Below, one piece after another: positions 1-64,000 of a stretch of DNA of 64,000 nt. Positions within the stretch are counted from its first letter, which is position 1; each line of letters begins with the position of its first letter. The notes under the pieces were generated by a model. That model ran no database searches and was not told where the DNA came from. It worked only from the letters and a program-made list of their open reading frames with translations. The position numbers and the translations under genes are program-made. Origin of the DNA: Treponemataceae bacterium (GTDB lineage Bacteria; Spirochaetota; Spirochaetia; Treponematales; Rectinemataceae); contig CAXXVZ010000005.1 in NCBI GenBank assembly GCA_963678065.2, positions 736,001 through 800,000 of the forward strand, written 5' to 3'.

Positions 1-135
1 GCCGCAGTCTATGCACCGCGCCTCGATGATCTTCGCCCTGCCCTTGCGCACCCGAATCGCTTCAGTAGGACATTTTTTTATGCAGTTTGTACATCCTATG
101 CACCGATCGGAATCGAGCGTCACGGAGTGGCGCAT
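1..135 (-). CDS. N-terminus of a 2x[4Fe-4S] protein, probably [FeFe]-hydrogenase-associated (partial, runs off the window)
   Basis: Manual translation MRHSVTLDSDRCIGCTNCIKKCPTEAIRVRKGRAKIIEARCIDCG; ferredoxin CxxCxxCxxxCP motif; lies downstream of DRTGG and anti-sigma genes. Confidence 0.7.
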   Translation of the reverse strand, partial: MRHSVTLDSDRCIGCTNCIKKCPTEAIRVRKGRAKIIEARCIDCG

Positions 136-170
136 CCTCTCTCCTCCGCCTTCGAGAGTTCCGGGCATAA

Positions 171-596
171 TCAGCTCCCGCTTTCCTTCAATTTCAGAGT
201 CATGGTGACGCAGGTCCCTTCCCCGACAACGGTATCGACCACGAGGGTGTCGGCGTTCCTCTCCATGTTCGGCAGCCCCATTCCGGCGCCGAAGCCCATT
301 TCGCGGACCTTCTCGGTCGCGGTGGAATATCCCTCGGTCATGGCGAGTCCGAGATCGGGTATCCCCGGTCCCTTGTCCCTGAGGATGATCGTGACGAGCC
401 CGGGATCTATCTCGACCTCGGCGACTCCTCCGCCCGCGTGGATGGCCATGTTCATCTCGCCCTCGTACATGGCGACGACGGCGCGCTTGATGACGCCCGG
501 CTCGACTCCCAGACGGCCGAGCAGGCGCTTGAGCTCGGCGGAGGCTTTCCCGGCCTGGAGATAGTCATCCCCCGGAACGGAATAGGCAATTTTCAC
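171..596 (-). CDS. Anti-sigma-factor-like Ser/Thr kinase (HATPase, RsbT-like)
   Basis: YEGEMNMAIHA..DKGPGI..GFGAGMGLPN motifs; GTG start at 596 inferred. Confidence 0.8.
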   Translation of the reverse strand: MKIAYSVPGDDYLQAGKASAELKRLLGRLGVEPGVIKRAVVAMYEGEMNMAIHAGGGVAEVEIDPGLVTIILRDKGPGIPDLGLAMTEGYSTATEKVREMGFGAGMGLPNMERNADTLVVDTVVGEGTCVTMTLKLKESGS

Positions 597-607
597 TCCG
601 GGGCCTT

Positions 608-967
608 TTACAGGATTTCCCTGACGCCGCCCGCGCGCAGGCCCGCCTCGTAAAGACGCCCGCAGGCGAGGAACATGGAGTATTTCGTGGACAGGATGAC
701 CATGCCGTATTCGCCGGCCATTTCGACGAGATCTTCTGTAGGCGTTTTGCCCCGGACAAAGACTACGATCTTGATATCCAGAAGGTCGGCCGTGCGCAGC
801 GCCTGCGGATTGACCAGCCCCGTCAGAAGAACGACTTTTTCCTTGACGAAGGCCATGACATCGCTCATCAGATCTGCGCCACAAGCGGAATTGACTTCCA
901 GATCGAGATTATCCTGTCCTGCAAAGATACGGGCATCAAGAATGGAAGCTATCTGTCGTACGGTCAT
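608..967 (-). CDS. DRTGG-domain protein
   Basis: ACGADLMSDV..LLTGL..VFVRGK signature. Confidence 0.8.
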   Translation of the reverse strand: MTVRQIASILDARIFAGQDNLDLEVNSACGADLMSDVMAFVKEKVVLLTGLVNPQALRTADLLDIKIVVFVRGKTPTEDLVEMAGEYGMVILSTKYSMFLACGRLYEAGLRAGGVREIL

Positions 968-1009
968 GGTTCTCCCCGCGGAAAATCGGATATGGATCTG
1001 CGCCTGCAT

Positions 1010-1597
1010 TCAGAGGCGCGTTCTTCCTCTGAATGAACGAGCGAGCGTGAGGCGGTCAGCGTATTCCAGATCTCCCCCGACGGGGATTCCCGTCGCCAGC
1101 CTCGTCACCGACAGGCCTGTCGGCTCGAGAATCTTTTTGAGATACAAGGCAGTCGTATCTCCTTCCACGGTCGGATTGGTCGCCACGACGACTTCCACGA
1201 CGCCCGAGCCGGATAGACGGCCGATGAGCGCCTGGATGCTGAGGTTCTCCGGTCCCACTCCATCCAGAGGCGAGATGAGCCCGCCCAGAACATGATAGAG
1301 CCCGCGGAATTCATGAGAAGCCTCGATCGTCATGACATCCTGCGGCTGCTCAACGACACAGATCAGGCTCGAGTCCCGCACAGGAGAGCGGCAGACATCG
1401 CAGGGATCGTTTTCCGTATACGATCCGCAGATCGAGCAGAAGCGGACGGTCTCCTTCAATGTCGCTATCCTGTCGGCGAGGGCGCGGGCATAGGCCGAAT
1501 CGGTCTTCAAGAGATGCCAGGCCACGCGCATGGCGCTCTTCTTGCCTATGCCAGGCAGGCGGGACAAAAGTCCGACAAGTTCCTCGATCGCCTTCAC
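1010..1597 (-). CDS. recR: Recombination protein RecR
   Basis: LPGIGKKSA, C4 zinc finger, Toprim ATNPTVEGDTTA. Confidence 0.95.
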   Translation of the reverse strand: MKAIEELVGLLSRLPGIGKKSAMRVAWHLLKTDSAYARALADRIATLKETVRFCSICGSYTENDPCDVCRSPVRDSSLICVVEQPQDVMTIEASHEFRGLYHVLGGLISPLDGVGPENLSIQALIGRLSGSGVVEVVVATNPTVEGDTTALYLKKILEPTGLSVTRLATGIPVGGDLEYADRLTLARSFRGRTRL

Positions 1598-1610
1598 TGG
1601 GGACCGGCCT

Positions 1611-1949
1611 TCAGGAACCGGAACCGGGGAAACCGAAGCCCGGGGGAATGGGCATGCCTTCCATCCCCGTCGACAATTCCTTCTGGAGAGCCTCTTTGAC
1701 TTTGGCGGTCGCGTCGTTGTAGGCGGCGCGGACGAGGTCCTGCAACATGCCGACGTCTGAAGGATCGACTATCTCGGGCGCGATTTCGCAGGACAGCATA
1801 TCGAGATCGCCTGTGAGGCTTATCTTGACCATGCCGCCTCCGGAAGATCCCGTCGCCCGAACCCGCGAGGTCCTGTCCCTGAGCTCGTTCACGCGGGCCT
1901 GCATGGCCTGGGGATTGCGCAACATATCCATGATTTCGGAAAAATTCAT
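1611..1949 (-). CDS. ybaB: YbaB/EbfC nucleoid-associated protein
   Basis: GSSGGGMVK..LQDLVRAAYNDA; dnaX-ybaB-recR synteny. Confidence 0.9.
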   Translation of the reverse strand: MNFSEIMDMLRNPQAMQARVNELRDRTSRVRATGSSGGGMVKISLTGDLDMLSCEIAPEIVDPSDVGMLQDLVRAAYNDATAKVKEALQKELSTGMEGMPIPPGFGFPGSGS

Positions 1950-1956
1950 GTCAATC

Positions 1957-3834
1957 CTACCTTGTATCGGCCGGTCTGGCCGCCGGCACGACTCTCGTGC
2001 CCCTAAAAACATTCTCGACGATCTTCACCGGATCGGTCTCGTCTTCACCATCGTTGCGGACAAAGGCTCCTGCCGGAACGGCGCGCGGCATCGGCGCCAG
2101 GGCCGGGTCCGCGCCGGGCTCTCCGGCGGCGTGTCCATCAGCCCTTCCGCCTGCGGCTGCGGCATGCCCCGCGGACTCGGGCTTTACGATCCTCAGTTCG
2201 ACCTTGAGGGATCGGCCGAGACGCCTGGACACCGACTCGGCGAGGACACCGATGGAATCTTTCACCATCTTCTGCTCGATCCCCATCACGGCGAAAGGAA
2301 TGACGAGGCGTCCCTCCTCGATGCACCAGACTCCCGAGGCCGCCAGCCCGGACTTCAGGATGGGGCTCGCCTTGCCGAGGTCGTTGATGACTTCGGCGCG
2401 CAGAAGATCGGGGTCGATGCCCTCCCCGAAGGATTCGCAGGATTGGGGAGCGTAGACATTCCTCGGGGTGGCCTCGCTCTCCGTTCGGGGACCATCCGTC
2501 CCGACCACTTCCTCCCATCTTTCCGCGGCGCCGGTCTCGGCGAACGCGGTTTCCGCGGAAAAACCGGCGGAGGCAGGCATCGCGGCGACATCCCGCGCGC
2601 GCTCGTCCCCCCCAGGGCGGAAGTCCCCCGCGCCGCGCGCGTCAGCGCCCGCCCTCTGATCGACACCGCCGGTCACAGGTCTCGCAACCTCTCCGGCAAG
2701 GTATTTACGCATGGCAGCCACACTCCGCGCCAACTCCGCGGGCGACACGAAGTCGCCGAGCCTGCAGAGCCGGGAGATCGCCAACTCCAGCTCGAAGCGC
2801 GCTTCGACCGTGAACCGGAGATTCCTGTAGACTTCCATGAACAGGGCCAAGGCCCTCTCGATCCTCTCGGCGGAAAGTCCGTCGAGCACCGACCGGTCAT
2901 ATGCCGAGGCCGGCGCGCCGAGCAGACTCTCGCGGAGAATCCCGTTCTTGATGAGGAGGAGGGAACGGCAGTATTCGACAGCGTCGATCACACACTGCTC
3001 CACGGACACGCCGTGGTCCAGGATGACGTCGAGGGCGTCGAGGGCTTCCCCGGAGGAACCCCGGAGGCAGAATCCGAACAGGGCGTTGAGCCTGTCCAGC
3101 CCGACGAGCCCCAGCTTTTCGCGGATCAGATCGGCCCTGATCCCTCCTTCCGAAAAAGAGAGGACCTGGTCGAACAGAGTGTAGGCGTCGCGCAAAGAAC
3201 CGCCAGACTCCTTGGCGATCCAGAGCAGGGCCTCATCTTCGGCCGCCACCCCCAGCTCCGCGGCTATCCCGGTCAGAAGCCTCTTGACGGTTTCCACGGG
3301 AATGAGCCGGAACGCGAACTGCTGGCACCTGCTTTTTATAGTCGCCGGAACCTTGTGCAGCTCCGTCGTCGCGAAGATGAAAACGATATAAGGCGGCGGC
3401 TCCTCTATGGTCTTGAGCAGGGCGTTGAAGGCGCTGTTCGAGAGCATGTGGACTTCGTCGATGATGTAGATCTTGTAGCGGCCGCCGTTGGGCGGGAAGA
3501 GCACTTCGTCCTTGATCTGCCTGATGTTGTCCACAGACGTGTTGGAGGCGCCGTCGATCTCTATCACATCGAGGGCCGAACCCGCGGCGATGGACTTGCA
3601 TGAGTCACAGACTCCGCACGGCGAAGCCGTCGGTCCGGACTCGCAGTTGAGGGCCTTGGCGAGAATGCGGGCGGTGCTCGTCTTTCCGCAACCGCGCGGG
3701 CCGGAAAACAGGTATGCGTGCGCAATCCGCCCCGAGCTTATCGAGGCTTCCAGCGTGGCCGAGACAAAGTCCTGGCCGGCGAGCTGCTCGAAATTCTGGG
3801 GACGCTTACGCGCCGCGGTTATTTCATAGGACAT
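1957..3834 (-). CDS. dnaX: DNA polymerase III gamma/tau
   Basis: GPRGCGKTS, EIDGASN, IIDEVHML, SRCQ. Confidence 0.95.
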   Translation of the reverse strand: MSYEITAARKRPQNFEQLAGQDFVSATLEASISSGRIAHAYLFSGPRGCGKTSTARILAKALNCESGPTASPCGVCDSCKSIAAGSALDVIEIDGASNTSVDNIRQIKDEVLFPPNGGRYKIYIIDEVHMLSNSAFNALLKTIEEPPPYIVFIFATTELHKVPATIKSRCQQFAFRLIPVETVKRLLTGIAAELGVAAEDEALLWIAKESGGSLRDAYTLFDQVLSFSEGGIRADLIREKLGLVGLDRLNALFGFCLRGSSGEALDALDVILDHGVSVEQCVIDAVEYCRSLLLIKNGILRESLLGAPASAYDRSVLDGLSAERIERALALFMEVYRNLRFTVEARFELELAISRLCRLGDFVSPAELARSVAAMRKYLAGEVARPVTGGVDQRAGADARGAGDFRPGGDERARDVAAMPASAGFSAETAFAETGAAERWEEVVGTDGPRTESEATPRNVYAPQSCESFGEGIDPDLLRAEVINDLGKASPILKSGLAASGVWCIEEGRLVIPFAVMGIEQKMVKDSIGVLAESVSRRLGRSLKVELRIVKPESAGHAAAAGGRADGHAAGEPGADPALAPMPRAVPAGAFVRNDGEDETDPVKIVENVFRGTRVVPAARPADTR

Positions 3835-3880
3835 ACAAAATCAAACTACCATAAGCGTGAAGGGTGGTAAAGGTCTTCAA

Positions 3881-3990
3881 GCTTTCGAAGCCAGGCGGTC
3901 TGCGGCACCGCACCTACCGCGTACCGTTGCTCCCTTCCGGGCCTGGCGGGTTAAACGGCGGCCACGAGCGCAGTGCCTGGCTTCAAAAGC
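3881..3990 (-). ncRNA. ffs: SRP RNA (4.5S)
   Basis: Minus strand CCAGGCCCGGAAGGGAGCA core in a long terminal stem, upstream of dnaX. Confidence 0.85.
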
Positions 3991-4006
3991 TCGAAGAAGG
4001 AACTAG

Positions 4007-4093
4007 CGGAGAGAGAGGGATTTGAACCCTCGGTACCCTTACGAGTACACGCGACTTCCAATCGCGCACCTTCGGCCGCTCGGTCATCTCTCC
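4007..4093 (-). tRNA. tRNA-Ser(GGA)
   Basis: Cloverleaf with long variable arm; CGCGA-TT-GGA-AG-TCGCG. Confidence 0.92.
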
Positions 4094-4121
4094 GGGGCAA
4101 AAACATTTTTACTTCGTGATT

Positions 4122-4211
4122 TGGCGGAGAGAGGGGGATTCGAACCCCCGGAACACTTACGTGTTCAACGGTTTTCGAGACCGCCCGATTCAACCGCTCT
4201 CGCATCTCTCC
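4122..4211 (-). tRNA. tRNA-Ser(CGA)
   Basis: GCGGT-CT-CGA-AA-ACCGT; encoded CCA. Confidence 0.92.
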
Positions 4212-4221
4212 AAAAGAAAAT

Positions 4222-4295
4222 TGAGGCTAAGTGGATTCGAACCACCGACCTTCAGATCCGCAATCTGATGCTCTATCCAGCTGAGCTATAACCTC
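4222..4295 (-). tRNA. tRNA-Arg(GCG)
   Basis: TCAGA-TT-GCG-GA-TCTGA; GGTTCGAATCC T-arm. Confidence 0.92.
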
Positions 4296-4303
4296 ATGAA
4301 CGA

Positions 4304-4391
<88 letters not shown>

Positions 4392-4412
4392 AAACCCGGC
4401 CTCAAGGCCTTA

Positions 4413-4497
4413 CGGAGCAGGGGGGATTCGAACCCCCGGTACCTTGCGGTACAGCGGTTTTCAAGACCGTCTCCTTAAACCCCTCGGACACCGCTCC
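4413..4497 (-). tRNA. tRNA-Ser(TGA)
   Basis: ACGGT-CT-TGA-AA-ACCGC; long variable arm. Confidence 0.92.
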
Positions 4498-4529
4498 AGT
4501 TAAAGGAGCCGTTTTACCGGCGGATTCAA

Positions 4530-4558
4530 ACCATAAGGGAAATGCGATCCATTGTCAA
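4530..4558 (-). promoter_or_regulatory. Sigma70-type promoter for the tRNA/ffs cluster
   Basis: TTGACA-17 nt-TATGGT about 30 nt upstream of the first tRNA. Confidence 0.7.
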
Positions 4559-4699
4559 GATGTCATCTGCTGCCCGGCTTTTCAACGGAGTTGCGCTCCG
4601 GAAAAGAGACCGACCGCCAGGATCGGCGCACAGGCGAGTCGAAATTCGAGGGCGCCGCATCGTCTTGATCTGTTCGTTCCCTCGGGCTATCGTCAAGCC

Positions 4700-6097
4700 A
4701 TGCGAGCCATTCCGGGAACAGTGCGGGGCCGGCGGCGCCCACACCCGTTTTTCGACCTCATCCGCGCCCTGCTTCTCGCCGCGGCCCTCTCCCCTCTCGT
4801 CCTGTCATGCGGAGGGGAGGGGGCAAAAGCCGGCGAAGGCTCGGCCAACTCCGCTCTCTCCTCGGGTTTCGCCCCCGTCCGGCAGACAAACTCATCGGAG
4901 GGCGAATCCGGGCCCGCCAAGCTTTGGACCGACATCCCCGAACTGGTTCTGGCCGTCGAACTCTTCAACGCATCGCGGGAAGACCAGCTCATCGAGCTGG
5001 AGTACAAGGAGGACCTTGCAGGCGCCCTCTCCGACAGGAAGGCAGATCCCGCCCTCGCCATCGGACGATATCTGAAAAGCAAAAAAATCCGCGACAAATT
5101 CCAGTCCCTGGAATACCTTTTCGGCGAGCTGTACGTTAACCAGTCATCCTTCTATCCGAACCTGCTCGCGCTCGGCAACGTGAACGGAAGACAGCTCTTT
5201 CTCCCGGTATCCTTCAACATGCCCGCCATCGTCTTCGCAAAAGGGAAATACAGGCCGCCGGCCCCGCTTCTCCTCGATCTCGAGACGATGGGAAGCTCCG
5301 CACGATCCTTCAACAAAATCGAAGGCGGAAGCTATGTCAGAATGGGGTTTTCTCCGCGATGGAACCCCGATTTCCTTGTTCTGTACGCGCAGGCCGAAGG
5401 AGTCGATTTCCGCGAAGACAAAAAACTCGTCTGGAACGCCGAGGGGCTCGGCAGGACGGTCAGGAATCTGCGCGCATGGAGCCGCGAAAAGAATACATCC
5501 TACCTCGCCGAGCGCGATTTCGAATTCAAATACCTCTTTACTCCCGATTACCAGTACATAGCGGAAGGGAGGGCGCTGTTCGCGTACATGGATTCCTCGC
5601 GACTCTTCACGCTCCCCGTGGAAAAACGAGGAGCCCTGGAATTCCGATGGTTCTCGAGCAAAGGGAAGATACCCGTCGACGACGACATGGCCTTCGCGGC
5701 CATCCTCCGCTCAGGGAAAGGCAAATCCACGGCCGAAACCTTCCTGAAGTGGTTCTTCAAAGAAGAGAACCAGAGAAAAATACTCGAAAAAGCCGCGTCG
5801 ACGGGATGCATGGACATCGCGTTCGGTCTGGCAGGCGGCTTCTCCTCCGTCCGGTCGGTCAATGAACGGGCTTTCCCGACCTATTACCCCTCAATGAGTG
5901 GACAAATGCCTTCCGCAGAACAACTGTCGATGCCCTCGACCCTTCCACCGGATTGGCCGGCGATCAAAGAAAACGTCGTCGCGCCCTGGCTTCTGGAATC
6001 CATCGCCCGAAACATCGAAAGCGTTGATCCTGATGCCGAATTCTCGGCCCGGATGGAGGAATACCGGCAGAATGCGACGATCACTTCGATGAAGTGA
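4700..6097 (+). CDS. Putative lipoprotein, possibly solute-binding fold
   Basis: 465 aa ORF, hydrophobic signal with LVLSC lipobox; start uncertain. Confidence 0.6.
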   Translation: MRAIPGTVRGRRRPHPFFDLIRALLLAAALSPLVLSCGGEGAKAGEGSANSALSSGFAPVRQTNSSEGESGPAKLWTDIPELVLAVELFNASREDQLIELEYKEDLAGALSDRKADPALAIGRYLKSKKIRDKFQSLEYLFGELYVNQSSFYPNLLALGNVNGRQLFLPVSFNMPAIVFAKGKYRPPAPLLLDLETMGSSARSFNKIEGGSYVRMGFSPRWNPDFLVLYAQAEGVDFREDKKLVWNAEGLGRTVRNLRAWSREKNTSYLAERDFEFKYLFTPDYQYIAEGRALFAYMDSSRLFTLPVEKRGALEFRWFSSKGKIPVDDDMAFAAILRSGKGKSTAETFLKWFFKEENQRKILEKAASTGCMDIAFGLAGGFSSVRSVNERAFPTYYPSMSGQMPSAEQLSMPSTLPPDWPAIKENVVAPWLLESIARNIESVDPDAEFSARMEEYRQNATITSMK

Positions 6098-6158
6098 TCA
6101 GCCTGACATCGCCCCGGCCGGCGGTTTCCGTTTTACACCATCGATCCCGACCCGATCC

Positions 6159-7202
6159 TCATTGTATTTTCCAATCATCACCGGCAGTCGAATCGGTGTC
6201 ATCATCGGCCGTCGTCCCGACGAGGGCTCCGCCGGCCCACCGATCAAACAGCTCGTCGAAATCTTTCACACAGAGCGATTGGACGGCCCTCGCCCTCAAT
6301 TCTGCCCCGCCGATCCTTCCCTTCGTGTAGGAGCAGAACTGTTTTCGGAACTCGACGCAAGCCGTGCGCTCGCCCAGGAACCGCACCGAGAGGGCGAGAT
6401 GGCGCCTCGCCACCTCGGCTCTCTGCCGGTCGTCGAAAATGGGCAGAGGCCTGCCTTCCAGCAGGGCCCGGCCTTCAGCGAAAATGAAGGGGTTGCCCAT
6501 GGCGCCGCGGGCTACCATGACTCCCACGCAGCCAGTCGACTCCATCATCCGGAGGACATCGACGGCGCGAAAGACATCGCCTGAACCGAACACAGGGACA
6601 GGCAGAGCTTTCACCAAGGCAGCGATGCAAGACCAGTCGGCGTGACCCGAATAGCCCTGCGCCCGCGTCCGGGCATGGAGGGTGACAGCCTTCGCCCCGC
6701 CCGCCACGGCGGCCTGGGCGACCTCGAGGTAGTTGATGCTCTCCGCGTCCCAGCCGAGGCGTATCTTGACCGTGACGGGTATCGGACTCGCAGCAGTCAT
6801 CGCCGCGACGATGGAGCGCAGGAGCTCGGGCTTCCGTATGAGGGCCGAACCGGCCCCCGACTTGATGATCTTCGGAACCGGACAGCCGCAATTGAGGTCG
6901 ATGACGAGAGGTTTGAGCGGAAGGATCATTTCGACGGCCCGGGCGAGAACCTCCGGTTTGGATCCGAAGAGCTGGATCGCATACTCACGCTCGCTCTCCG
7001 CCCGCTCGAGCAAAAATCCCGTCTTGACATGTCCCCGCGTGAGGGCCTCGGAACTCACCATCTCCGTATAGCAGAGATCGGCCCCCAGTTCCGCACAGAC
7101 AGAACGGAAGGCCGCATCCGAGTAGCCCGCGACAGGAGCGAGAAAAAGATTGCCGGGAAGGGTCGCGCCGTCGAGACGGACCTGACGGTCCGCCCCGGTC
7201 AT
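6159..7202 (-). CDS. dusB: tRNA-dihydrouridine synthase B
   Basis: LAPVAG, IDLNCGCPVPK, VTVKIRLGW, LHART. Confidence 0.9.
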   Translation of the reverse strand: MTGADRQVRLDGATLPGNLFLAPVAGYSDAAFRSVCAELGADLCYTEMVSSEALTRGHVKTGFLLERAESEREYAIQLFGSKPEVLARAVEMILPLKPLVIDLNCGCPVPKIIKSGAGSALIRKPELLRSIVAAMTAASPIPVTVKIRLGWDAESINYLEVAQAAVAGGAKAVTLHARTRAQGYSGHADWSCIAALVKALPVPVFGSGDVFRAVDVLRMMESTGCVGVMVARGAMGNPFIFAEGRALLEGRPLPIFDDRQRAEVARRHLALSVRFLGERTACVEFRKQFCSYTKGRIGGAELRARAVQSLCVKDFDELFDRWAGGALVGTTADDDTDSTAGDDWKIQ

Positions 7203-7978
7203 GCGGGAAGTCGGAAGAACCTGCAGGCGTTCTGGTAGGTCGCCTCAGCGACCTCCTCCGGCCCCTTTTCGACGACCTCGGAGAGGAAATAGGCGGTCGA
7301 GGGCAGGTACTCCGGCATATTCCTCTTGCCGCGGAACTCGGCAGGCACCATGAAGGGCGCTTCGCTTTCGAGGAGTATCCTTTCGAGCGGCAGGACCGAC
7401 ACGGTCTCGTGCAGATTCCTGGCGTTCCGGTAGGTGAGGTTGCCGGCGAAAGAGAAGTACAGGTTCAGTCCCAGCTCGAGGACACGTTCGGCGTAGCGTG
7501 CGTCCTCGGAGTAACAGTGGAGGACGCCGCCGGCTGCGGGCAGGCGGTCGCTCAGAATATCGAGCACATCTTTCCCCGCCTCGCGGTTGTGGATGATTAC
7601 GGGCAGATCGAGTTTGGCCGCGATGTCGAGCTGGTCGATGAAAAGTTCGATCTGGCTCTTCCTGTCTCCGTAGCGGTGGAAGTAGTCGAGTCCGGTCTCG
7701 CCGATAGCGACGACGCGGGGAAGCTTGACAGACTCCTCGATCGTCTTCCTCCAGTCCTTGCCCGGATTCTGGACCTCGGAGGGTGAAACGCCGACGGCGT
7801 GGTAGACCTGTTCGGCCGTCCGGAGATTGTTGTAGACATGCTTGAAATCGACAAGACTGTTACAAATGCTGACAATTCTGCCGACACCAACCTGTTTGGC
7901 CTGCTGAGTAACTAAAAGCTGTTCGATCGGGTCATCATAGATGAGCCCGATGTGGGCATGAGTGTCGAAATACCGCAT
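7199..7978 (-). CDS. tatD: TatD family hydrolase
   Basis: DTHAH, AIGETGLDY, IHNREA, GVLHCY. Confidence 0.9.
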   Translation of the reverse strand: MRYFDTHAHIGLIYDDPIEQLLVTQQAKQVGVGRIVSICNSLVDFKHVYNNLRTAEQVYHAVGVSPSEVQNPGKDWRKTIEESVKLPRVVAIGETGLDYFHRYGDRKSQIELFIDQLDIAAKLDLPVIIHNREAGKDVLDILSDRLPAAGGVLHCYSEDARYAERVLELGLNLYFSFAGNLTYRNARNLHETVSVLPLERILLESEAPFMVPAEFRGKRNMPEYLPSTAYFLSEVVEKGPEEVAEATYQNACRFFRLPA

Positions 7979-8144
7979 TTGTCTTCCGTTAATGATGTGA
8001 TGATGGGCAATCCCGTACGGGGTCTAACTTGAATGTAGCATGGCCAGAATGCGCCGTCAACTCGACAGTTGAAAATTGTCGACGCCGGCGGAGGGCTGAG
8101 GAAGATAACGTGCATATTGTATCGGTATCCGAGCCAGAGGTCAA

Positions 8145-8888
8145 TTACATCCGGAATTCTTCGCCGAGATAGAGACTGCGGGCGCTCTCGCTCGCGAGGA
8201 CTTCGTCGCGGCCGCCCGAAACGATGATCTTCCCCAGATGGATGATGTGGGAGCGGTTCGTGATGTCCAAAGTGTCGCGCACATTGTGATCGGTGATGAG
8301 GACGCCTATCCCTTCTCCTGAAAGCTTGCGCACGATCTTCTTGATTTCGTGGATGGCAATGGGGTCGATCCCCGTGAAAGGTTCGTCTAAGAGAAGGAAT
8401 TTGGGTTCGAGAGCGAGGGCCCTCGCGATCTCGGTGCGCCGCTTTTCGCCCCCGGAGAGGGTGTAGGCCATCTGTTTCGCGATGCCCGCGATGCCGAAAT
8501 CTTCCATAAGATGAGCCACCCTCTCCTTCCTGGCGGCGCCACTCATATCGCCCCGTGTCTCGAGCACGGCGAGGATGTTCTGTTCCACGGTCAACTTGCG
8601 GAAAATAGAGGATTCCTGGGGAAGGTAACTGATGCCGAGACGCGCCCTCCGATACATGGGAAGTGCGCCGATCTCCTTTCCATCCAGGAGGACCACGCCC
8701 GCGCTCGGCTTCAGGAAGCCCGCAATCATGTAAAAGATGGTGGTCTTTCCCGCTCCGTTCGGACCGAGCAGGCCGACAACTTCTCCTGTACGCATGGAAA
8801 ACCCCGCCCGGTCTACCGCGAGTTTTTTCCCGTAGAGTTTGGAGAGGCCGACGATTTCAAGGACAGACGATGTTTCGGCGCCGCTCAT
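8145..8888 (-). CDS. lptB: LPS export ABC ATPase LptB
   Basis: GPNGAGKTT, YLPQESSIFRKL, LSGGE, ITDHNVR. Confidence 0.92.
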   Translation of the reverse strand: MSGAETSSVLEIVGLSKLYGKKLAVDRAGFSMRTGEVVGLLGPNGAGKTTIFYMIAGFLKPSAGVVLLDGKEIGALPMYRRARLGISYLPQESSIFRKLTVEQNILAVLETRGDMSGAARKERVAHLMEDFGIAGIAKQMAYTLSGGEKRRTEIARALALEPKFLLLDEPFTGIDPIAIHEIKKIVRKLSGEGIGVLITDHNVRDTLDITNRSHIIHLGKIIVSGGRDEVLASESARSLYLGEEFRM

Positions 8889-9607
8889 GGACCCTTGGTT
8901 TCCGCGGGTGCGGATTCCTGCTTCGTCGTCACGATGCTTCCGGACACGCTGCCCTCGAGATCGAGTTTGTCGGCCGAGGCTTCGCCGGAAATGGTCGTGG
9001 CGGACAGAGTCGCGCCGCTCTTCGATCGGACAGTCGGGATGCCCGTCATGAGGAGGCTGTTGTCCTTCCTGTTGAACAGAGCGTATTCGGAACGCGCAGC
9101 GAAATCTTCCTTCAATATTTGGACCGAAATCTGCGCGAGGATGGTCTCGTTCTTCTGATCGAACTCAATCCACTCGGCCTTCAGGATGATGTTGTTCTGG
9201 GAATCCTCAAGCGTCGAGTCGCCTTCGGTCTTGCTGACCTGGGAAGGCCGGTCATAGTCCAGTTTTCCTGTCTTGAGCGAAAACCCTTTCTCGGGATCGC
9301 GGACCTCGACGGAGCCGAGGCAGGCGATGGAGGCGTAGTTTTCGCCTGTAATCTCAATCTTGTCAGCCTTTATCTCGAGAGTGCCGGACAGAACCTTCGC
9401 CTTGCCGGTCAGTATCGTCTTTTCCTTACCCTTTGCGAGCACGCTCTCGACCCTCGTCGCCGAGAATGTCAGGGTCTCCTTGGCCGCCTTGTCTTTCGCC
9501 GTCGCGGTCGGCGTCTTGTTCTGGGCCGAAGCCGCCAATCCACCGGCCAGTCCCATCAACAGAGATAATGCCAGCATTCTTGTCGCAATTTGTAGGCTTT
9601 TTTTCAT
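8885..9607 (-). CDS. LptA/OstA-like protein
   Basis: Signal peptide, beta-jellyroll-like sequence, lies between lptC-like gene and lptB. Confidence 0.7.
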   Translation of the reverse strand: MKKSLQIATRMLALSLLMGLAGGLAASAQNKTPTATAKDKAAKETLTFSATRVESVLAKGKEKTILTGKAKVLSGTLEIKADKIEITGENYASIACLGSVEVRDPEKGFSLKTGKLDYDRPSQVSKTEGDSTLEDSQNNIILKAEWIEFDQKNETILAQISVQILKEDFAARSEYALFNRKDNSLLMTGIPTVRSKSGATLSATTISGEASADKLDLEGSVSGSIVTTKQESAPAETKGP

Positions 9608-10251
9608 TTATCACTCCCGGGTTGCCCATTATCGACCATCCGACCCTCCACGCCGTCCCGAAGGGCGAATGATCGCGCCACAGTGTCGGCAAAAAAACCG
9701 GCGCCGCGTATCCACGATCCCTTGCCCACCTTCACCATCACGCTCCTGTCCAGGCGTCCTTCGAGGGTCTTCTGCGTTCCATTGTACCTCAGATAATCGG
9801 TTTCGAAAACCGCATCCTCATCGGCGGAATAGAGGCTCACGAAGCCCGACAGTTCAGCGTCACCCGAATCGGTGTGATAGACCACATGGTCCGATGCGCC
9901 CTTTGTCCGCAGGGCGCCTGTCTCCGCATCGTACTCCATGAAACGTATGTTTTCGAGGACTATTTTCTTTTCAAGGTCGAAATACGCGGCTTTTTCGGCA
10001 TAAACCTCGAAACTCCTCCGGCCATTCACGACATCGCTCCGGAAAAAGTCGACGAATACCGCCGTGGGCTGGCCCTCGGGAGGCGGTCCCTGATCGCCGT
10101 AGTCGAAGCTGCAGCCAATCAAAAACAACAGGGCCAATCCGGCCACCATGGCGGTCACGATGCCAGTCCTGCGGCCAGCTTTCGCGGCGAAATCGCGCGA
10201 AAGCGAACCGTTCGGCCGGCTCCAGTCCCCCCCATGCGCAGCCGATGCCAT
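9604..10251 (-). CDS. LptC-like protein
   Basis: N-terminal hydrophobic segment/GCSFDY; synteny with lptA/lptB. Confidence 0.65.
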   Translation of the reverse strand: MASAAHGGDWSRPNGSLSRDFAAKAGRRTGIVTAMVAGLALLFLIGCSFDYGDQGPPPEGQPTAVFVDFFRSDVVNGRRSFEVYAEKAAYFDLEKKIVLENIRFMEYDAETGALRTKGASDHVVYHTDSGDAELSGFVSLYSADEDAVFETDYLRYNGTQKTLEGRLDRSVMVKVGKGSWIRGAGFFADTVARSFALRDGVEGRMVDNGQPGSDK

Positions 10252-10257
10252 GCAGGT

Positions 10258-11865
10258 TCAGCCCTTGTGCGCCAGGCAGGCGTCGATGAAACCGGAGAAA
10301 AGCGGATGGGCCGATACGGGTCTCGACTTGAACTCAGGGTGGAACTGCACGCCGATAGCCCAAGGATGCTTTCCCCACTCCACGGACTCGACGAGGCTTC
10401 CGTCTGTGGTAGTCGCCGTAATCAGCAGGCCCGCGTTTTCCAGTTCGGACCTGAAAGCGTTCGAGAACTCATAGCGGTGTCTGTGCCGCTCGCTTATCGT
10501 CTCCGTGCCGTAGACTTCGTGGATGCGCGAGCCAGCCTTCAGGATGGAGTCGCTCGCGCCGAGGCGCATCGTCCCGCCATAGGCCTTCACGTCGATCTGG
10601 TCCTCAAGGAGGCCGACGACGGGATGTCTCGTGTCGGGATCGAACTCGGTGGAATGCGCATCCGCCCAACCCAGGACATCCCGCGCGTACTCGATCACCA
10701 TGATCTGCATGCCGAGGCAGATGCCGAAGTAGGGTACCTTGTGCTCGCGGGCCCAGCGAGCGGCCCTGACCATGCCGTTGATCCCCCGCTCACCGAATCC
10801 GCCGGGAACGAGGATACCGTCCACCGCTCCGAGTATCGTATCGACCGAGGCGTCGTCCGATTCCAGGGAGCCGGAGTCGATCTTGACGAGCTCAACCTCT
10901 GCGTCGTTCGCGATGCCGCCGTGGTAGAGGGCTTCCCACACCGACTTGTAGGCATCGTGGAGTTCCATGTATTTGCCGACGATGCCGATGCGGACCTTTT
11001 TCGCGGGATGGCGGAATTTCTCAACCATGTCGCGCCATTCGGAAAGTTCCGCGTGGCGACTTTCGATCCCCATCTTCTTCAGCATGAACGTGTCGAGGCC
11101 CTGTTCGTAGAATACGAGGGGCAGTTCGTAAATGGTCGTCGGCACATCGTGGGCGGAAATCACGCCCTCGAATTCGACATTGGTGAAGGACGAGAGCTTG
11201 CGCCTGAGGTTCGCGTCGAGAGGAGTAGCCGCCCTGCAGACGAGGACATCGGGCTGGATACCCACTTCCTGCAACTCTTTGACGGCGTGTTGGGAAGGCT
11301 TGGTTTTGAGCTCGCCGCCCGAAACCGCCGGGATGAGGGTCACATGGACGGAGAGGGCGTTCTGCTTGCCCATCTCGTGGATGAGCTGCCGCGCAGCCTC
11401 AAGGAAGGGAATGGACTCCATGTCGCCGACAGTACCGCCTACCTCGACGATGATGACGTCGACATCCGGCCCCTGCCCCACGGCGAGGATGCGGTTCTTG
11501 ATCTCATCGGTGATGTGGGGAATGACCTGGACCGTCCTGCCGAGGAATCGTCCTGCCCTCTCCTTGTCGATGACAGAGCGGTAGACCTGGCCGGTCGTGA
11601 TGGAGTTGGCTTTTGAAAGGTTACAATTGGTGAAACGGCCGTAATTGCCGAGGTCGAGGTCGGTTTCGGCACCATCGTCGGTGACGTAGACCTCGCCATG
11701 CTGGTAGGGGCTCATCGTACCCGCATCTACATTGAGATACGGATCGATCTTGACCATGCGCACGGCAAGGCCGCGCGCCTCCATGAGAACACCGATGGAC
11801 GAAGCGGCGATGCCCTTTCCCAGAGAAGAACAGACGCCGCCCGTCACTATGACGAGCTTCTTCAT
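10258..11865 (-). CDS. pyrG: CTP synthase
   Basis: TGGVCSSLGKG, KTKPSQH, GICLGMQ, QFHPEF. Confidence 0.97.
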   Translation of the reverse strand: MKKLVIVTGGVCSSLGKGIAASSIGVLMEARGLAVRMVKIDPYLNVDAGTMSPYQHGEVYVTDDGAETDLDLGNYGRFTNCNLSKANSITTGQVYRSVIDKERAGRFLGRTVQVIPHITDEIKNRILAVGQGPDVDVIIVEVGGTVGDMESIPFLEAARQLIHEMGKQNALSVHVTLIPAVSGGELKTKPSQHAVKELQEVGIQPDVLVCRAATPLDANLRRKLSSFTNVEFEGVISAHDVPTTIYELPLVFYEQGLDTFMLKKMGIESRHAELSEWRDMVEKFRHPAKKVRIGIVGKYMELHDAYKSVWEALYHGGIANDAEVELVKIDSGSLESDDASVDTILGAVDGILVPGGFGERGINGMVRAARWAREHKVPYFGICLGMQIMVIEYARDVLGWADAHSTEFDPDTRHPVVGLLEDQIDVKAYGGTMRLGASDSILKAGSRIHEVYGTETISERHRHRYEFSNAFRSELENAGLLITATTTDGSLVESVEWGKHPWAIGVQFHPEFKSRPVSAHPLFSGFIDACLAHKG

Positions 11866-12090
11866 GGGATTTTAGTATCCGGAAAACCACAGGTCCGTGT
11901 CAATCGCATAAGGATTACATTCACCGTAAAGATAGCCCAAGATCCGGGATGGCACACTCCCCTCCGTGCCGGACTTCCTTCGCTCCGCTCACCCTGTCTC
12001 GGCCATTCTGGATTCGGAAGGAGCAAGCCTTGAACGCGGGGCCTGGCAGAGCTAGACGGCACAGGTCCGCCTCACTAGACTTACTCGACG

Positions 12091-12783
12091 ATGAAAGCGA
12101 ACACCGACCTCGTGCGTCGCGGCCTCGACGCCTTGGACATCCGTGCCGATCCACTGTGCACGCGCCTTGCACGATATATAGAAGAAATTGAATTATGGAA
12201 CCCAACCTATGGTCTCGTGAACAGCTCGGGAGACGATCTCGTCATCAAGCACATTCTGGACAGTCTCGCCCCGCTTGCGCTTCTCAGCCCCATGCTCGCG
12301 GAACTCGATGCCGGGTTGGCAGCCGGGTCACACATGAAAGCCTGCCTCGCCGATATCGGTACGGGAGCCGGCCTGCCCGGCATTCCCCTCGCCCTCGCCA
12401 TGCCTGAACGTCAGGTATTCCTTGTGGAGCGCATGGGCAAGCGAGTCAGATTTCTGGAAAACCAGAAGGCAATTCTCGGCCTCGACAATGTCACCATTCT
12501 GGAATCCGAAGCGGAGCGGGCTCGGGGCCCTTTCGATCTCGTCGTATTCCGCGCATTCAGGCCATTCACCGAAACGAAGCTCTTTCGCTCCATCGCAAGC
12601 CATGTATCGGCCGTCGGGATCATAGCTGCCTACAAAGGGAAGGAATCGACCGCCCGTGCAGAACTCGCCGCCATCGCCATGGACCCAAGACTCGGCCGGC
12701 TCGCGAACGAGGCTGAGCTTTTCCCGGTACACGTTCCCTTTCTGGAAGAGGAGCGCTGTCTCGTCGTCATGAGAAACCGATAA
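12091..12783 (+). CDS. rsmG: 16S rRNA m7G527 methyltransferase
   Basis: HILDSL, DIGTGAGLPGIPLA, FRAF. Confidence 0.9.
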   Translation: MKANTDLVRRGLDALDIRADPLCTRLARYIEEIELWNPTYGLVNSSGDDLVIKHILDSLAPLALLSPMLAELDAGLAAGSHMKACLADIGTGAGLPGIPLALAMPERQVFLVERMGKRVRFLENQKAILGLDNVTILESEAERARGPFDLVVFRAFRPFTETKLFRSIASHVSAVGIIAAYKGKESTARAELAAIAMDPRLGRLANEAELFPVHVPFLEEERCLVVMRNR

Positions 12784-12850
12784 AGGACCTTCTCCACAGC
12801 GCCCTGGGGTAGAGAAAGAGATCGATCACTCGAGACTCGTCGTTCTGATC

Positions 12851-13132
12851 TCAGGGTTCCTTTCCGCCAGATGGCGCTTCGCCACCGGAGACAGATGAAT
12901 CGCCAGCCTCTCCGGAATCAGTCTCTCCGGACTCCTCGCCTTCTACGATATCGCCTTCTACGATATCGCCTTCTCCATCGGTTCCGGCGGTTTCTTCCTC
13001 AGTCCCGGGTTCTTCCTCTCCATTCTTTGCCCTTTCCTTGCGCTCGTTCTTCTTCTTCTGTTTCTCTTCGAGCTTTTTTTTCTTCTCAAGTTCTTTCCGG
13101 CGTTTTTCGGAATTGAATTTGTTCGGTTTCAT
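12851..13132 (-). CDS. Small hypothetical protein (basic N-terminus, acidic C-terminus)
   Basis: ATG preceded by GGGGAG; low-complexity sequence. Confidence 0.5.
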   Translation of the reverse strand: MKPNKFNSEKRRKELEKKKKLEEKQKKKNERKERAKNGEEEPGTEEETAGTDGEGDIVEGDIVEGEESGETDSGEAGDSSVSGGEAPSGGKEP

Positions 13133-13430
13133 GATTTCTCCCCTGAACAGGCACCCCTCGTACAAAACAGAGACAGTATGGGCAACCCTTCTTAGAGTAC
13201 TGTATCCGAAACGGCGGGAACATGCTTCCCCCAGAAACCCCAAGGACCTCCGCTCGCAGAGGTCCTCCAAAATGCTGCCAATGCCAAGACCAGATTTTCT
13301 TCGCTGCGGGCAAGAGGCTCATAATCGGTCTTGATAGGTATCTCTTCTGGCAGACAAACAAGTACGACGAGATAGGTTCGAAGAATGAACGCAAAACCTC
13401 CCCTTCAGAACAGGACAGCATTCGATGTAC

Positions 13431-14087
13431 TTATTCTATAACTTTGTATATATCTCCGATCCTCTTGCAGGCCTTTGCCTTTGGCACGTAGGAGGGCAGA
13501 CCTATCGGCACAAGGCTGATAAACTTATAATCCTGAGGGACCTGAAGAATATCATTCATCCTGTCCTTCGCAATGGCCGGCTCGTTCATCCAGCAGGCTC
13601 CGTACCCCCGTTCATGGATCGCCAGCAGCATGTTTTGCACTGCCGCCCCGATGGACAGGACGTCAGGCCAGGCAAGTCGCTCCATCATGGTTTCGTGGCT
13701 GTATCCTTTGCCTGTGAAAATGCCGGTTATCCTCTCGTCGTAATAAGTCAGTTTCGTCATGAATACGGCAATGACCACCGGCGCATGCACAAAAAACGTA
13801 GCAGCCTTCCCCTTCGCATCGAGAAACACCTCGAATCCGTCACGGTCACCGCCCTGGGGCATGACGGAGCCGAAGAAAGCGTGTGTCTCCGCGGCGACGG
13901 CTGCGGCCATCTCAAGGATCACCGCCCTGTCTTTCACGGCGACAAAATACCAGCACTGGCTGTTGCAGCCACTCGGTGCCGAGGCGGCCGTTTCGATAAA
14001 GTACTTCAGGTCCTCGTCCGGAACTCCACGATCGAGATACTTCCGGATGCTCCTCCTGGATGCCGCCAAGGAAAGAAAATCCTTCAT
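13431..14087 (-). CDS. Nitroreductase family protein
   Basis: RRSIRKY, APSGCNSQ, QNMLLA..G.GACW. Confidence 0.88.
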   Translation of the reverse strand: MKDFLSLAASRRSIRKYLDRGVPDEDLKYFIETAASAPSGCNSQCWYFVAVKDRAVILEMAAAVAAETHAFFGSVMPQGGDRDGFEVFLDAKGKAATFFVHAPVVIAVFMTKLTYYDERITGIFTGKGYSHETMMERLAWPDVLSIGAAVQNMLLAIHERGYGACWMNEPAIAKDRMNDILQVPQDYKFISLVPIGLPSYVPKAKACKRIGDIYKVIE

Positions 14088-15283
14088 TCTGCCACCTCCA
14101 CCCTGTTTCTTCCGTTTGCTTTGGCACTGTACAAGGCCTTGTCGGCCTCTTGATACACGAGGTCGAAACGCATCCCGGCCTGAGTATCGAGTGCGACGAC
14201 GCCAAAACTGGCTGTCACCCTGATCGTATTGCCATTGACCACCATGAAATTGTTCCCCACGACTGTCCGCAGCTTCTCGGCCGCCACGATACCGTGAATG
14301 AGTTCCGTTTCCGGCAGCAGCACGATGAATTCCTCTCCTCCCCAGCGCGCGATAATATCACTTTCCCGCAGATTCCTCCGGAGGATATCGGCAGTCTGTA
14401 CGAGGACCGCGTCGCCGGTGGAATGTCCGTAAGAGTCATTGACCGCCTTGAAAAAATCGATATCCAAAAGAATGACGACAGCTCGCCCTCCATATCGGAA
14501 TACTCTGGACATTTCCATTTTCAGGAATCGATCGAATTCCCGCCGGTTGCACAACTCGGTAAGCGGATCGTGCGAGGCAAGAAAACTGAGCCTGACATTC
14601 TTCTTCTCCAGTTCGTCCCGCTACCGCCTAATGGTCCTGTGCTGAAAAATCGATTTTACCCTTGACCACCACAAGATGTGATTGAGCCCCGCCCCCATGG
14701 CTGTAATGGCGAATCCATTTATCCGATTGGACAGGAGTATGGCGGTATCATGCTGAGTTATACCGAGGCCTAACGCGAATACGGAAAACGCAAAGAAGTA
14801 CATTCCCGCGGCGTGGACGGGAGTGATGCGGAATACCATCGCCACGATGGAGCAGGTAATCATGAAGGGCGTGATGCTTGAAGTGACCGACTGATCGACA
14901 ATAGTTATCGCAGCCCCGCCAACCTGCAGGGCCAGGAGGAAAAAGGCCTGAAAGAAGCTCTGGATCCTGACCGGCTTTGTTTCGATCCACTTTCCCTTTC
15001 CCAGAAACAGAAAAACGCACATGAGACACAGAAATGCGCTATGGCAGGCTATGATGCCAGCCCGCCACCTGATTTCCGCTTCCGAAGACAGTTTGAGAAA
15101 AAACGCGAAAATGATAATGAAAAGCAAATGGACGGGAATAGCGAGGAGCGTCAGTGTGGCGAAACGCGATGTATTCTCCCGGATAATCTCATCATGCAAC
15201 CCGGGATCGGACCCGATCCGACCGCCTTTACCAAAACCTGAAACTCCTACAGCCGACGGCAATACTCTCTCAGTGTCTTCCAT
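14084..15283 (-). pseudogene. Membrane diguanylate cyclase (GGEEF) split by one in-frame TAG
   Basis: The TM ORF ends at TAG 14621-14623; the same frame continues RDELEKKN..HDPLTELCNRR..RWGGEEF to 14084. Confidence 0.8.
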
Positions 15284-15782
15284 ACCGAGCCAGTCCTGAG
15301 AGAAAGTTTCTCAGGAATTGATCCATGCATTCCCTGTAATTCTTGTGTCCTTTTTTGCGGAACAGGGCTGTAAGTTCGTTTTTGGACAGATCGACGCCTG
15401 AAATCTTCATTATCGCCATCATGTCCTCTTCCTTGAGCTCGAGGGCGATACGGATTTTTTTCAGGATCGTGTTGTTGTCCAGATCCCTACCATCCGAAGG
15501 AACCGGATCCGATCCACCCTTTGCGCCTCGTTCCGTCTGATTCCCTGCAGCTACCCCGGCCGTTTCCCTCTTACCCCGGAATTTGACAATCATCCCGTCA
15601 AGCAAAGCCGACAGAGTCGCCTCGTCACACTCCGCGTACCCCTCTTCTCCTTCCTTCAGAAAATAGGAGTCGAGGGTCAGACTGGAAACAGGCCTTCCAC
15701 CAGCTTCCAGCATCGACAGCATGGTCGCATCGTTAATTTTGACCGCAAAGCGGATACGTTTTAGAATGTCGTTGTTGGTCAT
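15270..15782 (-). CDS. DUF1456/YehS family protein
   Basis: MTNNDILKRIR..NNTILKKIRIAL..DQFLRNFL duplicated-domain pattern. Confidence 0.85.
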   Translation of the reverse strand: MTNNDILKRIRFAVKINDATMLSMLEAGGRPVSSLTLDSYFLKEGEEGYAECDEATLSALLDGMIVKFRGKRETAGVAAGNQTERGAKGGSDPVPSDGRDLDNNTILKKIRIALELKEEDMMAIMKISGVDLSKNELTALFRKKGHKNYRECMDQFLRNFLSGLARYGRH

Positions 15783-16119
15783 ACGCTCTCCATGCAACAG
15801 TCGCGGACAGAGGCGATCCGGCTGTACGCCTCAAGTAATATCACAGGATTGAAGAAGTCAGCCAGTGCCCCGGACTATTGCGGCCCCCGTACTCAAGACA
15901 CCTTTCTCCCAGAATAGACTTGATCAGCATCGACGATGCCGCGCAGCCCCCACATAGACCGAGTCGGGCGTTCTCCGAACAAGGCTTAATGCAGTCTGAA
16001 AGAATTGCAATTCATGATGTCGTAATTGATTATCGATCTGCGCTCGTTCACCTCGGCATACTCCATGAGGTAGATCAATATAAAGTGCGCCCAATCGTCA
16101 ATACAGAAAAAAAGAAAGA

Positions 16120-16275
16120 TAAGGTGAATCCCAATTTGTCCTTGTATTCCTGAATCTCTATGCTACCAGCCGTAGGCTGAAGCTTCGACTATACACCTCG
16201 TTTGGTGTAGCAAACTCAAGGGATTGATGAAATCGTTCCTGGTTGAAAAAATTGAAGTATTTGTCGACGGCGATC
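16120..16275 (-). pseudogene. IS3-family transposase C-terminal remnant with probable terminal IR
   Basis: Manual translation YFNFFNQERFHQSLEFATPNEVY..* resembles the end of the IS3 integrase core. Confidence 0.6.
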
Positions 16276-16365
16276 TATATCAAAGCCAATACACTCTTTT
16301 GCAGTGACCAATTCAACATTACCTAATACGCTTTTGCCTTTTACTTTTTTTAGTACATTGACTAG

Positions 16366-18007
16366 CAGCCTGTCGGGCTTTCATCCAAGGGGAATTTACT
16401 CAGCCGGAGGAAACGCGTAGTCTCATGGCATGAGCGCGCAATTCGTGAACATAGACCGCGAAACATCGATGCTGTTGCCTCCGGATCTCCGGGACTGGAT
16501 ACCGGAGGACAGCATGGTGCACCTCATCATCGAGACGGTGGAAACCCTGGATATCCAGAAGTTCTGGGTGAACGAAGGGGGCAGCGGGTGCGCGCAGTAT
16601 CCGCCGTCCATGATGTTGTCGCTCCTGATCTACTGCTACGCGACGGGACGTTTCTCGTCCCGGATGATCGAAGAAGCGAGTTGGTATGACGTCGCGGTCC
16701 GCTATATCTGCGGAGGCGACAAGCATCCGGACCACGACACGATCTGCGCGTTCCGGACAAGGAATCGGGATGCGTTCAAAGAAGCCTTTGTGAAAGTGTT
16801 GCTGATCGCCCAGGAACTCGGGTACCTGAAGAAGGTAGGCAGTGTGGCCGTGGATGGGACGAAAATCATAGCCAACGCCAGCAAGCACGCGGCGGTCAGC
16901 TACAAACGAGCGGAGGAGATGATTCGGCAGCTGGAGCTGGAAATCGAACAGCTCACGCGCAAGGCAGAGGAAGCTGACAGCACGCCCCTTGATACGGGAT
17001 TGAGCCTGCCGGAGGAGATCAAACGCCGGGAAGATCGGAAGACGGCGCTCACGGAGGCGCGGAAAGTCATTGAAGAACGGTACGAGGACGTGCGGAAGCA
17101 GAAGCAGCAGGAATACGAGGAAAAGATGGAAGCGCGGGAGGAGGAGCGGAAGAACGGGAAGGGGCCACGGGGCAGGACGCCGGTACCACCTTCGGACAAG
17201 CCTCCCGATACGGCGCAGTTCAATTTCACCGACGGGGAAAGCAGGATCATGAAAGCTGGCTCAGGCGAACATATGGAGCAGGCATACAATGCCCAGGCCG
17301 TGATCGACACGGAAGGCAGCATGCTGCTTCTGGGCGGCTACGTGACAAACCATGCCAACGACAAGCGGGAACTGGAACCGGCGGTGGCATGTGTAAATCC
17401 CGAAGTCCGGCACGTCAGTGTCGTGTGTGCCGATACCGGATATTTCAGCGAAGCGACCGTGAGCAGTATCGAGGCTGCCGGCACAGGGCCGATTGTGTAT
17501 TGCGCCATCGAACGGCAGGGCCATCATCGGACGGTAGAGGACTTGGAGCGAAAGCCGGCACTGGAAACGCCGCCTGCGACGGCTTCCGTCATGGAGACCA
17601 TGGCATTCAGGCTCAAGACGAAAGAGGGGCACCGCAACTACAAGAAGCGGAAGGAGACCATTGAACCGGCTTTCGGCATCATCAAGTCCGTATTGGGTTT
17701 CCGTCAATTTCTGATGCGCGGATTGGAAAAGGTGGGCATCGAGTGGGATCTCGTGACGCTTGCGTACAACTTCAAGCGCCTGCACAGGCTGGGGCAGAAT
17801 CGCAAAATTTCCGCGACGACGATCGAATTGGCAGGAAGTTGACCTGGGGACTTTCCGCAAGGCGAGAAAACCGCTTGAGAGAATGACGTCGCATCGGGAA
17901 ACACCGGTTGAGGGAAATCAAATCCTCGTTTTCAAGAAACAACATTACTTTCCACCCCCGAAAGCCTGGGCTATTGCGTTTTTCTTTGCTTTCAATCCGA
18001 CAGGCTG
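16366..18007 (+). mobile_element. IS1182-family element
   Basis: IRs CAGCCTGTCGG/CCGACAGGCTG flanked by duplicated CTAG. Confidence 0.88.
16430..17842 (+). CDS. IS1182-family transposase
   Basis: LLPPDLRDW, YPPSMML, VDGTKI, ADTGY, IEPAFGIIK. Confidence 0.9.
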   Translation: MSAQFVNIDRETSMLLPPDLRDWIPEDSMVHLIIETVETLDIQKFWVNEGGSGCAQYPPSMMLSLLIYCYATGRFSSRMIEEASWYDVAVRYICGGDKHPDHDTICAFRTRNRDAFKEAFVKVLLIAQELGYLKKVGSVAVDGTKIIANASKHAAVSYKRAEEMIRQLELEIEQLTRKAEEADSTPLDTGLSLPEEIKRREDRKTALTEARKVIEERYEDVRKQKQQEYEEKMEAREEERKNGKGPRGRTPVPPSDKPPDTAQFNFTDGESRIMKAGSGEHMEQAYNAQAVIDTEGSMLLLGGYVTNHANDKRELEPAVACVNPEVRHVSVVCADTGYFSEATVSSIEAAGTGPIVYCAIERQGHHRTVEDLERKPALETPPATASVMETMAFRLKTKEGHRNYKKRKETIEPAFGIIKSVLGFRQFLMRGLEKVGIEWDLVTLAYNFKRLHRLGQNRKISATTIELAGS

Positions 18008-18521
18008 CTAGCAGTATTTTGTATTTGTATAGATCATGTTTTCCTGTTTCATTTTCAAAAGCACTAGATTCTATACATATTCGTTTCATACCAGCTTTTT
18101 CAAGAACTTTCCAACTCCCAATATTTTCAATTACAGCTTCAGCAATTATTGTTTTGGCATTTTTTTCCTGGAAACCACATCTTATTAAAGCTTTTGCAAT
18201 TTCAGTTCCATATCCTTTTCCCCATTTGTCTTCTCGTAAATGATAGAATATTCCATATTCTGTAGCATCATTTCCTGAATTATTACCACCACAGTATCCA
18301 ATTATTTTATTTTTTTCTTTTACTACAAATGGACCAATGGAATTATTTTTAATCCACGCAAGTTGTCTATTTATTCTTTTGATACAATCATCAACAGATT
18401 GAATATTCCTGATAAAAGTATATTTTGTGACTGCGTAATTTACCCATATTGGGAATAAATCTATTGCATCATCAACATTAACTACAAAGAATGATAACCG
18501 ATTAGTGTTTAAACAACTCAT
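18008..18521 (-). CDS. GNAT (RimJ/RimL-like) acetyltransferase, 3' end abutted by IS1182
   Basis: WGKGYGTE..NIGSWKVLEKAGM. Confidence 0.75.
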
Positions 18522-18678
18522 TATAAATAAACTCCGTAGAAGGAATATTAGTAAAATATCTATTTTTTCTGCCGCCCACAGGGCCCTTATAACATCTTTT
18601 TATGCCCCCATAGTAAATATATGCGAATAATGATTCAAACATATAGTTAACATCAGAGATCCGCCCCAAAAACATTGC

Positions 18679-18813
18679 ATCTAACGTTTTGTGCCTCTGA
18701 CGTTTCGGACCGCATCGGCGGGCCGAAATGTGCCTGAGTGAAGTGAGCGCATGCGAGCGGAACGATGGCCGAGGAGCCATGAAATGGCGACGAGCAGGGG
18801 CACGGTGTTAGGC
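18679..18813 (-). repeat. attC site, subtype B
   Basis: atctaac gttttgtgcctctg...caggggcacggt gttaggc. Confidence 0.85.
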
Positions 18814-18833
18814 GATGTGTGTGCGCGACTGTC

Positions 18834-19232
18834 TTACCAAATTACTTTTAGTCCATCTTCTTCATATTTTTTAAAATTTTCATCTTTACTTATTATTCCC
18901 ATCTTTCTATGAAGTGCTTGCCATATCAACATTCGATCAAATGGATCTTTATGATCCTCATAATAACTCAATTCATTATATGTACTGGATTCATCTTCAT
19001 CCAAAGTAATTATTGAACCCAATTGTTTCGCATATTTTGGTAAATCCTTGATCTCTATTCCTTCCAAGGTATATCGGTGCATTCGAACTTTTATCGCTAT
19101 TTCCCAAAATGAAATAGTGCTGATATAGATTCCAGTATCTTTATTTTTAAGTATATCAGATACTCTTTTACTTAACTTATCAGAATCCAATATAGACCAA
19201 ATAAATGTATGTGTATCAAGTAAATACATCAT
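18834..19232 (-). CDS. PIN-domain (VapC-like) toxin
   Basis: YLLDTHTFIW, SFWEIAIK, HKDPFDRMLI. Confidence 0.9.
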   Translation of the reverse strand: MMYLLDTHTFIWSILDSDKLSKRVSDILKNKDTGIYISTISFWEIAIKVRMHRYTLEGIEIKDLPKYAKQLGSIITLDEDESSTYNELSYYEDHKDPFDRMLIWQALHRKMGIISKDENFKKYEEDGLKVIW

Positions 19233-19235
19233 ATT

Positions 19236-19463
19236 TTATCCCAAAAACTCTTCAACAGTAATTTTCCCATCTCCCATGATGGAAAATGATGCTTTCCCAT
19301 TGAGCATACCTATTTTTCGTTGTTTTTTTTCTTCATTCGGTACAAGCATTGCGATAGGTTTTTTTGCTTTCCCATACAGTATCCTAACTTTTTCTCCATG
19401 CTTTACGAGTTCAAGGAGTTCAGAAAAGTGGCTCTTGAATTCTCCAACCGTCATCTCTTTCAT
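19236..19463 (-). CDS. Phd/YefM-like antitoxin
   Basis: MKEMTVGEFKSHFSELLELV; directly upstream of the PIN gene. Confidence 0.8.
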   Translation of the reverse strand: MKEMTVGEFKSHFSELLELVKHGEKVRILYGKAKKPIAMLVPNEEKKQRKIGMLNGKASFSIMGDGKITVEEFLG

Positions 19464-19469
19464 ATCCCA

Positions 19470-19498
19470 AGTATACGTTATTCTTTTCAAGTTGTCAA
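19470..19498 (-). promoter_or_regulatory. Sigma70 promoter, probably leaderless
   Basis: TTGACA-17-TATACT-6 nt-ATG. Confidence 0.75.
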
Positions 19499-19520
19499 CT
19501 ATATCTCGCGCACACATTTC

Positions 19521-19660
19521 GCCTAACGTTTCCGGCCTGCGACGTTTTGGCCCGCATCGGCGGGACAAAATGTGCCTGAATGAAACGAGCGCATGCGAGT
19601 GCAATGAAGGCCGAAGAAGGAGCCGAAGGCGACTGATGAGCGTGGGCAGTGCTGTTATGT
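19521..19660 (-). repeat. attC site, subtype D
   Basis: gcctaac gtttccggcctgcg...gttatgt. Confidence 0.85.
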
Positions 19661-19683
19661 GAAGTTTCCCCCGATCTTCAACC

Positions 19684-20136
19684 CTATTCCTTTATCTTTT
19701 CCTGTTTTTTATCTTTTATCTCATGCTTCATGATTTCCAAATATTCTTCTGCATTTACTATACTCATCTCCTTTCCAACATAATCATCCCCATTTCTTGT
19801 TATCAAAACACTGATGCCATGTTCAAGTGCTGCATAATATTGTATTGTATCTTCTAGATCTTTGAACTTCGATGCCAATACCAAATCTATTATTTTTTCA
19901 TCAACATTCACTAGTTTGGTTAATAATCTTAATTTCCGAAGATGCAGCAAGGCTAGTTCTTGCCCTAACCCTTTTTTCACTATGTAATACAAATTTGAAA
20001 ATATCACAGGACTGATATACGCTTCAATTTTTCCCTTTTCTGCCAGTGAGAATAGTGTTGCTGCCGCTGGATAAAATGGCTGACGTTTCAGAAACATATC
20101 CAGGATGATATCCGTATCGATAAATACCTTATTCAT
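19684..20136 (-). CDS. PIN-domain toxin
   Basis: VFIDTDIILD..FKDLED..LITRN. Confidence 0.88.
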   Translation of the reverse strand: MNKVFIDTDIILDMFLKRQPFYPAAATLFSLAEKGKIEAYISPVIFSNLYYIVKKGLGQELALLHLRKLRLLTKLVNVDEKIIDLVLASKFKDLEDTIQYYAALEHGISVLITRNGDDYVGKEMSIVNAEEYLEIMKHEIKDKKQEKIKE

Positions 20137-20378
20137 TTGTATTTATCCGTGAGATAGTCCACATATCCATCATCCATTGCCGAAATATCCACAGCATCAA
20201 GAATTCCAGATAATTCCATAACCAGAGGCGAATAGTGGGGTTCAGTTTTATCTTCAAGCGCAAGGATTTTGAAGTAGTCTTCAACTAATCGGGAAAGACT
20301 TCGTTTCCGTTTTTGAGCATATACTTTGGCGGTTTCTATGACCGTTTGATCCAACTTGAGAGTCAGTTTTGTTTCCAT
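20133..20378 (-). CDS. DUF6364-like antitoxin
   Basis: METKLTLKLD..AKVYA..SLSRLVEDYF; overlaps the toxin start. Confidence 0.8.
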   Translation of the reverse strand: METKLTLKLDQTVIETAKVYAQKRKRSLSRLVEDYFKILALEDKTEPHYSPLVMELSGILDAVDISAMDDGYVDYLTDKYK

Positions 20379-20461
20379 ACATTACCTCGATACGTATAAT
20401 ACTAATAAACAAAATACGTATTGTCAATATCTTTCTCGTACTCTCTCTCGGGGGAAATTTC

Positions 20462-20602
20462 ACATAACGTTTGCCTGCTACGACGTTGTGGCGAGCATCG
20501 GCGAGCCACAATGTGCCTGAGCGAAACGAGCGCAAGCGAGTGTAGCGAATGGCCGAAGAAGGAGCCGCAGGCGACTGATGAGCGTGGGCAGCGCTGTTAG
20601 GT
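20462..20602 (-). repeat. attC site, subtype A
   Basis: Consensus repeat. Confidence 0.85.
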
Positions 20603-20646
20603 GCTGTGCTCCGGCTAATTTTAAATTATGTAATTTGATATTATAT

Positions 20647-21585
20647 CTATAAATAAGGACCCAAGAACTTATCTCCATTGAAATGAATCATGTGAGTTGG
20701 ATTATCAGAAACCCAAACTTCTGTTTCCCAAGCGATTTCTGATACATATTTTGCCATTACTTGTTTATTAGGGAAAGCAGTAACATATACCTTACTCATT
20801 TTTGAAGCTTTGAATAAACGATTCAATTCTATATGTCGCTTGCTATCAACAGGACCATGACTTGTTACAGATTCCACTAAAACCAACCATTTCTTTTGAG
20901 GAAGATAAAATATTACATCTGGCATTTTCCCATGCTGATCAACATCTATACCGATATTTTTAGCATTCGTTTTATCGAAATAGCCCCATTTATCTCCCGT
21001 ATCACCAATATAAATCAGTATTGCGTCATGCAAAAAACGTGGTGCGAATTGTTCAATAATATCCTTTATGAGATTGTTATGATCTCCAGGACTTAACCTA
21101 ATATTTGATATATTATCAAATATTACTGGAATCATTAACATTTTTCTTTCATTCGAATACCTTTCTGCCAAAAAACCAATATCTTTATGAAATTCATCTA
21201 AAGTAATAATATATTCGTATGATTTATAATTTTTTACAACACTAAGAGCAGCAGGGGATATTTGATATACTGCCTTAGGACTATTAACAGGTCGCTCTGG
21301 ATTGTCAGGGTTGTATAAAGCTATTCCTGCCTCTACAAGTTGATGCATGCTAAATCTACGAAATGTCTCTCTGGAATTGGGAGCATATTCCTTTTGGTAG
21401 TATTCTCTTGCATATTCCATCATCGGAGTTATTCCAATAAGTGGATCTTCAGCTTCTTCCCATTTTGAATTTTCTTTAATATTTAATAATGCTAACAAAC
21501 AAAGGGCTGTTCGCTCATTCTGTTGACCTTTAGGTACTTTCAGATCAGAGAGAATTTTCAATGCTTCCTTAATCTTTTCATTCAT
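20647..21585 (-). CDS. BsuBI/PstI-family type II restriction endonuclease
   Basis: YAPNSRETFRR, HGKMPDV, ESVTSHGP, WETEVW..HMIHFNG. Confidence 0.88.
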   Translation of the reverse strand: MNEKIKEALKILSDLKVPKGQQNERTALCLLALLNIKENSKWEEAEDPLIGITPMMEYAREYYQKEYAPNSRETFRRFSMHQLVEAGIALYNPDNPERPVNSPKAVYQISPAALSVVKNYKSYEYIITLDEFHKDIGFLAERYSNERKMLMIPVIFDNISNIRLSPGDHNNLIKDIIEQFAPRFLHDAILIYIGDTGDKWGYFDKTNAKNIGIDVDQHGKMPDVIFYLPQKKWLVLVESVTSHGPVDSKRHIELNRLFKASKMSKVYVTAFPNKQVMAKYVSEIAWETEVWVSDNPTHMIHFNGDKFLGPYL

Positions 21586-23062
21586 ATTCTTTCATCACCT
21601 TCATAAATATATCATCCAAATCCGTTTCGGCATTTTTGAAATATTCTATTCCCATATTTTCTATCTGCTCTTTCGTAGGATATTTTATATTTTTCAGATC
21701 AGTGGCATTGACTTGAGTATGTCCACTAAACTCTCTAAATTTTTTATCAAAATATTCAGTATTAAGGTATACATATAAACCACCAGCTAAATATTTATCA
21801 ATACCATGTTTATTCTTGTGAATAATATTAAGATGATTCTCTGCTGTAAAGTATTCGCCTTTTATATCATTATCTAGTAATAAAAAAGCCTTAATTCTTT
21901 TTTTTTCTTCTTTTGAGGAAAATCTTTTAACTAAAACATAACAACCATTTGTATATGCTATTTTTGATTTTTCATCATCAGTCAAAATGATAGAATTGGG
22001 CTTTTTAGAAACAACTGGCCATATTAACCCATTACCTTTAAAATGAATGGGATAAAGCAAGGGTATTGAATTACTAGAAAGACCACTAACCAATTTTTCT
22101 TTCATTCGAAAATCCACAATTGGACCAGTAGATATTTCTATTCCAAGTTCCATAAATTTGGTAAATATATTATTTTCTTTTTTTATTTTATCCGATACCA
22201 ATGCTGGTATGCGTATATATTTATCTTCATCATGACTATTTACAATCTTACTAAATTCAAAAAATGATTCTGAATAATCGTTTAATGATTTATCCTCAGA
22301 TGAGCTAATGCAAACATTGGGTGGTTGATCATTACCTTTCCGAAGAACAACTATAACATTTTCTTGTAATACTGATTCCTCTTTAAAAGCATCTCTTCGA
22401 GAATTAAAGGTATGTATTTGGATTATTTCTGTTTGTTTTAAAATAAATTTTCTGAATGGGAAAAAATACAACCCATTGCAAAAGCTTCTAGGAAGAATAG
22501 CAACAACAACTCCATTTTTTTGAAGTTGCAAAATGGAAACTGCCAAAAACGCCGAATAAAGATTTGCTGTCTCAACGCCAATATCTCTTAGTGATAAACG
22601 ATATTCAGAATTGCTATTGATTTTTTTATATGGAGGATTCATAATTATATGTGAATATTTTTTATTTAATCCCCAGCCGATATCATAAGCAGAATTTTTT
22701 ATAAAATCCGATTGGATAAGTTTTATTGAAATATTCGAATATTTTTTATACCTGTTTATAACACTATTCAAGTTTTGAATTATTGTTTTATCAAATTCAT
22801 ATGCATCAATATTGATACATCCGGAAAATGATGATTCAATTTTTTTTTCAAGAAAAGCAGAAAACAAAATTCCCAAACCAGCGCCAGGATCAAGTAATTC
22901 GATATTCCCTTCACTATGGCCGTATTTTATCAATAGTGCTGCCATAAAGTTTGCAATTTCTATTGGTGTTAAATATTGACCATATATAGCTTTGTGAGTT
23001 TTTTTTGTTGTAGAAATGCGCTGAGATCGTAAACTATCTAAATGCATCAGGGTATTCATCAC
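21578..23062 (-). CDS. N6-adenine DNA methyltransferase (BsuBI/PstI-like)
   Basis: GQYLTP, LDPGAGLG, NPPY, FSGHTQVNATDL. Confidence 0.88.
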   Translation of the reverse strand: MMNTLMHLDSLRSQRISTTKKTHKAIYGQYLTPIEIANFMAALLIKYGHSEGNIELLDPGAGLGILFSAFLEKKIESSFSGCINIDAYEFDKTIIQNLNSVINRYKKYSNISIKLIQSDFIKNSAYDIGWGLNKKYSHIIMNPPYKKINSNSEYRLSLRDIGVETANLYSAFLAVSILQLQKNGVVVAILPRSFCNGLYFFPFRKFILKQTEIIQIHTFNSRRDAFKEESVLQENVIVVLRKGNDQPPNVCISSSEDKSLNDYSESFFEFSKIVNSHDEDKYIRIPALVSDKIKKENNIFTKFMELGIEISTGPIVDFRMKEKLVSGLSSNSIPLLYPIHFKGNGLIWPVVSKKPNSIILTDDEKSKIAYTNGCYVLVKRFSSKEEKKRIKAFLLLDNDIKGEYFTAENHLNIIHKNKHGIDKYLAGGLYVYLNTEYFDKKFREFSGHTQVNATDLKNIKYPTKEQIENMGIEYFKNAETDLDDIFMKVMKEYE

Positions 23063-23119
23063 TTAGTAGTTTATTCTGAAATCTACTATAGTTCAACTGT
23101 AGCTGACATTATATAGCTA

Positions 23120-24871
23120 CCTGAAATCCCGGGAATAATTTAACCTACAAGACATTTTACGCATAGAACAGAAATAATTCCCACTATTATCACGACATAC
23201 ATAGTGACAGGTCCTTCAGGTGTAGGCATAATGTGTTTAACCTACACAAAGAGGGACTGCCATGTCATGCATAGTCCACCAGAAAGTCGGTCAGCACACC
23301 TACCTGTATGAGTCAGTCTCCTACCGTGATGAACGGGGTAAGCCACGGGCGCATCGGGTTCCCATCGGAAAAGTAGACCCGGAAACGGGACAGGAAATCT
23401 ACAAGCAGGAATACGTGTCGCGTATGGCAGCAGCGGGAACTCCGATCGCTGTCTATTCGCCACCACCGACTTTCACAGAACAGGATGTGCAAAAATCCTC
23501 AGTCCTGCATACCGGCATGGCCCTTTTGCTGAAGCAGTGTGCACAACAAACCGGACTTTCCGAAGTTTTGCGCGATGCATTCCCCCAGACACACGAACTT
23601 TTATTTGCACGTGCCTGCCACATCGTCTGCCGCGGGGAACCGTCCGCATATTGCGAGCAGTGGCTGGAAGACACCGACCTCACGGTTCCCGCCCGGCTCA
23701 GCTCGCAACGGATTTCGGATCTTGTGTCTTCACTGCCAGCATCCCAGGTTCTGCGGTTTTATCAGGCATGGGTCGCCACGCGCAGTGAACAGGAATATCT
23801 GGCGCTGGATATCACCAGCATCTCGTCGTATTCACAGCTCATCGACGATGTGGACTGGGGATACAATCGCGATCAGGAAAAACTGCCACAGGTGAATATC
23901 TGTCTGCTCACCGGGGAAGAGTCACACCTTCCCGTGCGCATGGTTGTCTATGACGGAAGCATCAAGGACGTGAACACTCTGAGAACGACGATGGCCGGTC
24001 TCACCGACGGTATCGGATCAAAGGTTCGCATCGTCACCGACAAGGGCTTCACCAGCAAACGGAATATCGAAGCCATGCTCGCGTTCGGGAATGTGGAGTT
24101 CATCATGGCCCTCCCGTTCACGCTCACCTTTGCGGAAAACCAGGTGCGCAGCGAGAAAAAGGATATCGCGGATATCCGGAATACCATGATGAGCGGCAGC
24201 GATGTCTTCTATGGCGTGACCAAGCGGCGTACATGGGGCACAACGGAGCTGTATACCCACATCTGCTATAACGAGGTGAAAGCGACTCGTGAACGGAACC
24301 ATCTGTATGGCTATGTCGCGAACCTGCGATCGCAGGCGCTGTGCGACCCGTGGAACGAGAAACTGAAAGCCGAGTTTGCAGAATATCTCATCATCAGAAA
24401 ATCGGAGAAGCGAGAGGATGGAGTCACGGTCAGTATCCGCCAGGATGTGGTGGACGAGCATCTGGCTCATGCCGGGTGGATGGTGTGCGTGAGCAATTCC
24501 GTGGATACCGTGCAGGAAGCGATCAGGATCTACCGGGCAAAGGATGTGGTGGAAAAAAGCTTTCTGCGCACCAAGAACAGCCTGGGTATCAACCGGCTAC
24601 GGGTACACTCCCAGCAAGCGATGGATGGAATGATGCTGGTAGCCTTCATCGCATTGATTCTCAACAGTCATATCCATCGGATCATGCTGGAGAAAAACCT
24701 GTACCGGAACATGAGCATGACGGATCTGGTGAAGACGATGGAGAAACTCAAGGTCATGGTCATCGGTGATACGCGAATCGATTTCCCTGCTACCAAGAAA
24801 CAAAAAGAGATTGCAGAGGCTTTCGGTCTCACGAGCCTTTCGGTAGGTTAAATAATAGGCGGGATTTCAGG
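23120..24871 (+). mobile_element. IS1634-family element
   Basis: IRs CCTGAAATCCCG/CGGGATTTCAGG; flanking TAGCTA duplicated. Confidence 0.85.
23262..24851 (+). CDS. IS1634-family transposase
   Basis: LDITSISSYS, WGYNRD..LPQVN, TDKGF, VEKSF. Confidence 0.88.
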   Translation: MSCIVHQKVGQHTYLYESVSYRDERGKPRAHRVPIGKVDPETGQEIYKQEYVSRMAAAGTPIAVYSPPPTFTEQDVQKSSVLHTGMALLLKQCAQQTGLSEVLRDAFPQTHELLFARACHIVCRGEPSAYCEQWLEDTDLTVPARLSSQRISDLVSSLPASQVLRFYQAWVATRSEQEYLALDITSISSYSQLIDDVDWGYNRDQEKLPQVNICLLTGEESHLPVRMVVYDGSIKDVNTLRTTMAGLTDGIGSKVRIVTDKGFTSKRNIEAMLAFGNVEFIMALPFTLTFAENQVRSEKKDIADIRNTMMSGSDVFYGVTKRRTWGTTELYTHICYNEVKATRERNHLYGYVANLRSQALCDPWNEKLKAEFAEYLIIRKSEKREDGVTVSIRQDVVDEHLAHAGWMVCVSNSVDTVQEAIRIYRAKDVVEKSFLRTKNSLGINRLRVHSQQAMDGMMLVAFIALILNSHIHRIMLEKNLYRNMSMTDLVKTMEKLKVMVIGDTRIDFPATKKQKEIAEAFGLTSLSVG

Positions 24872-24903
24872 TAGCTATTATATTTTTGTTGCCGGAGCAT
24901 TGC

Positions 24904-25044
24904 ACCTAACGTTTGCCTGCCTACGACGTTGTGGCGAGCATCGGCGAGCCACAATGTGCCTGAATGGAACGAGCGCATGCGAGTGAAATGAAGGCCGAAG
25001 AAGGAGCCGCAGGCGACTGATGAGCGTGGGCAGTGCTGTTATGT
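24904..25044 (-). repeat. attC site, subtype A
   Basis: Consensus repeat. Confidence 0.85.
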
Positions 25045-25754
25045 GCTGTGTTTTTGGGGCACACCCAGTTTCTTCTCTTCATTTCGATAATTCTTATTCC
25101 TTTACTCTTAACCCTTTGTCTTTGCTTTTCAATACTTTATTCTGATACATAAGTATTTTATTTCTCTATACCATAGCTATTTATATACTTTGACCTGGCC
25201 TCTTTTATTGTATCCTATTACCTATATATTTTATCCCTAACTTTATATTTATGGTTCGACTATTATAGTTCAGTACACGTTTTTCGATGTTTCCAATTCA
25301 AAAATCTATCATTGTTACTCATAAACCATATAGTACATAATACCACCCAATATTTTTCTCTACTTCAAAATCACTTTTTTTGGATTCACCTATTTCATGG
25401 GACATATCTCATGAGAAAAATAGCAGCACCTTAGAAAAGCGTTTTGAACTCTATGATTATCCCATATTCAAGAATCGTATCTTTTTTCTATACCATTTTT
25501 TGTACTGCACATACCAACAACACTGAATATAGCACTGATCCACAATTACTACAGGATTGTTTATTACTAACTCTTTCGTTTTTAGTACAACATGACTTAT
25601 GAATTTACCTTGTAGTCAATGGGGAATATCGCAATTCACTTTGTCCTACTAATGAAAGATTTAGTAACTCAATATCAGGAGATCCTATTTTTGAATACTC
25701 TGACGTCATTCAGGATCATACAGTTCAGTAAGAGATCCGCCCCAAAAACATTGC

Positions 25755-25854
25755 ACATAACGTTCGCCTGCCTACGATGTTGTGGCGAGCATCGGCGAGC
25801 CACAATGTGCCTGAGTGAAGCGAGCGCATGCGAGTGAAACGAAGGCCGAAGAAG
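25755..25854 (-). repeat. attC subtype A, truncated by IS21
   Basis: Repeat stops at ggccgaagaag where the IS21 IR begins. Confidence 0.8.
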
Positions 25855-25950
25855 TGGAAATGGTAAACTGAATTCCCCAGCAGTTGGCAAATAGGATTCC
25901 CCACCCACAGGGGCCTTGGCCGCTATGCTTGCGAGCATGCGGCACAAGAA

Positions 25951-27498
25951 ATGATTACCATGAAGGACTACAACATCGTACGAACAGGGCACAGGCAAGG
26001 ACTCACAGTCAGCGCACTAGCGGTAAAACTTGGCAAGGACCGCAAGACCGTGAGAAAGTACCTGCGCATGGACAATGACCAATTCTTACGGTATCTCGAG
26101 CGAATGGCAGAACGCGGTAAGGCTTTTTCGGTCTACAAGGACGAAATCCTCGAGATTTTTAAAAAGAACCACGAAGGCAGAATGGTCTACTCATCGTCCG
26201 TCCACGACTACTTAAGCGAGAAATACGGAGAGCTTCCAGGCTCGGACCGTACGTTGCGGAACTACCTGACGTATCTCAAGGCATCCGGTGCGATTAAGGT
26301 GGGCCTGTGTCGGGAATATCGTCCTGTGGAGCCTCTGGCCTACGGCAAGCAGGCTCAGATTGATTTCGGCGTAGAGACGACGAACATCGGAAAGGCTTGG
26401 TTTGTTGTCGTAGTACTCTCACGAAGCCGTTACCGCTACGTAGCGGCCCAATCCAGGCCCTTTACCAGCGAGGATGTGATCGGCCATCTCCTGGACGCCT
26501 TCGAGTTTTTTGGCGGTATCACCGAAGAACTCGTCATGGATCAGGACCGGACAATGATTGTGACGGAAAACCTTGGCGACCTCACGACGACAAAAGCCTT
26601 TGCTGAGTTCGTCGCAGAACAGGGACTGCGGCTTCGTGTCTGCCGTGCGGCCGATCCGGAATCGAAAGGAAAGGTCGAGAATGCGGTCAAATACGTCAAA
26701 ACGAGCTATTTCTCGAGCCGCAGCTTCGCGACCTTCGACGAACTCCAGGCAGGCATGCGCAAATGGCTCTTACGAGTGAACGCAAAACTGAGCCAAGCCA
26801 CGCGTCTCATGCCGCTCGCGGACTTCGAAGCGCACGAGAAACCCATCTTGCGGGCGCTCCGAGCGTCTATTTTCCGCGCGGACACCGCATCGGGCTGCCG
26901 AGAGAGCCGTAACGTGGATCAGAAAAGCCTTATATCGATCGCCGCGACCAGGTACTCGGTGCCGAACTCGTACCGGCTCAACGAGGTCACTATCGAGCGC
27001 AAGGACGGACTCATCCTGGTATTCGATACGAAGACGGGTATCCAGATCGCGGCGCATCGCGAAGCGGCAACACCCGGCGGAACGGTGCTGGACAAGGCTC
27101 ACTATCGCGATCGCGAAGGATCCCAGGAAACGCTCCGCGCGGATCTTGTCGCCGCAGTAGATGATCTTCCCGAGTGGGGGAGCTTCGTCGATGGTATCTA
27201 TACCGAGTATCGACGCTACTTCCGGGAGCACGCTGGCCGACTTCGGAAGCTTCTCAAGCGCAACATCGACAGAGAGAAACTCGTGCTTGCATTGAAGTTC
27301 TGCCTGGATAGAGGACTTGCAAGCGCCCAGGATCTCATCGACGCGGTCAACAGCACGACGCCAGTGCCCGCAGTGGCGCCTTCGCCGTACCGCGGCCTTC
27401 ATCAAACCAGAGACCTTCCACTAGTTGCCACACGCTCGGTCAGCGAGTATCAGCGATTCCTCGACGCGCTCGTCGATACGCAGAGGCACGAAGAATGA
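25951..27498 (+). CDS. istA: IS21 transposase IstA
   Basis: QAQIDFG, LSRSRY, ESKGKVE. Confidence 0.92.
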   Translation: MITMKDYNIVRTGHRQGLTVSALAVKLGKDRKTVRKYLRMDNDQFLRYLERMAERGKAFSVYKDEILEIFKKNHEGRMVYSSSVHDYLSEKYGELPGSDRTLRNYLTYLKASGAIKVGLCREYRPVEPLAYGKQAQIDFGVETTNIGKAWFVVVVLSRSRYRYVAAQSRPFTSEDVIGHLLDAFEFFGGITEELVMDQDRTMIVTENLGDLTTTKAFAEFVAEQGLRLRVCRAADPESKGKVENAVKYVKTSYFSSRSFATFDELQAGMRKWLLRVNAKLSQATRLMPLADFEAHEKPILRALRASIFRADTASGCRESRNVDQKSLISIAATRYSVPNSYRLNEVTIERKDGLILVFDTKTGIQIAAHREAATPGGTVLDKAHYRDREGSQETLRADLVAAVDDLPEWGSFVDGIYTEYRRYFREHAGRLRKLLKRNIDREKLVLALKFCLDRGLASAQDLIDAVNSTTPVPAVAPSPYRGLHQTRDLPLVATRSVSEYQRFLDALVDTQRHEE

Positions 27499-28235
27499 GC
27501 GCCCTCGCAGAATCCGCTCGTAAACTGGAGTCCCTGCGGCTTCGTGGCGCGTCGTCACGGCTTCCTGAGCTTCTTAAACAAGCTGAAAGCGGGGGACTGA
27601 CATGCCTTGCCTTCCTCGAGACCCTCGTGGACGTCGAACTACAGGATCGCGGCGACAGGCGCCTCAAACGAGGCCTCGCCATGGCCCATTTTCCCGTCGT
27701 AAAGCGCCTCGAGGATTTCAAACTCGGCCGAGTAGCAGGAATTGGAAAACGAGACCTCTCTGAGCTCACCGAGTGCTCTTGGATAGACCGTCACGAGAAC
27801 CTTCTGCTCTTCGGGCCTCCTGGACTCGGAAAGACCCATCTCGCAATCGCTCTTGGCCATGTGGCCGTACGCAAAGGCTATTCGGTTTGTTACGAGCGCA
27901 TGACCTCACTGGTGAAGCTCCTCGTGCGCTCTGACGCCGCACGCAGCGCTCAGTTCAGGCTAAGCCGGCTCGCGAAGGCCAACCTCATGATCATTGATGA
28001 GATTGGCTACACTCCTATCGAGCGCAAGGAAGCCAATCTCTTTTTCACCTTCGTCTCGGATCTCTATGAACGTGCCTCTATCGTCGTGACGAGCAACAAG
28101 GACCTGAACTCTTGGTCAGAACTCATGGGCGACGAGGTTATGACCGCAGCCCTGTTGGATCGTCTCATGCATCACGCAAAGATTTTCTCCCTGTCAGGGG
28201 AGTCATATCGCATCTCTGCAAAGAAGGAGGAATAA
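27495..28235 (+). CDS. istB: IS21 helper ATPase IstB
   Basis: GPPGLGKTHLA, IIDEIGY, LLDRLMHH. Confidence 0.93.
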   Translation: MSALAESARKLESLRLRGASSRLPELLKQAESGGLTCLAFLETLVDVELQDRGDRRLKRGLAMAHFPVVKRLEDFKLGRVAGIGKRDLSELTECSWIDRHENLLLFGPPGLGKTHLAIALGHVAVRKGYSVCYERMTSLVKLLVRSDAARSAQFRLSRLAKANLMIIDEIGYTPIERKEANLFFTFVSDLYERASIVVTSNKDLNSWSELMGDEVMTAALLDRLMHHAKIFSLSGESYRISAKKEE

Positions 28236-28296
28236 CCCTCTACCGGGTGGGGATTCCTAGTTGCCATATGGTGGGGAAAACTACTTGCCATTTCCA

Positions 28297-28363
28297 CAAA
28301 GCGAGTGTAGCGATGGCCGAAGAGGGAGCTTGCGACCGATGAGCGTGAACAGCGCTGTTAGTT
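28297..28363 (-). repeat. attC subtype C, partial (right of IS21)
   Basis: gaagagggagcttgcgaccgatgagcgtgaacagcgctgttagtt. Confidence 0.8.
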
Positions 28364-28488
28364 GCAGTCGTGACCTTCGAGCGCGCTTGGATGGGGAGAC
28401 TTGTCTCCTCATCCAATACTCTATCTTGCGCGCGTTCTTCTCTTCCTCTTCTCTTACCCTTATTTTTTCTTTCACGATTGCAACTAAC
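28357..28488. repeat. ORF-less structured cassette, copy 1
   Basis: 132 bp, near-identical to four other copies. Confidence 0.9.
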
Positions 28489-28621
28489 GTTTCCGGCCTG
28501 CGACGTTTTGGCCCGCATCGGCGGGACAAAATGTGCCTGAATGGAACGAGCGTATGCGAGTGGAATGAAGGCCGAAGAAGGAGCCGAAGGCGACTGATGA
28601 GTGTGGGCCGCGGTGTTATCT
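28482..28621 (-). repeat. attC site, subtype D
   Basis: aactaac gtttccggcc...gttatct. Confidence 0.85.
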
Positions 28622-28774
28622 GCTTTTCGCCCCCTCTTCAAACCTTTTTACCTTCTCTTCATCTTCCTCTTTTCTTCACCCTTTTACGTTTGTTTTTATC
28701 GTTATTCCCTATATGATTTTAGAGCCATTCCATAGTTTTCAAAATTCTATTCACACTATTTTTGTTATACTCTA

Positions 28775-30169
28775 GAGGCTTTTTCAAAACTTCGTAATCC
28801 GCTTTGTAAAAAAGCGAGTTATTGTAACTGAAGCTTCGTTTTTGCACAGTAAAAATTACATGTGCAGTAAAAAGGGCTCTCTTTTCAGTGCAAAAGATGG
28901 ACTACCCCTACAAAATCCGGTTCTGCCGGATTGCCCGGTTACGATTTCTGCAGTTCGGGAAGGATGAAGTACTGCAAAGCCTTGACGGCCGCCAGAACCA
29001 CTACCCCGCACATGAGCAGGAATGATACTTTCTCAAATCCCCGTACAAATATCTGACCCGGTATGAGCCAATCCTTCAAATGCGAGTTTGCACGTTCAAC
29101 CGTTGTCCTGATTGTGTACCGCTCCTTCTGTGACGGCGAAAATGGTTCCCGTTCCGTCCCACGACGCGTATTCCGATCAATCAGCGGAACACGCCCACGT
29201 CCCTGGATATAGGTCGCGATGGGATCCGCATCGTATGCAGCGTCCATGACTGAATACAGATGTCGGACCTTTTTCTCTGTTATCTTTTCCAGAGGAATCG
29301 CTACTTGCGAATCATGAACATTGGCGCCGGTTACGACTGCTGAAATAGGGAATCCTGTGTCGCTGACATCAAGGTGCAACTTGTATCCTTTCCATGTTTC
29401 CCTATTCCCCTGGCTGTTCTTCTTGCATCCCCATGCACAGTCTTTGGATAGTTCTGACAAGGATTTCCTGACGCTTTGGCCGACTTGCTTTTCTATCTGT
29501 GTCGGCTCCTTCACAGGCCGAACTTCTCCTTTTCGGGGACGACCTCGTTTCCGTTGCGGTGTCACGGAAGAAACAGCTTCACGTTTGGCAGGTACAGGTT
29601 TTTCTCGTGCTCGTATCTCCGTCGCATCCCGATTTATGTGTCCGACGATATGGCCGTCATGACAATCCTTCACCATGGTATTCAAAGTCTGAATCAGCGG
29701 AGTCTTTTTTGAAAACTCCGCGTAGCGACGCGAAAAGGTCGCAGAGCTTGGAACGGAGGTGAAGCCGCATATCCTCCGCAGATTCGGATCGTTGATCAGC
29801 CTGTTCCTAAGGTCCGTGACTGTCGCTATGTGGAATACCGTTCGGGCGAAAAACGCCCGCATGATCGGTTCGTTCCGATGTGGAGGACGGCCAGTCCGTG
29901 CACATGGTGATGTAATCCGTGGCTGAGCATCTTCAATGACTCTGAGCAGGGCGATAAAAAAGCGATGCTCGTCGGTGAGATATTCTTCGAAACATCGCTG
30001 GATATCGTAGGAAATCGGCAAAAGTATTTGCGCTCCGCCCAGTATTTCTGGTATGGTTTTCATCAGCGGGGGCTCCTCCTGGTGACGTTTGTGTTGCAAC
30101 ATCATCATACAGGTTCTGTCCCCGCTTTTCATTAAAATTCGTTCATCTCATGACTTTTGAAAGAGCCTC
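28775..30169 (-). mobile_element. 1395-bp DDE IS (IS5/IS1182-like or ISNCY), copy 1; transposase 28939-30132
   Basis: IRs GAGGCTTTTTCAAAA/TTTTGAAAGAGCCTC; TCTA duplication; DAT, GYKLH, MDAAYD, VERANS motifs. Confidence 0.88.
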
Positions 30170-30288
30170 TCTATACTTTTCTTATTCCATTTTTAACAAC
30201 TCTTTTCACGTTTTCTTACTTTTATAAATTTCGTATCATTATACTTTATCTCTTTTTAATATCAATAATTATTATCTATAATACCTAT

Positions 30289-30317
30289 TTGACAAACATG
30301 CCCATTATATTTATAAT
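30289..30317 (+). promoter_or_regulatory. Consensus sigma70 promoter, probably leaderless
   Basis: TTGACA-17-TATAAT-6 nt-ATG(30324). Confidence 0.85.
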
Positions 30318-30323
30318 ATAATT

Positions 30324-30614
30324 ATGATACCAATACGGTTTTCATGGGATGAAGCTAAAAATACGATCAACATCGCAAAACACAACATTTCATTTGATGA
30401 AGCTCAAACCGTATTCCATGATCCGTATGCCAGAATCATCTCTGATCCAGAACATTCAGATCAAGAAGATCGTTTCATACTGTTAGGTTTGAGTCAGAAG
30501 CTCAGACTTTTGATTGTCTGCCATTGTTATCGTTCCGATGACGACATCATCAGGATCATTTCTGCCAGAAAAGCATCAAAAACTGAATCAGTATATTATG
30601 GAGGACCGCTATGA
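30324..30614 (+). CDS. BrnT family toxin
   Basis: FSWDEAKN..KH.ISF..IRIISARKA. Confidence 0.9.
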   Translation: MIPIRFSWDEAKNTINIAKHNISFDEAQTVFHDPYARIISDPEHSDQEDRFILLGLSQKLRLLIVCHCYRSDDDIIRIISARKASKTESVYYGGPL

Positions 30615-30820
30615 AAACTGAATACGATTTTTCCCAATCAAAATCCAATCCCTATATAAAGAAACTCAGAAAACAGATCACCATCAGAATTGATATAGAG
30701 ACGATTGAGTATTTCAAGAAGCAGGCTGAAACCACAGGGATTCCCTATCAAAACCTGATAAATCTCTATCTGTATGATTGTGCTTCGAAATCTAAAAAAC
30801 TTGATCTTGCCTGGAAGTGA
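30611..30820 (+). CDS. BrnA-like antitoxin
   Basis: EYDFS..ITIRID..YFK..GIPYQNLIN. Confidence 0.88.
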   Translation: MKTEYDFSQSKSNPYIKKLRKQITIRIDIETIEYFKKQAETTGIPYQNLINLYLYDCASKSKKLDLAWK

Positions 30821-30846
30821 TTTTCTTCCTCTCGGGGGCGAATTGC

Positions 30847-30987
30847 AGATAACGTTCGCCTGCCTACGACGTTGTGGCGAGCATCGGCGAGCCACAATGT
30901 GCCTGAGCGGAATGAGCGACAGCGAGTGTAGCGATGGCCGAAGAAGGAGCAGCAGGCGACTGATGAGCGTGGGCAGCGCTGTTATAC
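30847..30987 (-). repeat. attC site, subtype A
   Basis: Consensus repeat. Confidence 0.85.
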
Positions 30988-31833
30988 GCTTTTTGGCGCT
31001 GCTCTTTCTTCTATTCTCTTCAAGTATTCTAATACCTTTCTTCCATTCTCTTTTCTTTTCGTATATCCCAATTCTTTTGATACAACAGATTCAATTTCCA
31101 TAACTATTTGACCTGACACATATAATGATTCCCAAAACTTTTGATCTTCATAATCGTTATACGTTTTTTCTATCTTTTCCCATAATTCTTCTGATACATT
31201 TTTTTTGATAAATCTTCCATACTTCCCAACATTGATTTTCCAACTATGTTCGTGTCCAATATGCCAAGATACTATTTTCAGAAAACACTCTCTGACAATA
31301 CTCTCATACATATACTTTGCATAACATAATTCTTTTCGTGCTATTCCTTTTCCAACATTGATAATACACCACCAAAACTCATTTACCGTTTCATAATACT
31401 CATGTTCTGTTGGTTGTTTTGTAACATATGAAAAATCCGATGGTTCATCCAATTTTTTTATTCTATGATCCTTATCAAGTACTACTTTGGTTAGGCTATC
31501 ATGTAACTTATTTTGAATTGTAGCTACTGGATAGAATGAAGCATCTATCCGTAATCCATCACTAAATTGCATCAAGAATATTGGGAATTCTATAGAATCC
31601 TCAGTACAACAATTGTGCTGAAGAATAAGAAGATCTCCAAAGAAGGCCATCCAGGATTGATCATCAATGAACTGTTTATATGAATTGACACCAAAGATAA
31701 CGTCATAATCTGAATAGTCATCGGATTGAATACTCGGATTGACACGAGATCCATTCAGCAAAACAAGACGAATAGACTCATGTTGATCACCAAAGGAAAT
31801 AATCTGATTCAACACTTGTTCAGTAGTCTTCAT
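30982..31833 (-). CDS. Aminoglycoside 6-adenylyltransferase-like (AadK/ANT(6) family)
   Basis: LNGSRVNP..D.YSDYD, FLMQFSDGLRID, NEFWW, GKYG. Confidence 0.85.
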   Translation of the reverse strand: MKTTEQVLNQIISFGDQHESIRLVLLNGSRVNPSIQSDDYSDYDVIFGVNSYKQFIDDQSWMAFFGDLLILQHNCCTEDSIEFPIFLMQFSDGLRIDASFYPVATIQNKLHDSLTKVVLDKDHRIKKLDEPSDFSYVTKQPTEHEYYETVNEFWWCIINVGKGIARKELCYAKYMYESIVRECFLKIVSWHIGHEHSWKINVGKYGRFIKKNVSEELWEKIEKTYNDYEDQKFWESLYVSGQIVMEIESVVSKELGYTKRKENGRKVLEYLKRIEERAAPKSV

Positions 31834-31854
31834 TTTTCTCCAGCGCCAAATTGC

Positions 31855-31995
31855 GTATAACGTTTGCCTGCCTACGACGTTGTGGCGAGCATCGGCGAGC
31901 CACAACGTGCCTGAGCGGAATGAGCAAAGCGAGTGCAGCGATGGCCGAAGAAGGAGCCGATAGGCGACTGATGAGCGTGGGCAGTGCTGTTAGTC
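31855..31995 (-). repeat. attC site, subtype A
   Basis: Consensus repeat. Confidence 0.85.
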
Positions 31996-32008
31996 GCTGT
32001 CCCCAAAA

Positions 32009-32965
32009 TCATCTCTTTCTTTTCTTTACTTCCACCACATAATTTTCTACTGCTTCTCGCGTCGTCATCCAATTCCTTTCAAATTTCACCGCAGGCAATC
32101 GTCCCTTCCTCGCAAGTAGCGATAAATACTCAAGAGAATACTCACAATACTTTGTGGCTTCCTTGAGGCTTATATACCCTTGATGTTCTACATTATTGAT
32201 TGGTTTCAGACTGTTCAAATACACTATCAATGAACGTTCTATTGATTTCCCGATAAAATCTACAAACTCTTGAGGTTTATCAAGATCGGCTTGTCGTAAC
32301 ACTCTATAATATTTTTTCCTATCCAGATTCAAAATCACCGCAGGAGGATATCCATGCTGCATGAGTACCAAATTCATTAATAACCGAGCTGTTCTACCAT
32401 TCCCATCGATAAATGGATGAATACACACAAATTTATAATGAACATAGGCTGCCAATTCTGGAACAGGTATCGAATATTGATGTTCGTAATACCATGCCAG
32501 AAATTCCTGTATCAAAGCAGGTATTTTCAATGGATTCGGAGGAATGTGTACTGCTCCGAGTATCCTGACAGCGGTTGTTCGATATACTCCAGCTTGGAAA
32601 TCATCAATACTCTTTAATATAAAAGAGTGAAGCTTTTTTATGAACAACTCATCAAGATTTCGCTTTTTGTCAATAAACGTTTCAAGGTATTCGATTCCAG
32701 CCTTGTGGTTGATAGCTTCAAAATGCTCTTTAAGCGATTTATTCCCAATGGTCAAACCGCGGTTCAGAACAAGCTCAGTCTCCTGTAAGGATAAAGTGTT
32801 CCCCTCGAGTGCATTCGAGTTATATGTCCATTCTACAATGAATTGCTCTTTCAATCGCTGGATAATGGCAGGAGGAAGTGGACGAAGGTGATCCAACTCG
32901 CGCTTTTTGCCCTCGATACTGGCTTCGAGAGTCGGATTCATTGACACAATCATATCGGATTCCAT
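32009..32965 (-). CDS. Fic family protein with C-terminal HTH-like tail
   Basis: SNALEGN inhibitory motif, HPFIDGNGRTAR; start uncertain. Confidence 0.9.
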   Translation of the reverse strand: MESDMIVSMNPTLEASIEGKKRELDHLRPLPPAIIQRLKEQFIVEWTYNSNALEGNTLSLQETELVLNRGLTIGNKSLKEHFEAINHKAGIEYLETFIDKKRNLDELFIKKLHSFILKSIDDFQAGVYRTTAVRILGAVHIPPNPLKIPALIQEFLAWYYEHQYSIPVPELAAYVHYKFVCIHPFIDGNGRTARLLMNLVLMQHGYPPAVILNLDRKKYYRVLRQADLDKPQEFVDFIGKSIERSLIVYLNSLKPINNVEHQGYISLKEATKYCEYSLEYLSLLARKGRLPAVKFERNWMTTREAVENYVVEVKKRKR

Positions 32966-33020
32966 ACATTCGAGTATAACCGATACAATGCCATCATGCA
33001 ATCTTGATTTTGGGGATTGC

Positions 33021-33158
33021 GACTAACGTTCTGCCTGTTTGCGACGATGGCGTGAGCATCGGCGAACGCCATTGTGCCTGAGCGGAATGAGCAAAGCGAG
33101 TGCAGCGATGGCCGAAGAGGGAGCTTGCGACCGATGAGCGTGAACAGCGCTGTTAGTT
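33021..33158 (-). repeat. attC site, subtype C
   Basis: gttctgcctgtttgcgacgatggcgtgagc...gtgaacagcgctgttagtt. Confidence 0.85.
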
Positions 33159-33285
33159 GCAGTCGTGACCTTCGAGCGCGCTTGGATGGGGAGACTTGTC
33201 TCTCCATCCAATACTCTATCTTGCGCGCGTTCTTCTCTTCTTCTTCTCTTACCCTTATTTTTTTTCTTTCACGATTGCAACTAAC
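33152..33285. repeat. ORF-less structured cassette, copy 2
   Basis: 134 bp (T-run 2 nt longer). Confidence 0.9.
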
Positions 33286-33417
33286 GTTCGCCTGCCTACG
33301 ACGTTGGCGAGCATCGGCGAGCCACAATGTGCCTGAGCGGAACGAGCGCATGCGAGTGCAGCGATGGCCGAAGAAGGAGCCGCAGGCGACTGATGAGCGT
33401 GGGCAGTGCTGTTAGTT
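33279..33417 (-). repeat. attC site, subtype A
   Basis: Consensus repeat. Confidence 0.85.
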
Positions 33418-33503
33418 GCTTTTATGACACGTCTTCATCTTCCCATTTTTACCATTTTCTCTTTCTTCATGTTCTATTACCAAATTCTTATCTTCACTAC
33501 CTT

Positions 33504-33546
33504 TTGACTTTTTCTTCATTATAGTATATACTATTATATATACTAT
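33504..33546 (+). promoter_or_regulatory. vapBC promoter with palindromic operator
   Basis: TTGACT-17-TATACT overlapped by ATAGTATATA..TATATACTAT. Confidence 0.7.
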
Positions 33547-33557
33547 TGGAGGATGCC

Positions 33558-33788
33558 ATGAATACTGCCAAAATATTTATTAATGGAAGCAGCCAAGCTG
33601 TGCGATTACCAAAAGAATGCAGATTTGATACTGATGATGTCTATGTCAGAAAATTGGATGATATCGTCATTCTTTTGCCAAAAAAGAATCCCTGGGCCTC
33701 TCTTATCAAAAGTCTTGATCATTTTTCTCCCGATTTCTTGAATACTCGTGATCAACCTTCATCTACTCAAGAAAGGGAGATATTCTGA
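33558..33788 (+). CDS. vapB: VapB antitoxin (AbrB/MazE fold)
   Basis: TAKIFINGSSQAVRLPKECRF. Confidence 0.9.
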   Translation: MNTAKIFINGSSQAVRLPKECRFDTDDVYVRKLDDIVILLPKKNPWASLIKSLDHFSPDFLNTRDQPSSTQEREIF

Positions 33789-34207
33789 TGCTCTATATGC
33801 TGGATACAAATATCTGCATCTATATCATCAAACGAAAGCCTCAGTCAGTTATTGATACGTTTCTAAAACTCACCATTGAAGATGTGTGTATTTCATCAAT
33901 CACCTATGCAGAATTGGAGCATGGAGTATCAAAAAGCGATTTCCCAAAACAGAACAAAATTGCATTGATACAGTTTCTTTCTCCCATTACAATTTTGCCA
34001 TTTGCTGACAGAGCAGCATCAGTATATGGAGATGTACGTTCAAAACTAGAAAAAGCAGGAACACCCATTGGCCCTTTGGATACATTGATTGCGGCACATG
34101 CAGTATCAGAAAACCTGATCCTGGTAACAAACAATACGAAGGAATTTGAACGAGTAGACTATCTGCAGCTTGAGAATTGGGTTTCTTCTCCTCTCTCCGC
34201 GTCATAA
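33788..34207 (+). CDS. vapC: VapC toxin
   Basis: YMLDTNICIYII, IGPLDTLIAAHA, LVTNNTKEF. Confidence 0.92.
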   Translation: MLYMLDTNICIYIIKRKPQSVIDTFLKLTIEDVCISSITYAELEHGVSKSDFPKQNKIALIQFLSPITILPFADRAASVYGDVRSKLEKAGTPIGPLDTLIAAHAVSENLILVTNNTKEFERVDYLQLENWVSSPLSAS

Positions 34208-34211
34208 TTGC

Positions 34212-34352
34212 AACTAACGTTCGCCTGCCTACGACGTTGTGGCGAGCATCGGCGAGCCACAATGTGCCTGAATGGAACGAGCGCAAGCGAGTGGAATGAA
34301 GGCCGAAGAAGGAGCCGAAGGCGACTGATGAGCGTGGGCAGTGCTGTTAGCC
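34212..34352 (-). repeat. attC site, subtype A
   Basis: Consensus repeat. Confidence 0.85.
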
Positions 34353-34384
34353 GCTGGGCGGATTTTTTCTCCCTACCCCTTCCC

Positions 34385-35020
34385 TTACTCTTTCTTCATT
34401 ACTATTTCCCATACTACTTTTTCTTTTTCATATCGTTTTAATTCTTCCTCACTAATGCTCACTACATTCCAATCAGTTCCAAACAATTCAATAATCTGTT
34501 CTTTCTCAAAAAACCTCTTATTCTCTCCATTGTTTTCATAATAATTTCTCTCTATCTCTCTTCCTTTCCTTGATCCATGATTCACATCATTGATCGAATT
34601 CACTCTACAAAAGAAATATCCTCCATGTTTCAAAACCCTATAAATATCTTTGAGTACTTTTTTTGTTGTTGCCCAATCAAAATAATGGATGGATAAATCT
34701 GCAAGTACCGCATAGGTATAATTATTTGAAAATGGTAATCCATCCCTCATATCAAATAGTCGTGTTTCTACTCCAGGAAATGTATGTTTTATACATTCAA
34801 TTGCAGCAGAAGAATAATCACACGCTATGAGAGAGAAGCCTCTTTCCAGCAGATACTTTGTATTATTCCCAGAACCACATCCAAGATCGATAACAGGATC
34901 ATGTTTCGCAGTATTAAGAAGACCGATATATGCCTCTAGCCAATCATCATACACAACTTCAGTATCGTGTAGACTCAAAAAGTACTCATTCCATTTGTCA
35001 TGTTGCTTATCCAAAAACAT
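34385..35020 (-). CDS. Class I SAM-dependent methyltransferase
   Basis: VIDLGCGSG, RVLKHGG. Confidence 0.85.
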   Translation of the reverse strand: MFLDKQHDKWNEYFLSLHDTEVVYDDWLEAYIGLLNTAKHDPVIDLGCGSGNNTKYLLERGFSLIACDYSSAAIECIKHTFPGVETRLFDMRDGLPFSNNYTYAVLADLSIHYFDWATTKKVLKDIYRVLKHGGYFFCRVNSINDVNHGSRKGREIERNYYENNGENKRFFEKEQIIELFGTDWNVVSISEEELKRYEKEKVVWEIVMKKE

Positions 35021-35056
35021 CTCCTGATACTTTTTTTCTCAAAAAATCCGACTTGC

Positions 35057-35198
35057 GGCTAACGTTCGCCTGCCTACGACGTTGTGGCGAGCATCGGCGA
35101 GCCACAATGTGCCTGAGCGGAACGAGCGCATGCGAGTGCAGCGATGGCCGAAGAAGGAGCCGAAAGGCGACTGATGAGCGTGGGCAGTGCTGTTAGGC
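35057..35198 (-). repeat. attC site, subtype A
   Basis: Consensus repeat. Confidence 0.85.
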
Positions 35199-35215
35199 GC
35201 TGGGCAACAACATAA

Positions 35216-35800
35216 TCATTTGTACAAATGAAGCTTTATTTTATGTAGTAGATTTTTGCCTAAATAATACTTCTGTATTGAGTCAGTTATATCATTTTCG
35301 CTTAATATATACTGATTAGAAAATGGCTTATCCGTAAGCAACTCTTTAAAAGTAAAATGAAAATCTTTTAATTGTTTTGTATCATCCATTAATGCCTTGT
35401 TTTGTATATTGCAAGTTTTTAGGTAATCATCCAAATTGTTGATTTCAATAGAAGCAATTTTAAATATTTTTATAAGAAATCTTTTCTCCGATTCATTAAG
35501 ACTTCTGCCTTTTAATATATCGAAAAATGATATTATTTTTCGATATATTCCTATGATTGAATCAAGACCTAATTGTATAATCTCCACTTTTTTTGCGTGG
35601 CTAGATTCTTTCCCTACCAGCAATATTGTTAAGAAAAATCCAAATATGCAAGTAACCAGTATATTTATAACATCCATAAAGCTATAGTTAAAAAAACTAT
35701 TCGAAACTTGACCCCATTTGCTAGCTGTCACATATGCCATGACTCCAATCAAAATAACTAGAGAGACCATAATAAGAATCTTTTCCTTTCTGTTACTCAT
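35216..35800 (-). CDS. Hypothetical protein with two N-terminal TM helices
   Basis: 194 aa ORF, third gene of a coupled operon. Confidence 0.7.
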   Translation of the reverse strand: MSNRKEKILIMVSLVILIGVMAYVTASKWGQVSNSFFNYSFMDVINILVTCIFGFFLTILLVGKESSHAKKVEIIQLGLDSIIGIYRKIISFFDILKGRSLNESEKRFLIKIFKIASIEINNLDDYLKTCNIQNKALMDDTKQLKDFHFTFKELLTDKPFSNQYILSENDITDSIQKYYLGKNLLHKIKLHLYK

Positions 35801-35801
35801 T

Positions 35802-36116
35802 TTATTCTGCTCGTTTTATATAACTTAAGACTTCTTCTATCAGTAACGGATCTTCATCAGACACAAGATCAATTCTAGATAATATCTTATCACTTCCATA
35901 TCTTCTGGCCAAACCTCCAAATACTTCTTCCAAAAATGCAGTTGAATAGCCTTCCACCCCATCAAGATCTATAAGTATTTTCTCTATATTTACAGTATCC
36001 TCAAAAAGTGGAACAAGAAACGTGTCTCGAAATTCCTCCCCCGAGTATTCTCCATCTCTCGAAAATCTTGCACCCGGTGTTTGTGAAAAATCGCGAGCAA
36101 TACTAATTCGTTTCAT
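35802..36116 (-). CDS. STAS-like DUF4325 protein
   Basis: DFSQTPGAR..SGEEFR..IDLDGVEGYSTAFLEEVFGGL. Confidence 0.8.
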   Translation of the reverse strand: MKRISIARDFSQTPGARFSRDGEYSGEEFRDTFLVPLFEDTVNIEKILIDLDGVEGYSTAFLEEVFGGLARRYGSDKILSRIDLVSDEDPLLIEEVLSYIKRAE

Positions 36117-37104
36117 CGCAAAACTCCTTAACAAAGTCCCAACAAATTAGCGTACCATGAAATTCAGATTCAATATTTATCACAGTATCAGTATCAACTA
36201 TATACATTCCTTTACGAGATATCACATTCAAGTTTTTTACTAATCCTTGACCTACAAGGTTTTTTATTTTTGGTAAACCTTTCCCTCTATATGGAAGTTT
36301 TGTCTCACTTCTATTTTTTTCCGAGAATGCAGATTTTATTAAGCTTGCATCATCTCCGATAAAATAATCGGGGATTTTTTTTCTAACTGTCGCAGGTATT
36401 CCTCGACCATTATCTAGTAGAGCAAATTGTATTTTTTCGCATTCCTTTTTATACAAAGCCATTAACCACCATCGTTTGCTCTTCATGCCTTCATAAGCAT
36501 GTTCTCTTACATTATTCATTGCTTCCATAATTACAGCATATGTGGCTTTAGTCATCAAGTTTCTTTCAATTTTAAATTTTTCTCTTACATAAGCTAAGAC
36601 AGCACCAGCTTCTGATGAAACAATCATATCATTTGTCCTGATTGATAATACTTCTTCAGTATCATGGTGAGTGTAAGAGCTATTTACATATTTAAAAAAC
36701 CCTGAAGATAAGAATACTTTCTTACAATAATTATCCTTTGGACAATTTCCAGATAACTTGTTTTCTTTATTATTGTGAGAGGCACTATCCATACGTGACA
36801 ACAAATATAAAACAGAATCAGGTGTTATTCTTTCAATATTTAAAAGATTCGCGTATGTTCTTCTTCCATGCCAAGCAGAACTATCTACTTTGTTCAAAAA
36901 TGATATTGTTTCTTCATAGTTTTCAATAATACTGAATACTTTAGGCGCCAGATATTCTTCTCCGACATACTTTCTGAAATTGAAAGTATAATTCTTGCCA
37001 AATCCTGTGATGTGATTTGTTTTAGTTTGTAGCTGAAAAACTGCTTTCTTTGATCTTACTGCATTGAAAGCTTTAAACTTATCACTTTTGTATAATAACT
37101 TCAT
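36103..37104 (-). CDS. HATPase (GHKL) domain protein
   Basis: EAMNNVREHAY, DNGRGIP, RGKGL, GTLI boxes. Confidence 0.78.
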   Translation of the reverse strand: MKLLYKSDKFKAFNAVRSKKAVFQLQTKTNHITGFGKNYTFNFRKYVGEEYLAPKVFSIIENYEETISFLNKVDSSAWHGRRTYANLLNIERITPDSVLYLLSRMDSASHNNKENKLSGNCPKDNYCKKVFLSSGFFKYVNSSYTHHDTEEVLSIRTNDMIVSSEAGAVLAYVREKFKIERNLMTKATYAVIMEAMNNVREHAYEGMKSKRWWLMALYKKECEKIQFALLDNGRGIPATVRKKIPDYFIGDDASLIKSAFSEKNRSETKLPYRGKGLPKIKNLVGQGLVKNLNVISRKGMYIVDTDTVINIESEFHGTLICWDFVKEFCDETN

Positions 37105-37132
37105 TTTACCAACTTGTATGTTGTTGCCTTGC

Positions 37133-37267
37133 GCCTAACGTTTTGTGCCTCTGACGTGTGCGACCGCACAGGCGGACGCACATGTGCCTGAGCGGAATGA
37201 GCGCAAGCGAGTGAAGCGATGGCCGAAGAGCCCTGAAAGGGCGATGAGCAGGGGCACGGTGTTAGGC
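37133..37267 (-). repeat. attC site, subtype B
   Basis: gttttgtgcctctg...caggggcacggtgttaggc. Confidence 0.85.
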
Positions 37268-37493
37268 GACGTGTTGTTTTGCGTCTTTTTTGGTAAACTT
37301 TTGTGTGATCTTCATTTCTTTGTTGAGTCGTATATTCTCATAGATTGATAATTTCATCATCCGGTATTCATCTTTTACTATGATATTTGTGATTAACATT
37401 GGCTTAAGCTGGGAGCATCCACCGCGAAGCGGTTGGCGCACTTTTTGCGTGATCTTTTCGCAAAAAGTGTGACAAAGAAGCGACTCAGCTTGA

Positions 37494-39412
37494 GTCGAGT
37501 AGGCCGGGGGATTTTCACCCCCAGCCTCTCACGGAACCGTACGTGATAGTCTCCCATCATACGGCTCTTCACACTTTACCATTGGCATACCATCCGTGCT
37601 CCCAGTGAATGAACAAGTGCTTTTTGCTGTCAGCCGCATTCTTCATGAGTTCGGCGGCCTTCATCCAACTCCTCTTCAGGCGCTTGTATGTGCACTTTGC
37701 CCATTTTACGAGGATTTTCTGGAACATGCAAAAGATACCGTACAATGCCGATGGCCGAAATCTGCCATAATAGGCAAACCATCCTGCAAGCTTCGAGTTG
37801 TATAGCTTCGACAAACTTTCGAGGGTCGCTGTCGCCGCCCTCTGGATTCGCCACGTCCGAATAGTGTCCTTGATCGCCTGCTCGGATGTTTTGCTGATCG
37901 CCGGGGTGAAAGCCACAAAGAGCTTCCCATTCTTCCCCCTCGCCGTGCGCGGCCTGAAGGTGAAGCCGAGAAAGTCAAACGTGGTCCTTTCATATACTCC
38001 CCTGCGGTTCCTATCCTGGCAATACACGATTTTCGTCTTCTCCGGATGTACTGTCAGCTTGCACTCGGCCAAACGCAGTTTGATCTCTTCCAGGAGATTT
38101 TCAGCCTCCGCCTGTGTCCGGCAGTGGATGACGATGTCGTCAGCATAGCGCTCGAAGGGGTTCCCCCCGTGTCTCCGTTCCATCCACGTGTCAAAGGCGT
38201 ACTGCAGAAACAGGTTTGCCAGGAGCGGGCTTATCACCCCGCCCTGTGGCGTTCCCGTATCCCTCTCAAAGATCATTCCCTTGTCGTCTTCTGCCGGGGC
38301 TTTGAGCCATCGCTCGATGTATAACTGAACCCACTCAGGCGGCTTGTGAAACTCCACCGCCTTCATCATGAGTTCCCAATCGATGGCGTCAAAGAACCCC
38401 TTGATGTCCAGATCGATCACCCAGTCATATTTCCAGCACCGTTCCCGTGCTTTCGCCACGGCGTGATGGGCCGATTTCCCAGGACGATACCCAAAGGAAT
38501 CATCATGAAACATCGGCTCCACCATGGGCTCAAAACACAACCGCACGGTCATCTGCGCGATTCGATCCGCAACAGTCGGTATTCCCAACGGTCGCGTTCC
38601 TCCGCTCTTCTTCGGAATCTCCACCCTCCGCACCGACTGTGGATGGTAGCTGCCAGAGGACATCCGATTCCAGAGCTTGTAGAGATTCTTCGAGAGATTC
38701 CCGTCAAACTTCTCAAGCGTCTGTCCATCGATCCCCGCCGCCCCATCGTTCGCCCGTACACGCTGGTATGCCTTCCATACGAGTCGCTTCGGTATGTCAA
38801 ACGGTTTTGCCTTTCCCATCCGTTCATCCTGTCGCCAGTTGGCGTTCAGAAAAGACACGAGTATGTCGGCCCCTTCGCTCCATTCCCGTTACAGGAACTT
38901 CATCACTACTACGAGCCGGCGCCATCCTGGCGACGTCCCTGTGCTCCGCATCGGTACTCTCCCTCTCGTCGGGTTCGCCGCTTGAGGTTCTCCCTTCACA
39001 TCGGAACGACAGGTTCCCACGTTCCATACAACAGCCCAGTATCAATTCACGCCGCCTTAATGCCGGAGGCCGTCCACCCAGTACACAGGTTTCCCGATGG
39101 ACTCTTTTCACAGCGCACTAGCTAATCACTGCTTTTGACCTCATCAAACTCACTTTCGACACCTCATCGGTCGGTTCACTTTCGTTCGCCTCCTGATACC
39201 ACACCTGACCCCGTCATGCGGGGGCCTTTTAACCAGATACGTTCACCACCGGGACTCTTTATCCAAGCAGCTTCTGGCGGTTTGAGACCGGCTCCTGCAA
39301 GCAGATCCCGAGGCTCACACCAGCTACCCCGGTGTTTCCTCATCTGTCGTACAGCTCTTATGACACCTCCTGAATCACTATTCAAAAGTGCCCATCAGAT
39401 TTCGTGGCACAC
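37494..39412 (-). mobile_element. Group II intron (RmInt1-like)
   Basis: 5' GTGTG; domain V GAGCCGTATGATGGGAGACTATCACGTACGGTTC; domain VI ending CTACTCGAC. Confidence 0.92.
37569..38819 (-). CDS. ltrA: Group II intron reverse transcriptase/maturase, no endonuclease domain
   Basis: LWNRMSSGSY, RPLGIPTVADR, GTPQGGVISPLLAN, RYADD. Confidence 0.93.
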   Translation of the reverse strand: MGKAKPFDIPKRLVWKAYQRVRANDGAAGIDGQTLEKFDGNLSKNLYKLWNRMSSGSYHPQSVRRVEIPKKSGGTRPLGIPTVADRIAQMTVRLCFEPMVEPMFHDDSFGYRPGKSAHHAVAKARERCWKYDWVIDLDIKGFFDAIDWELMMKAVEFHKPPEWVQLYIERWLKAPAEDDKGMIFERDTGTPQGGVISPLLANLFLQYAFDTWMERRHGGNPFERYADDIVIHCRTQAEAENLLEEIKLRLAECKLTVHPEKTKIVYCQDRNRRGVYERTTFDFLGFTFRPRTARGKNGKLFVAFTPAISKTSEQAIKDTIRTWRIQRAATATLESLSKLYNSKLAGWFAYYGRFRPSALYGIFCMFQKILVKWAKCTYKRLKRSWMKAAELMKNAADSKKHLFIHWEHGWYANGKV

Positions 39413-39439
39413 AGCAGTTGTTAGGTGCTTCCGTTTTAT

Positions 39440-39823
39440 CTATACTTCACTTTTTATTTTAAAAATTAGTTTTTCAATACTAGTATCCTTCTTAAAAAAA
39501 CTAATAATTGATTGTATTCCTGAAATAACAAACCATCCTCCAAATATTATTGTTAATATAATAAATATTGAATAAACATTTTCCTTCGATAATCCAAATA
39601 TACTTTTAAATTCTGCTGTAAAAAATGACTGAAAAAATGAAACAAAAAATCCAAGTGGTATACTCCAATTGCGACTAGCATTTATTTTATTCTTGAAATC
39701 GTTAAGTTTAAGCTTAAGTCGATCTTCGTTAATTTGAACTATTATTTGGTCAGTATTTGAAATAACTGTAGTATTTACTGATGCTATTATTTTGCCATTT
39801 TTCATCCCCATTTTATTCTCCAA
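39440..39823 (-). CDS. Hypothetical 2-TM membrane protein
   Basis: 127 aa ORF coupled to the upstream gene. Confidence 0.65.
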   Translation of the reverse strand: MENKMGMKNGKIIASVNTTVISNTDQIIVQINEDRLKLKLNDFKNKINASRNWSIPLGFFVSFFQSFFTAEFKSIFGLSKENVYSIFIILTIIFGGWFVISGIQSIISFFKKDTSIEKLIFKIKSEV

Positions 39824-40142
39824 CCATCATTTGAATATCTAATTTGATAGTTGTACCGATTTTATATGTTGCCGGAAGCATGTAGACCTTTTTCCCTCTA
39901 AACGTTCCGAATTCAATCGGATCTGGTAAAGTAATGCCTAAATGACTATTCCAATTTTCAAATATTATTCTTGGATTTGGTTTATCTGGTACTATAGTCA
40001 TCTGCTGAATTTTTTCATTATTTACAAATTCAATTATTGCAGTAATTTTCCAATTATATATTTTAAAATCAATTTCAGCCTTTTGATTTTCAGGAATAAT
40101 TATACTTATAAACTGTATTACAGTCCATTTTCCAACTTTCAT
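39813..40142 (-). CDS. Hypothetical protein (DUF6864-like)
   Basis: GGAG RBS; F.NW.S.LG....P..FG pattern. Confidence 0.6.
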   Translation of the reverse strand: MKVGKWTVIQFISIIIPENQKAEIDFKIYNWKITAIIEFVNNEKIQQMTIVPDKPNPRIIFENWNSHLGITLPDPIEFGTFRGKKVYMLPATYKIGTTIKLDIQMMVGE

Positions 40143-40308
40143 TCTAACTCCTTAAGTCAAACTTATTCAATATTTTCGGTTTATTAATGCACCTAACAGC
40201 ATTTATCTTGATACATATAAAATGATTTGTAGAATACTTTCTGAGATCGTACAATACGCGAAAGTTGTATGCAATCTGCCTTACAAGGATCGCGCAAAAC
40301 AATATGTC

Positions 40309-40449
40309 GCCTAACGTTCGCCTGCCTACGACGTTGTGGCGAGCATCGGCGAGCCACAATGTGCCTGAATGGAACGAGCGCATGCGAGTGCAATGAAGGC
40401 CGAAGAAGGAGCCACAGGCGACTGATGAGCGTGGGCAGTGCTGTTAGGC
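40309..40449 (-). repeat. attC site, subtype A
   Basis: Consensus repeat. Confidence 0.85.
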
Positions 40450-40587
40450 GACGTGTTGTTTTGCGTCTCCCCTTAAAAATCTATAAATTCTTTTTATCCA
40501 TTCTCTAATCATTACGATATAAAAAATAATATAATTTATTATGCAAAAACAATGGATTAATGTTAAAGAGTACTATCCATTATACGC

Positions 40588-41316
40588 TTAACCGGTGAAG
40601 CATACGATAATTGTAACAATAATATTGTACTCAAATAAAGCACTTAAAAGCATCTGATAATATCGTTTTATGGTCACCCTTGCTGTCATATAACTTTTTT
40701 CAAATGTATCACTAACAACTAAAAGAGCTGATACAACAATATTATACTTTTGAGCATAAAAGAAGAATGAAGAACATTCCATTTCTAGTCCTATTAGGTC
40801 TTTATCAAATACTTCATATTTCGGTTGTGCAGTAACACAGGGGACTGATACTGTTTTTCCTTCTAGATATTTTATATTCCTTTCACGTAGTTTTCGTTTT
40901 ATTAAGTTGCTTTGTTCTGAATCTGGAAAAACGTATTCAGTATCATGTAAAAAGTTTAGGACCCCTTCCAGTGCTTGTACTTTATTTGGAATAATAAAAT
41001 CGCCAACATCTAGTGATTTTTCTATGCCAAAAGCAGATCCAAAAAAAGTAATTTTCTTGACATTCCCATCATTTAGTACTGCCATTAAATCAATCATAGA
41101 TGCAGCACCATAAACTTGGAACAATAGTAAATATTCTATACCGTTATGTTTGGCAATTACTCTTTCAAAATGACTATATTCATGAAAAACGACTGTATCA
41201 AAATTTGAAAGTATACCATCAATGAATGAATGCTTCGATGAGCCAGCAAAAAGAAAACAATCTGAAGGTAAGGTATCTCTATCAAAAAAACTAACTGACC
41301 ACTTACCCATTTTCAT
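40588..41316 (-). CDS. Nucleoside phosphorylase-like protein (PNP/UDP family)
   Basis: FFGSAFG..VGDFIIP..GLEMECS..LLVVSD. Confidence 0.75.
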   Translation of the reverse strand: MKMGKWSVSFFDRDTLPSDCFLFAGSSKHSFIDGILSNFDTVVFHEYSHFERVIAKHNGIEYLLLFQVYGAASMIDLMAVLNDGNVKKITFFGSAFGIEKSLDVGDFIIPNKVQALEGVLNFLHDTEYVFPDSEQSNLIKRKLRERNIKYLEGKTVSVPCVTAQPKYEVFDKDLIGLEMECSSFFFYAQKYNIVVSALLVVSDTFEKSYMTARVTIKRYYQMLLSALFEYNIIVTIIVCFTG

Positions 41317-41517
41317 CTCCCAAATAGCGTTCAAAAATCAAGTTATTCTATATAGTTACTACAATATATAACATGGTAAAATATAACACATTGCGCCGTA
41401 AAGCATTTATACTGATACACATAAATTGATTTGTCGAGTATTTTCAAAAAATAATAAAAGGTCCATTCAAACGGCCAGAATGGAAAATCCTACCAGGTCC
41501 GCGCAAAACAATATGTC

Positions 41518-41660
41518 GCCTAACGTTTTGTGCCTCTGACGTTTTGGCCCGCATCGGCGGGCCGAAATGTGCCTGAGTGGAGTGAGCGAATGCGAGCGAA
41601 ACGATGGCCGAAGAGTCGCCAGCTTCGCTGGCGGCGATGAGCAGGGGCACGGTGTTAGGC
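41518..41660 (-). repeat. attC site, subtype B
   Basis: Subtype B ends. Confidence 0.85.
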
Positions 41661-41671
41661 GCTGTGCTAAT

Positions 41672-43862
41672 TTATCTTAGTTTTTTGATCACTTCATCAT
41701 AGCAATACTCAGCATATTTTCTTGCAAATATTTTAATCATTTTTTCTCTTTTTCGATTTGTTAAATTTTTTGTTTCATCAAGTATTGATTGAGCAATTAC
41801 CATTTCATTTTCAATATCCTTTTCACATAATTGAGTACAATAATTAACTATCTGTAGAGGCTTTTTCAAAACTTCGTAATCCGCTTTGTAAAAAAGCGAG
41901 TTATTGTAACTGAAGCTTCGTTTTTGCACAGTAAAAATTACATGTGCAGTAAAAAGGGCTCTCTTTTCAGTGCAAAAGATGGACTACCCCTACAAAATCC
42001 GGTTCTGCCGGATTGCCCGGTTACGATTTCTGCAGTTCGGGAAGGATGAAGTACTGCAAAGCCTTGACGGCCGCCAGAACCACTACCCCGCACATGAGCA
42101 GGAATGATACTTTCTCAAATCCCCGTACAAATATCTGACCCGGTATGAGCCAATCCTTCAAATGCGAGTTTGCACGTTCAACCGTTGTCCTGATTGTGTA
42201 CCGCTCCTTCTGTGACGGCGAAAATGGTTCCCGTTCCGTCCCACGACGCGTATTCCGATCAATCAGCGGAACACGCCCACGTCCCTGGATATAGGTCGCG
42301 ATGGGATCCGCATCGTATGCAGCGTCCATGACTGAATACAGATGTCGGACCTTTTTCTCTGTTATCTTTTCCAGAGGAATCGCTACTTGCGAATCATGAA
42401 CATTGGCGCCGGTTACGACTGCTGAAATAGGGAATCCTGTGTCGCTGACATCAAGGTGCAACTTGTATCCTTTCCATGTTTCCCTATTCCCCTGGCTGTT
42501 CTTCTTGCATCCCCATGCACAGTCTTTGGATAGTTCTGACAAGGATTTCCTGACGCTTTGGCCGACTTGCTTTTCTATCTGTGTCGGCTCCTTCACAGGC
42601 CGAACTTCTCCTTTTCGGGGACGACCTCGTTTCCGTTGCGGTGTCACGGAAGAAACAGCTTCACGTTTGGCAGGTACAGGTTTTTCTCGTGCTCGTATCT
42701 CCGTCGCATCCCGATTTATGTGTCCGACGATATGGCCGTCATGACAATCCTTCACCATGGTATTCAAAGTCTGAATCAGCGGAGTCTTTTTTGAAAACTC
42801 CGCGTAGCGACGCGAAAAGGTCGCAGAGCTTGGAACGGAGGTGAAGCCGCATATCCTCCGCAGATTCGGATCGTTGATCAGCCTGTTCCTAAGGTCCGTG
42901 ACTGTCGCTATGTGGAATACCGTTCGGGCGAAAAACGCCCGCATGATCGGTTCGTTCCGATGTGGAGGACGGCCAGTCCGTGCACATGGTGATGTAATCC
43001 GTGGCTGAGCATCTTCAATGACTCTGAGCAGGGCGATAAAAAAGCGATGCTCGTCGGTGAGATATTCTTCGAAACATCGCTGGATATCGTAGGAAATCGG
43101 CAAAAGTATTTGCGCTCCGCCCAGTATTTCTGGTATGGTTTTCATCAGCGGGGGCTCCTCCTGGTGACGTTTGTGTTGCAACATCATCATACAGGTTCTG
43201 TCCCCGCTTTTCATTAAAATTCGTTCATCTCATGACTTTTGAAAGAGCCTCTGTATTTTAGTTTTTTTCTTCTCTTGTCTTCTTTCTATTAATATAGAAC
43301 TAACTACTGTCGATGACACTAAAATCATAAAATCGAGCAATTTTATAGCTACATCAGCAAAATCACCGCCTCTTTCCCGTTGTATTAATTGTTCTGCTCT
43401 TTTAATTTTATCTATCAATTGCTTGTTATTTTCATAATCAGAAAATATTACTTTTCTCCAATTAACTTCAATATCAATAATTTCTATTACATCAATATCA
43501 GTTTTTAAATAATGCGATTTTGCAAAGTCTATCAGTTGTGGTACTTTTATATTTTCAATATAATTATTAACATCAGATTGCATATACTTTACAATATTTT
43601 TATAATAGTAATTACCACAGTATTTGCATTTTTGACACAACTGAATATCAAATATCTTCAGTCCATTAACAAATTCCATTTCTGAATATTTACAATCTAT
43701 TGCATCTTCAGTGATTTTAATAATAAGCTTTTCATATTGCTCCATTACTACTTTTTCGTTTGCGTGCTTTTCTATTAATATTCTTTCATTCAATACAACA
43801 AATTCTTTTGCTTCAATTGTTTCAAATTCTTCAAGATTTGTACCACAATTTTCACAACTCAT
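41672..43862 (-). pseudogene. Hypothetical Cys-motif protein interrupted by an IS
   Basis: Removing the IS and one TGTA joins ..KKTKIQ to IVNYCTQLCEK.. in frame. Confidence 0.75.
41857..43251 (-). mobile_element. 1395-bp DDE IS, copy 2; transposase 42021-43214
   Basis: Same ends and identical protein to copy 1; TGTA duplication. Confidence 0.9.
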
Positions 43863-43886
43863 AACATCTCCCTAAATTAGCATTGC

Positions 43887-44027
43887 GCCTAACGTTTGCC
43901 TGCCTACGACGTTGTGGCGAGCATCGGCGAGCCACAATGTGCCTGAGCGGAATGAGCGACAGCGAGTGCAGCGATGGCCGAAGAAGGAGCCGCAGGCGAC
44001 TGATGAGCGTGGGCAGTGCTGTTAGCC
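43887..44027 (-). repeat. attC site, subtype A
   Basis: Consensus repeat. Confidence 0.85.
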
Positions 44028-44429
44028 GATGTTTATCGCGCTCTTCCCTTCACCCATTTTTTTGATCTTATTCTCTACCCATTTTACACAATACTCGGAA
44101 ACCTTTACTGCATCATGATATTCTTGTTCACTGACGGGAGTATATTCCCCTGGATATCGTGTTTGTACCGCATAATCATTGAGAATCACAACATCTTTCA
44201 GTTCATGTGGTAGTTCAGAATATTTAGCTACTTCTCCCAATAAGGTCACCATATTATGAATTTTAGGTGCTTCAACATCATGGAATAACAGAAATGCTTT
44301 AATCGCTTTTTCTGCTGCTTGTTGTGCCTGAAAACATAAATCTTCACGACATATTTCATCAGATACTACTATTTTAGCTAAAGCAAGATTGCTTTTTGCC
44401 CGAAGAAGCCATTCCGCATGATTACTCAT
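44022..44429 (-). CDS. HEPN-domain protein
   Basis: CFQAQQAAEKAIKA, PKIHN, TRYP; stop codon inside the attC TAAC. Confidence 0.88.
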   Translation of the reverse strand: MSNHAEWLLRAKSNLALAKIVVSDEICREDLCFQAQQAAEKAIKAFLLFHDVEAPKIHNMVTLLGEVAKYSELPHELKDVVILNDYAVQTRYPGEYTPVSEQEYHDAVKVSEYCVKWVENKIKKMGEGKSAINIG

Positions 44430-44742
44430 ACACAACAACACCTTCTCGTGCGATTGTTTTGTAAATCATTCCTGTTTCAAATTTCAATTTCTCATATTTG
44501 TCCGTATCAACCGCAATAAGGTCTATCGGGATTCCAATATTTTCAGTTACTAACATTCTATATACTTTTTGAGTAATTTCTCGTTCGTTCGTTATGTTAT
44601 TTTTAAGAATGAGAAGATCATAATCGCTATTCTCGGAATTATCGCCACGTGCCCTGGACCCAAACAAGATCACTTTGTATGGATGTACTGATTGAGCAAT
44701 GACTTCCACAGCACGTCCCAGTTGTCCAACGGCAGCTTTCAT
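44422..44742 (-). CDS. Minimal nucleotidyltransferase (MNT)
   Basis: LFGSRARGD..SDYDLL. Confidence 0.88.
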   Translation of the reverse strand: MKAAVGQLGRAVEVIAQSVHPYKVILFGSRARGDNSENSDYDLLILKNNITNEREITQKVYRMLVTENIGIPIDLIAVDTDKYEKLKFETGMIYKTIAREGVVVYE

Positions 44743-44800
44743 AACTCCATTGTATCCTATGGTTTACCGAAAAACCAGATATCTCCGCGCGATAAATTTC

Positions 44801-44942
44801 GGCTAACGTTCGCCTGCCTACGACGTTGTGGCGAGCATCGGCGAGCCACAATGTGCCTGAGCGGAATGAGCGTTAGCGAGTGAAGCGATGGCCGAAGAAG
44901 GAGCCGACAGGCGACTGATGAGCGTGGGCAGTGCTGTTAGGC
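44801..44942 (-). repeat. attC site, subtype A
   Basis: Consensus repeat. Confidence 0.85.
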
Positions 44943-45740
44943 GAAGTTAGGCCCGAACATCTTCCGTTTCTTTAATCGTTTTTCTATCAGCTTCTTTACC
45001 TTTTCATAGCTTGGAGGTGGCCCCGTCCTAATCTGTTTGTCATCAATAAATAATGCATCCACAATACCATATTCCAGTAGTGCTTCTCGATTATTTGTAT
45101 CTATTCCTACAAATTCCACGTTCCTTCCATATTCTTCCGATGCCCGTTTCGCCCGTTCATAGACTATGTTTTGTGCTGGGCACCATCCATTTTTAAAGCA
45201 CGTTACCCTTACCCTCTCACTTCCGACTTCTGGTCGCTTTTTCATTTTGATAAAACTCGGTTTCTCTACATCAGCTGTAAATGATTTCAACACCAACTCC
45301 GACATCCCATCCACATCAACTCTCTTGTATCCCTGCTTTTTAAACCATGCTGATCTCATAAAAAATGGTAGCCGTATTCCCCATGCTGCTATTCCCTTTG
45401 ACCCAAGCTTTTTTGCATCTTCTTCGGCAGCTTTCAGTAAAAGCTTCCCAATTCCCCGTTTCTGATAGTTCCCTACCCCTTTTGTATGTCCATGTACCCA
45501 AATGCAATAAATGTAATGGATATCCTTCCCATGTAGTGGTGCGTACTGTACAGGGATATACTGGATCATCCCAACAATCTTAGTATCGTCTCGTGCCAGT
45601 TTTACTCGCAAACCATTGCTCTTGTTGTTATTGTACCATTCAGTTTTATGATTTCCTGCATCCTTCATTTCCTCGGACCATTCTTCCAAACACTTGCAGT
45701 ATGTTTCACTATATTCGTCGGTGATATCGATTATTTCCAC
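44937..45740 (-). CDS. GNAT acetyltransferase with thioredoxin-like (YoaP-like) C-terminus
   Basis: IQYIP, YQKRGIGKLLL, GWCP. Confidence 0.8.
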   Translation of the reverse strand: MEIIDITDEYSETYCKCLEEWSEEMKDAGNHKTEWYNNNKSNGLRVKLARDDTKIVGMIQYIPVQYAPLHGKDIHYIYCIWVHGHTKGVGNYQKRGIGKLLLKAAEEDAKKLGSKGIAAWGIRLPFFMRSAWFKKQGYKRVDVDGMSELVLKSFTADVEKPSFIKMKKRPEVGSERVRVTCFKNGWCPAQNIVYERAKRASEEYGRNVEFVGIDTNNREALLEYGIVDALFIDDKQIRTGPPPSYEKVKKLIEKRLKKRKMFGPNFA

Positions 45741-45779
45741 GATCTTCCTCCTTTATCATGGGCGTGAGGGCCTAATTTC

Positions 45780-45921
45780 GCCTAACGTTCGCCTGCCTAC
45801 GACGTTGTGGCGAGCATCGGCGAGCCACAATGTGCCTGAGCGGAATGAGCGATAGCGAGTGCAGCGATGGCCGAAGAAGGAGCCGAAAGGCGACTGATGA
45901 GCGTGGGCAGTGCTGTTATAT
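45780..45921 (-). repeat. attC site, subtype A
   Basis: Consensus repeat. Confidence 0.85.
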
Positions 45922-45958
45922 GCAGTTTTGATGCCCACTCTTTCATTTTTGTATCCCT

Positions 45959-46510
45959 TTACTCTACTTTTCTATTTAGCAATACATAATGAACATGATC
46001 TTCCCATTTCCCGTTTATTTTCAAGTACTTTTCACTTCTCCCTTCATTTTTGAAACCCAGTTTCTCTACTACTCGTCGCGAGCGGATATTTCGTGGAATG
46101 ATATTTGCCTCAATCCTATGCAGCCCATATTCCATAAATGCCAGTTCTATAACTCCCTTTATTCCTTCTGTCATATACCCCTTATTGATTTCTTCAGAAT
46201 CGAGTTTATACCCTAAAAAACATGACAAAAATGCTCCATACACAATGTTTGATAATCCACAATACCCTAGTATTGTTTCATTGTTATTTTTCTTAAATAT
46301 ATATAAACCCAATCCTGTCCTCGTTTCAGTAGACACAGTACCGCTCTCGATGAGTGATTTCATTGATTCATAGGTATAAAAACTCTCTACTCGTTCTGGT
46401 TCCCATTCTTTTAGAAAGTTCCTATTCTTCGTATAATACTTTAATAATTCACTCGTATCATCTATCGTCAATGATCGCAAGAGCAATCGCTCGGTCTCAA
46501 ACACAATCAC
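45959..46510 (-). CDS. RimJ-like GNAT acetyltransferase
   Basis: GYMTE, LHRIEANIIPRN, YLKINGKWEDH. Confidence 0.88.
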   Translation of the reverse strand: MIVFETERLLLRSLTIDDTSELLKYYTKNRNFLKEWEPERVESFYTYESMKSLIESGTVSTETRTGLGLYIFKKNNNETILGYCGLSNIVYGAFLSCFLGYKLDSEEINKGYMTEGIKGVIELAFMEYGLHRIEANIIPRNIRSRRVVEKLGFKNEGRSEKYLKINGKWEDHVHYVLLNRKVE

Positions 46511-46718
46511 AGAGTATCTCCCTGCTCAGATTCATATCTATTTTACCCTTGGTTTATCATTTTACCAGCTTTGACGCTACTATCTATTTCTACAATAGAG
46601 TTTATAGCTCACTTTACTCGTACTTTTTTATAATGCCCTTTATTTACTATTGTACCATCCCGCTATGAGAGGGGGGTTCACTACTTTCTACTACCAGAAT
46701 GCTGGGCATCAAAATTGC

Positions 46719-46861
46719 ATATAACGTTCGCCTGCCTACGACGTTGTGGCGAGCATCGGCGAGCCACAATGTGCCTGAGCGGAACGAGCGTATGCGAGTG
46801 CAGCGAATGGCCGAAGAAGGAGCCGACAGGCGACTGATGAGCGTGGGCAGCGCTGTTAGAC
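46719..46861 (-). repeat. attC site, subtype A
   Basis: Consensus repeat. Confidence 0.85.
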
Positions 46862-46893
46862 GCAGTTGCCATATTCTTACTTTCTTTCTTGAT

Positions 46894-47520
46894 TTACCAT
46901 TTATTATTATGGATCCTTTCTTCTACATCTACATTATGCTGTTTCATCTGTTTAGAATTTTCTTCAGGATATCCTAATGACACATAACAAGGAACTTCAT
47001 GTCCTTCCGGAATATTCAATACATGTTTTATATGGTCTATTTCTTCTCCCGATGGGATTCTCATTACACCAAAGATGCCTTCAGCTGTTGCAGCTAACAG
47101 TATATTTTCTATACAACACCATATTGATGCAAATCCATTGAGAGACGATAACGTCTTTGGTACTAACAGAGGATCTTTTTGCCCAAAACACGGGATAATG
47201 AGGCACCCTGATTGTAAAAGCATGTGATACTGTCGAGGTATTGCGTCAAGATACATAGCACGTTGATCCGTATCCTTTAGTCCCCACGTATCTATTACCT
47301 TTTCTGCGTCTTTTTCAGTTCTACCCTTGTTTATGGGAGTTAATACCTGAAGTTTCTTTGCCATATCAGTAATTATTATAAAATTCCAATTACGCATGTG
47401 ATCATTTGTCGGAGCATGCAATCCTGCATTCACTATTTTCTTAATGATCTCATCTTTTATCACAATTTCTTTGAACGTCCGTACGGTTCTTCTGGTGTAG
47501 ATTGCTTCATAGATATCCAT
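46894..47520 (-). CDS. Nitroreductase family protein
   Basis: RRTVRTF, APTNDH, ENILLAATAEG, LGYP. Confidence 0.85.
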   Translation of the reverse strand: MDIYEAIYTRRTVRTFKEIVIKDEIIKKIVNAGLHAPTNDHMRNWNFIIITDMAKKLQVLTPINKGRTEKDAEKVIDTWGLKDTDQRAMYLDAIPRQYHMLLQSGCLIIPCFGQKDPLLVPKTLSSLNGFASIWCCIENILLAATAEGIFGVMRIPSGEEIDHIKHVLNIPEGHEVPCYVSLGYPEENSKQMKQHNVDVEERIHNNKW

Positions 47521-47694
47521 CGCACTGCCCCCATAAACACTAATAGCTCAGGTAATGATCAATCACAAGCATTATAGCAAAACCGATTCTATGCATATCA
47601 TAAAAATGGCTTGAAAGCGGTAAATGAAGGTATATCTTTTTAATCATACACACTGTGGTGGTATATGATATTCATATCTCAATATGGCAATTGC

Positions 47695-47829
47695 GTCTAA
47701 CGTTTTGTGCCTCTGACGTGTGCGACCGCACAGGCGGGCGCACATGTGCCTGAGCGGAATGAGCGCAAGCGAGTGGAGCGAGGGCCGAAGAGCCATGAAA
47801 TGGCGATGAGCAGGGGCACGGTGTTAGGC
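47695..47829 (-). repeat. attC site, subtype B
   Basis: Subtype B ends. Confidence 0.85.
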
Positions 47830-47908
47830 GATGCGCGAAAATAATATACCTTATCATTATCATACATTCATATTCTTTATAGTCTGCCGTTTATTCCATA
47901 TCTGCTTA

Positions 47909-49216
47909 GGCATCGCGCCAAAATAATTTGACTGCTTTTATTCTTTAGTCGGAAGCAAAGCATAGTTCCAATCGCCATGGAATTTTGCCTGCTTAATGTT
48001 CAGGGCAGCAAGTTCTTCATCACTAACCTTGATCCCGAGTGGATACGAACCTGAATCCAATTCTGCGCATATTTTCAGTCCCGCTGCAGTGGTTGTATTT
48101 GCAATCAATTGAATAATTACCTCGTGGCTAATCAACGGTCGGCCTCGCCAGTTCTGAGTGATATGGCAAAACATTCGGTGCTCGATTTTATTCCATTTGC
48201 TGGTACCTGGTGGAAAGTGACACACGTGAATTGACATTCCAAGCTGATTCGCTAATTCGTGCAATGCAAGTTTCCAGAGCCGACATCGACTACCGTTGCT
48301 GCCACCACCATCAGCGGTAATCAGCAATTCTTTTGCAGTACGATACCGTTTCACACCCATTTTTTCCCACCAACGTCGGATGGCTTCGGCAGCAAAATGT
48401 GCGGTATCGTGGTCGATTCCTACACTGACCCAGCCCTTGTTTTCGCTTATATCGAAGACTCCGTATGGTATGGCCTTGCCCAGCTCTGTATCAATGAAGT
48501 CATGAACCATTACAGATTCCGGTTCACCTTTGGGACGCCATTCTCGTCCTCCATTTCGAAATTCCCCAATCAATTCTTTCTTTTTCGTATCTACCGAGAT
48601 AACTGGATTCCCTTTACGCTGAAACCGCTTGACCATGGTGTTGATATACTCAAACTGCGCATTTCGATCCGGATGCGACGTTCCTTCTTTGGTCTTCCGA
48701 TTGCTCTGTAGACTGTAGCCTTCCGCGTTCAGTAGCCGTCCAACCGTGCGCGGGCTTACTGTGTGCCCTTGTCGTGTAAGCGTATCTGCAAGATTACTGG
48801 TGCTCAGGCACGTCCACTGTAGTGGCGACTCTGGATCACCCCGTGTCATTGGTTCAATTAAGCTCGTAAGTTTTTCCCTTAACTCGGGATCGTTTTCACT
48901 GCATCGTTTTCTTCCACCGCCTGGGAAACGTACGCGAGTGCGTATCTTCTCGTGCGGATTACTTTCGCGTAATGCCAGCTCATTCATTCCTTTGCGTATT
49001 GTGTTCGGCGACATCTTAATCGCGGTATTGACTGCCTGTATCCCACCACGACCATACGCTCTTGCTTCAGCCGCCGCCCATTGACGTCGCATTCGTTCAT
49101 CCATCATGGGCACAAGTGCGTTGTACTTGGAAGCTATTTGTTTTACCGTTGCCTGATCTTGCATACTTCATTATAATATAATCAATATATTAGTCAAGTT
49201 ATTTTGACGCATTGCC
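47909..49216 (-). mobile_element. ISAzo13-family element; transposase 47938-49164
   Basis: ISVDTKKKE, ADGGGSNG, SKWNKIEHR; imperfect IRs; TTA duplication. Confidence 0.9.
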
Positions 49217-49326
49217 TTACTACCTGGGAAGTCAAATTTTATTGGCTTAATATGTTTTAATTACCCACACACATGAATAAAACAGAATTGCGTATCACTT
49301 TATCCATACCGTATGCAAATAAGCTA

Positions 49327-50004
49327 TTATTTATCACATTGAGACTCTTTCTCGAATTTCATTTTTTCATTAATAAGTTTAGTATATTCTTCTCTACTTC
49401 GTGAATCTCTTATATACCTGTTGTCTTGCCATGGCATCAGCTTAAATGTTCGTCCAGCCATTCCATAATATTTCAATCCGACTGTGCAACCTTCTTGTTT
49501 ATAAAATGCGCAAACATCAGGTTTTGATCCTGTAGATTTAAATATGTAATTATAAAATTGCTGAATTGTATTACCGCTATGTGCTTCTCCAGCCACTAAT
49601 AATATTTTCTTAAACCTATCCCCCGGAATCCGTGGCTTAATAAGCATATCTTCTTTCCTTTTATTGTCCCTCCATTCATATACTCGATCTATAACTACAA
49701 TTGGTATTTGATTTAATGCATATGATAGCATAGCGCCGAATATAGCACCTCCTCGGCCTATTCCAATTATTAAATCGTAATATTCTTTATTGAATATGAT
49801 TTCATTTGATATTTTTTCCGCTGCTTTTTGTGCTTGTTTCCACGACAAGCGAATATAAAAGCTATACTTGAAGGCACTAAACAACGGTTTCCCATATACA
49901 TTATTTTCGTTTTTTGTAGAATGTATCTTGTCATAAAAATAACCAAATCCTGTGATAATGCCGAGTAATGAGGAAATTAATCCAATAATTGTAAGTGTGT
50001 CCAT
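49327..50004 (-). CDS. Phosphoribosyltransferase-fold protein with N-terminal TM helix
   Basis: IIGIGRGGAI, ILLVAGEAHSGNT (degenerate PRPP loop), MPW. Confidence 0.7.
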   Translation of the reverse strand: MDTLTIIGLISSLLGIITGFGYFYDKIHSTKNENNVYGKPLFSAFKYSFYIRLSWKQAQKAAEKISNEIIFNKEYYDLIIGIGRGGAIFGAMLSYALNQIPIVVIDRVYEWRDNKRKEDMLIKPRIPGDRFKKILLVAGEAHSGNTIQQFYNYIFKSTGSKPDVCAFYKQEGCTVGLKYYGMAGRTFKLMPWQDNRYIRDSRSREEYTKLINEKMKFEKESQCDK

Positions 50005-50028
50005 AACTACCTTGCATTTTCGCGTTTC

Positions 50029-50169
50029 GCCTAACGTTCGCCTGCCTACGACGTTGTGGCGAGCATCGGCGAGCCACAATGTGCCTGAGCGGAATGAGCG
50101 AATGCGAGTGGAGTGAAGGCCGAAGAAGGAGCCACAGGCGACTGATGAGCGTGGGCAGTGCTGTTAGGC
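50029..50169 (-). repeat. attC site, subtype A
   Basis: Consensus repeat. Confidence 0.85.
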
Positions 50170-50188
50170 GATGTTCCAGCGCGATCTT

Positions 50189-50464
50189 CTATTCAATTTT
50201 GATCAATAATTTCTTCCCAAATACTTCTGCTACTTTCTCCAAGGTCGATAACCGAATATCTTCTGCATGATTTTCCATCCGAGATATGACACTTTTCTTT
50301 GTCTGTAATCGTGTTGCCAATTCTTCCTGGGTCATTCCTTCATTTTTCCTGAGTTCTTTAAGCATGATTCCTATCTTAAATTCCTCATATCCTTTCTCAT
50401 ATCCTATGCCAAATTCCGGATCTTTCTTTTTCCTGTTTTCAATATAGACAGATAAATCACTCAT
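50189..50464 (-). CDS. XRE/HigA-like antitoxin
   Basis: [18 protein letters not shown]. Confidence 0.85.
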
Positions 50465-51003
50465 TTTTTTACCCTCGTAAAATACTCTGTACGATATTTT
50501 TCTGCCCTTTGGATCTCATCTCGTGGTGTTTTCTGAGTCTTTTTACCAAACCCATTAGTCAGAACAACTAGATTTCCAGAATCCATAAAGCACAATATCC
50601 TATATGCCATCCGACCTACATCGATTCGACATTCCCATAGTTCATCAGTTCCCGATAGTTTCTTGAAATACTGAATCGGAACTCTGTCCATTTCTTCTAC
50701 AATCCGTAATACCCAGGTTATCTTTTGTAATTCTTTACCTGATACAGAATCAAAAAACTCTTCTATGGGACATCGTCCTTCCTGATTTCCCGGAAAATTG
50801 TAGCTATGAATAAATATGTCTATATTATAAATAGAAATGATTCACCATCCGAGAGCGTTGCATAGCTGTATTTGTAGCTATACTTCTTGCCCATGAAAAT
50901 ATGTAACTTCTATTTGGATATGAAGTTACCAATTCCCTAGTTACAATGCGCCGGGAAATCAAGGTCCTTCGGAAGTCCTATAGAAGATTATTGTTCTCTT
51001 CAT
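50461..51003 (-). pseudogene. RelE/HigB (Gp49-like) toxin interrupted by a MITE
   Basis: Removing the insert restores MKRTIIFYRTSEGRCPIEEFF..LWECR..GFGKKTQKTP. Confidence 0.85.
50781..50964. mobile_element. 184-bp MITE with IS1634-like ends
   Basis: CCTGATTTCCCGG..CCGGGAAATCAAGG; TCCTT duplication. Confidence 0.8.
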
Positions 51004-51069
51004 GTATACATGTTAGCACATATGCTAACTACCGTCAAGTTTCTTTTCTCCTCTTCGCGCTGGAATTTC

Positions 51070-51210
51070 GCCTAACGTTTTGTGCCTACGACGTTTTGGC
51101 GAGCATCGGCGAGCCACAATGTGCCTGAATGGAACGAGCGCATGCGAGTGCAGTGAAGGCCGAAGAAGGAGCCGATAGGCGACTGATGAGCGTGGGCAGT
51201 GCTGTTATGT
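51070..51210 (-). repeat. attC site, chimeric B/A
   Basis: Begins gttttgtgcct (B), remainder subtype A. Confidence 0.8.
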
Positions 51211-51226
51211 GCTGTGCCCACGCGTC

Positions 51227-51625
51227 TTATTGTACTACCTCTATTTTTAACTTTTTCCCTATTTCTTCCATTTTTTTATCACACGTTAGTACCATTCCAT
51301 CATTCCTTCTCGCTGTTATTAAATACATCATATCATATATTGAATGGTTGTATTTTATGCCCTCCGCTAATGCTTCTTTCCATATATCCTTACTATCAAT
51401 ATAATCATCTATTAGGAGAATCCCTTCTTCAACATTTCTGACACATTCAGAATGTTCCATAGATGCTAATTTGTTATATTTCCACATTACATTCGATAGT
51501 TCCGATATAATAATATCAGGAGCTATTGTCCAATCTGCTTTCTCAATATATTCACTATATCGTTCGGCGTTTTCTCTCTTTAGCACTATTTCTACAATAG
51601 CACTTGCATCCATTATTAGTATCAT
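51227..51625 (-). CDS. PIN-domain toxin
   Basis: IMDASA, APD...E..N..WK, YDMMYL, LTCD. Confidence 0.85.
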   Translation of the reverse strand: MILIMDASAIVEIVLKRENAERYSEYIEKADWTIAPDIIISELSNVMWKYNKLASMEHSECVRNVEEGILLIDDYIDSKDIWKEALAEGIKYNHSIYDMMYLITARRNDGMVLTCDKKMEEIGKKLKIEVVQ

Positions 51626-51870
51626 CGTTCTCTATCCTCCCGTATGAGGGTAACGGGATCAAGTTCTGCAATCTTTTTAGTACTATCTGCTTTTGTCTTT
51701 ATACCTGCGATTATTGCTTTACGCCTTTCTCTATTAGACCCTCTTTGGCCAAGACCTTCCTGCAAAACCGCTATCGTTTGCTGTGCCAGGCTCCTATTTT
51801 CTTTTTGTGCAAGAATAGTAAGTTTTCTATAAATATCTTCAGGTAAATCTCGTACTTGCAGTGTAGGCAT
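51622..51870 (-). CDS. FitA-like RHH antitoxin
   Basis: MPTLQVRDLPEDIY..ENRSL..LIREDR; upstream TTGACA-17-TATAGT. Confidence 0.82.
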   Translation of the reverse strand: MPTLQVRDLPEDIYRKLTILAQKENRSLAQQTIAVLQEGLGQRGSNRERRKAIIAGIKTKADSTKKIAELDPVTLIREDRER

Positions 51871-51940
51871 ACATTCCTCCATGCATGTACTATACAGTCA
51901 TTACGCATGCATGTCAAATTTTTCTCCGCGTGGGCATTGC

Positions 51941-52041
51941 ACCTAACGTTTGCCTGCCTACGACGTTGTGGCGAGCATCGGCGAGCCACAATGTGCCTGA
52001 GCGGAATGAGCGTATGCGAGTGCAGCGATGGCCGAAGAAGG
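51941..52041 (-). repeat. attC subtype A, truncated by IS21
   Basis: Stops at ggccgaagaagg. Confidence 0.8.
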
Positions 52042-52102
52042 TGGAAATGGCAAGTAGTTTTCCCCACCATATGGCAACTAGGAATCCCCACCCGGTAGAG
52101 GG

Positions 52103-52843
52103 TTATTCCTCCTTCTTTGCAGAGATGCGATATGACTCCCCTGACAGGGAGAAAATCTTTGCGTGATGCATGAGACGATCCAACAGGGCTGCGGTCATAA
52201 CCTCGTCGCCCATGAGTTCTGACCAAGAGTTCAGGTCCTTGTTGCTCGTCACGACGATAGAGGCACGTTCATAGAGATCCGAGACGAAGGTGAAAAAGAG
52301 ATTGGCTTCCTTGCGCTCGATAGGAGTGTAGCCAATCTCATCAATGATCATGAGGTTGGCCTTCGCGAGCCGGCTTAGCCTGAACTGAGCGCTGCGTGCG
52401 GCGTCAGAGCGCACGAGGAGCTTCACCAGTGAGGTCATGCGCTCGTAACAAACCGAATAGCCTTTGCGTACGGCCACATGGCCAAGAGCGATTGCGAGAT
52501 GGGTCTTTCCGAGTCCAGGAGGCCCGAAGAGCAGAAGGTTCTCGTGACGGTCTATCCAAGAGCACTCGGTGAGCTCAGAGAGGTCTCGTTTTCCAATTCC
52601 TGCTACTCGGCCGAGTTTGAAATCCTCGAGGCGCTTTACGACGGGAAAATGGGCCATGGCGAGGCCTCGTTTGAGGCGCCTGTCGCCGCGATCCTGTAGT
52701 TCGACGTCCACGAGGGTCTCGAGGAAGGCAAGGCATGTCAGTCCCCCGCTTTCAGCTTGTTTAAGAAGCTCAGGAAGCCGTGACGACGCGCCACGAAGCC
52801 GCAGGGACTCCAGTTTACGAGCGGATTCTGCGAGGGCGCTCAT
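52103..52843 (-). CDS. istB: IstB ATPase
   Basis: Identical to the 27495-28235 product. Confidence 0.93.
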   Translation of the reverse strand: MSALAESARKLESLRLRGASSRLPELLKQAESGGLTCLAFLETLVDVELQDRGDRRLKRGLAMAHFPVVKRLEDFKLGRVAGIGKRDLSELTECSWIDRHENLLLFGPPGLGKTHLAIALGHVAVRKGYSVCYERMTSLVKLLVRSDAARSAQFRLSRLAKANLMIIDEIGYTPIERKEANLFFTFVSDLYERASIVVTSNKDLNSWSELMGDEVMTAALLDRLMHHAKIFSLSGESYRISAKKEE

Positions 52844-54387
52844 TCTTCGTGCCTCTGCGTATCGACGAGCGCGTCGAGGAATCGCTGATACTCGCTGACC
52901 GAGCGTGTGGCAACTAGTGGAAGGTCTCTGGTTTGATGAAGGCCGCGGTACGGCGAAGGCGCCACTGCGGGCACTGGCGTCGTGCTGTTGACCGCGTCGA
53001 TGAGATCCTGGGCGCTTGCAAGTCCTCTATCCAGGCAGAACTTCAATGCAAGCACGAGTTTCTCTCTGTCGATGTTGCGCTTGAGAAGCTTCCGAAGTCG
53101 GCCAGCGTGCTCCCGGAAGTAGCGTCGATACTCGGTATAGATACCATCGACGAAGCTCCCCCACTCGGGAAGATCATCTACTGCGGCGACAAGATCCGCG
53201 CGGAGCGTTTCCTGGGATCCTTCGCGATCGCGATAGTGAGCCTTGTCCAGCACCGTTCCGCCGGGTGTTGCCGCTTCGCGATGCGCCGCGATCTGGATAC
53301 CCGTCTTCGTATCGAATACCAGGATGAGTCCGTCCTTGCGCTCGATAGTGACCTCGTTGAGCCGGTACGAGTTCGGCACCGAGTACCTGGTCGCGGCGAT
53401 CGATATAAGGCTTTTCTGATCCACGTTACGGCTCTCTCGGCAGCCCGATGCGGTGTCCGCGCGGAAAATAGACGCTCGGAGCGCCCGCAAGACGGGTTTC
53501 TCGTGCGCTTCGAAGTCCGCGAGCGGCATGAGACGCGTGGCTTGGCTCAGTTTTGCGTTCACTCGTAAGAGCCATTTGCGCATGCCTGCCTGGAGTTCGT
53601 CGAAGGTCGCGAAGCTGCGGCTCGAGAAATAGCTCGTTTTGACGTATTTGACCGCATTCTCGACCTTTCCTTTCGATTCCGGATCGGCCGCACGGCAGAC
53701 ACGGAGCCGCAGTCCCTGTTCTGCGACGAACTCAGCAAAGGCTTTTGTCGTCGTGAGGTCGCCAAGGTTTTCCGTCACAATCATTGTCCGGTCCTGATCC
53801 ATGACGAGTTCTTCGGTGATACCGCCAAAAAACTCGAAGGCGTCCAGGAGATGGCCGATCACATCCTCGCTGGTAAAGGGCCTGGATTGGGCCGCTACGT
53901 AGCGGTAACGGCTTCGTGAGAGTACTACGACAACAAACCAAGCCTTTCCGATGTTCGTCGTCTCTACGCCGAAATCAATCTGAGCCTGCTTGCCGTAGGC
54001 CAGAGGCTCCACAGGACGATATTCCCGACACAGGCCCACCTTAATCGCACCGGATGCCTTGAGATACGTCAGGTAGTTCCGCAACGTACGGTCCGAGCCT
54101 GGAAGCTCTCCGTATTTCTCGCTTAAGTAGTCGTGGACGGACGATGAGTAGACCATTCTGCCTTCGTGGTTCTTTTTAAAAATCTCGAGGATTTCGTCCT
54201 TGTAGACCGAAAAAGCCTTACCGCGTTCTGCCATTCGCTCGAGATACCGTAAGAATTGGTCATTGTCCATGCGCAGGTACTTTCTCACGGTCTTGCGGTC
54301 CTTGCCAAGTTTTACCGCTAGTGCGCTGACTGTGAGTCCTTGCCTGTGCCCTGTTCGTACGATGTTGTAGTCCTTCATGGTAATCAT
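52840..54387 (-). CDS. istA: IstA transposase
   Basis: Near-identical to the 25951-27498 product. Confidence 0.92.
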   Translation of the reverse strand: MITMKDYNIVRTGHRQGLTVSALAVKLGKDRKTVRKYLRMDNDQFLRYLERMAERGKAFSVYKDEILEIFKKNHEGRMVYSSSVHDYLSEKYGELPGSDRTLRNYLTYLKASGAIKVGLCREYRPVEPLAYGKQAQIDFGVETTNIGKAWFVVVVLSRSRYRYVAAQSRPFTSEDVIGHLLDAFEFFGGITEELVMDQDRTMIVTENLGDLTTTKAFAEFVAEQGLRLRVCRAADPESKGKVENAVKYVKTSYFSSRSFATFDELQAGMRKWLLRVNAKLSQATRLMPLADFEAHEKPVLRALRASIFRADTASGCRESRNVDQKSLISIAATRYSVPNSYRLNEVTIERKDGLILVFDTKTGIQIAAHREAATPGGTVLDKAHYRDREGSQETLRADLVAAVDDLPEWGSFVDGIYTEYRRYFREHAGRLRKLLKRNIDREKLVLALKFCLDRGLASAQDLIDAVNSTTPVPAVAPSPYRGLHQTRDLPLVATRSVSEYQRFLDALVDTQRHEE

Positions 54388-54485
54388 TTCTTGTGCCGCA
54401 TGCTCGCAAGCATAGCGGCCAAGGCCCCTGTGGGTGGGGAATCCTATTTGCCAACTGCTGGGGAATTCAGTTTACCATTTCCAGC

Positions 54486-54626
54486 ACCTAACGTTTGCCT
54501 GCCTACGACGTTGTGGCGAGCATCGGCGAGCCACAATGTGCCTGAGCGGAATGAGCGCATGCGAGTGCAGCGATGGCCGAAGAAGGAGCCGCAGGCGACT
54601 GATGAGCGTGGGCAGTGCTGTTAGCG
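54486..54626 (-). repeat. attC site, subtype A
   Basis: Consensus repeat. Confidence 0.85.
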
Positions 54627-54648
54627 GCTGTTTTGCTGCGCTCTTCTC

Positions 54649-55059
54649 CTATCCTCTATATACCTTTATCTTCCCATGTTTTTCCATGTTTTCAAAATCA
54701 TTATCGTTATGCAGTAGTGGTACTTTGGCCATATTTGCATACGTAGCTATTAGGCAATCATATGGTTTTCGTATCGTCACGCCTTTTTTTCTCAATCCTC
54801 TATACAGATCTATTGCATTTTTTGTCACTTCAAGAATATCAAAATCTAACATATGATAACTTTCCATAATCTCTTTCATATCTTTATACACTTTTTCTTC
54901 TCGTATTCCCTGTAAGATCTCTTGATAGATTATAGGACAGAGTAGTATTTTCTGATTATTGAGCAACAGATCATGCAACATATCTACTTCAGGGAGTGCT
55001 TCTTTATTTTCACTAAAATATTCTATCCAGACTGACGTATCGACTACTACTCCTATCAT
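54649..55059 (-). CDS. PIN/VapC toxin
   Basis: VDTSVWI, EILQG, DCLIA, LLHNDNDF. Confidence 0.9.
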   Translation of the reverse strand: MIGVVVDTSVWIEYFSENKEALPEVDMLHDLLLNNQKILLCPIIYQEILQGIREEKVYKDMKEIMESYHMLDFDILEVTKNAIDLYRGLRKKGVTIRKPYDCLIATYANMAKVPLLHNDNDFENMEKHGKIKVYRG

Positions 55060-55250
55060 CTCATTGTTCTCATTTCTTCAAGATTCCCTTCCCAGATATT
55101 TTTTCCTCGGTACTTTATTATTTTTTTCCGAGTATATGCCCGAATATATTCTTCAAGAGCCAGATTGATAACAGCTTTTTTTGTCGTCGCGCCACTAAGG
55201 TTCATAGCTTCTTTGACGAGAGTATCATCAAGTTCAATATTGGTTCTCAT
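55056..55250 (-). CDS. VapB-like antitoxin
   Basis: MRTNIELDD.L..EA..TKK..WEGNLEEMR. Confidence 0.88.
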   Translation of the reverse strand: MRTNIELDDTLVKEAMNLSGATTKKAVINLALEEYIRAYTRKKIIKYRGKNIWEGNLEEMRTMR

Positions 55251-55366
55251 ATTAATCCTCCATACACATTCCATATATAATACATACACATACATCAGTC
55301 AAGGCATTAGTAAATACATTTACGGCATAACGTTATATGCTATCTGATCTCGCGCAGCAATATTGC

Positions 55367-55507
55367 CGCTAACGTTCGCCTGCCTACGACGTTGTGGCGA
55401 GCATCGGCGAGCCACAATGTGCCTGAGCGGAATGAGCGTTAGCGAGTGCAGCGATGGCCGAAGAAGGAGCCACAGGCGACTGATGAGCGTGGGCAGTGCT
55501 GTTAGCT
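55367..55507 (-). repeat. attC site, subtype A
   Basis: Consensus repeat. Confidence 0.85.
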
Positions 55508-55511
55508 GACG

Positions 55512-56306
55512 TTATTTTTTTGCCACTATCAGGTTGTGACTACTTGCTCCCAAACTTGAAAAACAATGTGCTGTACTGATGTGATACTCCCGTAATGCAT
55601 TAAACTCATTTTCATTCATTTTTTCTATATTTGACTTTATCATCGTATACATCCCATCCGATGCACTATGCTCTATTATTCTTAATCCACTTAACTCTAC
55701 TTCATGCTCAATATCTTCCGGTGTTGTGTAGTAACTTATATTCAAAAATGAATCTTTAAAATCGTGTTTCTCCCATGTCGTTTTTAAGAACTCTTCATAC
55801 TCTGCTTTTGAAAAATAGATATTGTTTTTCATAAAGTACGCCAATGCGAATGCTTTATTTATATATGCAATACATACTAATCCATCATCCTTGATAACCC
55901 GTTTTGCCTCTCGTAATGATTGTATCCGTTCTTTTTGTGCCCGTAGATGGTAATATGGACCTAAACTCAATACTGCATCAAATTCTGAATCAGAAAAACA
56001 CGATAAATCGGTTGCATTTACGTTCTGTACCGAGATATTCAAGAGATTGTTTGCTGTTATTGTTTTTTCAATTTCATTGACATTTTCCTGAACCACATCA
56101 GTTGCTACAACGGAATGCCCTTGTTTTGCTAAATTAATTGAATATATTCCATGACCTGCGCCTAATTCCAGTATTCTCGATGAAGGTCGAAGATACTTTT
56201 GAAACAGGTGCATGTTTGTAAAAAACTCAAGTGAATTTGCTTTGCTTGAAAACAATCTATCACGCTCAATCGGAAACTGATAATAAGTATCAAGTTTAGT
56301 GTTCAT
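55512..56306 (-). CDS. Class I SAM-dependent methyltransferase
   Basis: ILELGAGHG, LGPYYHL. Confidence 0.85.
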   Translation of the reverse strand: MNTKLDTYYQFPIERDRLFSSKANSLEFFTNMHLFQKYLRPSSRILELGAGHGIYSINLAKQGHSVVATDVVQENVNEIEKTITANNLLNISVQNVNATDLSCFSDSEFDAVLSLGPYYHLRAQKERIQSLREAKRVIKDDGLVCIAYINKAFALAYFMKNNIYFSKAEYEEFLKTTWEKHDFKDSFLNISYYTTPEDIEHEVELSGLRIIEHSASDGMYTMIKSNIEKMNENEFNALREYHISTAHCFSSLGASSHNLIVAKK

Positions 56307-56329
56307 TATCTTCTCTTCAAAAAAATAAT

Positions 56330-57603
56330 GGCTCTTCGCTGTTTCATGTGGGTAACTGCCCCAGTTTACCGGCGACAATGTAGGTCATGATCTTGAGATT
56401 TTTGATAGTTCGGAATCCTCTGGCTCTGGTCTTTGCTGACTGAATCAGACTATTCAACGATTCAAGAAGCCCATTTGTCACTCCGGATGTAAGCCACCGA
56501 ACGACTCCATTCCAGTGTCGTTTGAGCATCGCAGCAAAATTGATGATTGGGGTAAGCTGTGATCGTGTTGCCCATACTCTCCATTTTTTAAGTTCTTCTA
56601 TGGCTCGAGAAGCCGAGAATTCGAAAAGTCCCTTGAAAATGTTCATCATTCGCCATGCTCGCCCTGTTTTTAACTGTAATCCTGACAAGGTGTTGAGACG
56701 GGCCAAATTCTTAACCGACAGATTGTAGGGGTTGCTCAACCAGACATATTTCGAACCTCTGAGTACCGTTTCCATCGTTGATTCTTCTTTCCGCACGTCG
56801 TTGACTGCTTCACCCAGAAGCTTCATGACATGAAACCGATCAAACGTGAGAGCAGCCTGGGGAAGATGCTCTTCGATCCCGGACATGAACGCCGGCGACA
56901 TATCGGTACAGACCGTCCGTGATAGCAGTTTTCGAGCCTCCATGGGCTTCCAGATGCTCTGTAAAGGCTTTTATAGTGGATGCATCCTTGCCTTCGGTCA
57001 CATATATGGCTTTCCCTGTATCGAGATCGGCCACAACGGTGATGTATGAGTGTCCGCGTTTGGCTGCTGTTTCGTCGATTCCGATTCGTGTGGTTTTCGA
57101 TAAATCTTGTGTAGCCACGTCTTCGGAAACATAATGGTCCATAATTCGCCACACTCGCGTATCGGTGGTAGCTGTCAGTCTGGAAACTGCCTTGACGCTC
57201 ATTTCCTTGACCATGATCATCATGAGGGCTTCGTACAGCAGGGTAAATCCCGATCCTTTACGCGCCCACGGGATATCAATCAGATGAACGCCATGCTCAG
57301 GACAGTCTATCCGCGGAACTCGTGCATGCAGATAGGCTTCATGCTGGAAAAAATTGAGGTGACGCCATGTTTTGGGCATCGTATCGTAGGCTGTACCCTT
57401 GTAATCGCAGGAAAAACACGGAAAACGACTCCCGGGCTTGAACCCAAGCTGTATATCAAGCCGATGTTCTGTTGGTTTGAACTCTATGTTCTCAACAATC
57501 CAGGGTTCAGATAATCCAAGCGCAAGGGCGAATAGTTCTACGTCTTTCATGCTGCTCATCCTACCATGCTTCCTTGGTTACCCACACGATTCGTTGAAGA
57601 GCC
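56330..57603 (-). mobile_element. ISL3-family element with frameshifted transposase (56840-57559 and 56344-56943)
   Basis: GGCTCTTC..GAAGAGCC ends; IGIDE, DMSPAF, FDRFHV, ARGFR; no target duplication. Confidence 0.88.
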
Positions 57604-58010
57604 ATAATTTCTAAATACTCTTCTGCATTTACAATACTCATCTCGTTCTCAACATAATCATCACTATTTCTTGTTATTAATACTTTGATCCCATTTTCCA
57701 ATGCTGCATAATATTGTATTGCATCCTCAAGATCTTTGAACTTTGATGCTAATACCAGATCTATGATCTTTTCATTAACAGTCAATATTTTGGTCAATAA
57801 TCTCAATTTCCGAAGATGAATCAATGCTTCATTCTGAGATGATGCTTTTCTCAATATATAAAAAAGATTTGAGAATATTACTGGACTAATATATACTTCG
57901 ATTTTCCCTTTTTCTGCCATCGAGAATACTTTTGCTGCTGCTGGATAGAATGGCTGCCGCTTCAGAAACATATCCAGGATTATATCTGTATCGATAAATA
58001 CTTTGTTCAT
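57604..58010 (-). CDS. PIN toxin, paralog of 19684-20136, C-terminus cut by ISL3
   Basis: Closely similar protein; last residues read from the IS. Confidence 0.82.
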
Positions 58011-58252
58011 TTGCATTTATCCATAAGATAATTTACATATTCATCATCCATGGATGCGACATCCACATCGTTCAGGATGCCAGATAATTCCATAACAATA
58101 GGCGAATAGTGTGGTTCACCTTTTTCCTCAAGAGAAAGAATCCTAAAATAGTCCTCAACCAATCGGGAAAGACTTCGTTTCCGTTTTTGAGCATATACTT
58201 TGGCGGTTTCTATAACCGATTGATCCAACTTGAGAGTCAGCTTTGTTTCCAT
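58007..58252 (-). CDS. DUF6364-like antitoxin, paralog of 20133-20378
   Basis: METKLTLKLDQ. Confidence 0.82.
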   Translation of the reverse strand: METKLTLKLDQSVIETAKVYAQKRKRSLSRLVEDYFRILSLEEKGEPHYSPIVMELSGILNDVDVASMDDEYVNYLMDKCK

Positions 58253-58331
58253 ACAACACCTCTATACGTATTATACTAATCAATACACTACGTATAGTCA
58301 ACATCTTCTCCTGCTCTCTCGGGGGAATTTC

Positions 58332-58471
58332 ACATAACGTTCTGCCTGTTTGCGACGATGGCGTGAGCATCGGCGAGCGCCATTGTGCCTGAGCGGAATG
58401 AGCGCATGCGAGTGCAGCGAATGGCCGAAGAGGGAGCCTGCGACCGATGAGCGTGAACAGCGCTGTTAGTT
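58332..58471 (-). repeat. attC site, subtype C
   Basis: Subtype C. Confidence 0.85.
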
Positions 58472-58596
58472 GCAGTCGTGACCTTCGAGCGCGCTTGGAT
58501 GGGGAGACTTGTCTCCTCATCCAATGCTATATCTTGCGCGCGTTCTTCTCTTCCTCTTCTCTTACCCTTATTTTTTCTTTCACGATTGCAACTAAC
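58465..58596. repeat. ORF-less structured cassette, copy 3
   Basis: 132 bp. Confidence 0.9.
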
Positions 58597-58730
58597 GTTC
58601 GCCTGCCTACGACGTTGTGGCGAGCATCGGCGAGCCACAATGTGCCTGAGCGAAACGAGCGCAAGCGAGTGCAGCGATGGCCGAAGAAGGAGCCGTAGGC
58701 GACTGATGAGCGTGGGCAGTGCTGTTATGT
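58590..58730 (-). repeat. attC site, subtype A
   Basis: Consensus repeat. Confidence 0.85.
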
Positions 58731-58749
58731 GCTGTTCCCGCGCCATCTT

Positions 58750-59022
58750 CTATTTATATGCGTCTTTCCTATTCTCGATATCCAGAATAAATATTATTAC
58801 TTTATCTTCAACTATTTTGTAGAATACTCTATAATCCCCTATCCTAAATCGATATACCTCTTTCAATTCACCTTTCAATTTCTTGATGTTATTCCCAAAA
58901 TATGGATTCTCTCGCAATACTGGATACACAAAATCATGTATTTTTGCGTAGAGCTGACGATACTTTGGTGACTTGATTTTTTTCTGAAACGTTTCAGTTT
59001 CAGCTATTTTAAAATCAGCCAA
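58750..59022 (-). CDS. RelE/ParE toxin
   Basis: IKKLKG..YRFRIGDYRVFY..R.DAY. Confidence 0.9.
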   Translation of the reverse strand: MADFKIAETETFQKKIKSPKYRQLYAKIHDFVYPVLRENPYFGNNIKKLKGELKEVYRFRIGDYRVFYKIVEDKVIIFILDIENRKDAYK

Positions 59023-59248
59023 TTATGTGATACCGCCCTGCTTCAATATCAGAAAGACCCTTTCTAATATCAGTTTCAAATTTCAATATCTCATTCATCT
59101 CAAACTCATCAACAGAGGAATCATTGACTATATAATTGAGCGTTGCATATTCAATGAAGTTAGAGATTGTCCGTTTTTGACCATCGGCAGCTTTTTTGAA
59201 GAGATCATACACTTTTTCATCCATTCGCACGGTTATCGTTTTTGCCAT
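59015..59248 (-). CDS. RHH antitoxin
   Basis: MAKTITVRMD..RTISNFIE. Confidence 0.8.
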   Translation of the reverse strand: MAKTITVRMDEKVYDLFKKAADGQKRTISNFIEYATLNYIVNDSSVDEFEMNEILKFETDIRKGLSDIEAGRYHIIG

Positions 59249-59430
59249 ATTCACCTCATGCTTCAAATATATTCTATTTCATTCAATATAGCAATATATG
59301 AACCATAAAAATGAATCTATTCACGACGATCAAAACAATGAAACAGAATCATTTATAATTTGGATATAGAATTGACTACACAAAAATGTATCACGATTAC
59401 GTAGTTTCACACAAACCATGCGGGAATTGC

Positions 59431-59570
59431 ACATAACGTTCTGCCTGTTTGCGACGATGGCGTGAGCATCGGCGAGCGCCATTGTGCCTGAGCGGAATGA
59501 GCGCATGCGAGTGCAGCGAATGGCCGAAGAGGGAGCCTGCGACCGATGAGCGTGAACAGCGCTGTTAGTT
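59431..59570 (-). repeat. attC site, subtype C
   Basis: Subtype C. Confidence 0.85.
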
Positions 59571-59695
59571 GCAGTCGTGACCTTCGAGCGCGCTTGGATG
59601 GGGAGACTTGTCTCCTCATCCAATGCTATATCTTGCGCGCGTTCTTCTCTTCCTCTTCTCTTACCCTTATTTTTTCTTTCACGATTGCAACTAAC
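59564..59695. repeat. ORF-less structured cassette, copy 4
   Basis: 132 bp. Confidence 0.9.
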
Positions 59696-59829
59696 GTTCG
59701 CCTGCCTACGACGTTGTGGCGAGCATCGGCGAGCCACAATGTGCCTGAGCGGAACGAGCGCAAGCGAGTGCAATGAAGGCCGAAGAAGGAGCCGCAGGCG
59801 ACTGATGAGCGTGGGCAGTGCTGTTAGCC
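59689..59829 (-). repeat. attC site, subtype A
   Basis: Consensus repeat. Confidence 0.85.
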
Positions 59830-59846
59830 GCTGTGATCCATTTTTC

Positions 59847-60176
59847 TTACTTTTTCAATAATTTCTTTATCAATATATCCTGTACATTTCTTCTACCATC
59901 TATTACTTCATATACATAGACCGTATCAGCACTTATTGTATAAATAATTCTCCACGGTGTTTCAATCAATTCTCTATACTCAGTAATATTTTGATCCATT
60001 AATTCAGGAACAATTCTTCCCTGCTCAGGAAACTGTCCCAACCTCATTATTTTCTCATACAATCTATCAAATATCTTGAATGCTATTTCCTTATTATCCA
60101 ATGCGATATACATAACAATATCATTGAGATCTTCTTCCGCTGAGTTCAGAATCTTGACTTCAAATTTCTGACTCAT
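59847..60176 (-). CDS. ParE/RelE toxin
   Basis: AEEDL..I..YIA.D, FPEQGRIVPE, DGRR. Confidence 0.88.
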   Translation of the reverse strand: MSQKFEVKILNSAEEDLNDIVMYIALDNKEIAFKIFDRLYEKIMRLGQFPEQGRIVPELMDQNITEYRELIETPWRIIYTISADTVYVYEVIDGRRNVQDILIKKLLKK

Positions 60177-60457
60177 TTTATAGTCTCAAGCTTTTTCTTC
60201 AAATCCTTAAACACATCTTGTGCATCTCTGAATTTTCCCTCAACCTTATCCTTTTCTGCCAATTGGAGAATATTCATCAATGCAAATGCAGTTTGCATGT
60301 TCTGGAATGATTCAATATCCAATAGGACAGCTCGGGCTTCACCATTTTGAGTGATAATGACTGGATTCCGACATTCATTCACATATTTCATCATATCAGC
60401 AGCATTTGTCTTAATATATGAAATAGGTTTTATATCAGCCTTCAGATTGATTGCCAT
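60173..60457 (-). CDS. Phd/YefM antitoxin
   Basis: IKPISYIK..PVIITQNGEARAV. Confidence 0.88.
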   Translation of the reverse strand: MAINLKADIKPISYIKTNAADMMKYVNECRNPVIITQNGEARAVLLDIESFQNMQTAFALMNILQLAEKDKVEGKFRDAQDVFKDLKKKLETIK

Positions 60458-60732
60458 ACATATCTCCTGTGTATCAGTACTTATATAATACAATATATGC
60501 ACTGAATACGCAAGGTACACAATCCACTAGAAATCATAAAGCCCACTATCTTCTCTCAAAATGGATCATTGCGGCTAACGTTCTGCCTGTTTGCGACGAT
60601 GGCGTGAGCATCGGCGAACGCCATTGTGCCTGAGCGGAATGAGCGCATGCGAGTGGAGCGAATGGCCGAAGAGGGAGCCTGCATGTGTTTCGTCAAGGCG
60701 AAATACCCGAAAAAATCGTACAAAAACACCCA

Positions 60733-61512
60733 TCAGCCGGTGGGTAATTGTGCCTGGCCTTTCTGCCGCATGAGTGCGTGTTTCATCCGGTAGCTTTCAC
60801 CTTCGAAGAGAATAATGTGACCATGGTGGGCAAGCCTGTCGATCATGGCGGCAGCCATCTGATCGTCCGTGAAGATTGTCCCCCATTTGGAGAATTCAAG
60901 ATTGGTCGTGAGAATAACGCTTCGGCGCTCATAGGAATCGGAAATTATCCTGAACAGGAGCTGGGCTCCTTGCCGGTCGACGGGGACATAGCCCCATTCG
61001 TCTATGATCAAGAGATCAGCCCGAGCGATGGACATAACAAGCCGCTCAAGCGAGCCTTCCTTAAGGGCTTCGGAAAGCCTTACCACCAGCTCTGCAGCGG
61101 TAAAGAACCTGGTACGGAAGGTGCGAGAGCACGCGGTGACGCCAAGGGCTGTGGCAAGATGTGTCTTTCCAGTTCCAACGGGGCCGTAAAGCACCAAGTT
61201 TTTCTTCTCGGCGACGAACTGGGTGGTCATCATTTCCTGTTTCGAAAGCGCCGGCGGCAGCTTCACGCAGGAGAAATCAAAGCCCTCGAAGGTTTTGTAG
61301 ACGGGGAAGGCCGCTTCATGAAGGAATCGTGCCCTGCGGACATCGTCGCGGTTAGCCATCTCTCGCTTCAGGATCTTCAGGAGAAACTCTTCCTGGGGTG
61401 CCTTGGCCTCTTCCTCGCAGATCTTTACCGCGGTCTGGCTGAAGGCCATCTTGCGCAGCAGTACGGAGATTTCGCTGCGCAGTTCGGCACGATTGACACG
61501 CGCTTTTCTCAT
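60733..61512 (-). CDS. istB: IstB ATPase
   Basis: GPVGTGKTHLA, IIDEWGY, IDRLAHH. Confidence 0.92.
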   Translation of the reverse strand: MRKARVNRAELRSEISVLLRKMAFSQTAVKICEEEAKAPQEEFLLKILKREMANRDDVRRARFLHEAAFPVYKTFEGFDFSCVKLPPALSKQEMMTTQFVAEKKNLVLYGPVGTGKTHLATALGVTACSRTFRTRFFTAAELVVRLSEALKEGSLERLVMSIARADLLIIDEWGYVPVDRQGAQLLFRIISDSYERRSVILTTNLEFSKWGTIFTDDQMAAAMIDRLAHHGHIILFEGESYRMKHALMRQKGQAQLPTG

Positions 61513-62981
61513 GACACGGTCTCCGAGTTGCTCATGAGGGCGCGATCGTAGGCTCCGAGGTCGGGTCCCTCGGAGGGAATGCCGTGAAGCCCATCAAAGG
61601 CGACCCTGGAAGCAACCGCGCTAAGGCTGAAACTGTCCAGCCGGCCTCGGGCAATCGCTTCCTCAAGCGAGGTCATGGCGACGTCGAACCCAAAGGTCGT
61701 ACTGCTTTTCACCAGGACTTTCAGCACATTGCGCAGATCAGGCTTTGAGAGTTCGTCCATCGCGACTCGTATGGTATCGTCAACGCCTGCCCTAAAGGCG
61801 CTATTGATCCATGCGCCAGGCTTCTTCATGAGGGTTTCAAGGCTTGTTCGGTAATCGCAGCTGTCGCTCCGCTCGTCGCCATAGACTCTTCGGTGGACAC
61901 ACAACGGGGTTCCTTCGCTGCGGTACACGACGAGTTCATGCGCCTTGAGCCCTACGGTCACTTCGCTGTTCCCGCATTCGGGAGCGCTTGAATACCAATG
62001 CTTTCCGTCAATGCAGAACTTTCCGTAGCCATCCGTGGATACTCGCTCGAAACGCTCGACGATGAAGCTTCGCACCGGCAAAAGCCCTAAAGACTGCCGC
62101 TCCTCTTCGAACAACTCGGCAATATTCTGATTTTTCTTGTAATGCGATCGGTCATGATCTTTCGCCGCTTTTTCGAGCAATTCCTTGTTCCAAGACTCGA
62201 GGCTGTCCACAACCGGCAGAGGAACGAAGAAGTTCCTTCTCGCATAGCCGATCTTGTTTTCGACATTCCCTTTCTCATGGCCTGAAGCAGGGTTGCAGAA
62301 GCTGACCGCAAAGCCATAGTGGCATTTGAACCGAAGGAAAAGCTGGCTCAAGGTGACACGGTCGCGGACCCGTCTGCCTACGCCCGTTGCGTTGTCGAAC
62401 ACGATCCTGGCGGGAACGCCACCTATGTGGCTGAATATATCTTTGAGCCCCTGGGAAACACATTCGGCCGTCTCGCCGCTGAAACACTGCGTAAAGCCCG
62501 CATTGCTGAAGGGAAAGGTCAAGGTCAGGTATTTGACGGTCCTTCGAACGCCGGCCTCGATCAGTTCTGCCTCTCCGAAATCGGCCTGCGCCTCGCCTTT
62601 CGACCAGACGAGCTCAAGAAACCCCTCCGCTTCTTTCCTGGCCGCTTTCCGCCGTTTGACATAGCGCTGGACCAAAGGATATGAGCAGTCGTAGTCGTCG
62701 GGGTGTTCTTCCAGAAGCCTTGTATGGATCCTCATGGCCCTATGGCGCTGCTTGAAACGCATCTTCAGGTCTTCGGCAAGCCATTGATCGATGGTTGGCT
62801 TCCATCGATCAAGTTTCGAGGGAAGCTCGCGGGGCACTTCGGTAGAGGCGTTGAAGTCCTCCTGCTTCATATACTTCGCTGTTGTTTTTCGATCGATTCC
62901 CAGCCGTTCAGCGATCTCGCAGGGACCATAGCCCTGCCTTTGCAAATCTTTGACGTGATCAATCTGGTTCATGTGGAGCAT
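61509..62981 (-). CDS. istA: IstA transposase
   Basis: AQADFG, FDNAT, EKGNVE. Confidence 0.92.
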   Translation of the reverse strand: MLHMNQIDHVKDLQRQGYGPCEIAERLGIDRKTTAKYMKQEDFNASTEVPRELPSKLDRWKPTIDQWLAEDLKMRFKQRHRAMRIHTRLLEEHPDDYDCSYPLVQRYVKRRKAARKEAEGFLELVWSKGEAQADFGEAELIEAGVRRTVKYLTLTFPFSNAGFTQCFSGETAECVSQGLKDIFSHIGGVPARIVFDNATGVGRRVRDRVTLSQLFLRFKCHYGFAVSFCNPASGHEKGNVENKIGYARRNFFVPLPVVDSLESWNKELLEKAAKDHDRSHYKKNQNIAELFEEERQSLGLLPVRSFIVERFERVSTDGYGKFCIDGKHWYSSAPECGNSEVTVGLKAHELVVYRSEGTPLCVHRRVYGDERSDSCDYRTSLETLMKKPGAWINSAFRAGVDDTIRVAMDELSKPDLRNVLKVLVKSSTTFGFDVAMTSLEEAIARGRLDSFSLSAVASRVAFDGLHGIPSEGPDLGAYDRALMSNSETVS

Positions 62982-63146
62982 TCCCTCCTCCCTGCTGGAT
63001 AAATCCTACAGGGTTTTCATCGCCACTTCCTCCCCACGATTTTTATGGGGAATTCTGACGATTTTTCTGTCCATTCCAGTTTGATCTTTTCGGGTATTTC
63101 TAGATTACGCTACACAAGCCTGCGACCGATGAGCGTGAACAGCGCT

Positions 63147-63278
63147 GTTAGTTGCAGTCGTGACCTTCGAGCGCGCTTGGATGGGGAGACTTGTCTCCCC
63201 ATCCAATGCTATATCTTGCGCGCGTTCTTCTCTTCCTCTTCTCTTACCCTTATTTTTTTTTTCACGATTGCAACTAAC
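63147..63278. repeat. ORF-less structured cassette, copy 5
   Basis: 132 bp. Confidence 0.9.
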
Positions 63279-63412
63279 GTTCGCCTGCCTACGACGTTGT
63301 GGCGAGCATCGGCGAGCCACAATGTGCCTGAGCGGAACGAGCGCATGCGAGTGAAACGAAGGCCGAAGAAGGAGCCGCAGGCGACTGATGAGCGTGGGCA
63401 GTGCTGTTAGGC
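63272..63412 (-). repeat. attC site, subtype A
   Basis: Consensus repeat. Confidence 0.85.
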
Positions 63413-63482
63413 GAAGTATTGATTCCGTACTTTTTCAAATATCTTCGCGCCGAACGGCTGGAAGCCGAGGCGCGAAGATTCA

Positions 63483-64000
63483 TTATTTCATTAACCAATC
63501 ATTTAATTCTTTGATAAATTGCTTCATCGCTTCATCATCAAATGCAGGTGTATGCCCCATAGTATCTATGTACCTATATTCAAAGTTCGTGTTTTGTATA
63601 TTTTTTTGAAGATATTCTACAGACTCTACTGGACTGCTCCAATCAAGTCTACCTTGGTAAAACAGTACTGGAATTTTTATCGCTGAATAATACTCATATG
63701 GTCTATATTTAAAAAAACTGTTCCATCGTAAATATGACCATCCCATATATTGCTTTTCAATGGATTCTGGATAAGTGTTAATTTCGTTTACTATTTCATC
63801 GACTTTTTTGCATTCATCCCTATAATTCTCAGGCATTTCGATACTTGATTTTGCCAATATTCTAAAGCATTCGTATTGATCGAGCCCACCAGCTCCAATC
63901 ACTATTGCCTTTTTAATTCTATCTCTTTGGTTGAGTTCAGCATATACTTTTGGTAACAGTAAACCGCCTTCCGATGCCCCTATTATATAAACATTCTCAT
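63483..64000 (-). CDS. Alpha/beta hydrolase (5' end outside the window)
   Basis: IGASEGG nucleophile elbow near 63970; G.LD and GH catalytic motifs. Confidence 0.75.
   Translation of the reverse strand, partial: ENVYIIGASEGGLLLPKVYAELNQRDRIKKAIVIGAGGLDQYECFRILAKSSIEMPENYRDECKKVDEIVNEINTYPESIEKQYMGWSYLRWNSFFKYRPYEYYSAIKIPVLFYQGRLDWSSPVESVEYLQKNIQNTNFEYRYIDTMGHTPAFDDEAMKQFIKELNDWLMK

What the first reader, a model, noticed from the sequence alone, without database searches (positions are those of the whole stretch)
18807..63278. Nearly every cassette is bracketed by its own ~20-nt terminal inverted repeat with a fixed-position mismatch
Seen: I compared the sequence starting at the GTT of one attC with the reverse complement of the sequence ending at the AAC of the next. 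28 of 29 complete intervals match for ~17-23 nt, and the matched sequence differs between cassettes. Examples: gttaggcgaTGtgtgtgcgcga (18807) vs gttaggcgaAAtgtgtgcgcga (19527); gttaggtgcTGtgctccggc (20596) vs gttaggtgcAAtgctccggc (24910); gttagtcgcTGtccccaaaatca (31989) vs gttagtcgcAAtccccaaaatca (33027); gttatatgcaGttttgatgccca (45915) vs gttatatgcaAttttgatgccca (46725); gttagccgcTGtgatccatttt (59823) vs gttagccgcAAtgatccatttt (60579). Position 11, and often 10, is mismatched, giving T-T or G.T on the + strand. The one failure (55501-58338) contains an ISL3 with no target duplication. Established: canonical integron cassettes need only the 7-bp R''/R' complementarity. Inference: the outer stem can extend the attC hairpin only in an excised circle, or can close the cassette itself as a loop in ssDNA/RNA. 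It could be a directionality device, an extra recombinase-binding arm or a footprint of cassette genesis. I do not know of a description of this, but I could not search the literature.
Basis: partly seen in the sequence, partly recalled or inferred. Interest (0 to 1): 0.9.

Follow-up and report, generated by a model that had tools for sequence, protein, structure and literature searches.

The report
Long-stem cassettes of a second integron
Each gene cassette in this 177-kb bacterial array carries matching 17-24-base ends with one fixed mismatch, a design found beside a recombinase that lacks the hallmark segment of integron integrases, which likely marks a second, overlooked kind of integron that also appears to package the resistance genes tet(X2), aadS and ereD.

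Summary
Observation confirmed: 28 of 29 window intervals match. In the whole 177-kb array, 86 of 90 distinct cassettes match to position 17 or beyond, no shuffle of 10,000 comes close, and position 11 is never Watson-Crick. The array ends at an attI-like site beside a co-oriented Xer-like recombinase lacking the IntI I2 insertion. The same signature occurs beside its homologues in other Spirochaetota (40 of 44 cassettes) and Bacteroidota (6 of 9). It is essentially absent from canonical IntI arrays (0 of 8 in this genome, 3 of 63, 2 of 30). Most likely the two ends are halves of one bottom-strand DNA stem that completes the recombination site in the excised circle, with position 11 as the strand mark. 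This is predicted, not assayed. tet(X2), aadS and ereD on a Bacteroides plasmid carry the signature, and the 'xerD' beside tet(X3) is a truncated homologue. Ten literature searches found no description. This scan noted the same design before on other DNA.

The parts
18686..64000 (-). Window part of a 177-kb cassette array (G000:C5:754,686-931,571; 175 repeat starts, 56 ORF-less cassettes) that runs on past the window's right end. Genes and cassette starts read on the - strand (top strand); the + strand is the predicted folding (bottom) strand. Two parts lie outside the window: the attI-like site (G000:C5:931,560-931,587, - strand; two 11-bp arms around 6 bp) and the co-oriented 393-aa tyrosine recombinase (G000:C5:931,898-933,076, - strand; L005; HARP-like domain + SAM_4 + catalytic domain, no I2 insertion).
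18686..18806 (+). First attC-like body (about 127 nt between AAC and GTT). 28 intact bodies in the window, starting at 18686, 19528, 20469, 24911, 28489, 30854, 31862, 33028, 33286, 34219, 35064, 37140, 40316, 41525, 43894, 44808, 45787, 46726, 47702, 50036, 51077, 54493, 55374, 58339, 58597, 59438, 59696, 63279. Inner 9-bp arm, asymmetric spacers (5-7 and 3-4 nt), no IntI-type L box.
18807..18828 (+). Example arm at the gene-downstream end (R'' side), position 11 = G
19506..19527 (-). Partner arm at the cassette start (R' side), positions 10-12 = AAT
18807..19527 (-). Cassette, PIN toxin gene; stem to position 22
19654..20468 (-). Cassette, DUF6364 + PIN_3 toxin-antitoxin pair; stem to 21
20596..24910 (-). 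Cassette, BsuBI/PstI-type restriction-modification pair, with a DDE transposase (23262-24851) inside; stem to 20
25038..25761 (-). Cassette without an ORF of 80 aa or more; frame has six copies in the array; stem to 23
28357..28488 (-). ORF-less 128-138-nt cassette; further window copies at 33152-33285, 58465-58596, 59564-59695, 63147-63278; stem to 17
28615..37139 (-). Six gene cassettes: 28615-30853 (IS inside), 30981-31861 (adenylyltransferase-like), 31989-33027 (Fic), 33411-34218, 34346-35063 (methyltransferase), 35192-37139; stems to about 18-23
37261..41524 (-). Two cassettes with the same 23-nt frame but unrelated genes: 37261-40315 (group II intron inside) and 40443-41524 (phosphorylase-like)
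41654..51947 (-). Eight cassettes: 41654-43893, 44021-44807 (HEPN-MNT), 44936-45786 and 45915-46725 (GNAT), 46855-47701 (nitroreductase), 47823-50035, 50163-51076, 51204-51947 (PIN); stems to 19-23
54620..55373 (-). Cassette, PIN toxin; stem to 22
55501..58338 (-). Failing interval: start of a DUF6364-PIN cassette, an ISL3, then a methyltransferase ending in another frame; read as a fusion of two cassettes (inferred)
58724..60579 (-). Two toxin-antitoxin cassettes: 58724-59437 (DUF6290-ParE) and 59823-60579 (Phd-ParE)

Best explanation
The matching cassette ends are the two halves of one DNA stem that is predicted to form on the bottom (+) strand and likely serves as the recombination arm for the adjacent Xer-like recombinase, which lacks the IntI I2 insertion. 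Positions 2-12 would be the 11-bp binding arm and positions 12-15 (to about 22 here) a clamp that closes the internal mismatch. The stem is complete when the cassette is an excised circle, so the circle would be a much better substrate than the hybrid sites in the array, favouring re-insertion at attI over loss. The invariant A at position 11 of the start, facing G or T at the other end, would tell the enzyme which strand and orientation to use, the job that extrahelical bases do for IntI. Shown: the sequence pattern, its class specificity, the protein's anatomy, which side the repeat body travels with. Inferred: folding, catalysis by this enzyme, directionality, the role of position 11.
For: Pattern and statistics. 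Class specificity, selecting cassettes only on positions 4-9: non-I2 Spirochaetota 40 of 44 and Bacteroidota 6 of 9 match at 12-15, against 0 of 8, 3 of 63 and 2 of 30 in canonical IntI arrays. Pairing rather than sequence is kept: 40 of 52 differences among 30 related frame pairs are mirrored at both ends. Strand: position 11 is G.T 79 and A.C 0 on +; inner arm G.T 194, A.C 7 (G.T was given a bonus in picking the register). Folding of 89 sites: circle form -45.0 kcal/mol against -31.3 in the array; core paired (P>0.5) in 87 against 35; + strand more stable in 89 of 89 circles. The body travels with the cassette upstream on the top strand (identity 0.93 against 0.85), the canonical crossover. 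attI-like 11-6-11 sites lie downstream of the recombinase in several relatives. Lysine-to-HxxRH spacing is 65 against 107 in 11 of 11 IntI. Precedent: XerCD without I2 recombines the folded CTX phage site, whose stem mimics double-stranded DNA (PMC4792948, passage).
Against: No activity or circle was observed. The recombinase is assigned by position and co-occurrence only, and the genome also encodes a canonical IntI (L001). Half of the 20 Bacteroidota homologue loci showed no cassette nearby. Orientation is not always uniform: part of the array in L071 is inverted and the cassettes in L082 point against the recombinase gene. Bacteroidota manage with 15 nt, so positions 16-22 are not explained by a minimal need. 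The model leaves excision from poorly paired hybrids unexplained. The related frame pairs are not independent and about 3 of 30 are expected by chance; among cassettes with homologous flanks only one independent compensatory change was seen against seven unmirrored differences.
Confidence: 0.6

Rival explanations
1. End-pairing excision: in single-stranded bottom DNA the cassette's own two ends would pair with the gene looped out, and this fold, not the two in-array hairpins, is the excision substrate. The private stem would act as a barcode that limits excision to one cassette. Compatible with the best explanation.
For: Folding each cassette with both flanking repeats: own ends pair with P>0.5 in 25 of 32 distinct cassettes tested (8 of 10, 18 of 23, one shared); an in-array hybrid hairpin wins in 3 of 32. 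In the canonical array of the same genome own ends pair at P<=0.01 in 6 of 6 and hybrids at 0.34-0.98.
Against: Equilibrium prediction only, ignoring folding order, SSB and protein; only cassettes up to 900 nt were run and both runs stopped at the time limit. A clean four-way junction (both repeat hairpins intact) was predicted in 0 of 23; cross-pairing of neighbouring inner arms in 9 of 23. A 15-nt Bacteroidota stem would close a 1-kb loop far less well.
Confidence: 0.2
2. Genesis or repair footprint: the repeat arises when cassettes are made or is homogenised by copying one end from the other, and has little effect on recombination.
For: Identical frames bracket unrelated genes: one 23-nt frame holds four unrelated payloads in this array, and another holds three unrelated genes in three genera. 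So new cassettes seem to arise by swapping the payload inside an existing frame. Copying would also mirror substitutions.
Against: Copying would erase the position-11 mismatch, yet it is kept in 90 of 90 here and 43 of 44 in other spirochaetes. Frame re-use means the repeat is inherited, not made anew for each gene.
Confidence: 0.12
3. The ends are inverted double-stranded binding sites for the recombinase or an accessory protein, with no hairpin needed.
For: Positions 1-12 have a consensus that matches the attI arms.
Against: Positions 13-20 have no consensus yet match within a cassette at 0.84-0.99; G.T bias points to single-strand folding.
Confidence: 0.05
4. An ordinary integron array worked in trans by the genome's canonical IntI, the long stem being a lineage quirk.
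For: L001 is a full IntI (450 bits). [quoted passage not shown]
Against: That IntI has its own array with different sites and 8-nt matches. IntI-type L-box motif in 0 of 143 bodies. The signature follows the non-I2 recombinase across two phyla.
Confidence: 0.03

Closest known systems
Sedentary chromosomal integrons, especially the co-oriented ('inverted integrase') Treponema type (IntI, attI, attC)
   Same: Tyrosine recombinase, adjacent attI, long array of single-gene and ORF-less cassettes with toxin-antitoxin and restriction genes, GTT/AAC core, body carried with the upstream cassette, bottom-strand folding bias, own-end complementarity beyond 7 nt (9-11 nt in PMC2727003).
   Different: No I2 insertion; no IntI-type L box; own-end match of 15-24 nt interrupted by an invariant mismatch at 11; attI with two near-symmetric 11-bp arms; recombinase outside the IntI clade in an unrooted tree.
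Xer recombination of folded single-stranded DNA (CTX phage attP with XerCD); archaeal XerA as nearest fold
   Same: I2-less enzyme; long stem that mimics duplex DNA (PMC4792948 passage); best fold match XerA 5hxy, E 1e-16; best NCBIfam score NF040815, 214 bits, below its cut-off of 220.
   Different: Here a dedicated enzyme serves an array of about 170 cassettes, not a phage using the host's enzymes at dif.
Direct repeats DR1-DR3 and 'xerD' in Bacteroidota resistance regions (Riemerella, PMC4481100; Chryseobacterium, PMC11194056; xerD-tet(X3), PMC8635130)
   Same: Non-coding repeats flanking ereD and tet(X), and an XerD-like gene next to resistance genes, were noticed in these papers (passages).
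   Different: In the passages read they are not interpreted as attC-like sites or integron cassettes, and PMC4481100 calls the insertion mechanism unknown. I did not align DR3 to my sites.

Membership tests
Integron (IntI/attI/attC) | Integrase with the I2 / intI_Cterm insertion | tested here: not met
   About 42 residues missing against L001; TIGR02249 197 bits, cut-off 265
Integron (IntI/attI/attC) | Tyrosine recombinase adjacent to the array with intact catalytic residues | tested here: met
   PF00589 E 6e-39; R248, K273, H337, R340, H363, Y372 invariant in 55 aligned homologues
Integron (IntI/attI/attC) | attI next to the integrase at the head of the array | tested here: met
   Array ends at a non-attC site 327 nt from the stop codon; similar sites in relatives; function not assayed
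Integron (IntI/attI/attC) | attC with GTT/AAC core and imperfect palindrome folding on the bottom strand | tested here: met
   175 of 175 starts are TAAC|GT; G.T 194 against A.C 7; predicted folds
Integron (IntI/attI/attC) | L box with extrahelical base in the R''-L'' arm, 5/6-nt spacers | tested here: not met
   IntI-type motif in 0 of 143 bodies against 10 of 10 controls; spacers 4 and 5-7 nt. Motif test only; other bulges further in are not excluded
Integron (IntI/attI/attC) | Cassette promoter Pc upstream of attI | tested here: inconclusive
   No sigma-70 match in L011:900-1560
Integron (IntI/attI/attC) | Single-strand exchange resolved by replication; circular intermediates | not testable with these tools
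   Only contigs were available
XerC/XerD/XerA chromosome-dimer resolvases | Family model score above cut-off | tested here: not met
   TIGR02224 172 of 335, TIGR02225 164 of 330, NF040815 214 of 220
XerC/XerD/XerA chromosome-dimer resolvases | Acts at a single dif site at the terminus | not tested
   The attI has the 11-6-11 layout recalled for dif; no dif alignment or terminus mapping was done

The most novel reading that the evidence does not exclude
A second, independently specified integron class spread across Spirochaetota and Bacteroidota, invisible to IntI-based tools, in which each cassette's private terminal stem both defines the excision unit by pairing its own ends and sets strand choice through one fixed mismatch, in which new cassettes are born by swapping genes inside inherited frames, and which is the platform that packaged tet(X), aadS and ereD.
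Probability: 0.3. Interest if true: 0.95.

Novelty: new variant of a known kind. Interest (0 to 1): 0.82.

Why it matters
The field defines integrons by the I2 insertion and has concluded that other tyrosine recombinases near attC sites are not integron integrases (PMC4889954); a survey of complete genomes reported almost no complete integrons in Bacteroidetes (PMC9024848). Here an I2-less enzyme heads an array of about 170 cassettes, and homologues occur in 40 of 300 sampled Spirochaetota and 61 of 251 sampled Bacteroidota genomes (not all have arrays). The design offers a testable answer to how strand choice works without I2, and re-used frames bear on cassette genesis, which PMC4889954 and PMC4792948 call unsolved. 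It would also explain the repeats and 'xerD' genes seen beside tet(X), ereD and aadS, giving surveillance a sequence signature for resistance genes leaving Bacteroidota.

Tried and rejected
Sequencing runs: no RNA holder listed; four runs were contigs only and could not show circles, and the 700-nt 'skip' joints have unknown sequence between and could come from paralogous cassettes, so they are not used. Rfam found only group II intron pieces in 18000-64000. Promoter scan near attI found nothing. A single-protein scan of genome contigs gave only 2 loci. The tree has no Xer outgroup: 5 of 42 intended loci, including both own-genome Xer-like ones, gave no parsed ORF, so no root or sister group is claimed. 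The generic attC finder gave false sites in several loci, hence the positions 4-9 filter; the Bacteroidota scan used positions 11-15 and is circular, so it is not counted as support. tet(X4), tet(X5) and tet(X6) contexts showed no matching pair or class-pattern site. A clean pre-folded Holliday junction was considered and not supported by folding (0 of 23). A sense-RNA loop was rejected on strand bias. A recalled report of a Brachyspira integron-like class was not found. The HARP-like domain is not class-specific: weak in the canonical L001 too. Vibrio arrays were not tested.
Full report
OBSERVATION. The pattern is real. With boundaries set from the repeat bodies alone, 28 of 29 window intervals match at 5 or more of positions 12-17, position 11 is Watson-Crick in none, and position 10 is mismatched in 18. 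The window is the distal quarter of an array spanning G000:C5:754,686-931,571, with 175 repeat starts and 173 intervals. After collapsing copies, 90 distinct cassettes remain. Their own ends match at 0.84-0.99 per position from 12 to 20, then decay (0.72, 0.56, 0.29 at 21-23); non-self pairs sit near 0.25 from 13 on. None of 10,000 shuffles approached the observed sum (781 against a maximum of 303). The hybrid pairs that flank one repeat in the array are no better than random (2.11 of 8). Of four failures, three look like fusions of two frames and one has a one-base offset.

ANATOMY. Genes lie on the - strand. The array ends at a site that is not a repeat body, 327 nt downstream of a co-oriented 393-aa tyrosine recombinase. 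Copies of the same cassette share the body downstream on the - strand (identity 0.93, 58 pairs) more than the one upstream (0.85, 53 pairs), which places the crossover at G|TT on the - strand as in integrons. The cassette start has a consensus over positions 1-12 ending in AAT (A at 11 in 90 of 90); the other end has G (79) or T (11) there; positions 13-20 have no consensus. The head site has two 11-bp arms around 6 bp, and similar sites lie downstream of homologues in several relatives (in about half of those loci the script found no ORF, no site, or picked another site). The likeness to the layout of Xer dif sites is recalled, not aligned.

THE ENZYME. It has a HARP-like N-terminal domain (Pfam E 1.5e-5, 24.8 bits, just under the cut-off of 25), a SAM_4 domain and the catalytic domain; the model shows a compact N-terminal domain on a disordered linker, and the best fold matches are XerA and then IntI. 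It lacks the I2 region: lysine-to-HxxRH spacing is 65 against 107 in 11 of 11 IntI, which form their own clade (100/100) in an unrooted 37-row tree. Named homologues point to a Spirochaetota host. Homologues occur in 15 of 68 family genomes, 40 of 300 phylum genomes and 61 of 251 Bacteroidota-sample genomes.

CLASS SPECIFICITY. I selected cassettes on positions 4-9 only and scored 12-15. Beside non-I2 homologues: 40 of 44 distinct cassettes (kept from 61 intervals, 10 loci) in other Spirochaetota, with position 11 mismatched in 43 of 44; 6 of 9 (kept from 24 intervals, 5 loci, some of them false sites) in Bacteroidota, where the stem stops at 15. Beside canonical IntI: 0 of 8 (of 10) in this genome's second integron on C3, 3 of 63 (of 113) in other spirochaetes, 2 of 30 (of 33) in Gemmatirosa; there matches run 8-11 nt without a fixed gap. 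Class 1 cassettes in three plasmid loci, read by eye from a scan, match for 8-13 nt in five cases and less in one. So some extension is general, as PMC2727003 states (9-11 nt), but the long stem with the fixed mismatch is not.

MECHANISM. Pairing is what is conserved: 40 of 52 differences between related frames are mirrored at both ends (30 non-independent pairs, about 3 expected by chance). The evidence from cassettes with homologous flanks is thin: one independent compensatory change against seven unmirrored differences. The tolerated G.T pairs fall on the + strand (79 to 0 at position 11; 194 to 7 in the inner arm, where G.T was favoured in picking the register; 6 to 1 elsewhere in the stem), so the non-coding strand is the likely folded one. 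Folding 89 sites gives -45.0 kcal/mol for the circle form and -31.3 for the in-array form, and the core pairs in 87 against 35. I infer that an enzyme without I2 needs a duplex-like arm, as described for XerCD on the CTX site (PMC4792948), that the circle is the preferred substrate, and that position 11 distinguishes the two strands. None of this is assayed. A compatible rival is that own ends pair across the gene in single-stranded DNA: predicted in 25 of 32 cassettes, and in 0 of 6 canonical controls, though a clean four-way junction appeared in 0 of 23. Against strict polarity, one relative has an inverted block and another has cassettes facing the recombinase.

GENESIS. One frame brackets four unrelated payloads in this array, and another brackets three unrelated genes in three genera; most same-frame pairs (53 of 62) are simply duplicate cassettes. 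Frames therefore seem to be inherited and refilled.

RESISTANCE GENES. Searching plasmids with the recombinase returned 83 records, 50 from Acinetobacter. The Acinetobacter record I opened holds the IS26-truncated 'xerD' beside tet(X3), 53% identical over 182 aa. tet(X3) begins at an attI-like site and ends at a half-site of another frame (7 of 10 scored positions, with the A/G at 11). On Bacteroides xylanisolvens plasmid NZ_CP072214.1, tet(X2), aadS and ereD each score 10 of 10 with A/G at 11, as best of 42, 56 and 25 candidate pairs. tet(X4), tet(X5) and tet(X6) contexts do not match.

LITERATURE. Ten full-text searches found no description of the long stem, the fixed mismatch or an I2-less cassette system. 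I read passages of PMC2727003, PMC4889954, PMC4792948, PMC9024848, PMC7439510, PMC8138268, PMC8352920, PMC8618304, PMC11523902, PMC11194056, PMC8635130 and PMC4481100, and the first quarter of PMC3607928; no supplements. [quoted passage not shown] The library lacks most subscription papers, likely including the older 59-base-element analyses, and the supplement of PMC4889954 on 21 non-I2 integrases may bear on novelty. Earlier notes of this scan describe the same design in other genomes and phages; I had reached my reading before seeing them, and they are not independent support. A look-up for the tet(X) link returned nothing.

VERDICT. A real, class-defining feature. It works like an integron but fails the I2 and L-box tests, so it is a new variant rather than a member. 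Interest 0.82.

Noticed in passing
L164:4139-6113 (NZ_CP104737.1): The 'xerD' beside tet(X3) is a truncated homologue of the array recombinase, and tet(X3) starts at an attI-like site with the class signature.
   Followed up: partly
L171:320-4190 (NZ_CP072214.1): aadS, ereD (gene reversed within its frame) and tet(X2) are consecutive cassettes with 10 bp + A/G + 4 bp ends.
   Followed up: partly
G000:C3:97,000-121,000 (L001): A second, canonical integron in the same genome with about 10 cassettes; nearly every cassette start is followed by a small private hairpin (also in the Treponema-type controls), and its IntI has a weak HARP-like N-terminus.
   Followed up: partly
window 25762-28357, 51948-54390, 60580-63147; also G000:C5 near 822,800 and 835,350: IS21-family elements sit inside repeat bodies, several at nearly the same place in the body, suggesting targeting of the site.
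   Followed up: no
window 28357-28488 and 55 further short cassettes: ORF-less 128-138-nt cassettes make up 56 of 173 intervals (mostly one family) and one is the first cassette at attI; it holds an internal hairpin and a long purine run; function untested.
   Followed up: no
window 37494-39316: A group II intron with reverse transcriptase lies inside a cassette on the gene strand, not in a repeat body.
   Followed up: no
L071 (G354:C25) and L082 (G249:C136): One array has an inverted block of cassettes; another has cassettes facing the recombinase gene.
   Followed up: no
G000:C5 near 813,650 and window 51204: Cassette starts that differ from their own end only at positions 5-6, one carrying the start of the ORF-less cassette; possibly homologous recombination through the repeat.
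   Followed up: no
window 16430-18685: The distal-most cassette (GNAT) is followed by an IS (DUF772 + DDE transposase) and no further repeat, which ends the array.
   Followed up: no
window 30981-31861: Cassette encoding a streptomycin adenylyltransferase-like protein (PF04439, E 1e-83).
   Followed up: no

Follow-up and report, generated by a model that had tools for sequence, protein, structure and literature searches.

The short, ORF-less cassette (E1) that recurs in the window (the whole 64-kb stretch of DNA that was analysed) does not appear to regulate toxins. That story fails, and the likeliest reading of E1 is that the recombinase of the array in which it lies copies it as a passenger. 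Vibrio is already known to have empty cassettes in high copy number, and whether cassettes of this non-coding kind are selfish or of use has been debated, to go by passages of the paper, since Boucher et al. 2006 (PMC1382264). E1 is small, its one fold occurs naturally in three sequence versions, and the recombinase is its neighbour, so that with it the question becomes directly testable. If E1 is selfish, then integron arrays carry parasites of their own, which can take up a third of the slots along with the first position, the one that is expressed. The more unusual features met here, a recombinase without an insertion and 22-bp paired cassette ends, belong to the array as a whole rather than to E1.

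Copies, neighbours and attC sites

The preliminary description had placed five copies in the window, and all five were recovered where it put them, along with their three nested stems, the ctc, tcc and ccc variants and the pyrimidine tract. The copies, their attC sites and the genes next downstream are as follows.

28299..28360, minus strand: remaining half of the C-type attC of copy 1, abutting an insertion sequence
28357..28488, minus strand: E1 mini-cassette body, copy 1 (the cassette reads in minus sense, and its bottom strand, the one that folds, is plus)
32009..33001, minus strand: Fic gene, downstream neighbour of copy 2, outside the element
33024..33155, minus strand: C-type attC of copy 2
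33152..33285, minus strand: E1 body, copy 2 (134 bp)
57561..58252, minus strand: DUF6364 and PIN pair, downstream neighbour of copy 3
58335..58468, minus strand: C-type attC of copy 3
58465..58596, minus strand: E1 body, copy 3
58750..59266, minus strand: small ORF and ParE toxin, downstream neighbour of copy 4
59434..59567, minus strand: C-type attC of copy 4
59564..59695, minus strand: E1 body, copy 4
59847..60520, minus strand: Phd and ParE pair, downstream neighbour of copy 5
60576..63150, minus strand: C-type attC of copy 5, interrupted by an insertion sequence (about 60680-63118) with a short direct repeat
63147..63278, minus strand: E1 body, copy 5

By reading, the insertion sequence inside the attC of copy 5 is putatively IS21-like. 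The attC site of copy 1 is rearranged, its other half (25757-25857) being A-type.

These five copies are a sample of a much larger family: 52 near-identical copies (94-100% identity), all within one array of 177 kb, where they occupy 30% of the 174 cassette slots. The next largest cassette family in the array has 6 copies. Two diverged versions add four to the count among the same 174 cassettes, one copy being E2 and three being E3. Each E1 unit, about 257 bp, consists of a 132-bp body and its own attC, and over the three versions the unit stays within 253-265 bp. It lies between two attC sites and has complementary R'/R'' ends. Since E1 copies have 30 classes of downstream neighbour and 32 of upstream neighbour, and since the first cassette after the recombinase, at attI, is an E1 copy, E1 evidently moves as a unit, although this evidence is indirect.

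Two tandem copies are no more alike than any other two (10.3 vs 10.3 of 278 columns differ). There are 38 distinct units among 48, and four gametes occur at 124 of 200 site pairs. These observations point to separate insertions and recombination, not to slippage or mis-assembly. Placement looks random: an E1 copy adjoins another E1 in 15 cases across the array, against 15.25 expected, and after correction the array-wide neighbour tests leave no bias of any sort in placement. One of the nine tests gave an uncorrected P of 0.04 (longer ORF-less cassettes upstream, 8 vs 4.5) and was not kept. GC skew is too weak to call the orientation relative to replication.

The preliminary description had tied the element to toxin cassettes downstream. 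Within the window the pattern is as claimed, the cassettes next to copies 2-5 being Fic, a PIN pair, a ParE pair and a Phd/ParE pair. Over the whole array, however, a TA or Fic cassette lies downstream of 10 of the 52 copies where 7.5 are expected (P=0.17), and outside the window an E1 copy lies upstream of 6 of 15 TA cassettes and of 24 of 79 others (P=0.55). Neighbour identity is thus at chance level, an outcome that the preliminary description itself had said would count against its claim, and the toxin tie is not supported.

The claim of a private attC subtype fared better in part. In the window the right-arm motif of the C type occurs exactly five times, each time abutting a copy, and the left-arm motif occurs four times (one being the half of the copy 5 site set apart by the insertion sequence). 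No gene cassette has a whole C-type site. The privacy is largely a matter of descent, however, because a cassette carries its own attC.

A fold kept in three versions

On the plus strand, E1 folds far better than its shuffles (z -11.1 as RNA and -8.1 as DNA, with none of 200 shuffles as good), and the predicted RNA fold is strong on both strands (z -6 to -11). In copy 3 the parts are these.

58465..58481, plus strand: outer stem P1, left arm (9 bp, a 2x2 loop, 6 bp), pairing with 58580-58596 and holding the R boxes
58489..58494, plus strand: stem P2, left arm, pairing with 58536-58541; one pair is changed on both sides in E3
58495..58524, plus strand: inner hairpin P3, 14 bp, with a spacer of 2 nt (5 nt in E2 and E3)
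58542..58579, plus strand: unpaired pyrimidine tract of 38 nt, purine on the sense strand and the site of indels
58580..58596, plus strand: outer stem P1, right arm

The same predicted fold is kept in the three diverged versions, E1, E2 and E3. Among them, 10 of the 14 pairs of P3 and 16 of the 35 pairs of the whole fold are altered on both sides (0 of 500 shuffles), counts that come from three lineages only. The covariation check proposed in the preliminary description therefore found covarying pairs, with that same restriction. Within the 52 E1 copies, variable columns number 4 of 70 in stems and 17 of 62 in loops. The preliminary description had also held that the hairpin variants exchange G-C for G·T and so keep pairing on the plus strand, and this is borne out: in 36 of 52 copies a change in P3 is still paired as G·T on the plus strand, and in 1 of 52 pairing is kept on the minus strand only. 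Predicted pairing of P1 falls from 0.86 to 0.62 or 0.39 once the inner stems are shuffled. The tract might pair with the C-type attC at its purine loop (10 bp by eye); this was considered and dropped, as the pairing is of low complexity and absent from E2 and E3.

Not all of this is peculiar to E1. The outer stem P1 and its preference for G·T on the plus strand are common to nearly all cassettes of the array; at position 11, the ordinary cassette families checked have G·T in 75 and T·T in 11 of 86, and all share the plus-strand bias. Passages of one study (PMC5027507) describe such a bottom-strand bias as marking the DNA strand of attC that is recombined. Folded by itself, the attC does no better than its shuffles.

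E1 as a probable passenger of the array recombinase

The preliminary description's picture of a mobile, ORF-less, structured cassette is supported, and the option of a selfish minimal cassette, one of several it offered, fits best. In the form that we judge somewhat probable, E1 is a minimal passenger of the non-autonomous sort. The fold of its bottom DNA strand would suit the neighbouring recombinase, and this enzyme would excise and re-insert E1 more easily than it does gene cassettes. While that strand is single-stranded, P3 and P2 would zip up, drawing the ends of P1, with their R boxes, together locally, whereas ordinary cassettes would need the same end pairing across 600-1500 nt. Replicative excision and re-insertion at attI could then add copies, recombination between copies could shuffle variants, and an element so small and untranslated may cost too little to be purged. 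Copy number, random placement, the position at attI, the conserved fold, the preference for the bottom strand and the stable length of 253-265 bp all speak for this reading.

Folding of ordinary cassettes sets a bound on it. Their ends also pair at equilibrium (P1 above 0.6 in 14 of the 17 folded), and so any advantage of E1 would have to be kinetic. A ratchet, easy in and hard out, was rejected as not specific: in local folds the R box is formed at 0.000 and 0.003 at sites flanked by one mini-cassette, against 0.31 in a control without the far ends, but in whole ordinary cassettes (17 of 19 selected were folded) the paired ends mostly block the R boxes too.

Several observations sit less easily with a passenger. 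The 132-nt body is already short, and yet P3 is fixed at 14 bp, and the P2 motif and a tract of 38-41 nt are retained as well. On the bottom strand that tract is rich in pyrimidines, whereas the bottom strands of attC sites are skewed towards purines. E2 and E3, with one and three copies, have the same fold without amplification; the fold is equally stable as RNA, and E1-like contigs occur in RNA libraries; and the covariation rests, as noted, on three lineages.

The array resembles canonical integrons (VchIntIA, PDB 2A3V; TIGR02249) in having a tyrosine recombinase, an attI-like junction, same-direction cassettes that start with GTT and end with AAC, the bottom-strand G·T bias, and TA, GNAT and restriction cassettes. 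It differs in that the recombinase adjoining it, encoded at 931895-933076 of contig C5, lacks the IntI insertion (about 45 residues are missing, and VchIntIA 172-225 matches just 285-292 of the array recombinase) and scores 197 against TIGR02249, below the cut-off of 265. The ends of its cassettes form a duplex of about 22 bp that contains a fixed mismatch. A canonical IntI is present on another contig of the genome. The recombinase gene runs in the direction of the cassettes, as it does in the reverse integrons of T. denticola in the passages describing them.

Passages of Boucher et al. 2006 (PMC1382264) put paralogous non-coding cassettes at 45 of 219 in V. vulnificus CMCP6 and 34 of 187 in YJ016. 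Like E1, those families lack ORFs, have many paralogues per array and a narrow distribution, and gene conversion is suspected, with selfish and functional readings left undecided. E1 differs in its 132-bp body, its 30% share of the array, its nested fold over three diverged sequences and a recombinase without the IntI insertion; the Vibrio passages report no conserved fold. Xanthomonas integrons offer the sRNA-Xcc1 cassette and an "empty" cassette that recurs several times in one array (passages of 10.1101/2025.06.18.660453 and PMC6557892). These too are ORF-less or RNA-bearing, but E1 has no Rfam match and a far higher copy number.

MITEs and other non-autonomous elements are small and non-coding, have terminal inverted repeats, reach high copy number and are moved in trans. 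In a bolder form of the passenger reading, possible but doubtful, E1 would be a MITE-like parasite, and its host system an integron-like one with a recombinase that is missing the IntI insertion. Once excised as a single-stranded circle (253-265 nt), E1 would fold into a closed rod that ends in attC on one side and in a sequence-free hairpin of 14 bp on the opposite side. It would thereby be a natural, minimal super-substrate that has come to hold a third of the array. The analogy would extend to small size, lack of coding, terminal inverted repeats, high copy number and an enzyme acting in trans; unlike MITEs, E1 is confined to a single cassette array, no target-site duplication was seen, and its bounds are attC sites, not transposon ends. 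If correct, this would make E1 a tool for studying how the recombinase reads its sites, the origin of paired cassette ends and the selfishness of empty cassettes.

Other readings and related sequences

E1 might instead give rise to a structured non-coding RNA, sense or antisense, its copies kept for dosage like the integron-borne sRNA-Xcc1. We consider this rather unlikely. The strong predicted fold on both strands, the covariation with G·U-type variants and the conservation of stems over 52 copies would suit an RNA, and sRNA cassettes are, from passages of PMC6557892, a known kind. E1-like contigs also turn up in three RNA libraries from two studies, and RNA-library contigs cover attC and pieces of the recombinase and ferritin genes too. 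But these contigs are unstranded and come from a multi-copy element, so that transcription, strand and level cannot be read from them, and DNA carry-over is possible. The strand bias agrees with the DNA-site features of all cassettes. No Rfam family fits: a query of 3801 bases (five copies of E1 and one of E3, with their attC sites) gave three chance matches far below gathering score, the best with E 1.1. No sigma-70-like promoter site was seen on either strand and no Hfq was found in the genome. The tract was accordingly rejected as an Hfq- or CsrA-binding site, its GGA words also being lost in E2. A hammerhead ribozyme was set aside as well; the CUGAUGA-like word of the A-type attC, which we take to be a hammerhead motif, is missing from the B and C types, and Rfam gave no match.

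Related genomes do not favour an RNA either. A covariance model found E1 in none of 64 other related genomes, most of them fragmented, and made no real match in the relatives' loci, where the arrays examined are without E1. The end pattern gave single or double matches in 16 of 400 genomes (most fragmented), about the control rate, and the fold was present at none of the 17 places inspected. Viral contigs and plasmids gave no match. A core pattern matched 27 times in genome contigs and 33 times in metagenome contigs, 59 of the 60 by chance; the one real match is an independent metagenome contig (L079) with two tandem copies. In two DNA runs from a lake, E1 contigs of a close strain have depths of 23 and 33, against roughly 2-8 for single-copy pieces, and E1 seems to be multi-copy there.

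Perhaps E1 benefits the host as a spacer or decoy, absorbing hits by the recombinase or by insertion sequences, or parking at attI and so curbing the shuffling or expression of gene cassettes. Its first position, its share of the slots and its apparent multiplicity in the lake strain (from rough depths) would agree, as would the C-type sites, which account for 2 of the 5 sites split by insertion sequences. A 30% share would by itself lead one to expect that number, however, no bias in placement survives correction, and the related arrays examined do without E1, all of which makes the idea improbable. Host benefit and selfish spread are not mutually exclusive.

Slightly less probable still is a role as a mobile transcription module, with E1 acting as promoter, terminator or insulator on the cassette that follows, toxin cassettes especially. 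Promoter activity is common in gene-less cassettes, and those of Vibrionaceae and oral Treponema resemble E1 in having no ORF, their own attC and large chromosomal arrays (passages of PMC11014356 and PMC6557892). Untranslated stretches can lower downstream expression (part of PMC11511950), the plus strand has a G+C stem followed by a T-rich run, and all four unrearranged copies in the window precede Fic or TA cassettes. Against this, neighbours are at chance both array-wide and outside the window, and TA cassettes, in the literature sampled, usually have promoters of their own. The terminator or insulator option of the preliminary description finds no support in a stretch of 1251 bp with four tandem copies, where a scan of both strands, which for promoters covered sigma-70, gave 0 sites resembling promoters (mean of shuffles 0.6) and 0 resembling terminators (mean of shuffles 1.8). 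E1 thus differs from the promoter-bearing cassettes in having no sigma-70-like promoter found and in the dominance of G+C-rich stems.

A small peptide gene, or copies created by faulty assembly, is very improbable and already largely refuted: a frame of 82-83 codons runs into attC in 27 of 51 copies, but in 22 of 51 it is already closed at 3-18 codons, no ORF is conserved, all three frames are represented among the body lengths (24, 20 and 7 of 51), and beyond the distinctness of the 38 units, an independent contig and read sets contain E1.

Copy number and placement of the mini-cassette

All five copies of E1, the 132-bp ORF-less body that carries its own C-type attC, lie in the window where the preliminary description placed them (copies 1-5 at 28357, 33152, 58465, 59564, and 63147), and the stems, hairpin variants, pyrimidine tract, and indel that it listed are each present. 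The association of C-type attC with these copies also stands: all five occurrences of the right-arm motif in the window abut E1. The attC of copy 5 is interrupted by an insertion sequence (IS), and the site of copy 1 is an A/C hybrid, rearranged around another IS. The window is C5:736001-800000, and the array itself extends well past it:

C5:754680-931571 (window 18680-64000), cassettes in minus sense: array with about 178 attC-like sites

A BLAST search found 52 full E1 copies, 94-100% identical and none outside this array, making up 30% of its 174 cassettes (the count after dropping five segments consisting solely of IS within split sites); the next-largest cassette family has six members. 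The cassette directly after attI is an E1 copy. Their attC sites comprise 48 intact C-type, two IS-split, one hybrid, and one A-type, while no gene cassette carries a whole C-type attC and one carries part of one. Body plus attC measures 253-265 bp (53 units). The gene-less mini-cassette is real and well supported, and it is amplified beyond what the window alone could show.

Among the 48 E1 units with intact C-type attC, 38 are distinct, all four gametes are present at 124 of 200 site pairs, sequence distance does not track array position (rho -0.03), and units in tandem are as different from each other as units paired at random (10.3 vs 10.3). These features fit copies that would have come as separate insertions out of a recombining pool, not by slippage or mis-assembly. 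On an independent metagenome contig (L079), two E1 copies stand in tandem, adjoining the same PIN cassette, and in two lake DNA runs containing a close strain, E1 contigs have depths of 23 and 33, against about 2-8 for single-copy pieces, as a rough comparison. The mini-cassette was not found outside this lineage in the genomes, metagenome and viral contigs, and plasmids searched, where repeats break most assemblies.

High-copy gene-less cassettes are already known as a kind, of which E1 is a variant. In two V. vulnificus arrays, a non-coding family reaches 45 and 34 copies, and Boucher et al. 2006 raise for it the same choice between a selfish and a functional cassette (PMC1382264). Xanthomonas has empty cassettes that are repeated, as well as a cassette for an sRNA (10.1101/2025.06.18.660453, PMC6557892), and gene-less cassettes bearing promoters occur in Vibrio and Treponema (PMC11014356, PMC6557892). 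A covarying fold in a gene-less cassette was not found described in a search that left subscription papers mostly outside.

The preliminary description had also tied the mini-cassette to toxins, and within the window the next cassettes in cassette sense after copies 2-5 are indeed Fic, a PIN pair, a ParE pair, and a Phd/ParE pair. We labelled 25 cassettes as toxin-antitoxin (TA) or Fic from Pfam matches, paralogues by family (after de-duplication, the scan covered 86 of the 112 small ORFs and 52 of the 57 large ones, the remainder being mostly IS pieces or duplicates). Across the array, 10 of the 52 copies have a TA cassette downstream, where 20,000 permutations give 7.46 (P=0.17), and 6 of 51 have one upstream, where 7.5 are expected. 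Outside the window, a copy lies upstream of 6 of 15 TA cassettes and of 24 of 79 others (P=0.55). E1 adjoins E1 15 times, against 15.25 expected. The window takes in the distal end of the array, which is rich in TA cassettes (10 of the final 29), and this accounts for the apparent link; the mini-cassette is not tied to toxin cassettes.

The array and its recombinase

A tyrosine recombinase of 393 aa, oriented like the cassettes, lies at the array head (L008:2898-4076, minus; L001-L008 are stretches of the array's own contig). It scores 197 against the integron-integrase model, under the cut-off of 265. It has seven residues where VchIntIA has 53, hence lacks the IntI insertion, described as essential to integron function yet incompletely conserved in an integron-like subgroup (PMC8138268). 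It also has about 110 additional N-terminal residues, and near-identical pieces of its gene occur, as contigs, in an RNA library from a lake sample. Of 251 genomes of the order, 53 have homologous recombinases, the source genome counted. Treponema integrons were sought by Wu et al. 2013, starting from T. denticola IntI and attC. Contig C3 of the source genome holds further recombinases:

C3:97196-98137: canonical integron integrase that exceeds the TIGR02249 cut-off and has repeats of its own (about 99-125 kb)
C3:853417-854241, 865962-866786, 2359007-2359831: three recombinases of 329-331 aa

The latter three match the model in two pieces, as the array enzyme does; the canonical integron has neither long paired ends nor the mini-cassette.

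The outer stem, P1, is a feature of the whole array, not special to E1. In 86 of the 89 ordinary cassette families (three with mismatched ends were excluded), the cassette's own ends pair over about 22 bp (20-23 bp), and no family has a Watson-Crick pair at position 11 (G·T in 75, T·T in 11). Such long paired ends occur nowhere else in the source genome, and cassettes with similar ones are found in several of the relatives' loci fetched. Purine richness of the sense strand is general in cassette trailers (0.69; at least 0.8 in 19 of 86), with the 38-nt E1 tract, at 0.92, above all 86. The motif at the end of the inner stem P2 is shared by some ordinary cassettes, where it comes after the outer stem (AGAT, 15 of 86 against a background of 0.035).

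Other features of the array are the following:

Window 25857-28299, 52050-54492, 60680-63118; C5:822895-825338, 835430-839155: five attC sites split by IS
Window 37569-38858, cassette sense: group II intron reverse transcriptase and maturase in a cassette interval
Window 20647-23062; L005:3659-4717; L005:14654-15487; L007:9192-10010: defence-like cassettes (BsuBI/PstI restriction-modification pair, TIR domain, Schlafen AlbA_2, RelA/SpoT domain)
C5:799406, 845021, 861113, 895658, 900274, 926149, 930247: gene cassettes sharing short REP-like palindromes just within both ends

Mismatched halves at some of the IS-split sites suggest that the array has undergone IS-linked deletions.

The fold and what it may do

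The plus strand, which is the folding bottom strand, folds more strongly in copy 3 (z -11.1 as RNA, -8.1 as DNA) than the minus strand (-6.1 and -6.0). Two diverged versions share the E1 fold:

C5:804589 (L001:5589-5726): E2, one copy, E1 design, own attC variant
C5:816638, 841252, 881425 (L001:17638-17775; L003:5952-6089; L005:7325-7462): E3, three copies, own attC variants

The covariation that the preliminary description had proposed to look for is present. When five E1, one E2, and three E3 copies are aligned, 99.7% of paired cells remain paired, and both sides have changed in 16 of 35 pairs, ten of them within the 14-bp inner hairpin P3. This is a strong sign of a conserved fold, though with three lineages it is not convertible to a probability. 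Among the 52 E1 copies, columns vary less in stems (4/70) than in unpaired positions (17/62, P=7e-4). Pairing is kept on the plus strand, as originally proposed: in 36 copies P3 carries a change that stays G·T on plus, and one of 52 has a change that pairs on minus only. Every C-type attC (for example window 58453-58468) contains in its right arm a perfect 12-bp palindrome, its AAC and GTT set 6 bp apart, and so resembles a plain tyrosine-recombinase core more closely than the A-type arm does.

Recombination at integron sites uses the folded bottom strand, on which G·T pairs per site are more frequent (1.24 vs 0.39; PMC5027507); the sites fold from single-stranded DNA or by cruciform extrusion, resolution requiring replication (PMC8946536). 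We lean, by a modest degree, to E1 being a passenger cassette copied by the array recombinase, on the basis of its high copy number, its random placement and presence in the first position, the conservation of its fold, and its plus-strand bias. The plus strand would be the one recombined by the enzyme, and P2-P3 may assist the meeting of the cassette ends: predicted P1 pairing falls from 0.86 to 0.62 once P2-P3 are shuffled and to 0.39 when shuffling extends to the entire interior (12 of 21 contexts). In the predicted folds of the excised E1 and E2 circles, the attC arm and the body arm stand back to back, and the plus strand gives the more stable structure. However, ordinary cassettes likewise pair their ends at equilibrium in predicted folds, so any advantage of E1 would be kinetic, and E2 and E3 share the fold yet are not amplified.

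That the mini-cassette encodes a structured RNA is unlikely. E1 and its attC are covered by contigs in the RNA libraries of two studies, but these contigs, being unstranded and from a multi-copy element, are no proof of a transcript; the mini-cassette matches no Rfam family, no Hfq was found in the source genome, and the E1 copies share no conserved reading frame. A spacer or decoy useful to the host is less probable still. A transcription module is a little less probable again; a scan of a stretch with four tandem copies found no sigma-70 promoter-like and no terminator-like sites. The longer A+T-rich cassettes are better candidates for promoter cassettes; there are 15 without a clear ORF, about 500-840 bp, in several families of two to five copies:

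Window 25038-25761, 28615-30853, and 13 more in L001-L007: longer A+T-rich cassettes

Follow-up and report, generated by a model that had tools for sequence, protein, structure and literature searches.

Cassettes within cassettes: a family of carriers with a putative attI-like docking site in a large non-IntI array of a Treponemataceae bacterium

Introduction

Classical integrons have one attI site per platform, as far as the available part of the description goes (PMC3607928). The same limit on the sources applies to two further observations: the attI-derived sequence of delta-attI-type cassettes can recombine and is functional with IntI1 (PMC12901181), and group II introns of the IIC-attC type enter the bottom strand, opposite to the genes (PMC7923331). 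Here we describe cassettes from a Treponemataceae bacterium (GenBank assembly GCA_963678065.2) which belong to one kind of array and enclose a cassette, or the remains of one, of another kind. A literature search found no description of such nested docking-site carriers. The window, by which we mean the whole 64,000-nt stretch that was analysed (contig CAXXVZ010000005.1, positions 736,001 to 800,000), had previously been read from its letters alone; where that sequence-only reading made a claim, we give the claim together with the result that bears on it.

Results

Two recombinases and two kinds of attC

The genome contains two recombinases and two kinds of attC. The window sits within an array of about 177 kb on contig C5 with 177 long attC-like sites, and 177 of the 178 sites of this long type lie in the array. 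Its head is occupied by a tyrosine recombinase that is not an IntI: the IntI insertion is missing (a gap of about 35 residues relative to the IntI on contig C3) and the protein scores 197.3 bits, below the TIGR02249 cut-off of 265, compared with 450 bits for the C3 IntI. The latter is the sole IntI above the cut-off in the genome (C3:97196-98137); it belongs to a classical integron on a contig separate from that of the window's array, with an attI at C3:98290-98315. All carriers described below from this genome lie on C5. We delimited 171 cassettes in the C5 array, co-oriented and bounded by palindromic sites, with ends that pair on average at 18.4 of 24 nt when cognate and at 11.1 of 24 when not. 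The sites retain R''/R' core sequences and fold into long hairpins. By its integrase this outer array is not a classical integron; its cassettes are co-oriented and have cognate ends.

A complete canonical cassette inside carrier M1

The nested unit, M1, is laid out as follows.

37133..37267, minus strand: outer long-type attC-like site closing M1, with R'' at 37261-37267
37261..40315, minus strand: carrier cassette M1, 3,055 nt, forming one complete unit of the outer array; 21 of 24 nt pair between its ends
37261..37397, minus strand: M1 tail, 137 nt; opens with GTTAATC, which is the internal site's right half, and closes in the family terminal repeat
37391..37493, minus strand: right part of the inner canonical attC, comprising the remainder of L'', the loop, L' and R'
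37494..39412, minus strand: group II intron, 1,919 nt, within L'' of the inner attC (Rfam RF00029, RF01999), co-oriented with the cargo genes
37569..38858, minus strand: intron reverse transcriptase/maturase, 429 aa (TIGR04416, 421.6 bits, cut-off 300)
39413..39428, minus strand: left part of the inner canonical attC, comprising R'' and the beginning of L''
39440..39823, minus strand: cargo gene 2, 127 aa, likely a membrane protein; no family scored above its cut-off
39813..40142, minus strand: cargo gene 1, 109 aa, DUF6864
40189..40197, minus strand: core site that opens the inner cassette; complementary at every base to the inner R'', with the crossover predicted to follow the G at 40197
40198..40220, minus strand: attI-like core of the head, TTAT-N10-ATAA-N5 before GTT, spaced as in the classical attI at C3:98290-98315
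40198..40315, minus strand: M1 head, 118 nt, made up of the terminal repeat, a variable middle part and the attI-like core; it shares 111 of 118 nt with the head of a carrier on contig L017 of another assembly

The sequence-only reading had paired the end at 37261 with 40315, and this holds: the two agree in 21 of 24 nt, whereas the site at 37391-37397 reaches 7 of 24 and that at 40197 reaches 10 of 24. The lone site at 40189-40197 is complemented by the inner R'' (39420-39428) without a mismatch. All the sequence facts given for the nested unit hold; the earlier account made no mention of the group II intron which splits the inner attC in two. When the intron is omitted the inner attC folds, and its arms match those of classical sites on C3; its right part agrees with classical C3 attC at 78-83% over about 55 nt and ranks first of the 177,685 positions scored with the classical right-arm matrix. 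The inner unit is a canonical gene cassette, with an R''-L''/L'-R' attC and a foldable bottom strand, and complete canonical attC sites in the big outer array occur solely inside a carrier.

The M1 intron is 94.7% identical to a copy in the classical array, at C3:118121-120039, which sits at the corresponding point of an attC; the intron-free junction is present in run X6. The co-orientation of the M1 intron with the cargo and its position inside L'' set it apart from group IIC-attC introns.

The region is repeat-rich, and none of the four sequencing runs has a single contig across the whole stretch. Misassembly had been named as a way in which the reading might fail; at the key junction, however, a contig of run X4 covers 39920-40314, across the boundary of head and cargo, without a differing letter, and the neighbouring carrier M2 is present in runs X6 and X10. 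Joints in run X6 at 37265-40311 and similar positions were considered as traces of excision and rejected as repeat artefacts (sides under 30 nt, middles unknown).

A carrier family with conserved heads and different cargo

M2 adjoins M1.

40309..40449, minus strand: outer attC-like site between M2 and M1
40443..41524, minus strand: carrier cassette M2, 1,082 nt; ends pair at 21 of 24 nt
40582..40601, minus strand: collapsed remnant of a canonical attC, L'' fused to L' with the centre lost; overlaps the last codons of the cargo gene
40588..41334, minus strand: M2 cargo gene, nucleoside phosphorylase superfamily (PF01048)
41402..41524, minus strand: M2 head, 123 nt; attI-like core followed by TTT, not GTT
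41519..41660, minus strand: outer attC-like site upstream of M2

The leader of M2 had been called homologous to that of M1 up to the insertion point. The two match at 37 of 44 nt (40198-40241 and 41402-41445), compared with only 16 of 44 on the cargo side; the match does stop there and different cargo follows, but M2 reads TTT instead of GTT there, so that its head is likely no longer a recombination site. Its attC remnant is the second-best match of the classical right-arm matrix in the array. That M1 and M2 lie in tandem carries no statistical significance (P = 0.11).

In total, five of the 171 cassettes (M1-M5) share the terminal repeats and a head of about 100-125 nt, all five with the attI-like core and all five with a canonical attC or its remnant, which has decayed in M2, M3/M4 and M5. 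Outside this genome, L017 bears two carriers, A and B, and outer attC sites of the same type as in this array, so it may come from a close relative. The GTT is lost in two of six distinct carriers (M2 and L017A), where the attI-like core is conserved. A GTTRRRY-type core site complemented by R'' is exact in M1, shows at most one mismatch in nine in L017B and M5, is absent from M2 and L017A, and is not clear in M3/M4.

A search for empty or differently loaded versions of the leader had been proposed, and L017B is a differently loaded one: behind a head 111/118 identical to that of M1, a complete canonical cassette is loaded at the same base, with cargo unrelated to that of M1 (local score 27, shuffle mean 26.8). 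Homologues thus do not always carry the same cargo. L017B has an intact canonical attC with a cognate R'', which folds to one hairpin with extrahelical bases and is followed by GTTAATC as in M1; the L017 carrier tail (130 nt) also begins with this motif. No inner attC is evident in L017A. The tails of M1 and L017B are only weakly alike (62%; 11 of 400 shuffles, and 139 of 500 under another scoring), a divergence unexpected from a single stable backbone. We found no cognate R'' in support of the tail as a fossil cassette.

The head motif heads cassettes outside carriers at C3:2358247, as a solo copy of the site with a cassette, at L024 and L107, and less clearly at L023. No empty carrier was found in any set searched. 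The carrier pattern gave no match in 60 relatives and the carrier search none in plasmids; a DNA search of 400 genomes of the order returned nine with weak matches, and none of their 10 loci, all checked for the motif, held a carrier; a loosened pattern gave eight single matches in 400 genomes of the phylum against five in the control, none in cassette context. Viral contigs yielded 0, 0 and 4 matches, one of which heads a cassette. A related array in G327, with 33 outer sites found by pattern, had no nested canonical attC by pattern. As many of the searched genomes are incomplete and repeat arrays assemble badly, the carrier negatives mean "not found" rather than "absent".

Heads resemble the attI of the separate classical integron

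Following the suggestion that the leader be compared with the array's true attI, we found the five heads closer to the classical attI on C3 (17-19 of 33 nt) than to the presumed attachment site of their own array (12-16 of 33). Their resemblance to the genome's attI-type sites takes in about 23 nt upstream of GTT, and the spacing is the same. A matrix derived from five heads scores six head-type sites at 51.6-61.6 bits (five of them its training sites) and the next site at 15.9; its best non-training match in the genome is the palindrome just after the intI stop, and the true attI crossover ranks 13 of 10,534,132 positions. Considered by itself, the 600-nt stretch following intI has its highest matrix score on the crossover, but that score is reached in 22 of 200 shuffles. 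In the reverse direction, a matrix trained solely on the two classical attI-type sites of the genome, with GTT excluded, places M5, M1, M4 and M3 in the top eight of 2,358 array GTT positions, and M2 sixth of 177,672 array positions. Matrices from the arms of classical C3 attC behave similarly, on a scale where carriers make up 4% of the array: the top three left-arm matches fall in M5, M3 and M4 (M1 is sixth), the top two right-arm matches in M1 and M2.

Matrices from 8 and 12 foreign attI sites fail to single out the heads: those with GTT rank 349-876 and 101-430 of 2,358, respectively. At the 58 other intI loci there was no convincing match at a cassette start. No intI was found next to a carrier head, there was no integrase match in L017, L023, L024 or L107, and no intI was found adjoining exactly this type of head site, so the cognate integrase may be another one. 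A TTA(T/C)-N10-TAA palindrome follows 7 of the 58 intI loci, a raw count that serves as a lead only. The loosened head pattern fits the true attI with one mismatch, a fit that is not independent given that the pattern was widened after that site was known. A matrix from the L023 and L024 sites ranked the heads top and was discounted as circular, since those loci had been found by the carrier pattern.

The suggestion of a promoter in the leader gained no support: seven promoter-like sites were counted against 7.9 expected, none within a head on the cargo strand (sigma-70 consensus only).

Discussion

At the level of sequence there are two nested levels, a fixed insertion base, an attI-like layout, and different cargo behind near-identical heads. 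The proposal of a secondary attachment site acting as an adaptor between two cassette systems is supported by the attI-like layout in both directions of comparison, by unrelated cargo at the same base, and by the two recombinases and two kinds of attC; its promoter component is not. In our judgement the heads end in an attI-like site at which the classical IntI probably loads cassettes in trans, and the array recombinase probably moves the loaded carrier as a whole. Loading would be an IntI-mediated attI x attC recombination into an empty site of the form head|GTTAATC-tail; the non-IntI tyrosine recombinase at the array head would then recombine the outer attC-like sites; recombination between inner sites of different carriers could exchange their heads and tails and would thereby account for a tail much less similar than its 94% identical head; and decay of the inner attC or the GTT, as in M2, M3/M4 and M5, may finally leave the cargo as a permanent cassette of the outer system. 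Several observations speak against this reading: no empty carrier was found; the heads are moderately similar to the attI of their own genome (17-19 of 33 nt), and shuffles reach the matrix score at the crossover in 22 of 200 cases; foreign attI matrices and the other intI loci give no support, nor was an intI found beside exactly this site; the tails of M1 and L017B are only weakly alike; GTT is lost in two of six distinct carriers; L017 may come from a close relative; and the G327 array had no nested canonical attC by pattern.

The same observations can be read otherwise. Carriers could be frozen relics, formed when the outer system took up pieces of a classical integron (attI and first cassette) once or a few times, with the site unused and the carriers decaying ever since. 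The absence of empty carriers from our searches, the divergence of tails and head middles, the decayed inner attC sites of M2, M3/M4 and M5 (with none evident in L017A) and the solo site with its cassette on C3 all fit this account. It is nevertheless unlikely: two heads identical at 111 of 118 nt hold complete cassettes that are unrelated to each other yet sit at one and the same base, with GTTAATC next in each case, and this needs an exchange after the head reached its present sequence; the terminal repeats, too, are common to all carriers. Slightly less likely again is that the head is kept for another reason, as a promoter or protein-binding site, and that its GTT is a secondary hot spot of the attG type for IntI. 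Insertion at attG requires GWT alone, according to the available part of the work (10.1101/2022.09.11.507474), the heads do not stand out under foreign attI matrices, and the core is conserved in M2 and L017A despite the loss of GTT; yet the likeness to the genome's attI-type sites reaches some 23 nt upstream with identical spacing, the scan gave no promoter consensus on the cargo strand, and the motif heads cassettes on unrelated contigs.

One enzyme could also do both jobs, either the array recombinase loading the inner site or IntI handling the long outer sites, in which case there would be nesting without a bridge. The R''/R' cores and long hairpins of the outer sites would suit this, and integrases less than 40% identical can share attC sites, on the partial evidence of PMC12901181. 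We regard it as improbable: the heads are nearer to classical attI-type sites than to the array's presumed attachment site, complete canonical attC in the big array is restricted to a carrier, and 177 of 178 long sites belong to the array headed by the non-IntI enzyme. Misassembly, or chance similarity among AT-rich leaders, would draw on the repeats and the missing spanning contig. Against it stand the X4 contig, the recovery of M2 in X6 and X10, the same design in another assembly, and the drop from 51.6-61.6 bits for the six head-type sites (five used in training) to 15.9 for the next; such an artefact is scarcely credible.

Beyond loading in trans, we tentatively propose, at a little under even chances, that carriers form a dedicated mobile "mini-integron" cassette family whose working attI would let a classical IntI load cassettes into the non-IntI superarray, whose heads and tails would reassort through the inner sites, and in which decay of the inner attC would turn classical cassettes into new cassettes of the second system. 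The origin of new array cassettes is an open question of long standing. The carriers grade from intact to decayed inner attC, which suggests a testable way in which such cassettes arise; if true, the mini-integron reading would make the creation of cassettes observable and would join two gene-capture systems by a bridge. With docking sites that are themselves mobile cassettes, many insertion points would lie deep in a 177-kb array, and two recombinase systems would be able to trade cargo. In practical terms, annotation from attC to attC divides such nested units wrongly.

Comparison with known systems

Each comparison below is bounded by the available part of the source cited. Like the M1 intron, integron-associated group II introns lie in or at attC, and cases in the same orientation are reported (PMC7923331); unlike IIC-attC introns, the M1 intron is co-oriented and splits L'' (PMC7923331). 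Promoter-bearing gene-less cassettes of Vibrio superintegrons share with the heads a non-coding cassette sequence, a possible role in expression and a very large array (10.1101/2023.11.21.568050), but no internal docking site is described there, and our promoter scan was at chance level. The attG secondary sites resemble carriers in that insertion occurs outside the platform and the attC can later decay; they show only a GWT consensus (10.1101/2022.09.11.507474), whereas in carriers some 23 upstream nucleotides are attI-like and the same base is reused.

In the classical platform (intI, attI and Pc; in the Treponema type intI points toward attI; PMC3607928), site layout and G|TT crossover are like those predicted for carriers, and canonical cassettes with cognate R'' follow downstream with orientation kept. 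The carrier site, a putative attI, differs in that it is present in several copies, each within a cassette that belongs to another array, and has no adjacent intI. Delta-attI-type cassettes of class 1 and 2 integrons also have attI-derived sequence within the array (PMC12901181). There, however, the attI piece replaces attC at the 3' end within the same integron; in carriers it stands at the 5' end, ahead of the cargo, both outer and inner attC are kept, the recombinase system is a different one, and a further complete cassette lies inside.

Carrier cassettes within the outer array

The window corresponds to positions 736001-800000 of contig C5 (G000). A profile search of the genome located 178 long-repeat sites, of which 177 lie on the minus strand of C5 between 754.7 and 931.4 kb, delimiting 171 cassettes. 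The array begins just downstream of a co-oriented tyrosine recombinase gene, whose product is without the IntI-specific insertion and scores 197 bits against a TIGR02249 cut-off of 265. Five of the 171 cassettes open with a particular 22-nt terminal repeat. These are the carriers M1 to M5, in which a head, cargo and a tail follow one another. All five heads are 98-127 nt long and end in a common core, the distinct ones being alike at 24-29 of 33 nt.

Window 37261-40315, minus strand: carrier M1
Window 40443-41524, minus strand: carrier M2
C5 839.2 kb: carrier M3, near-duplicate of M4
C5 854.8 kb: carrier M4
C5 877.7 kb: carrier M5
G000:C5:931,894-933,073: array tyrosine recombinase, 392 aa

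The boundaries of M1 proposed in the sequence-only reading proved sound: the outer end at 37261 has its partner at 40315 (21 of 24 nt alike), whereas 37391-37397 matches it at 7 of 24. Across the 171 cassettes, cognate ends average 18.4 of 24 and non-cognate ends 11.1. The 44-nt leader that the reading saw as shared by M1 and M2 likewise matches at 37 of 44 nt, as against 16 of 44 for the adjoining cargo-side stretch. As for misassembly, a contig of the comparison assembly X4 crosses the M1 head-cargo boundary with no differences. Since X4 is possibly the same strain, the match bears on assembly and not on spread. M2 is also present in X6 and X10, two other datasets compared.

Other features of the array deserve mention. 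A short cassette, at 128-135 nt below the length of a usual gene, accounts for 50 of the 171 (e.g., window 33157-33286), often in tandem, and is also the array's first cassette. Nine others form a second family, possibly another nested type: a GC-rich hairpin lies some 40 nt in from the start, a related one stands close to the end, and the genes between them differ (for example C5 930247-931314, 924666-926021 and 900274-901217; also in L135). A DDE transposase gene, present twice (window 28939-30132 and 42021-43214), and an ISAzo13-type transposase (window 47938-49164) interrupt array cassettes, and insertions also cut several outer sites. The cassette downstream of M1 (window 35216-37104) carries three genes, one encoding a STAS-like DUF4325 protein.

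Origin of the inner cargo

The genome's sole IntI above the TIGR02249 cut-off is encoded on contig C3 (C3:97196-98137), followed 3' in the same orientation by attI at C3:98313 and canonical attC sites, the first cassette carrying the cognate R''. Such co-orientation is the layout described for Treponema integrons (PMC3607928). The host is probably a spirochaete.

Matrices built solely from eight classical C3 attC sites were run across the whole C5 array. The top three left-arm matches fell in M5, M3 and M4, with M1 sixth, and the top two right-arm matches in M1 and M2, carriers making up 4% of the array. These matches indicate a canonical attC or its remnant in all five carriers: complete and intron-split in M1, collapsed in M2, and reduced to the left arm in M3, M4 and M5. 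The M1 intron, overlooked in the sequence-only reading, is a 1,919-nt group II intron within L'' of the inner attC; X6 contains an intron-free version of that attC type. Since a 94.7% identical copy occupies the equivalent attC position in the classical C3 array, the inner cassette is tied to the classical pool. Six 5' ends of this intron family were located, each set in the L'' of a canonical attC directly behind R'', the introns running in the orientation of the cassettes:

C3 118121, 121079, 125593 and 849865: group II introns
C4 118170: group II intron
Window 37494-39412: group II intron of M1

A separate C3 element occurs in three copies (853.4-854.4, 865.9-866.9 and 2,358.9-2,361.5 kb), each beginning with a GTT that coincides with the crossover of a canonical attC or attI-type site and closing with an attC-like palindrome, which gives it the look of a cassette. 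It combines a 329-aa-frame tyrosine recombinase with a transposase-like gene, possibly IS91-like. At 2,358 kb one and the same cassette flanks it on both sides (a duplication).

Is the head core an attI?

The core spacing, TTAT-N10-(A/C)TAA-N5-GTT, is that of the attI beside intI. With a matrix from five heads, the best new genome match is the palindrome directly after the intI stop, and the true attI crossover ranks 13th of 10,534,132 positions. The reverse matrix, from just two classical attI-type sites (C3:98313, and C3:866928 without adjacent intI) with GTT left out, places the four GTT-bearing heads within the top 8 of 2,358 array GTT positions and M2 sixth of all 177,672 array positions. 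Three results stand against these tests in both directions: identity to the genome's attI is moderate (17-19 of 33 nt), the heads were not singled out by matrices built on 8 or 12 foreign attI sites, and 58 other intI loci gave no convincing core match at a cassette start. On balance, sequence comparison suggests that the core and this genome's attI are of one class, though the exact partner integrase may be a different enzyme. The promoter once envisaged in the head found no support in a consensus scan.

Besides the carriers, the genome holds a solo core copy at G000:C3:2358224-2358249 (2,358,247), before a cassette with canonical attC, and none beyond these six. Elsewhere the motif stands at the head of cassettes on unrelated contigs, at L024:1244-1269 and L107:1308-1333 and, less clearly, twice in L023 (2684-2709 and 3484-3509), with no integrase gene in the flanks examined; by eye, the L024 solo site adjoins tRNA-like sequence.

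Different cargo, and a possible mechanism

An exact-pattern scan of a one-genome-per-species collection gave a single match, the 3.1-kb contig L017, with two carriers in tandem. The head of carrier B is 111/118 identical to that of M1 and precedes two unrelated genes, bearing out the expectation of differing cargo. Its intact canonical attC with cognate R'' is followed by GTTAATC and a 130-nt tail, as M1 has GTTAATC and 137 nt, from which an empty site of the form head|GTTAATC is predicted. Carrier A has ATT at the insertion site and a gene with a RelA/SpoT domain. The record is labelled an archaeal bin; because its outer sites match those of the C5 array we suspect mis-binning, and claim no transfer between domains. 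The tails of M1 and B are weakly alike, B's being closer to M2's (0/400 shuffles), a pattern unexpected of a stable backbone but expected of head/tail exchange through inner-site recombination, which we infer from six distinct carriers.

Taken together, IntI may load canonical cassettes in trans at the head site, and the array's own recombinase would then move the loaded carrier. Inner-site recombination would reshuffle heads and tails among carriers, and once the inner attC or the GTT had decayed, the cargo would be fixed as an outer-system cassette. From sequence, we consider this scheme as a whole fairly probable. An empty carrier was looked for and none was found. Arrays of this type do not all show nesting: in G327, from another family of the order, a recombinase 43% identical to the C5 enzyme heads a similar array (L108), where a pattern search found 33 outer sites and no canonical attC nested among them.

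A full-text search of largely open literature turned up no attI-bearing carrier cassette nesting one cassette system in another. The carriers are a real, well-bounded feature, assembling known parts in a new arrangement that we did not find in print, and the proposed mechanism is directly testable. The closest published parallels are delta-attI cassettes, with an attI fragment in place of the 3' attC (PMC12901181), and attG sites, where GWT alone suffices (10.1101/2022.09.11.507474).
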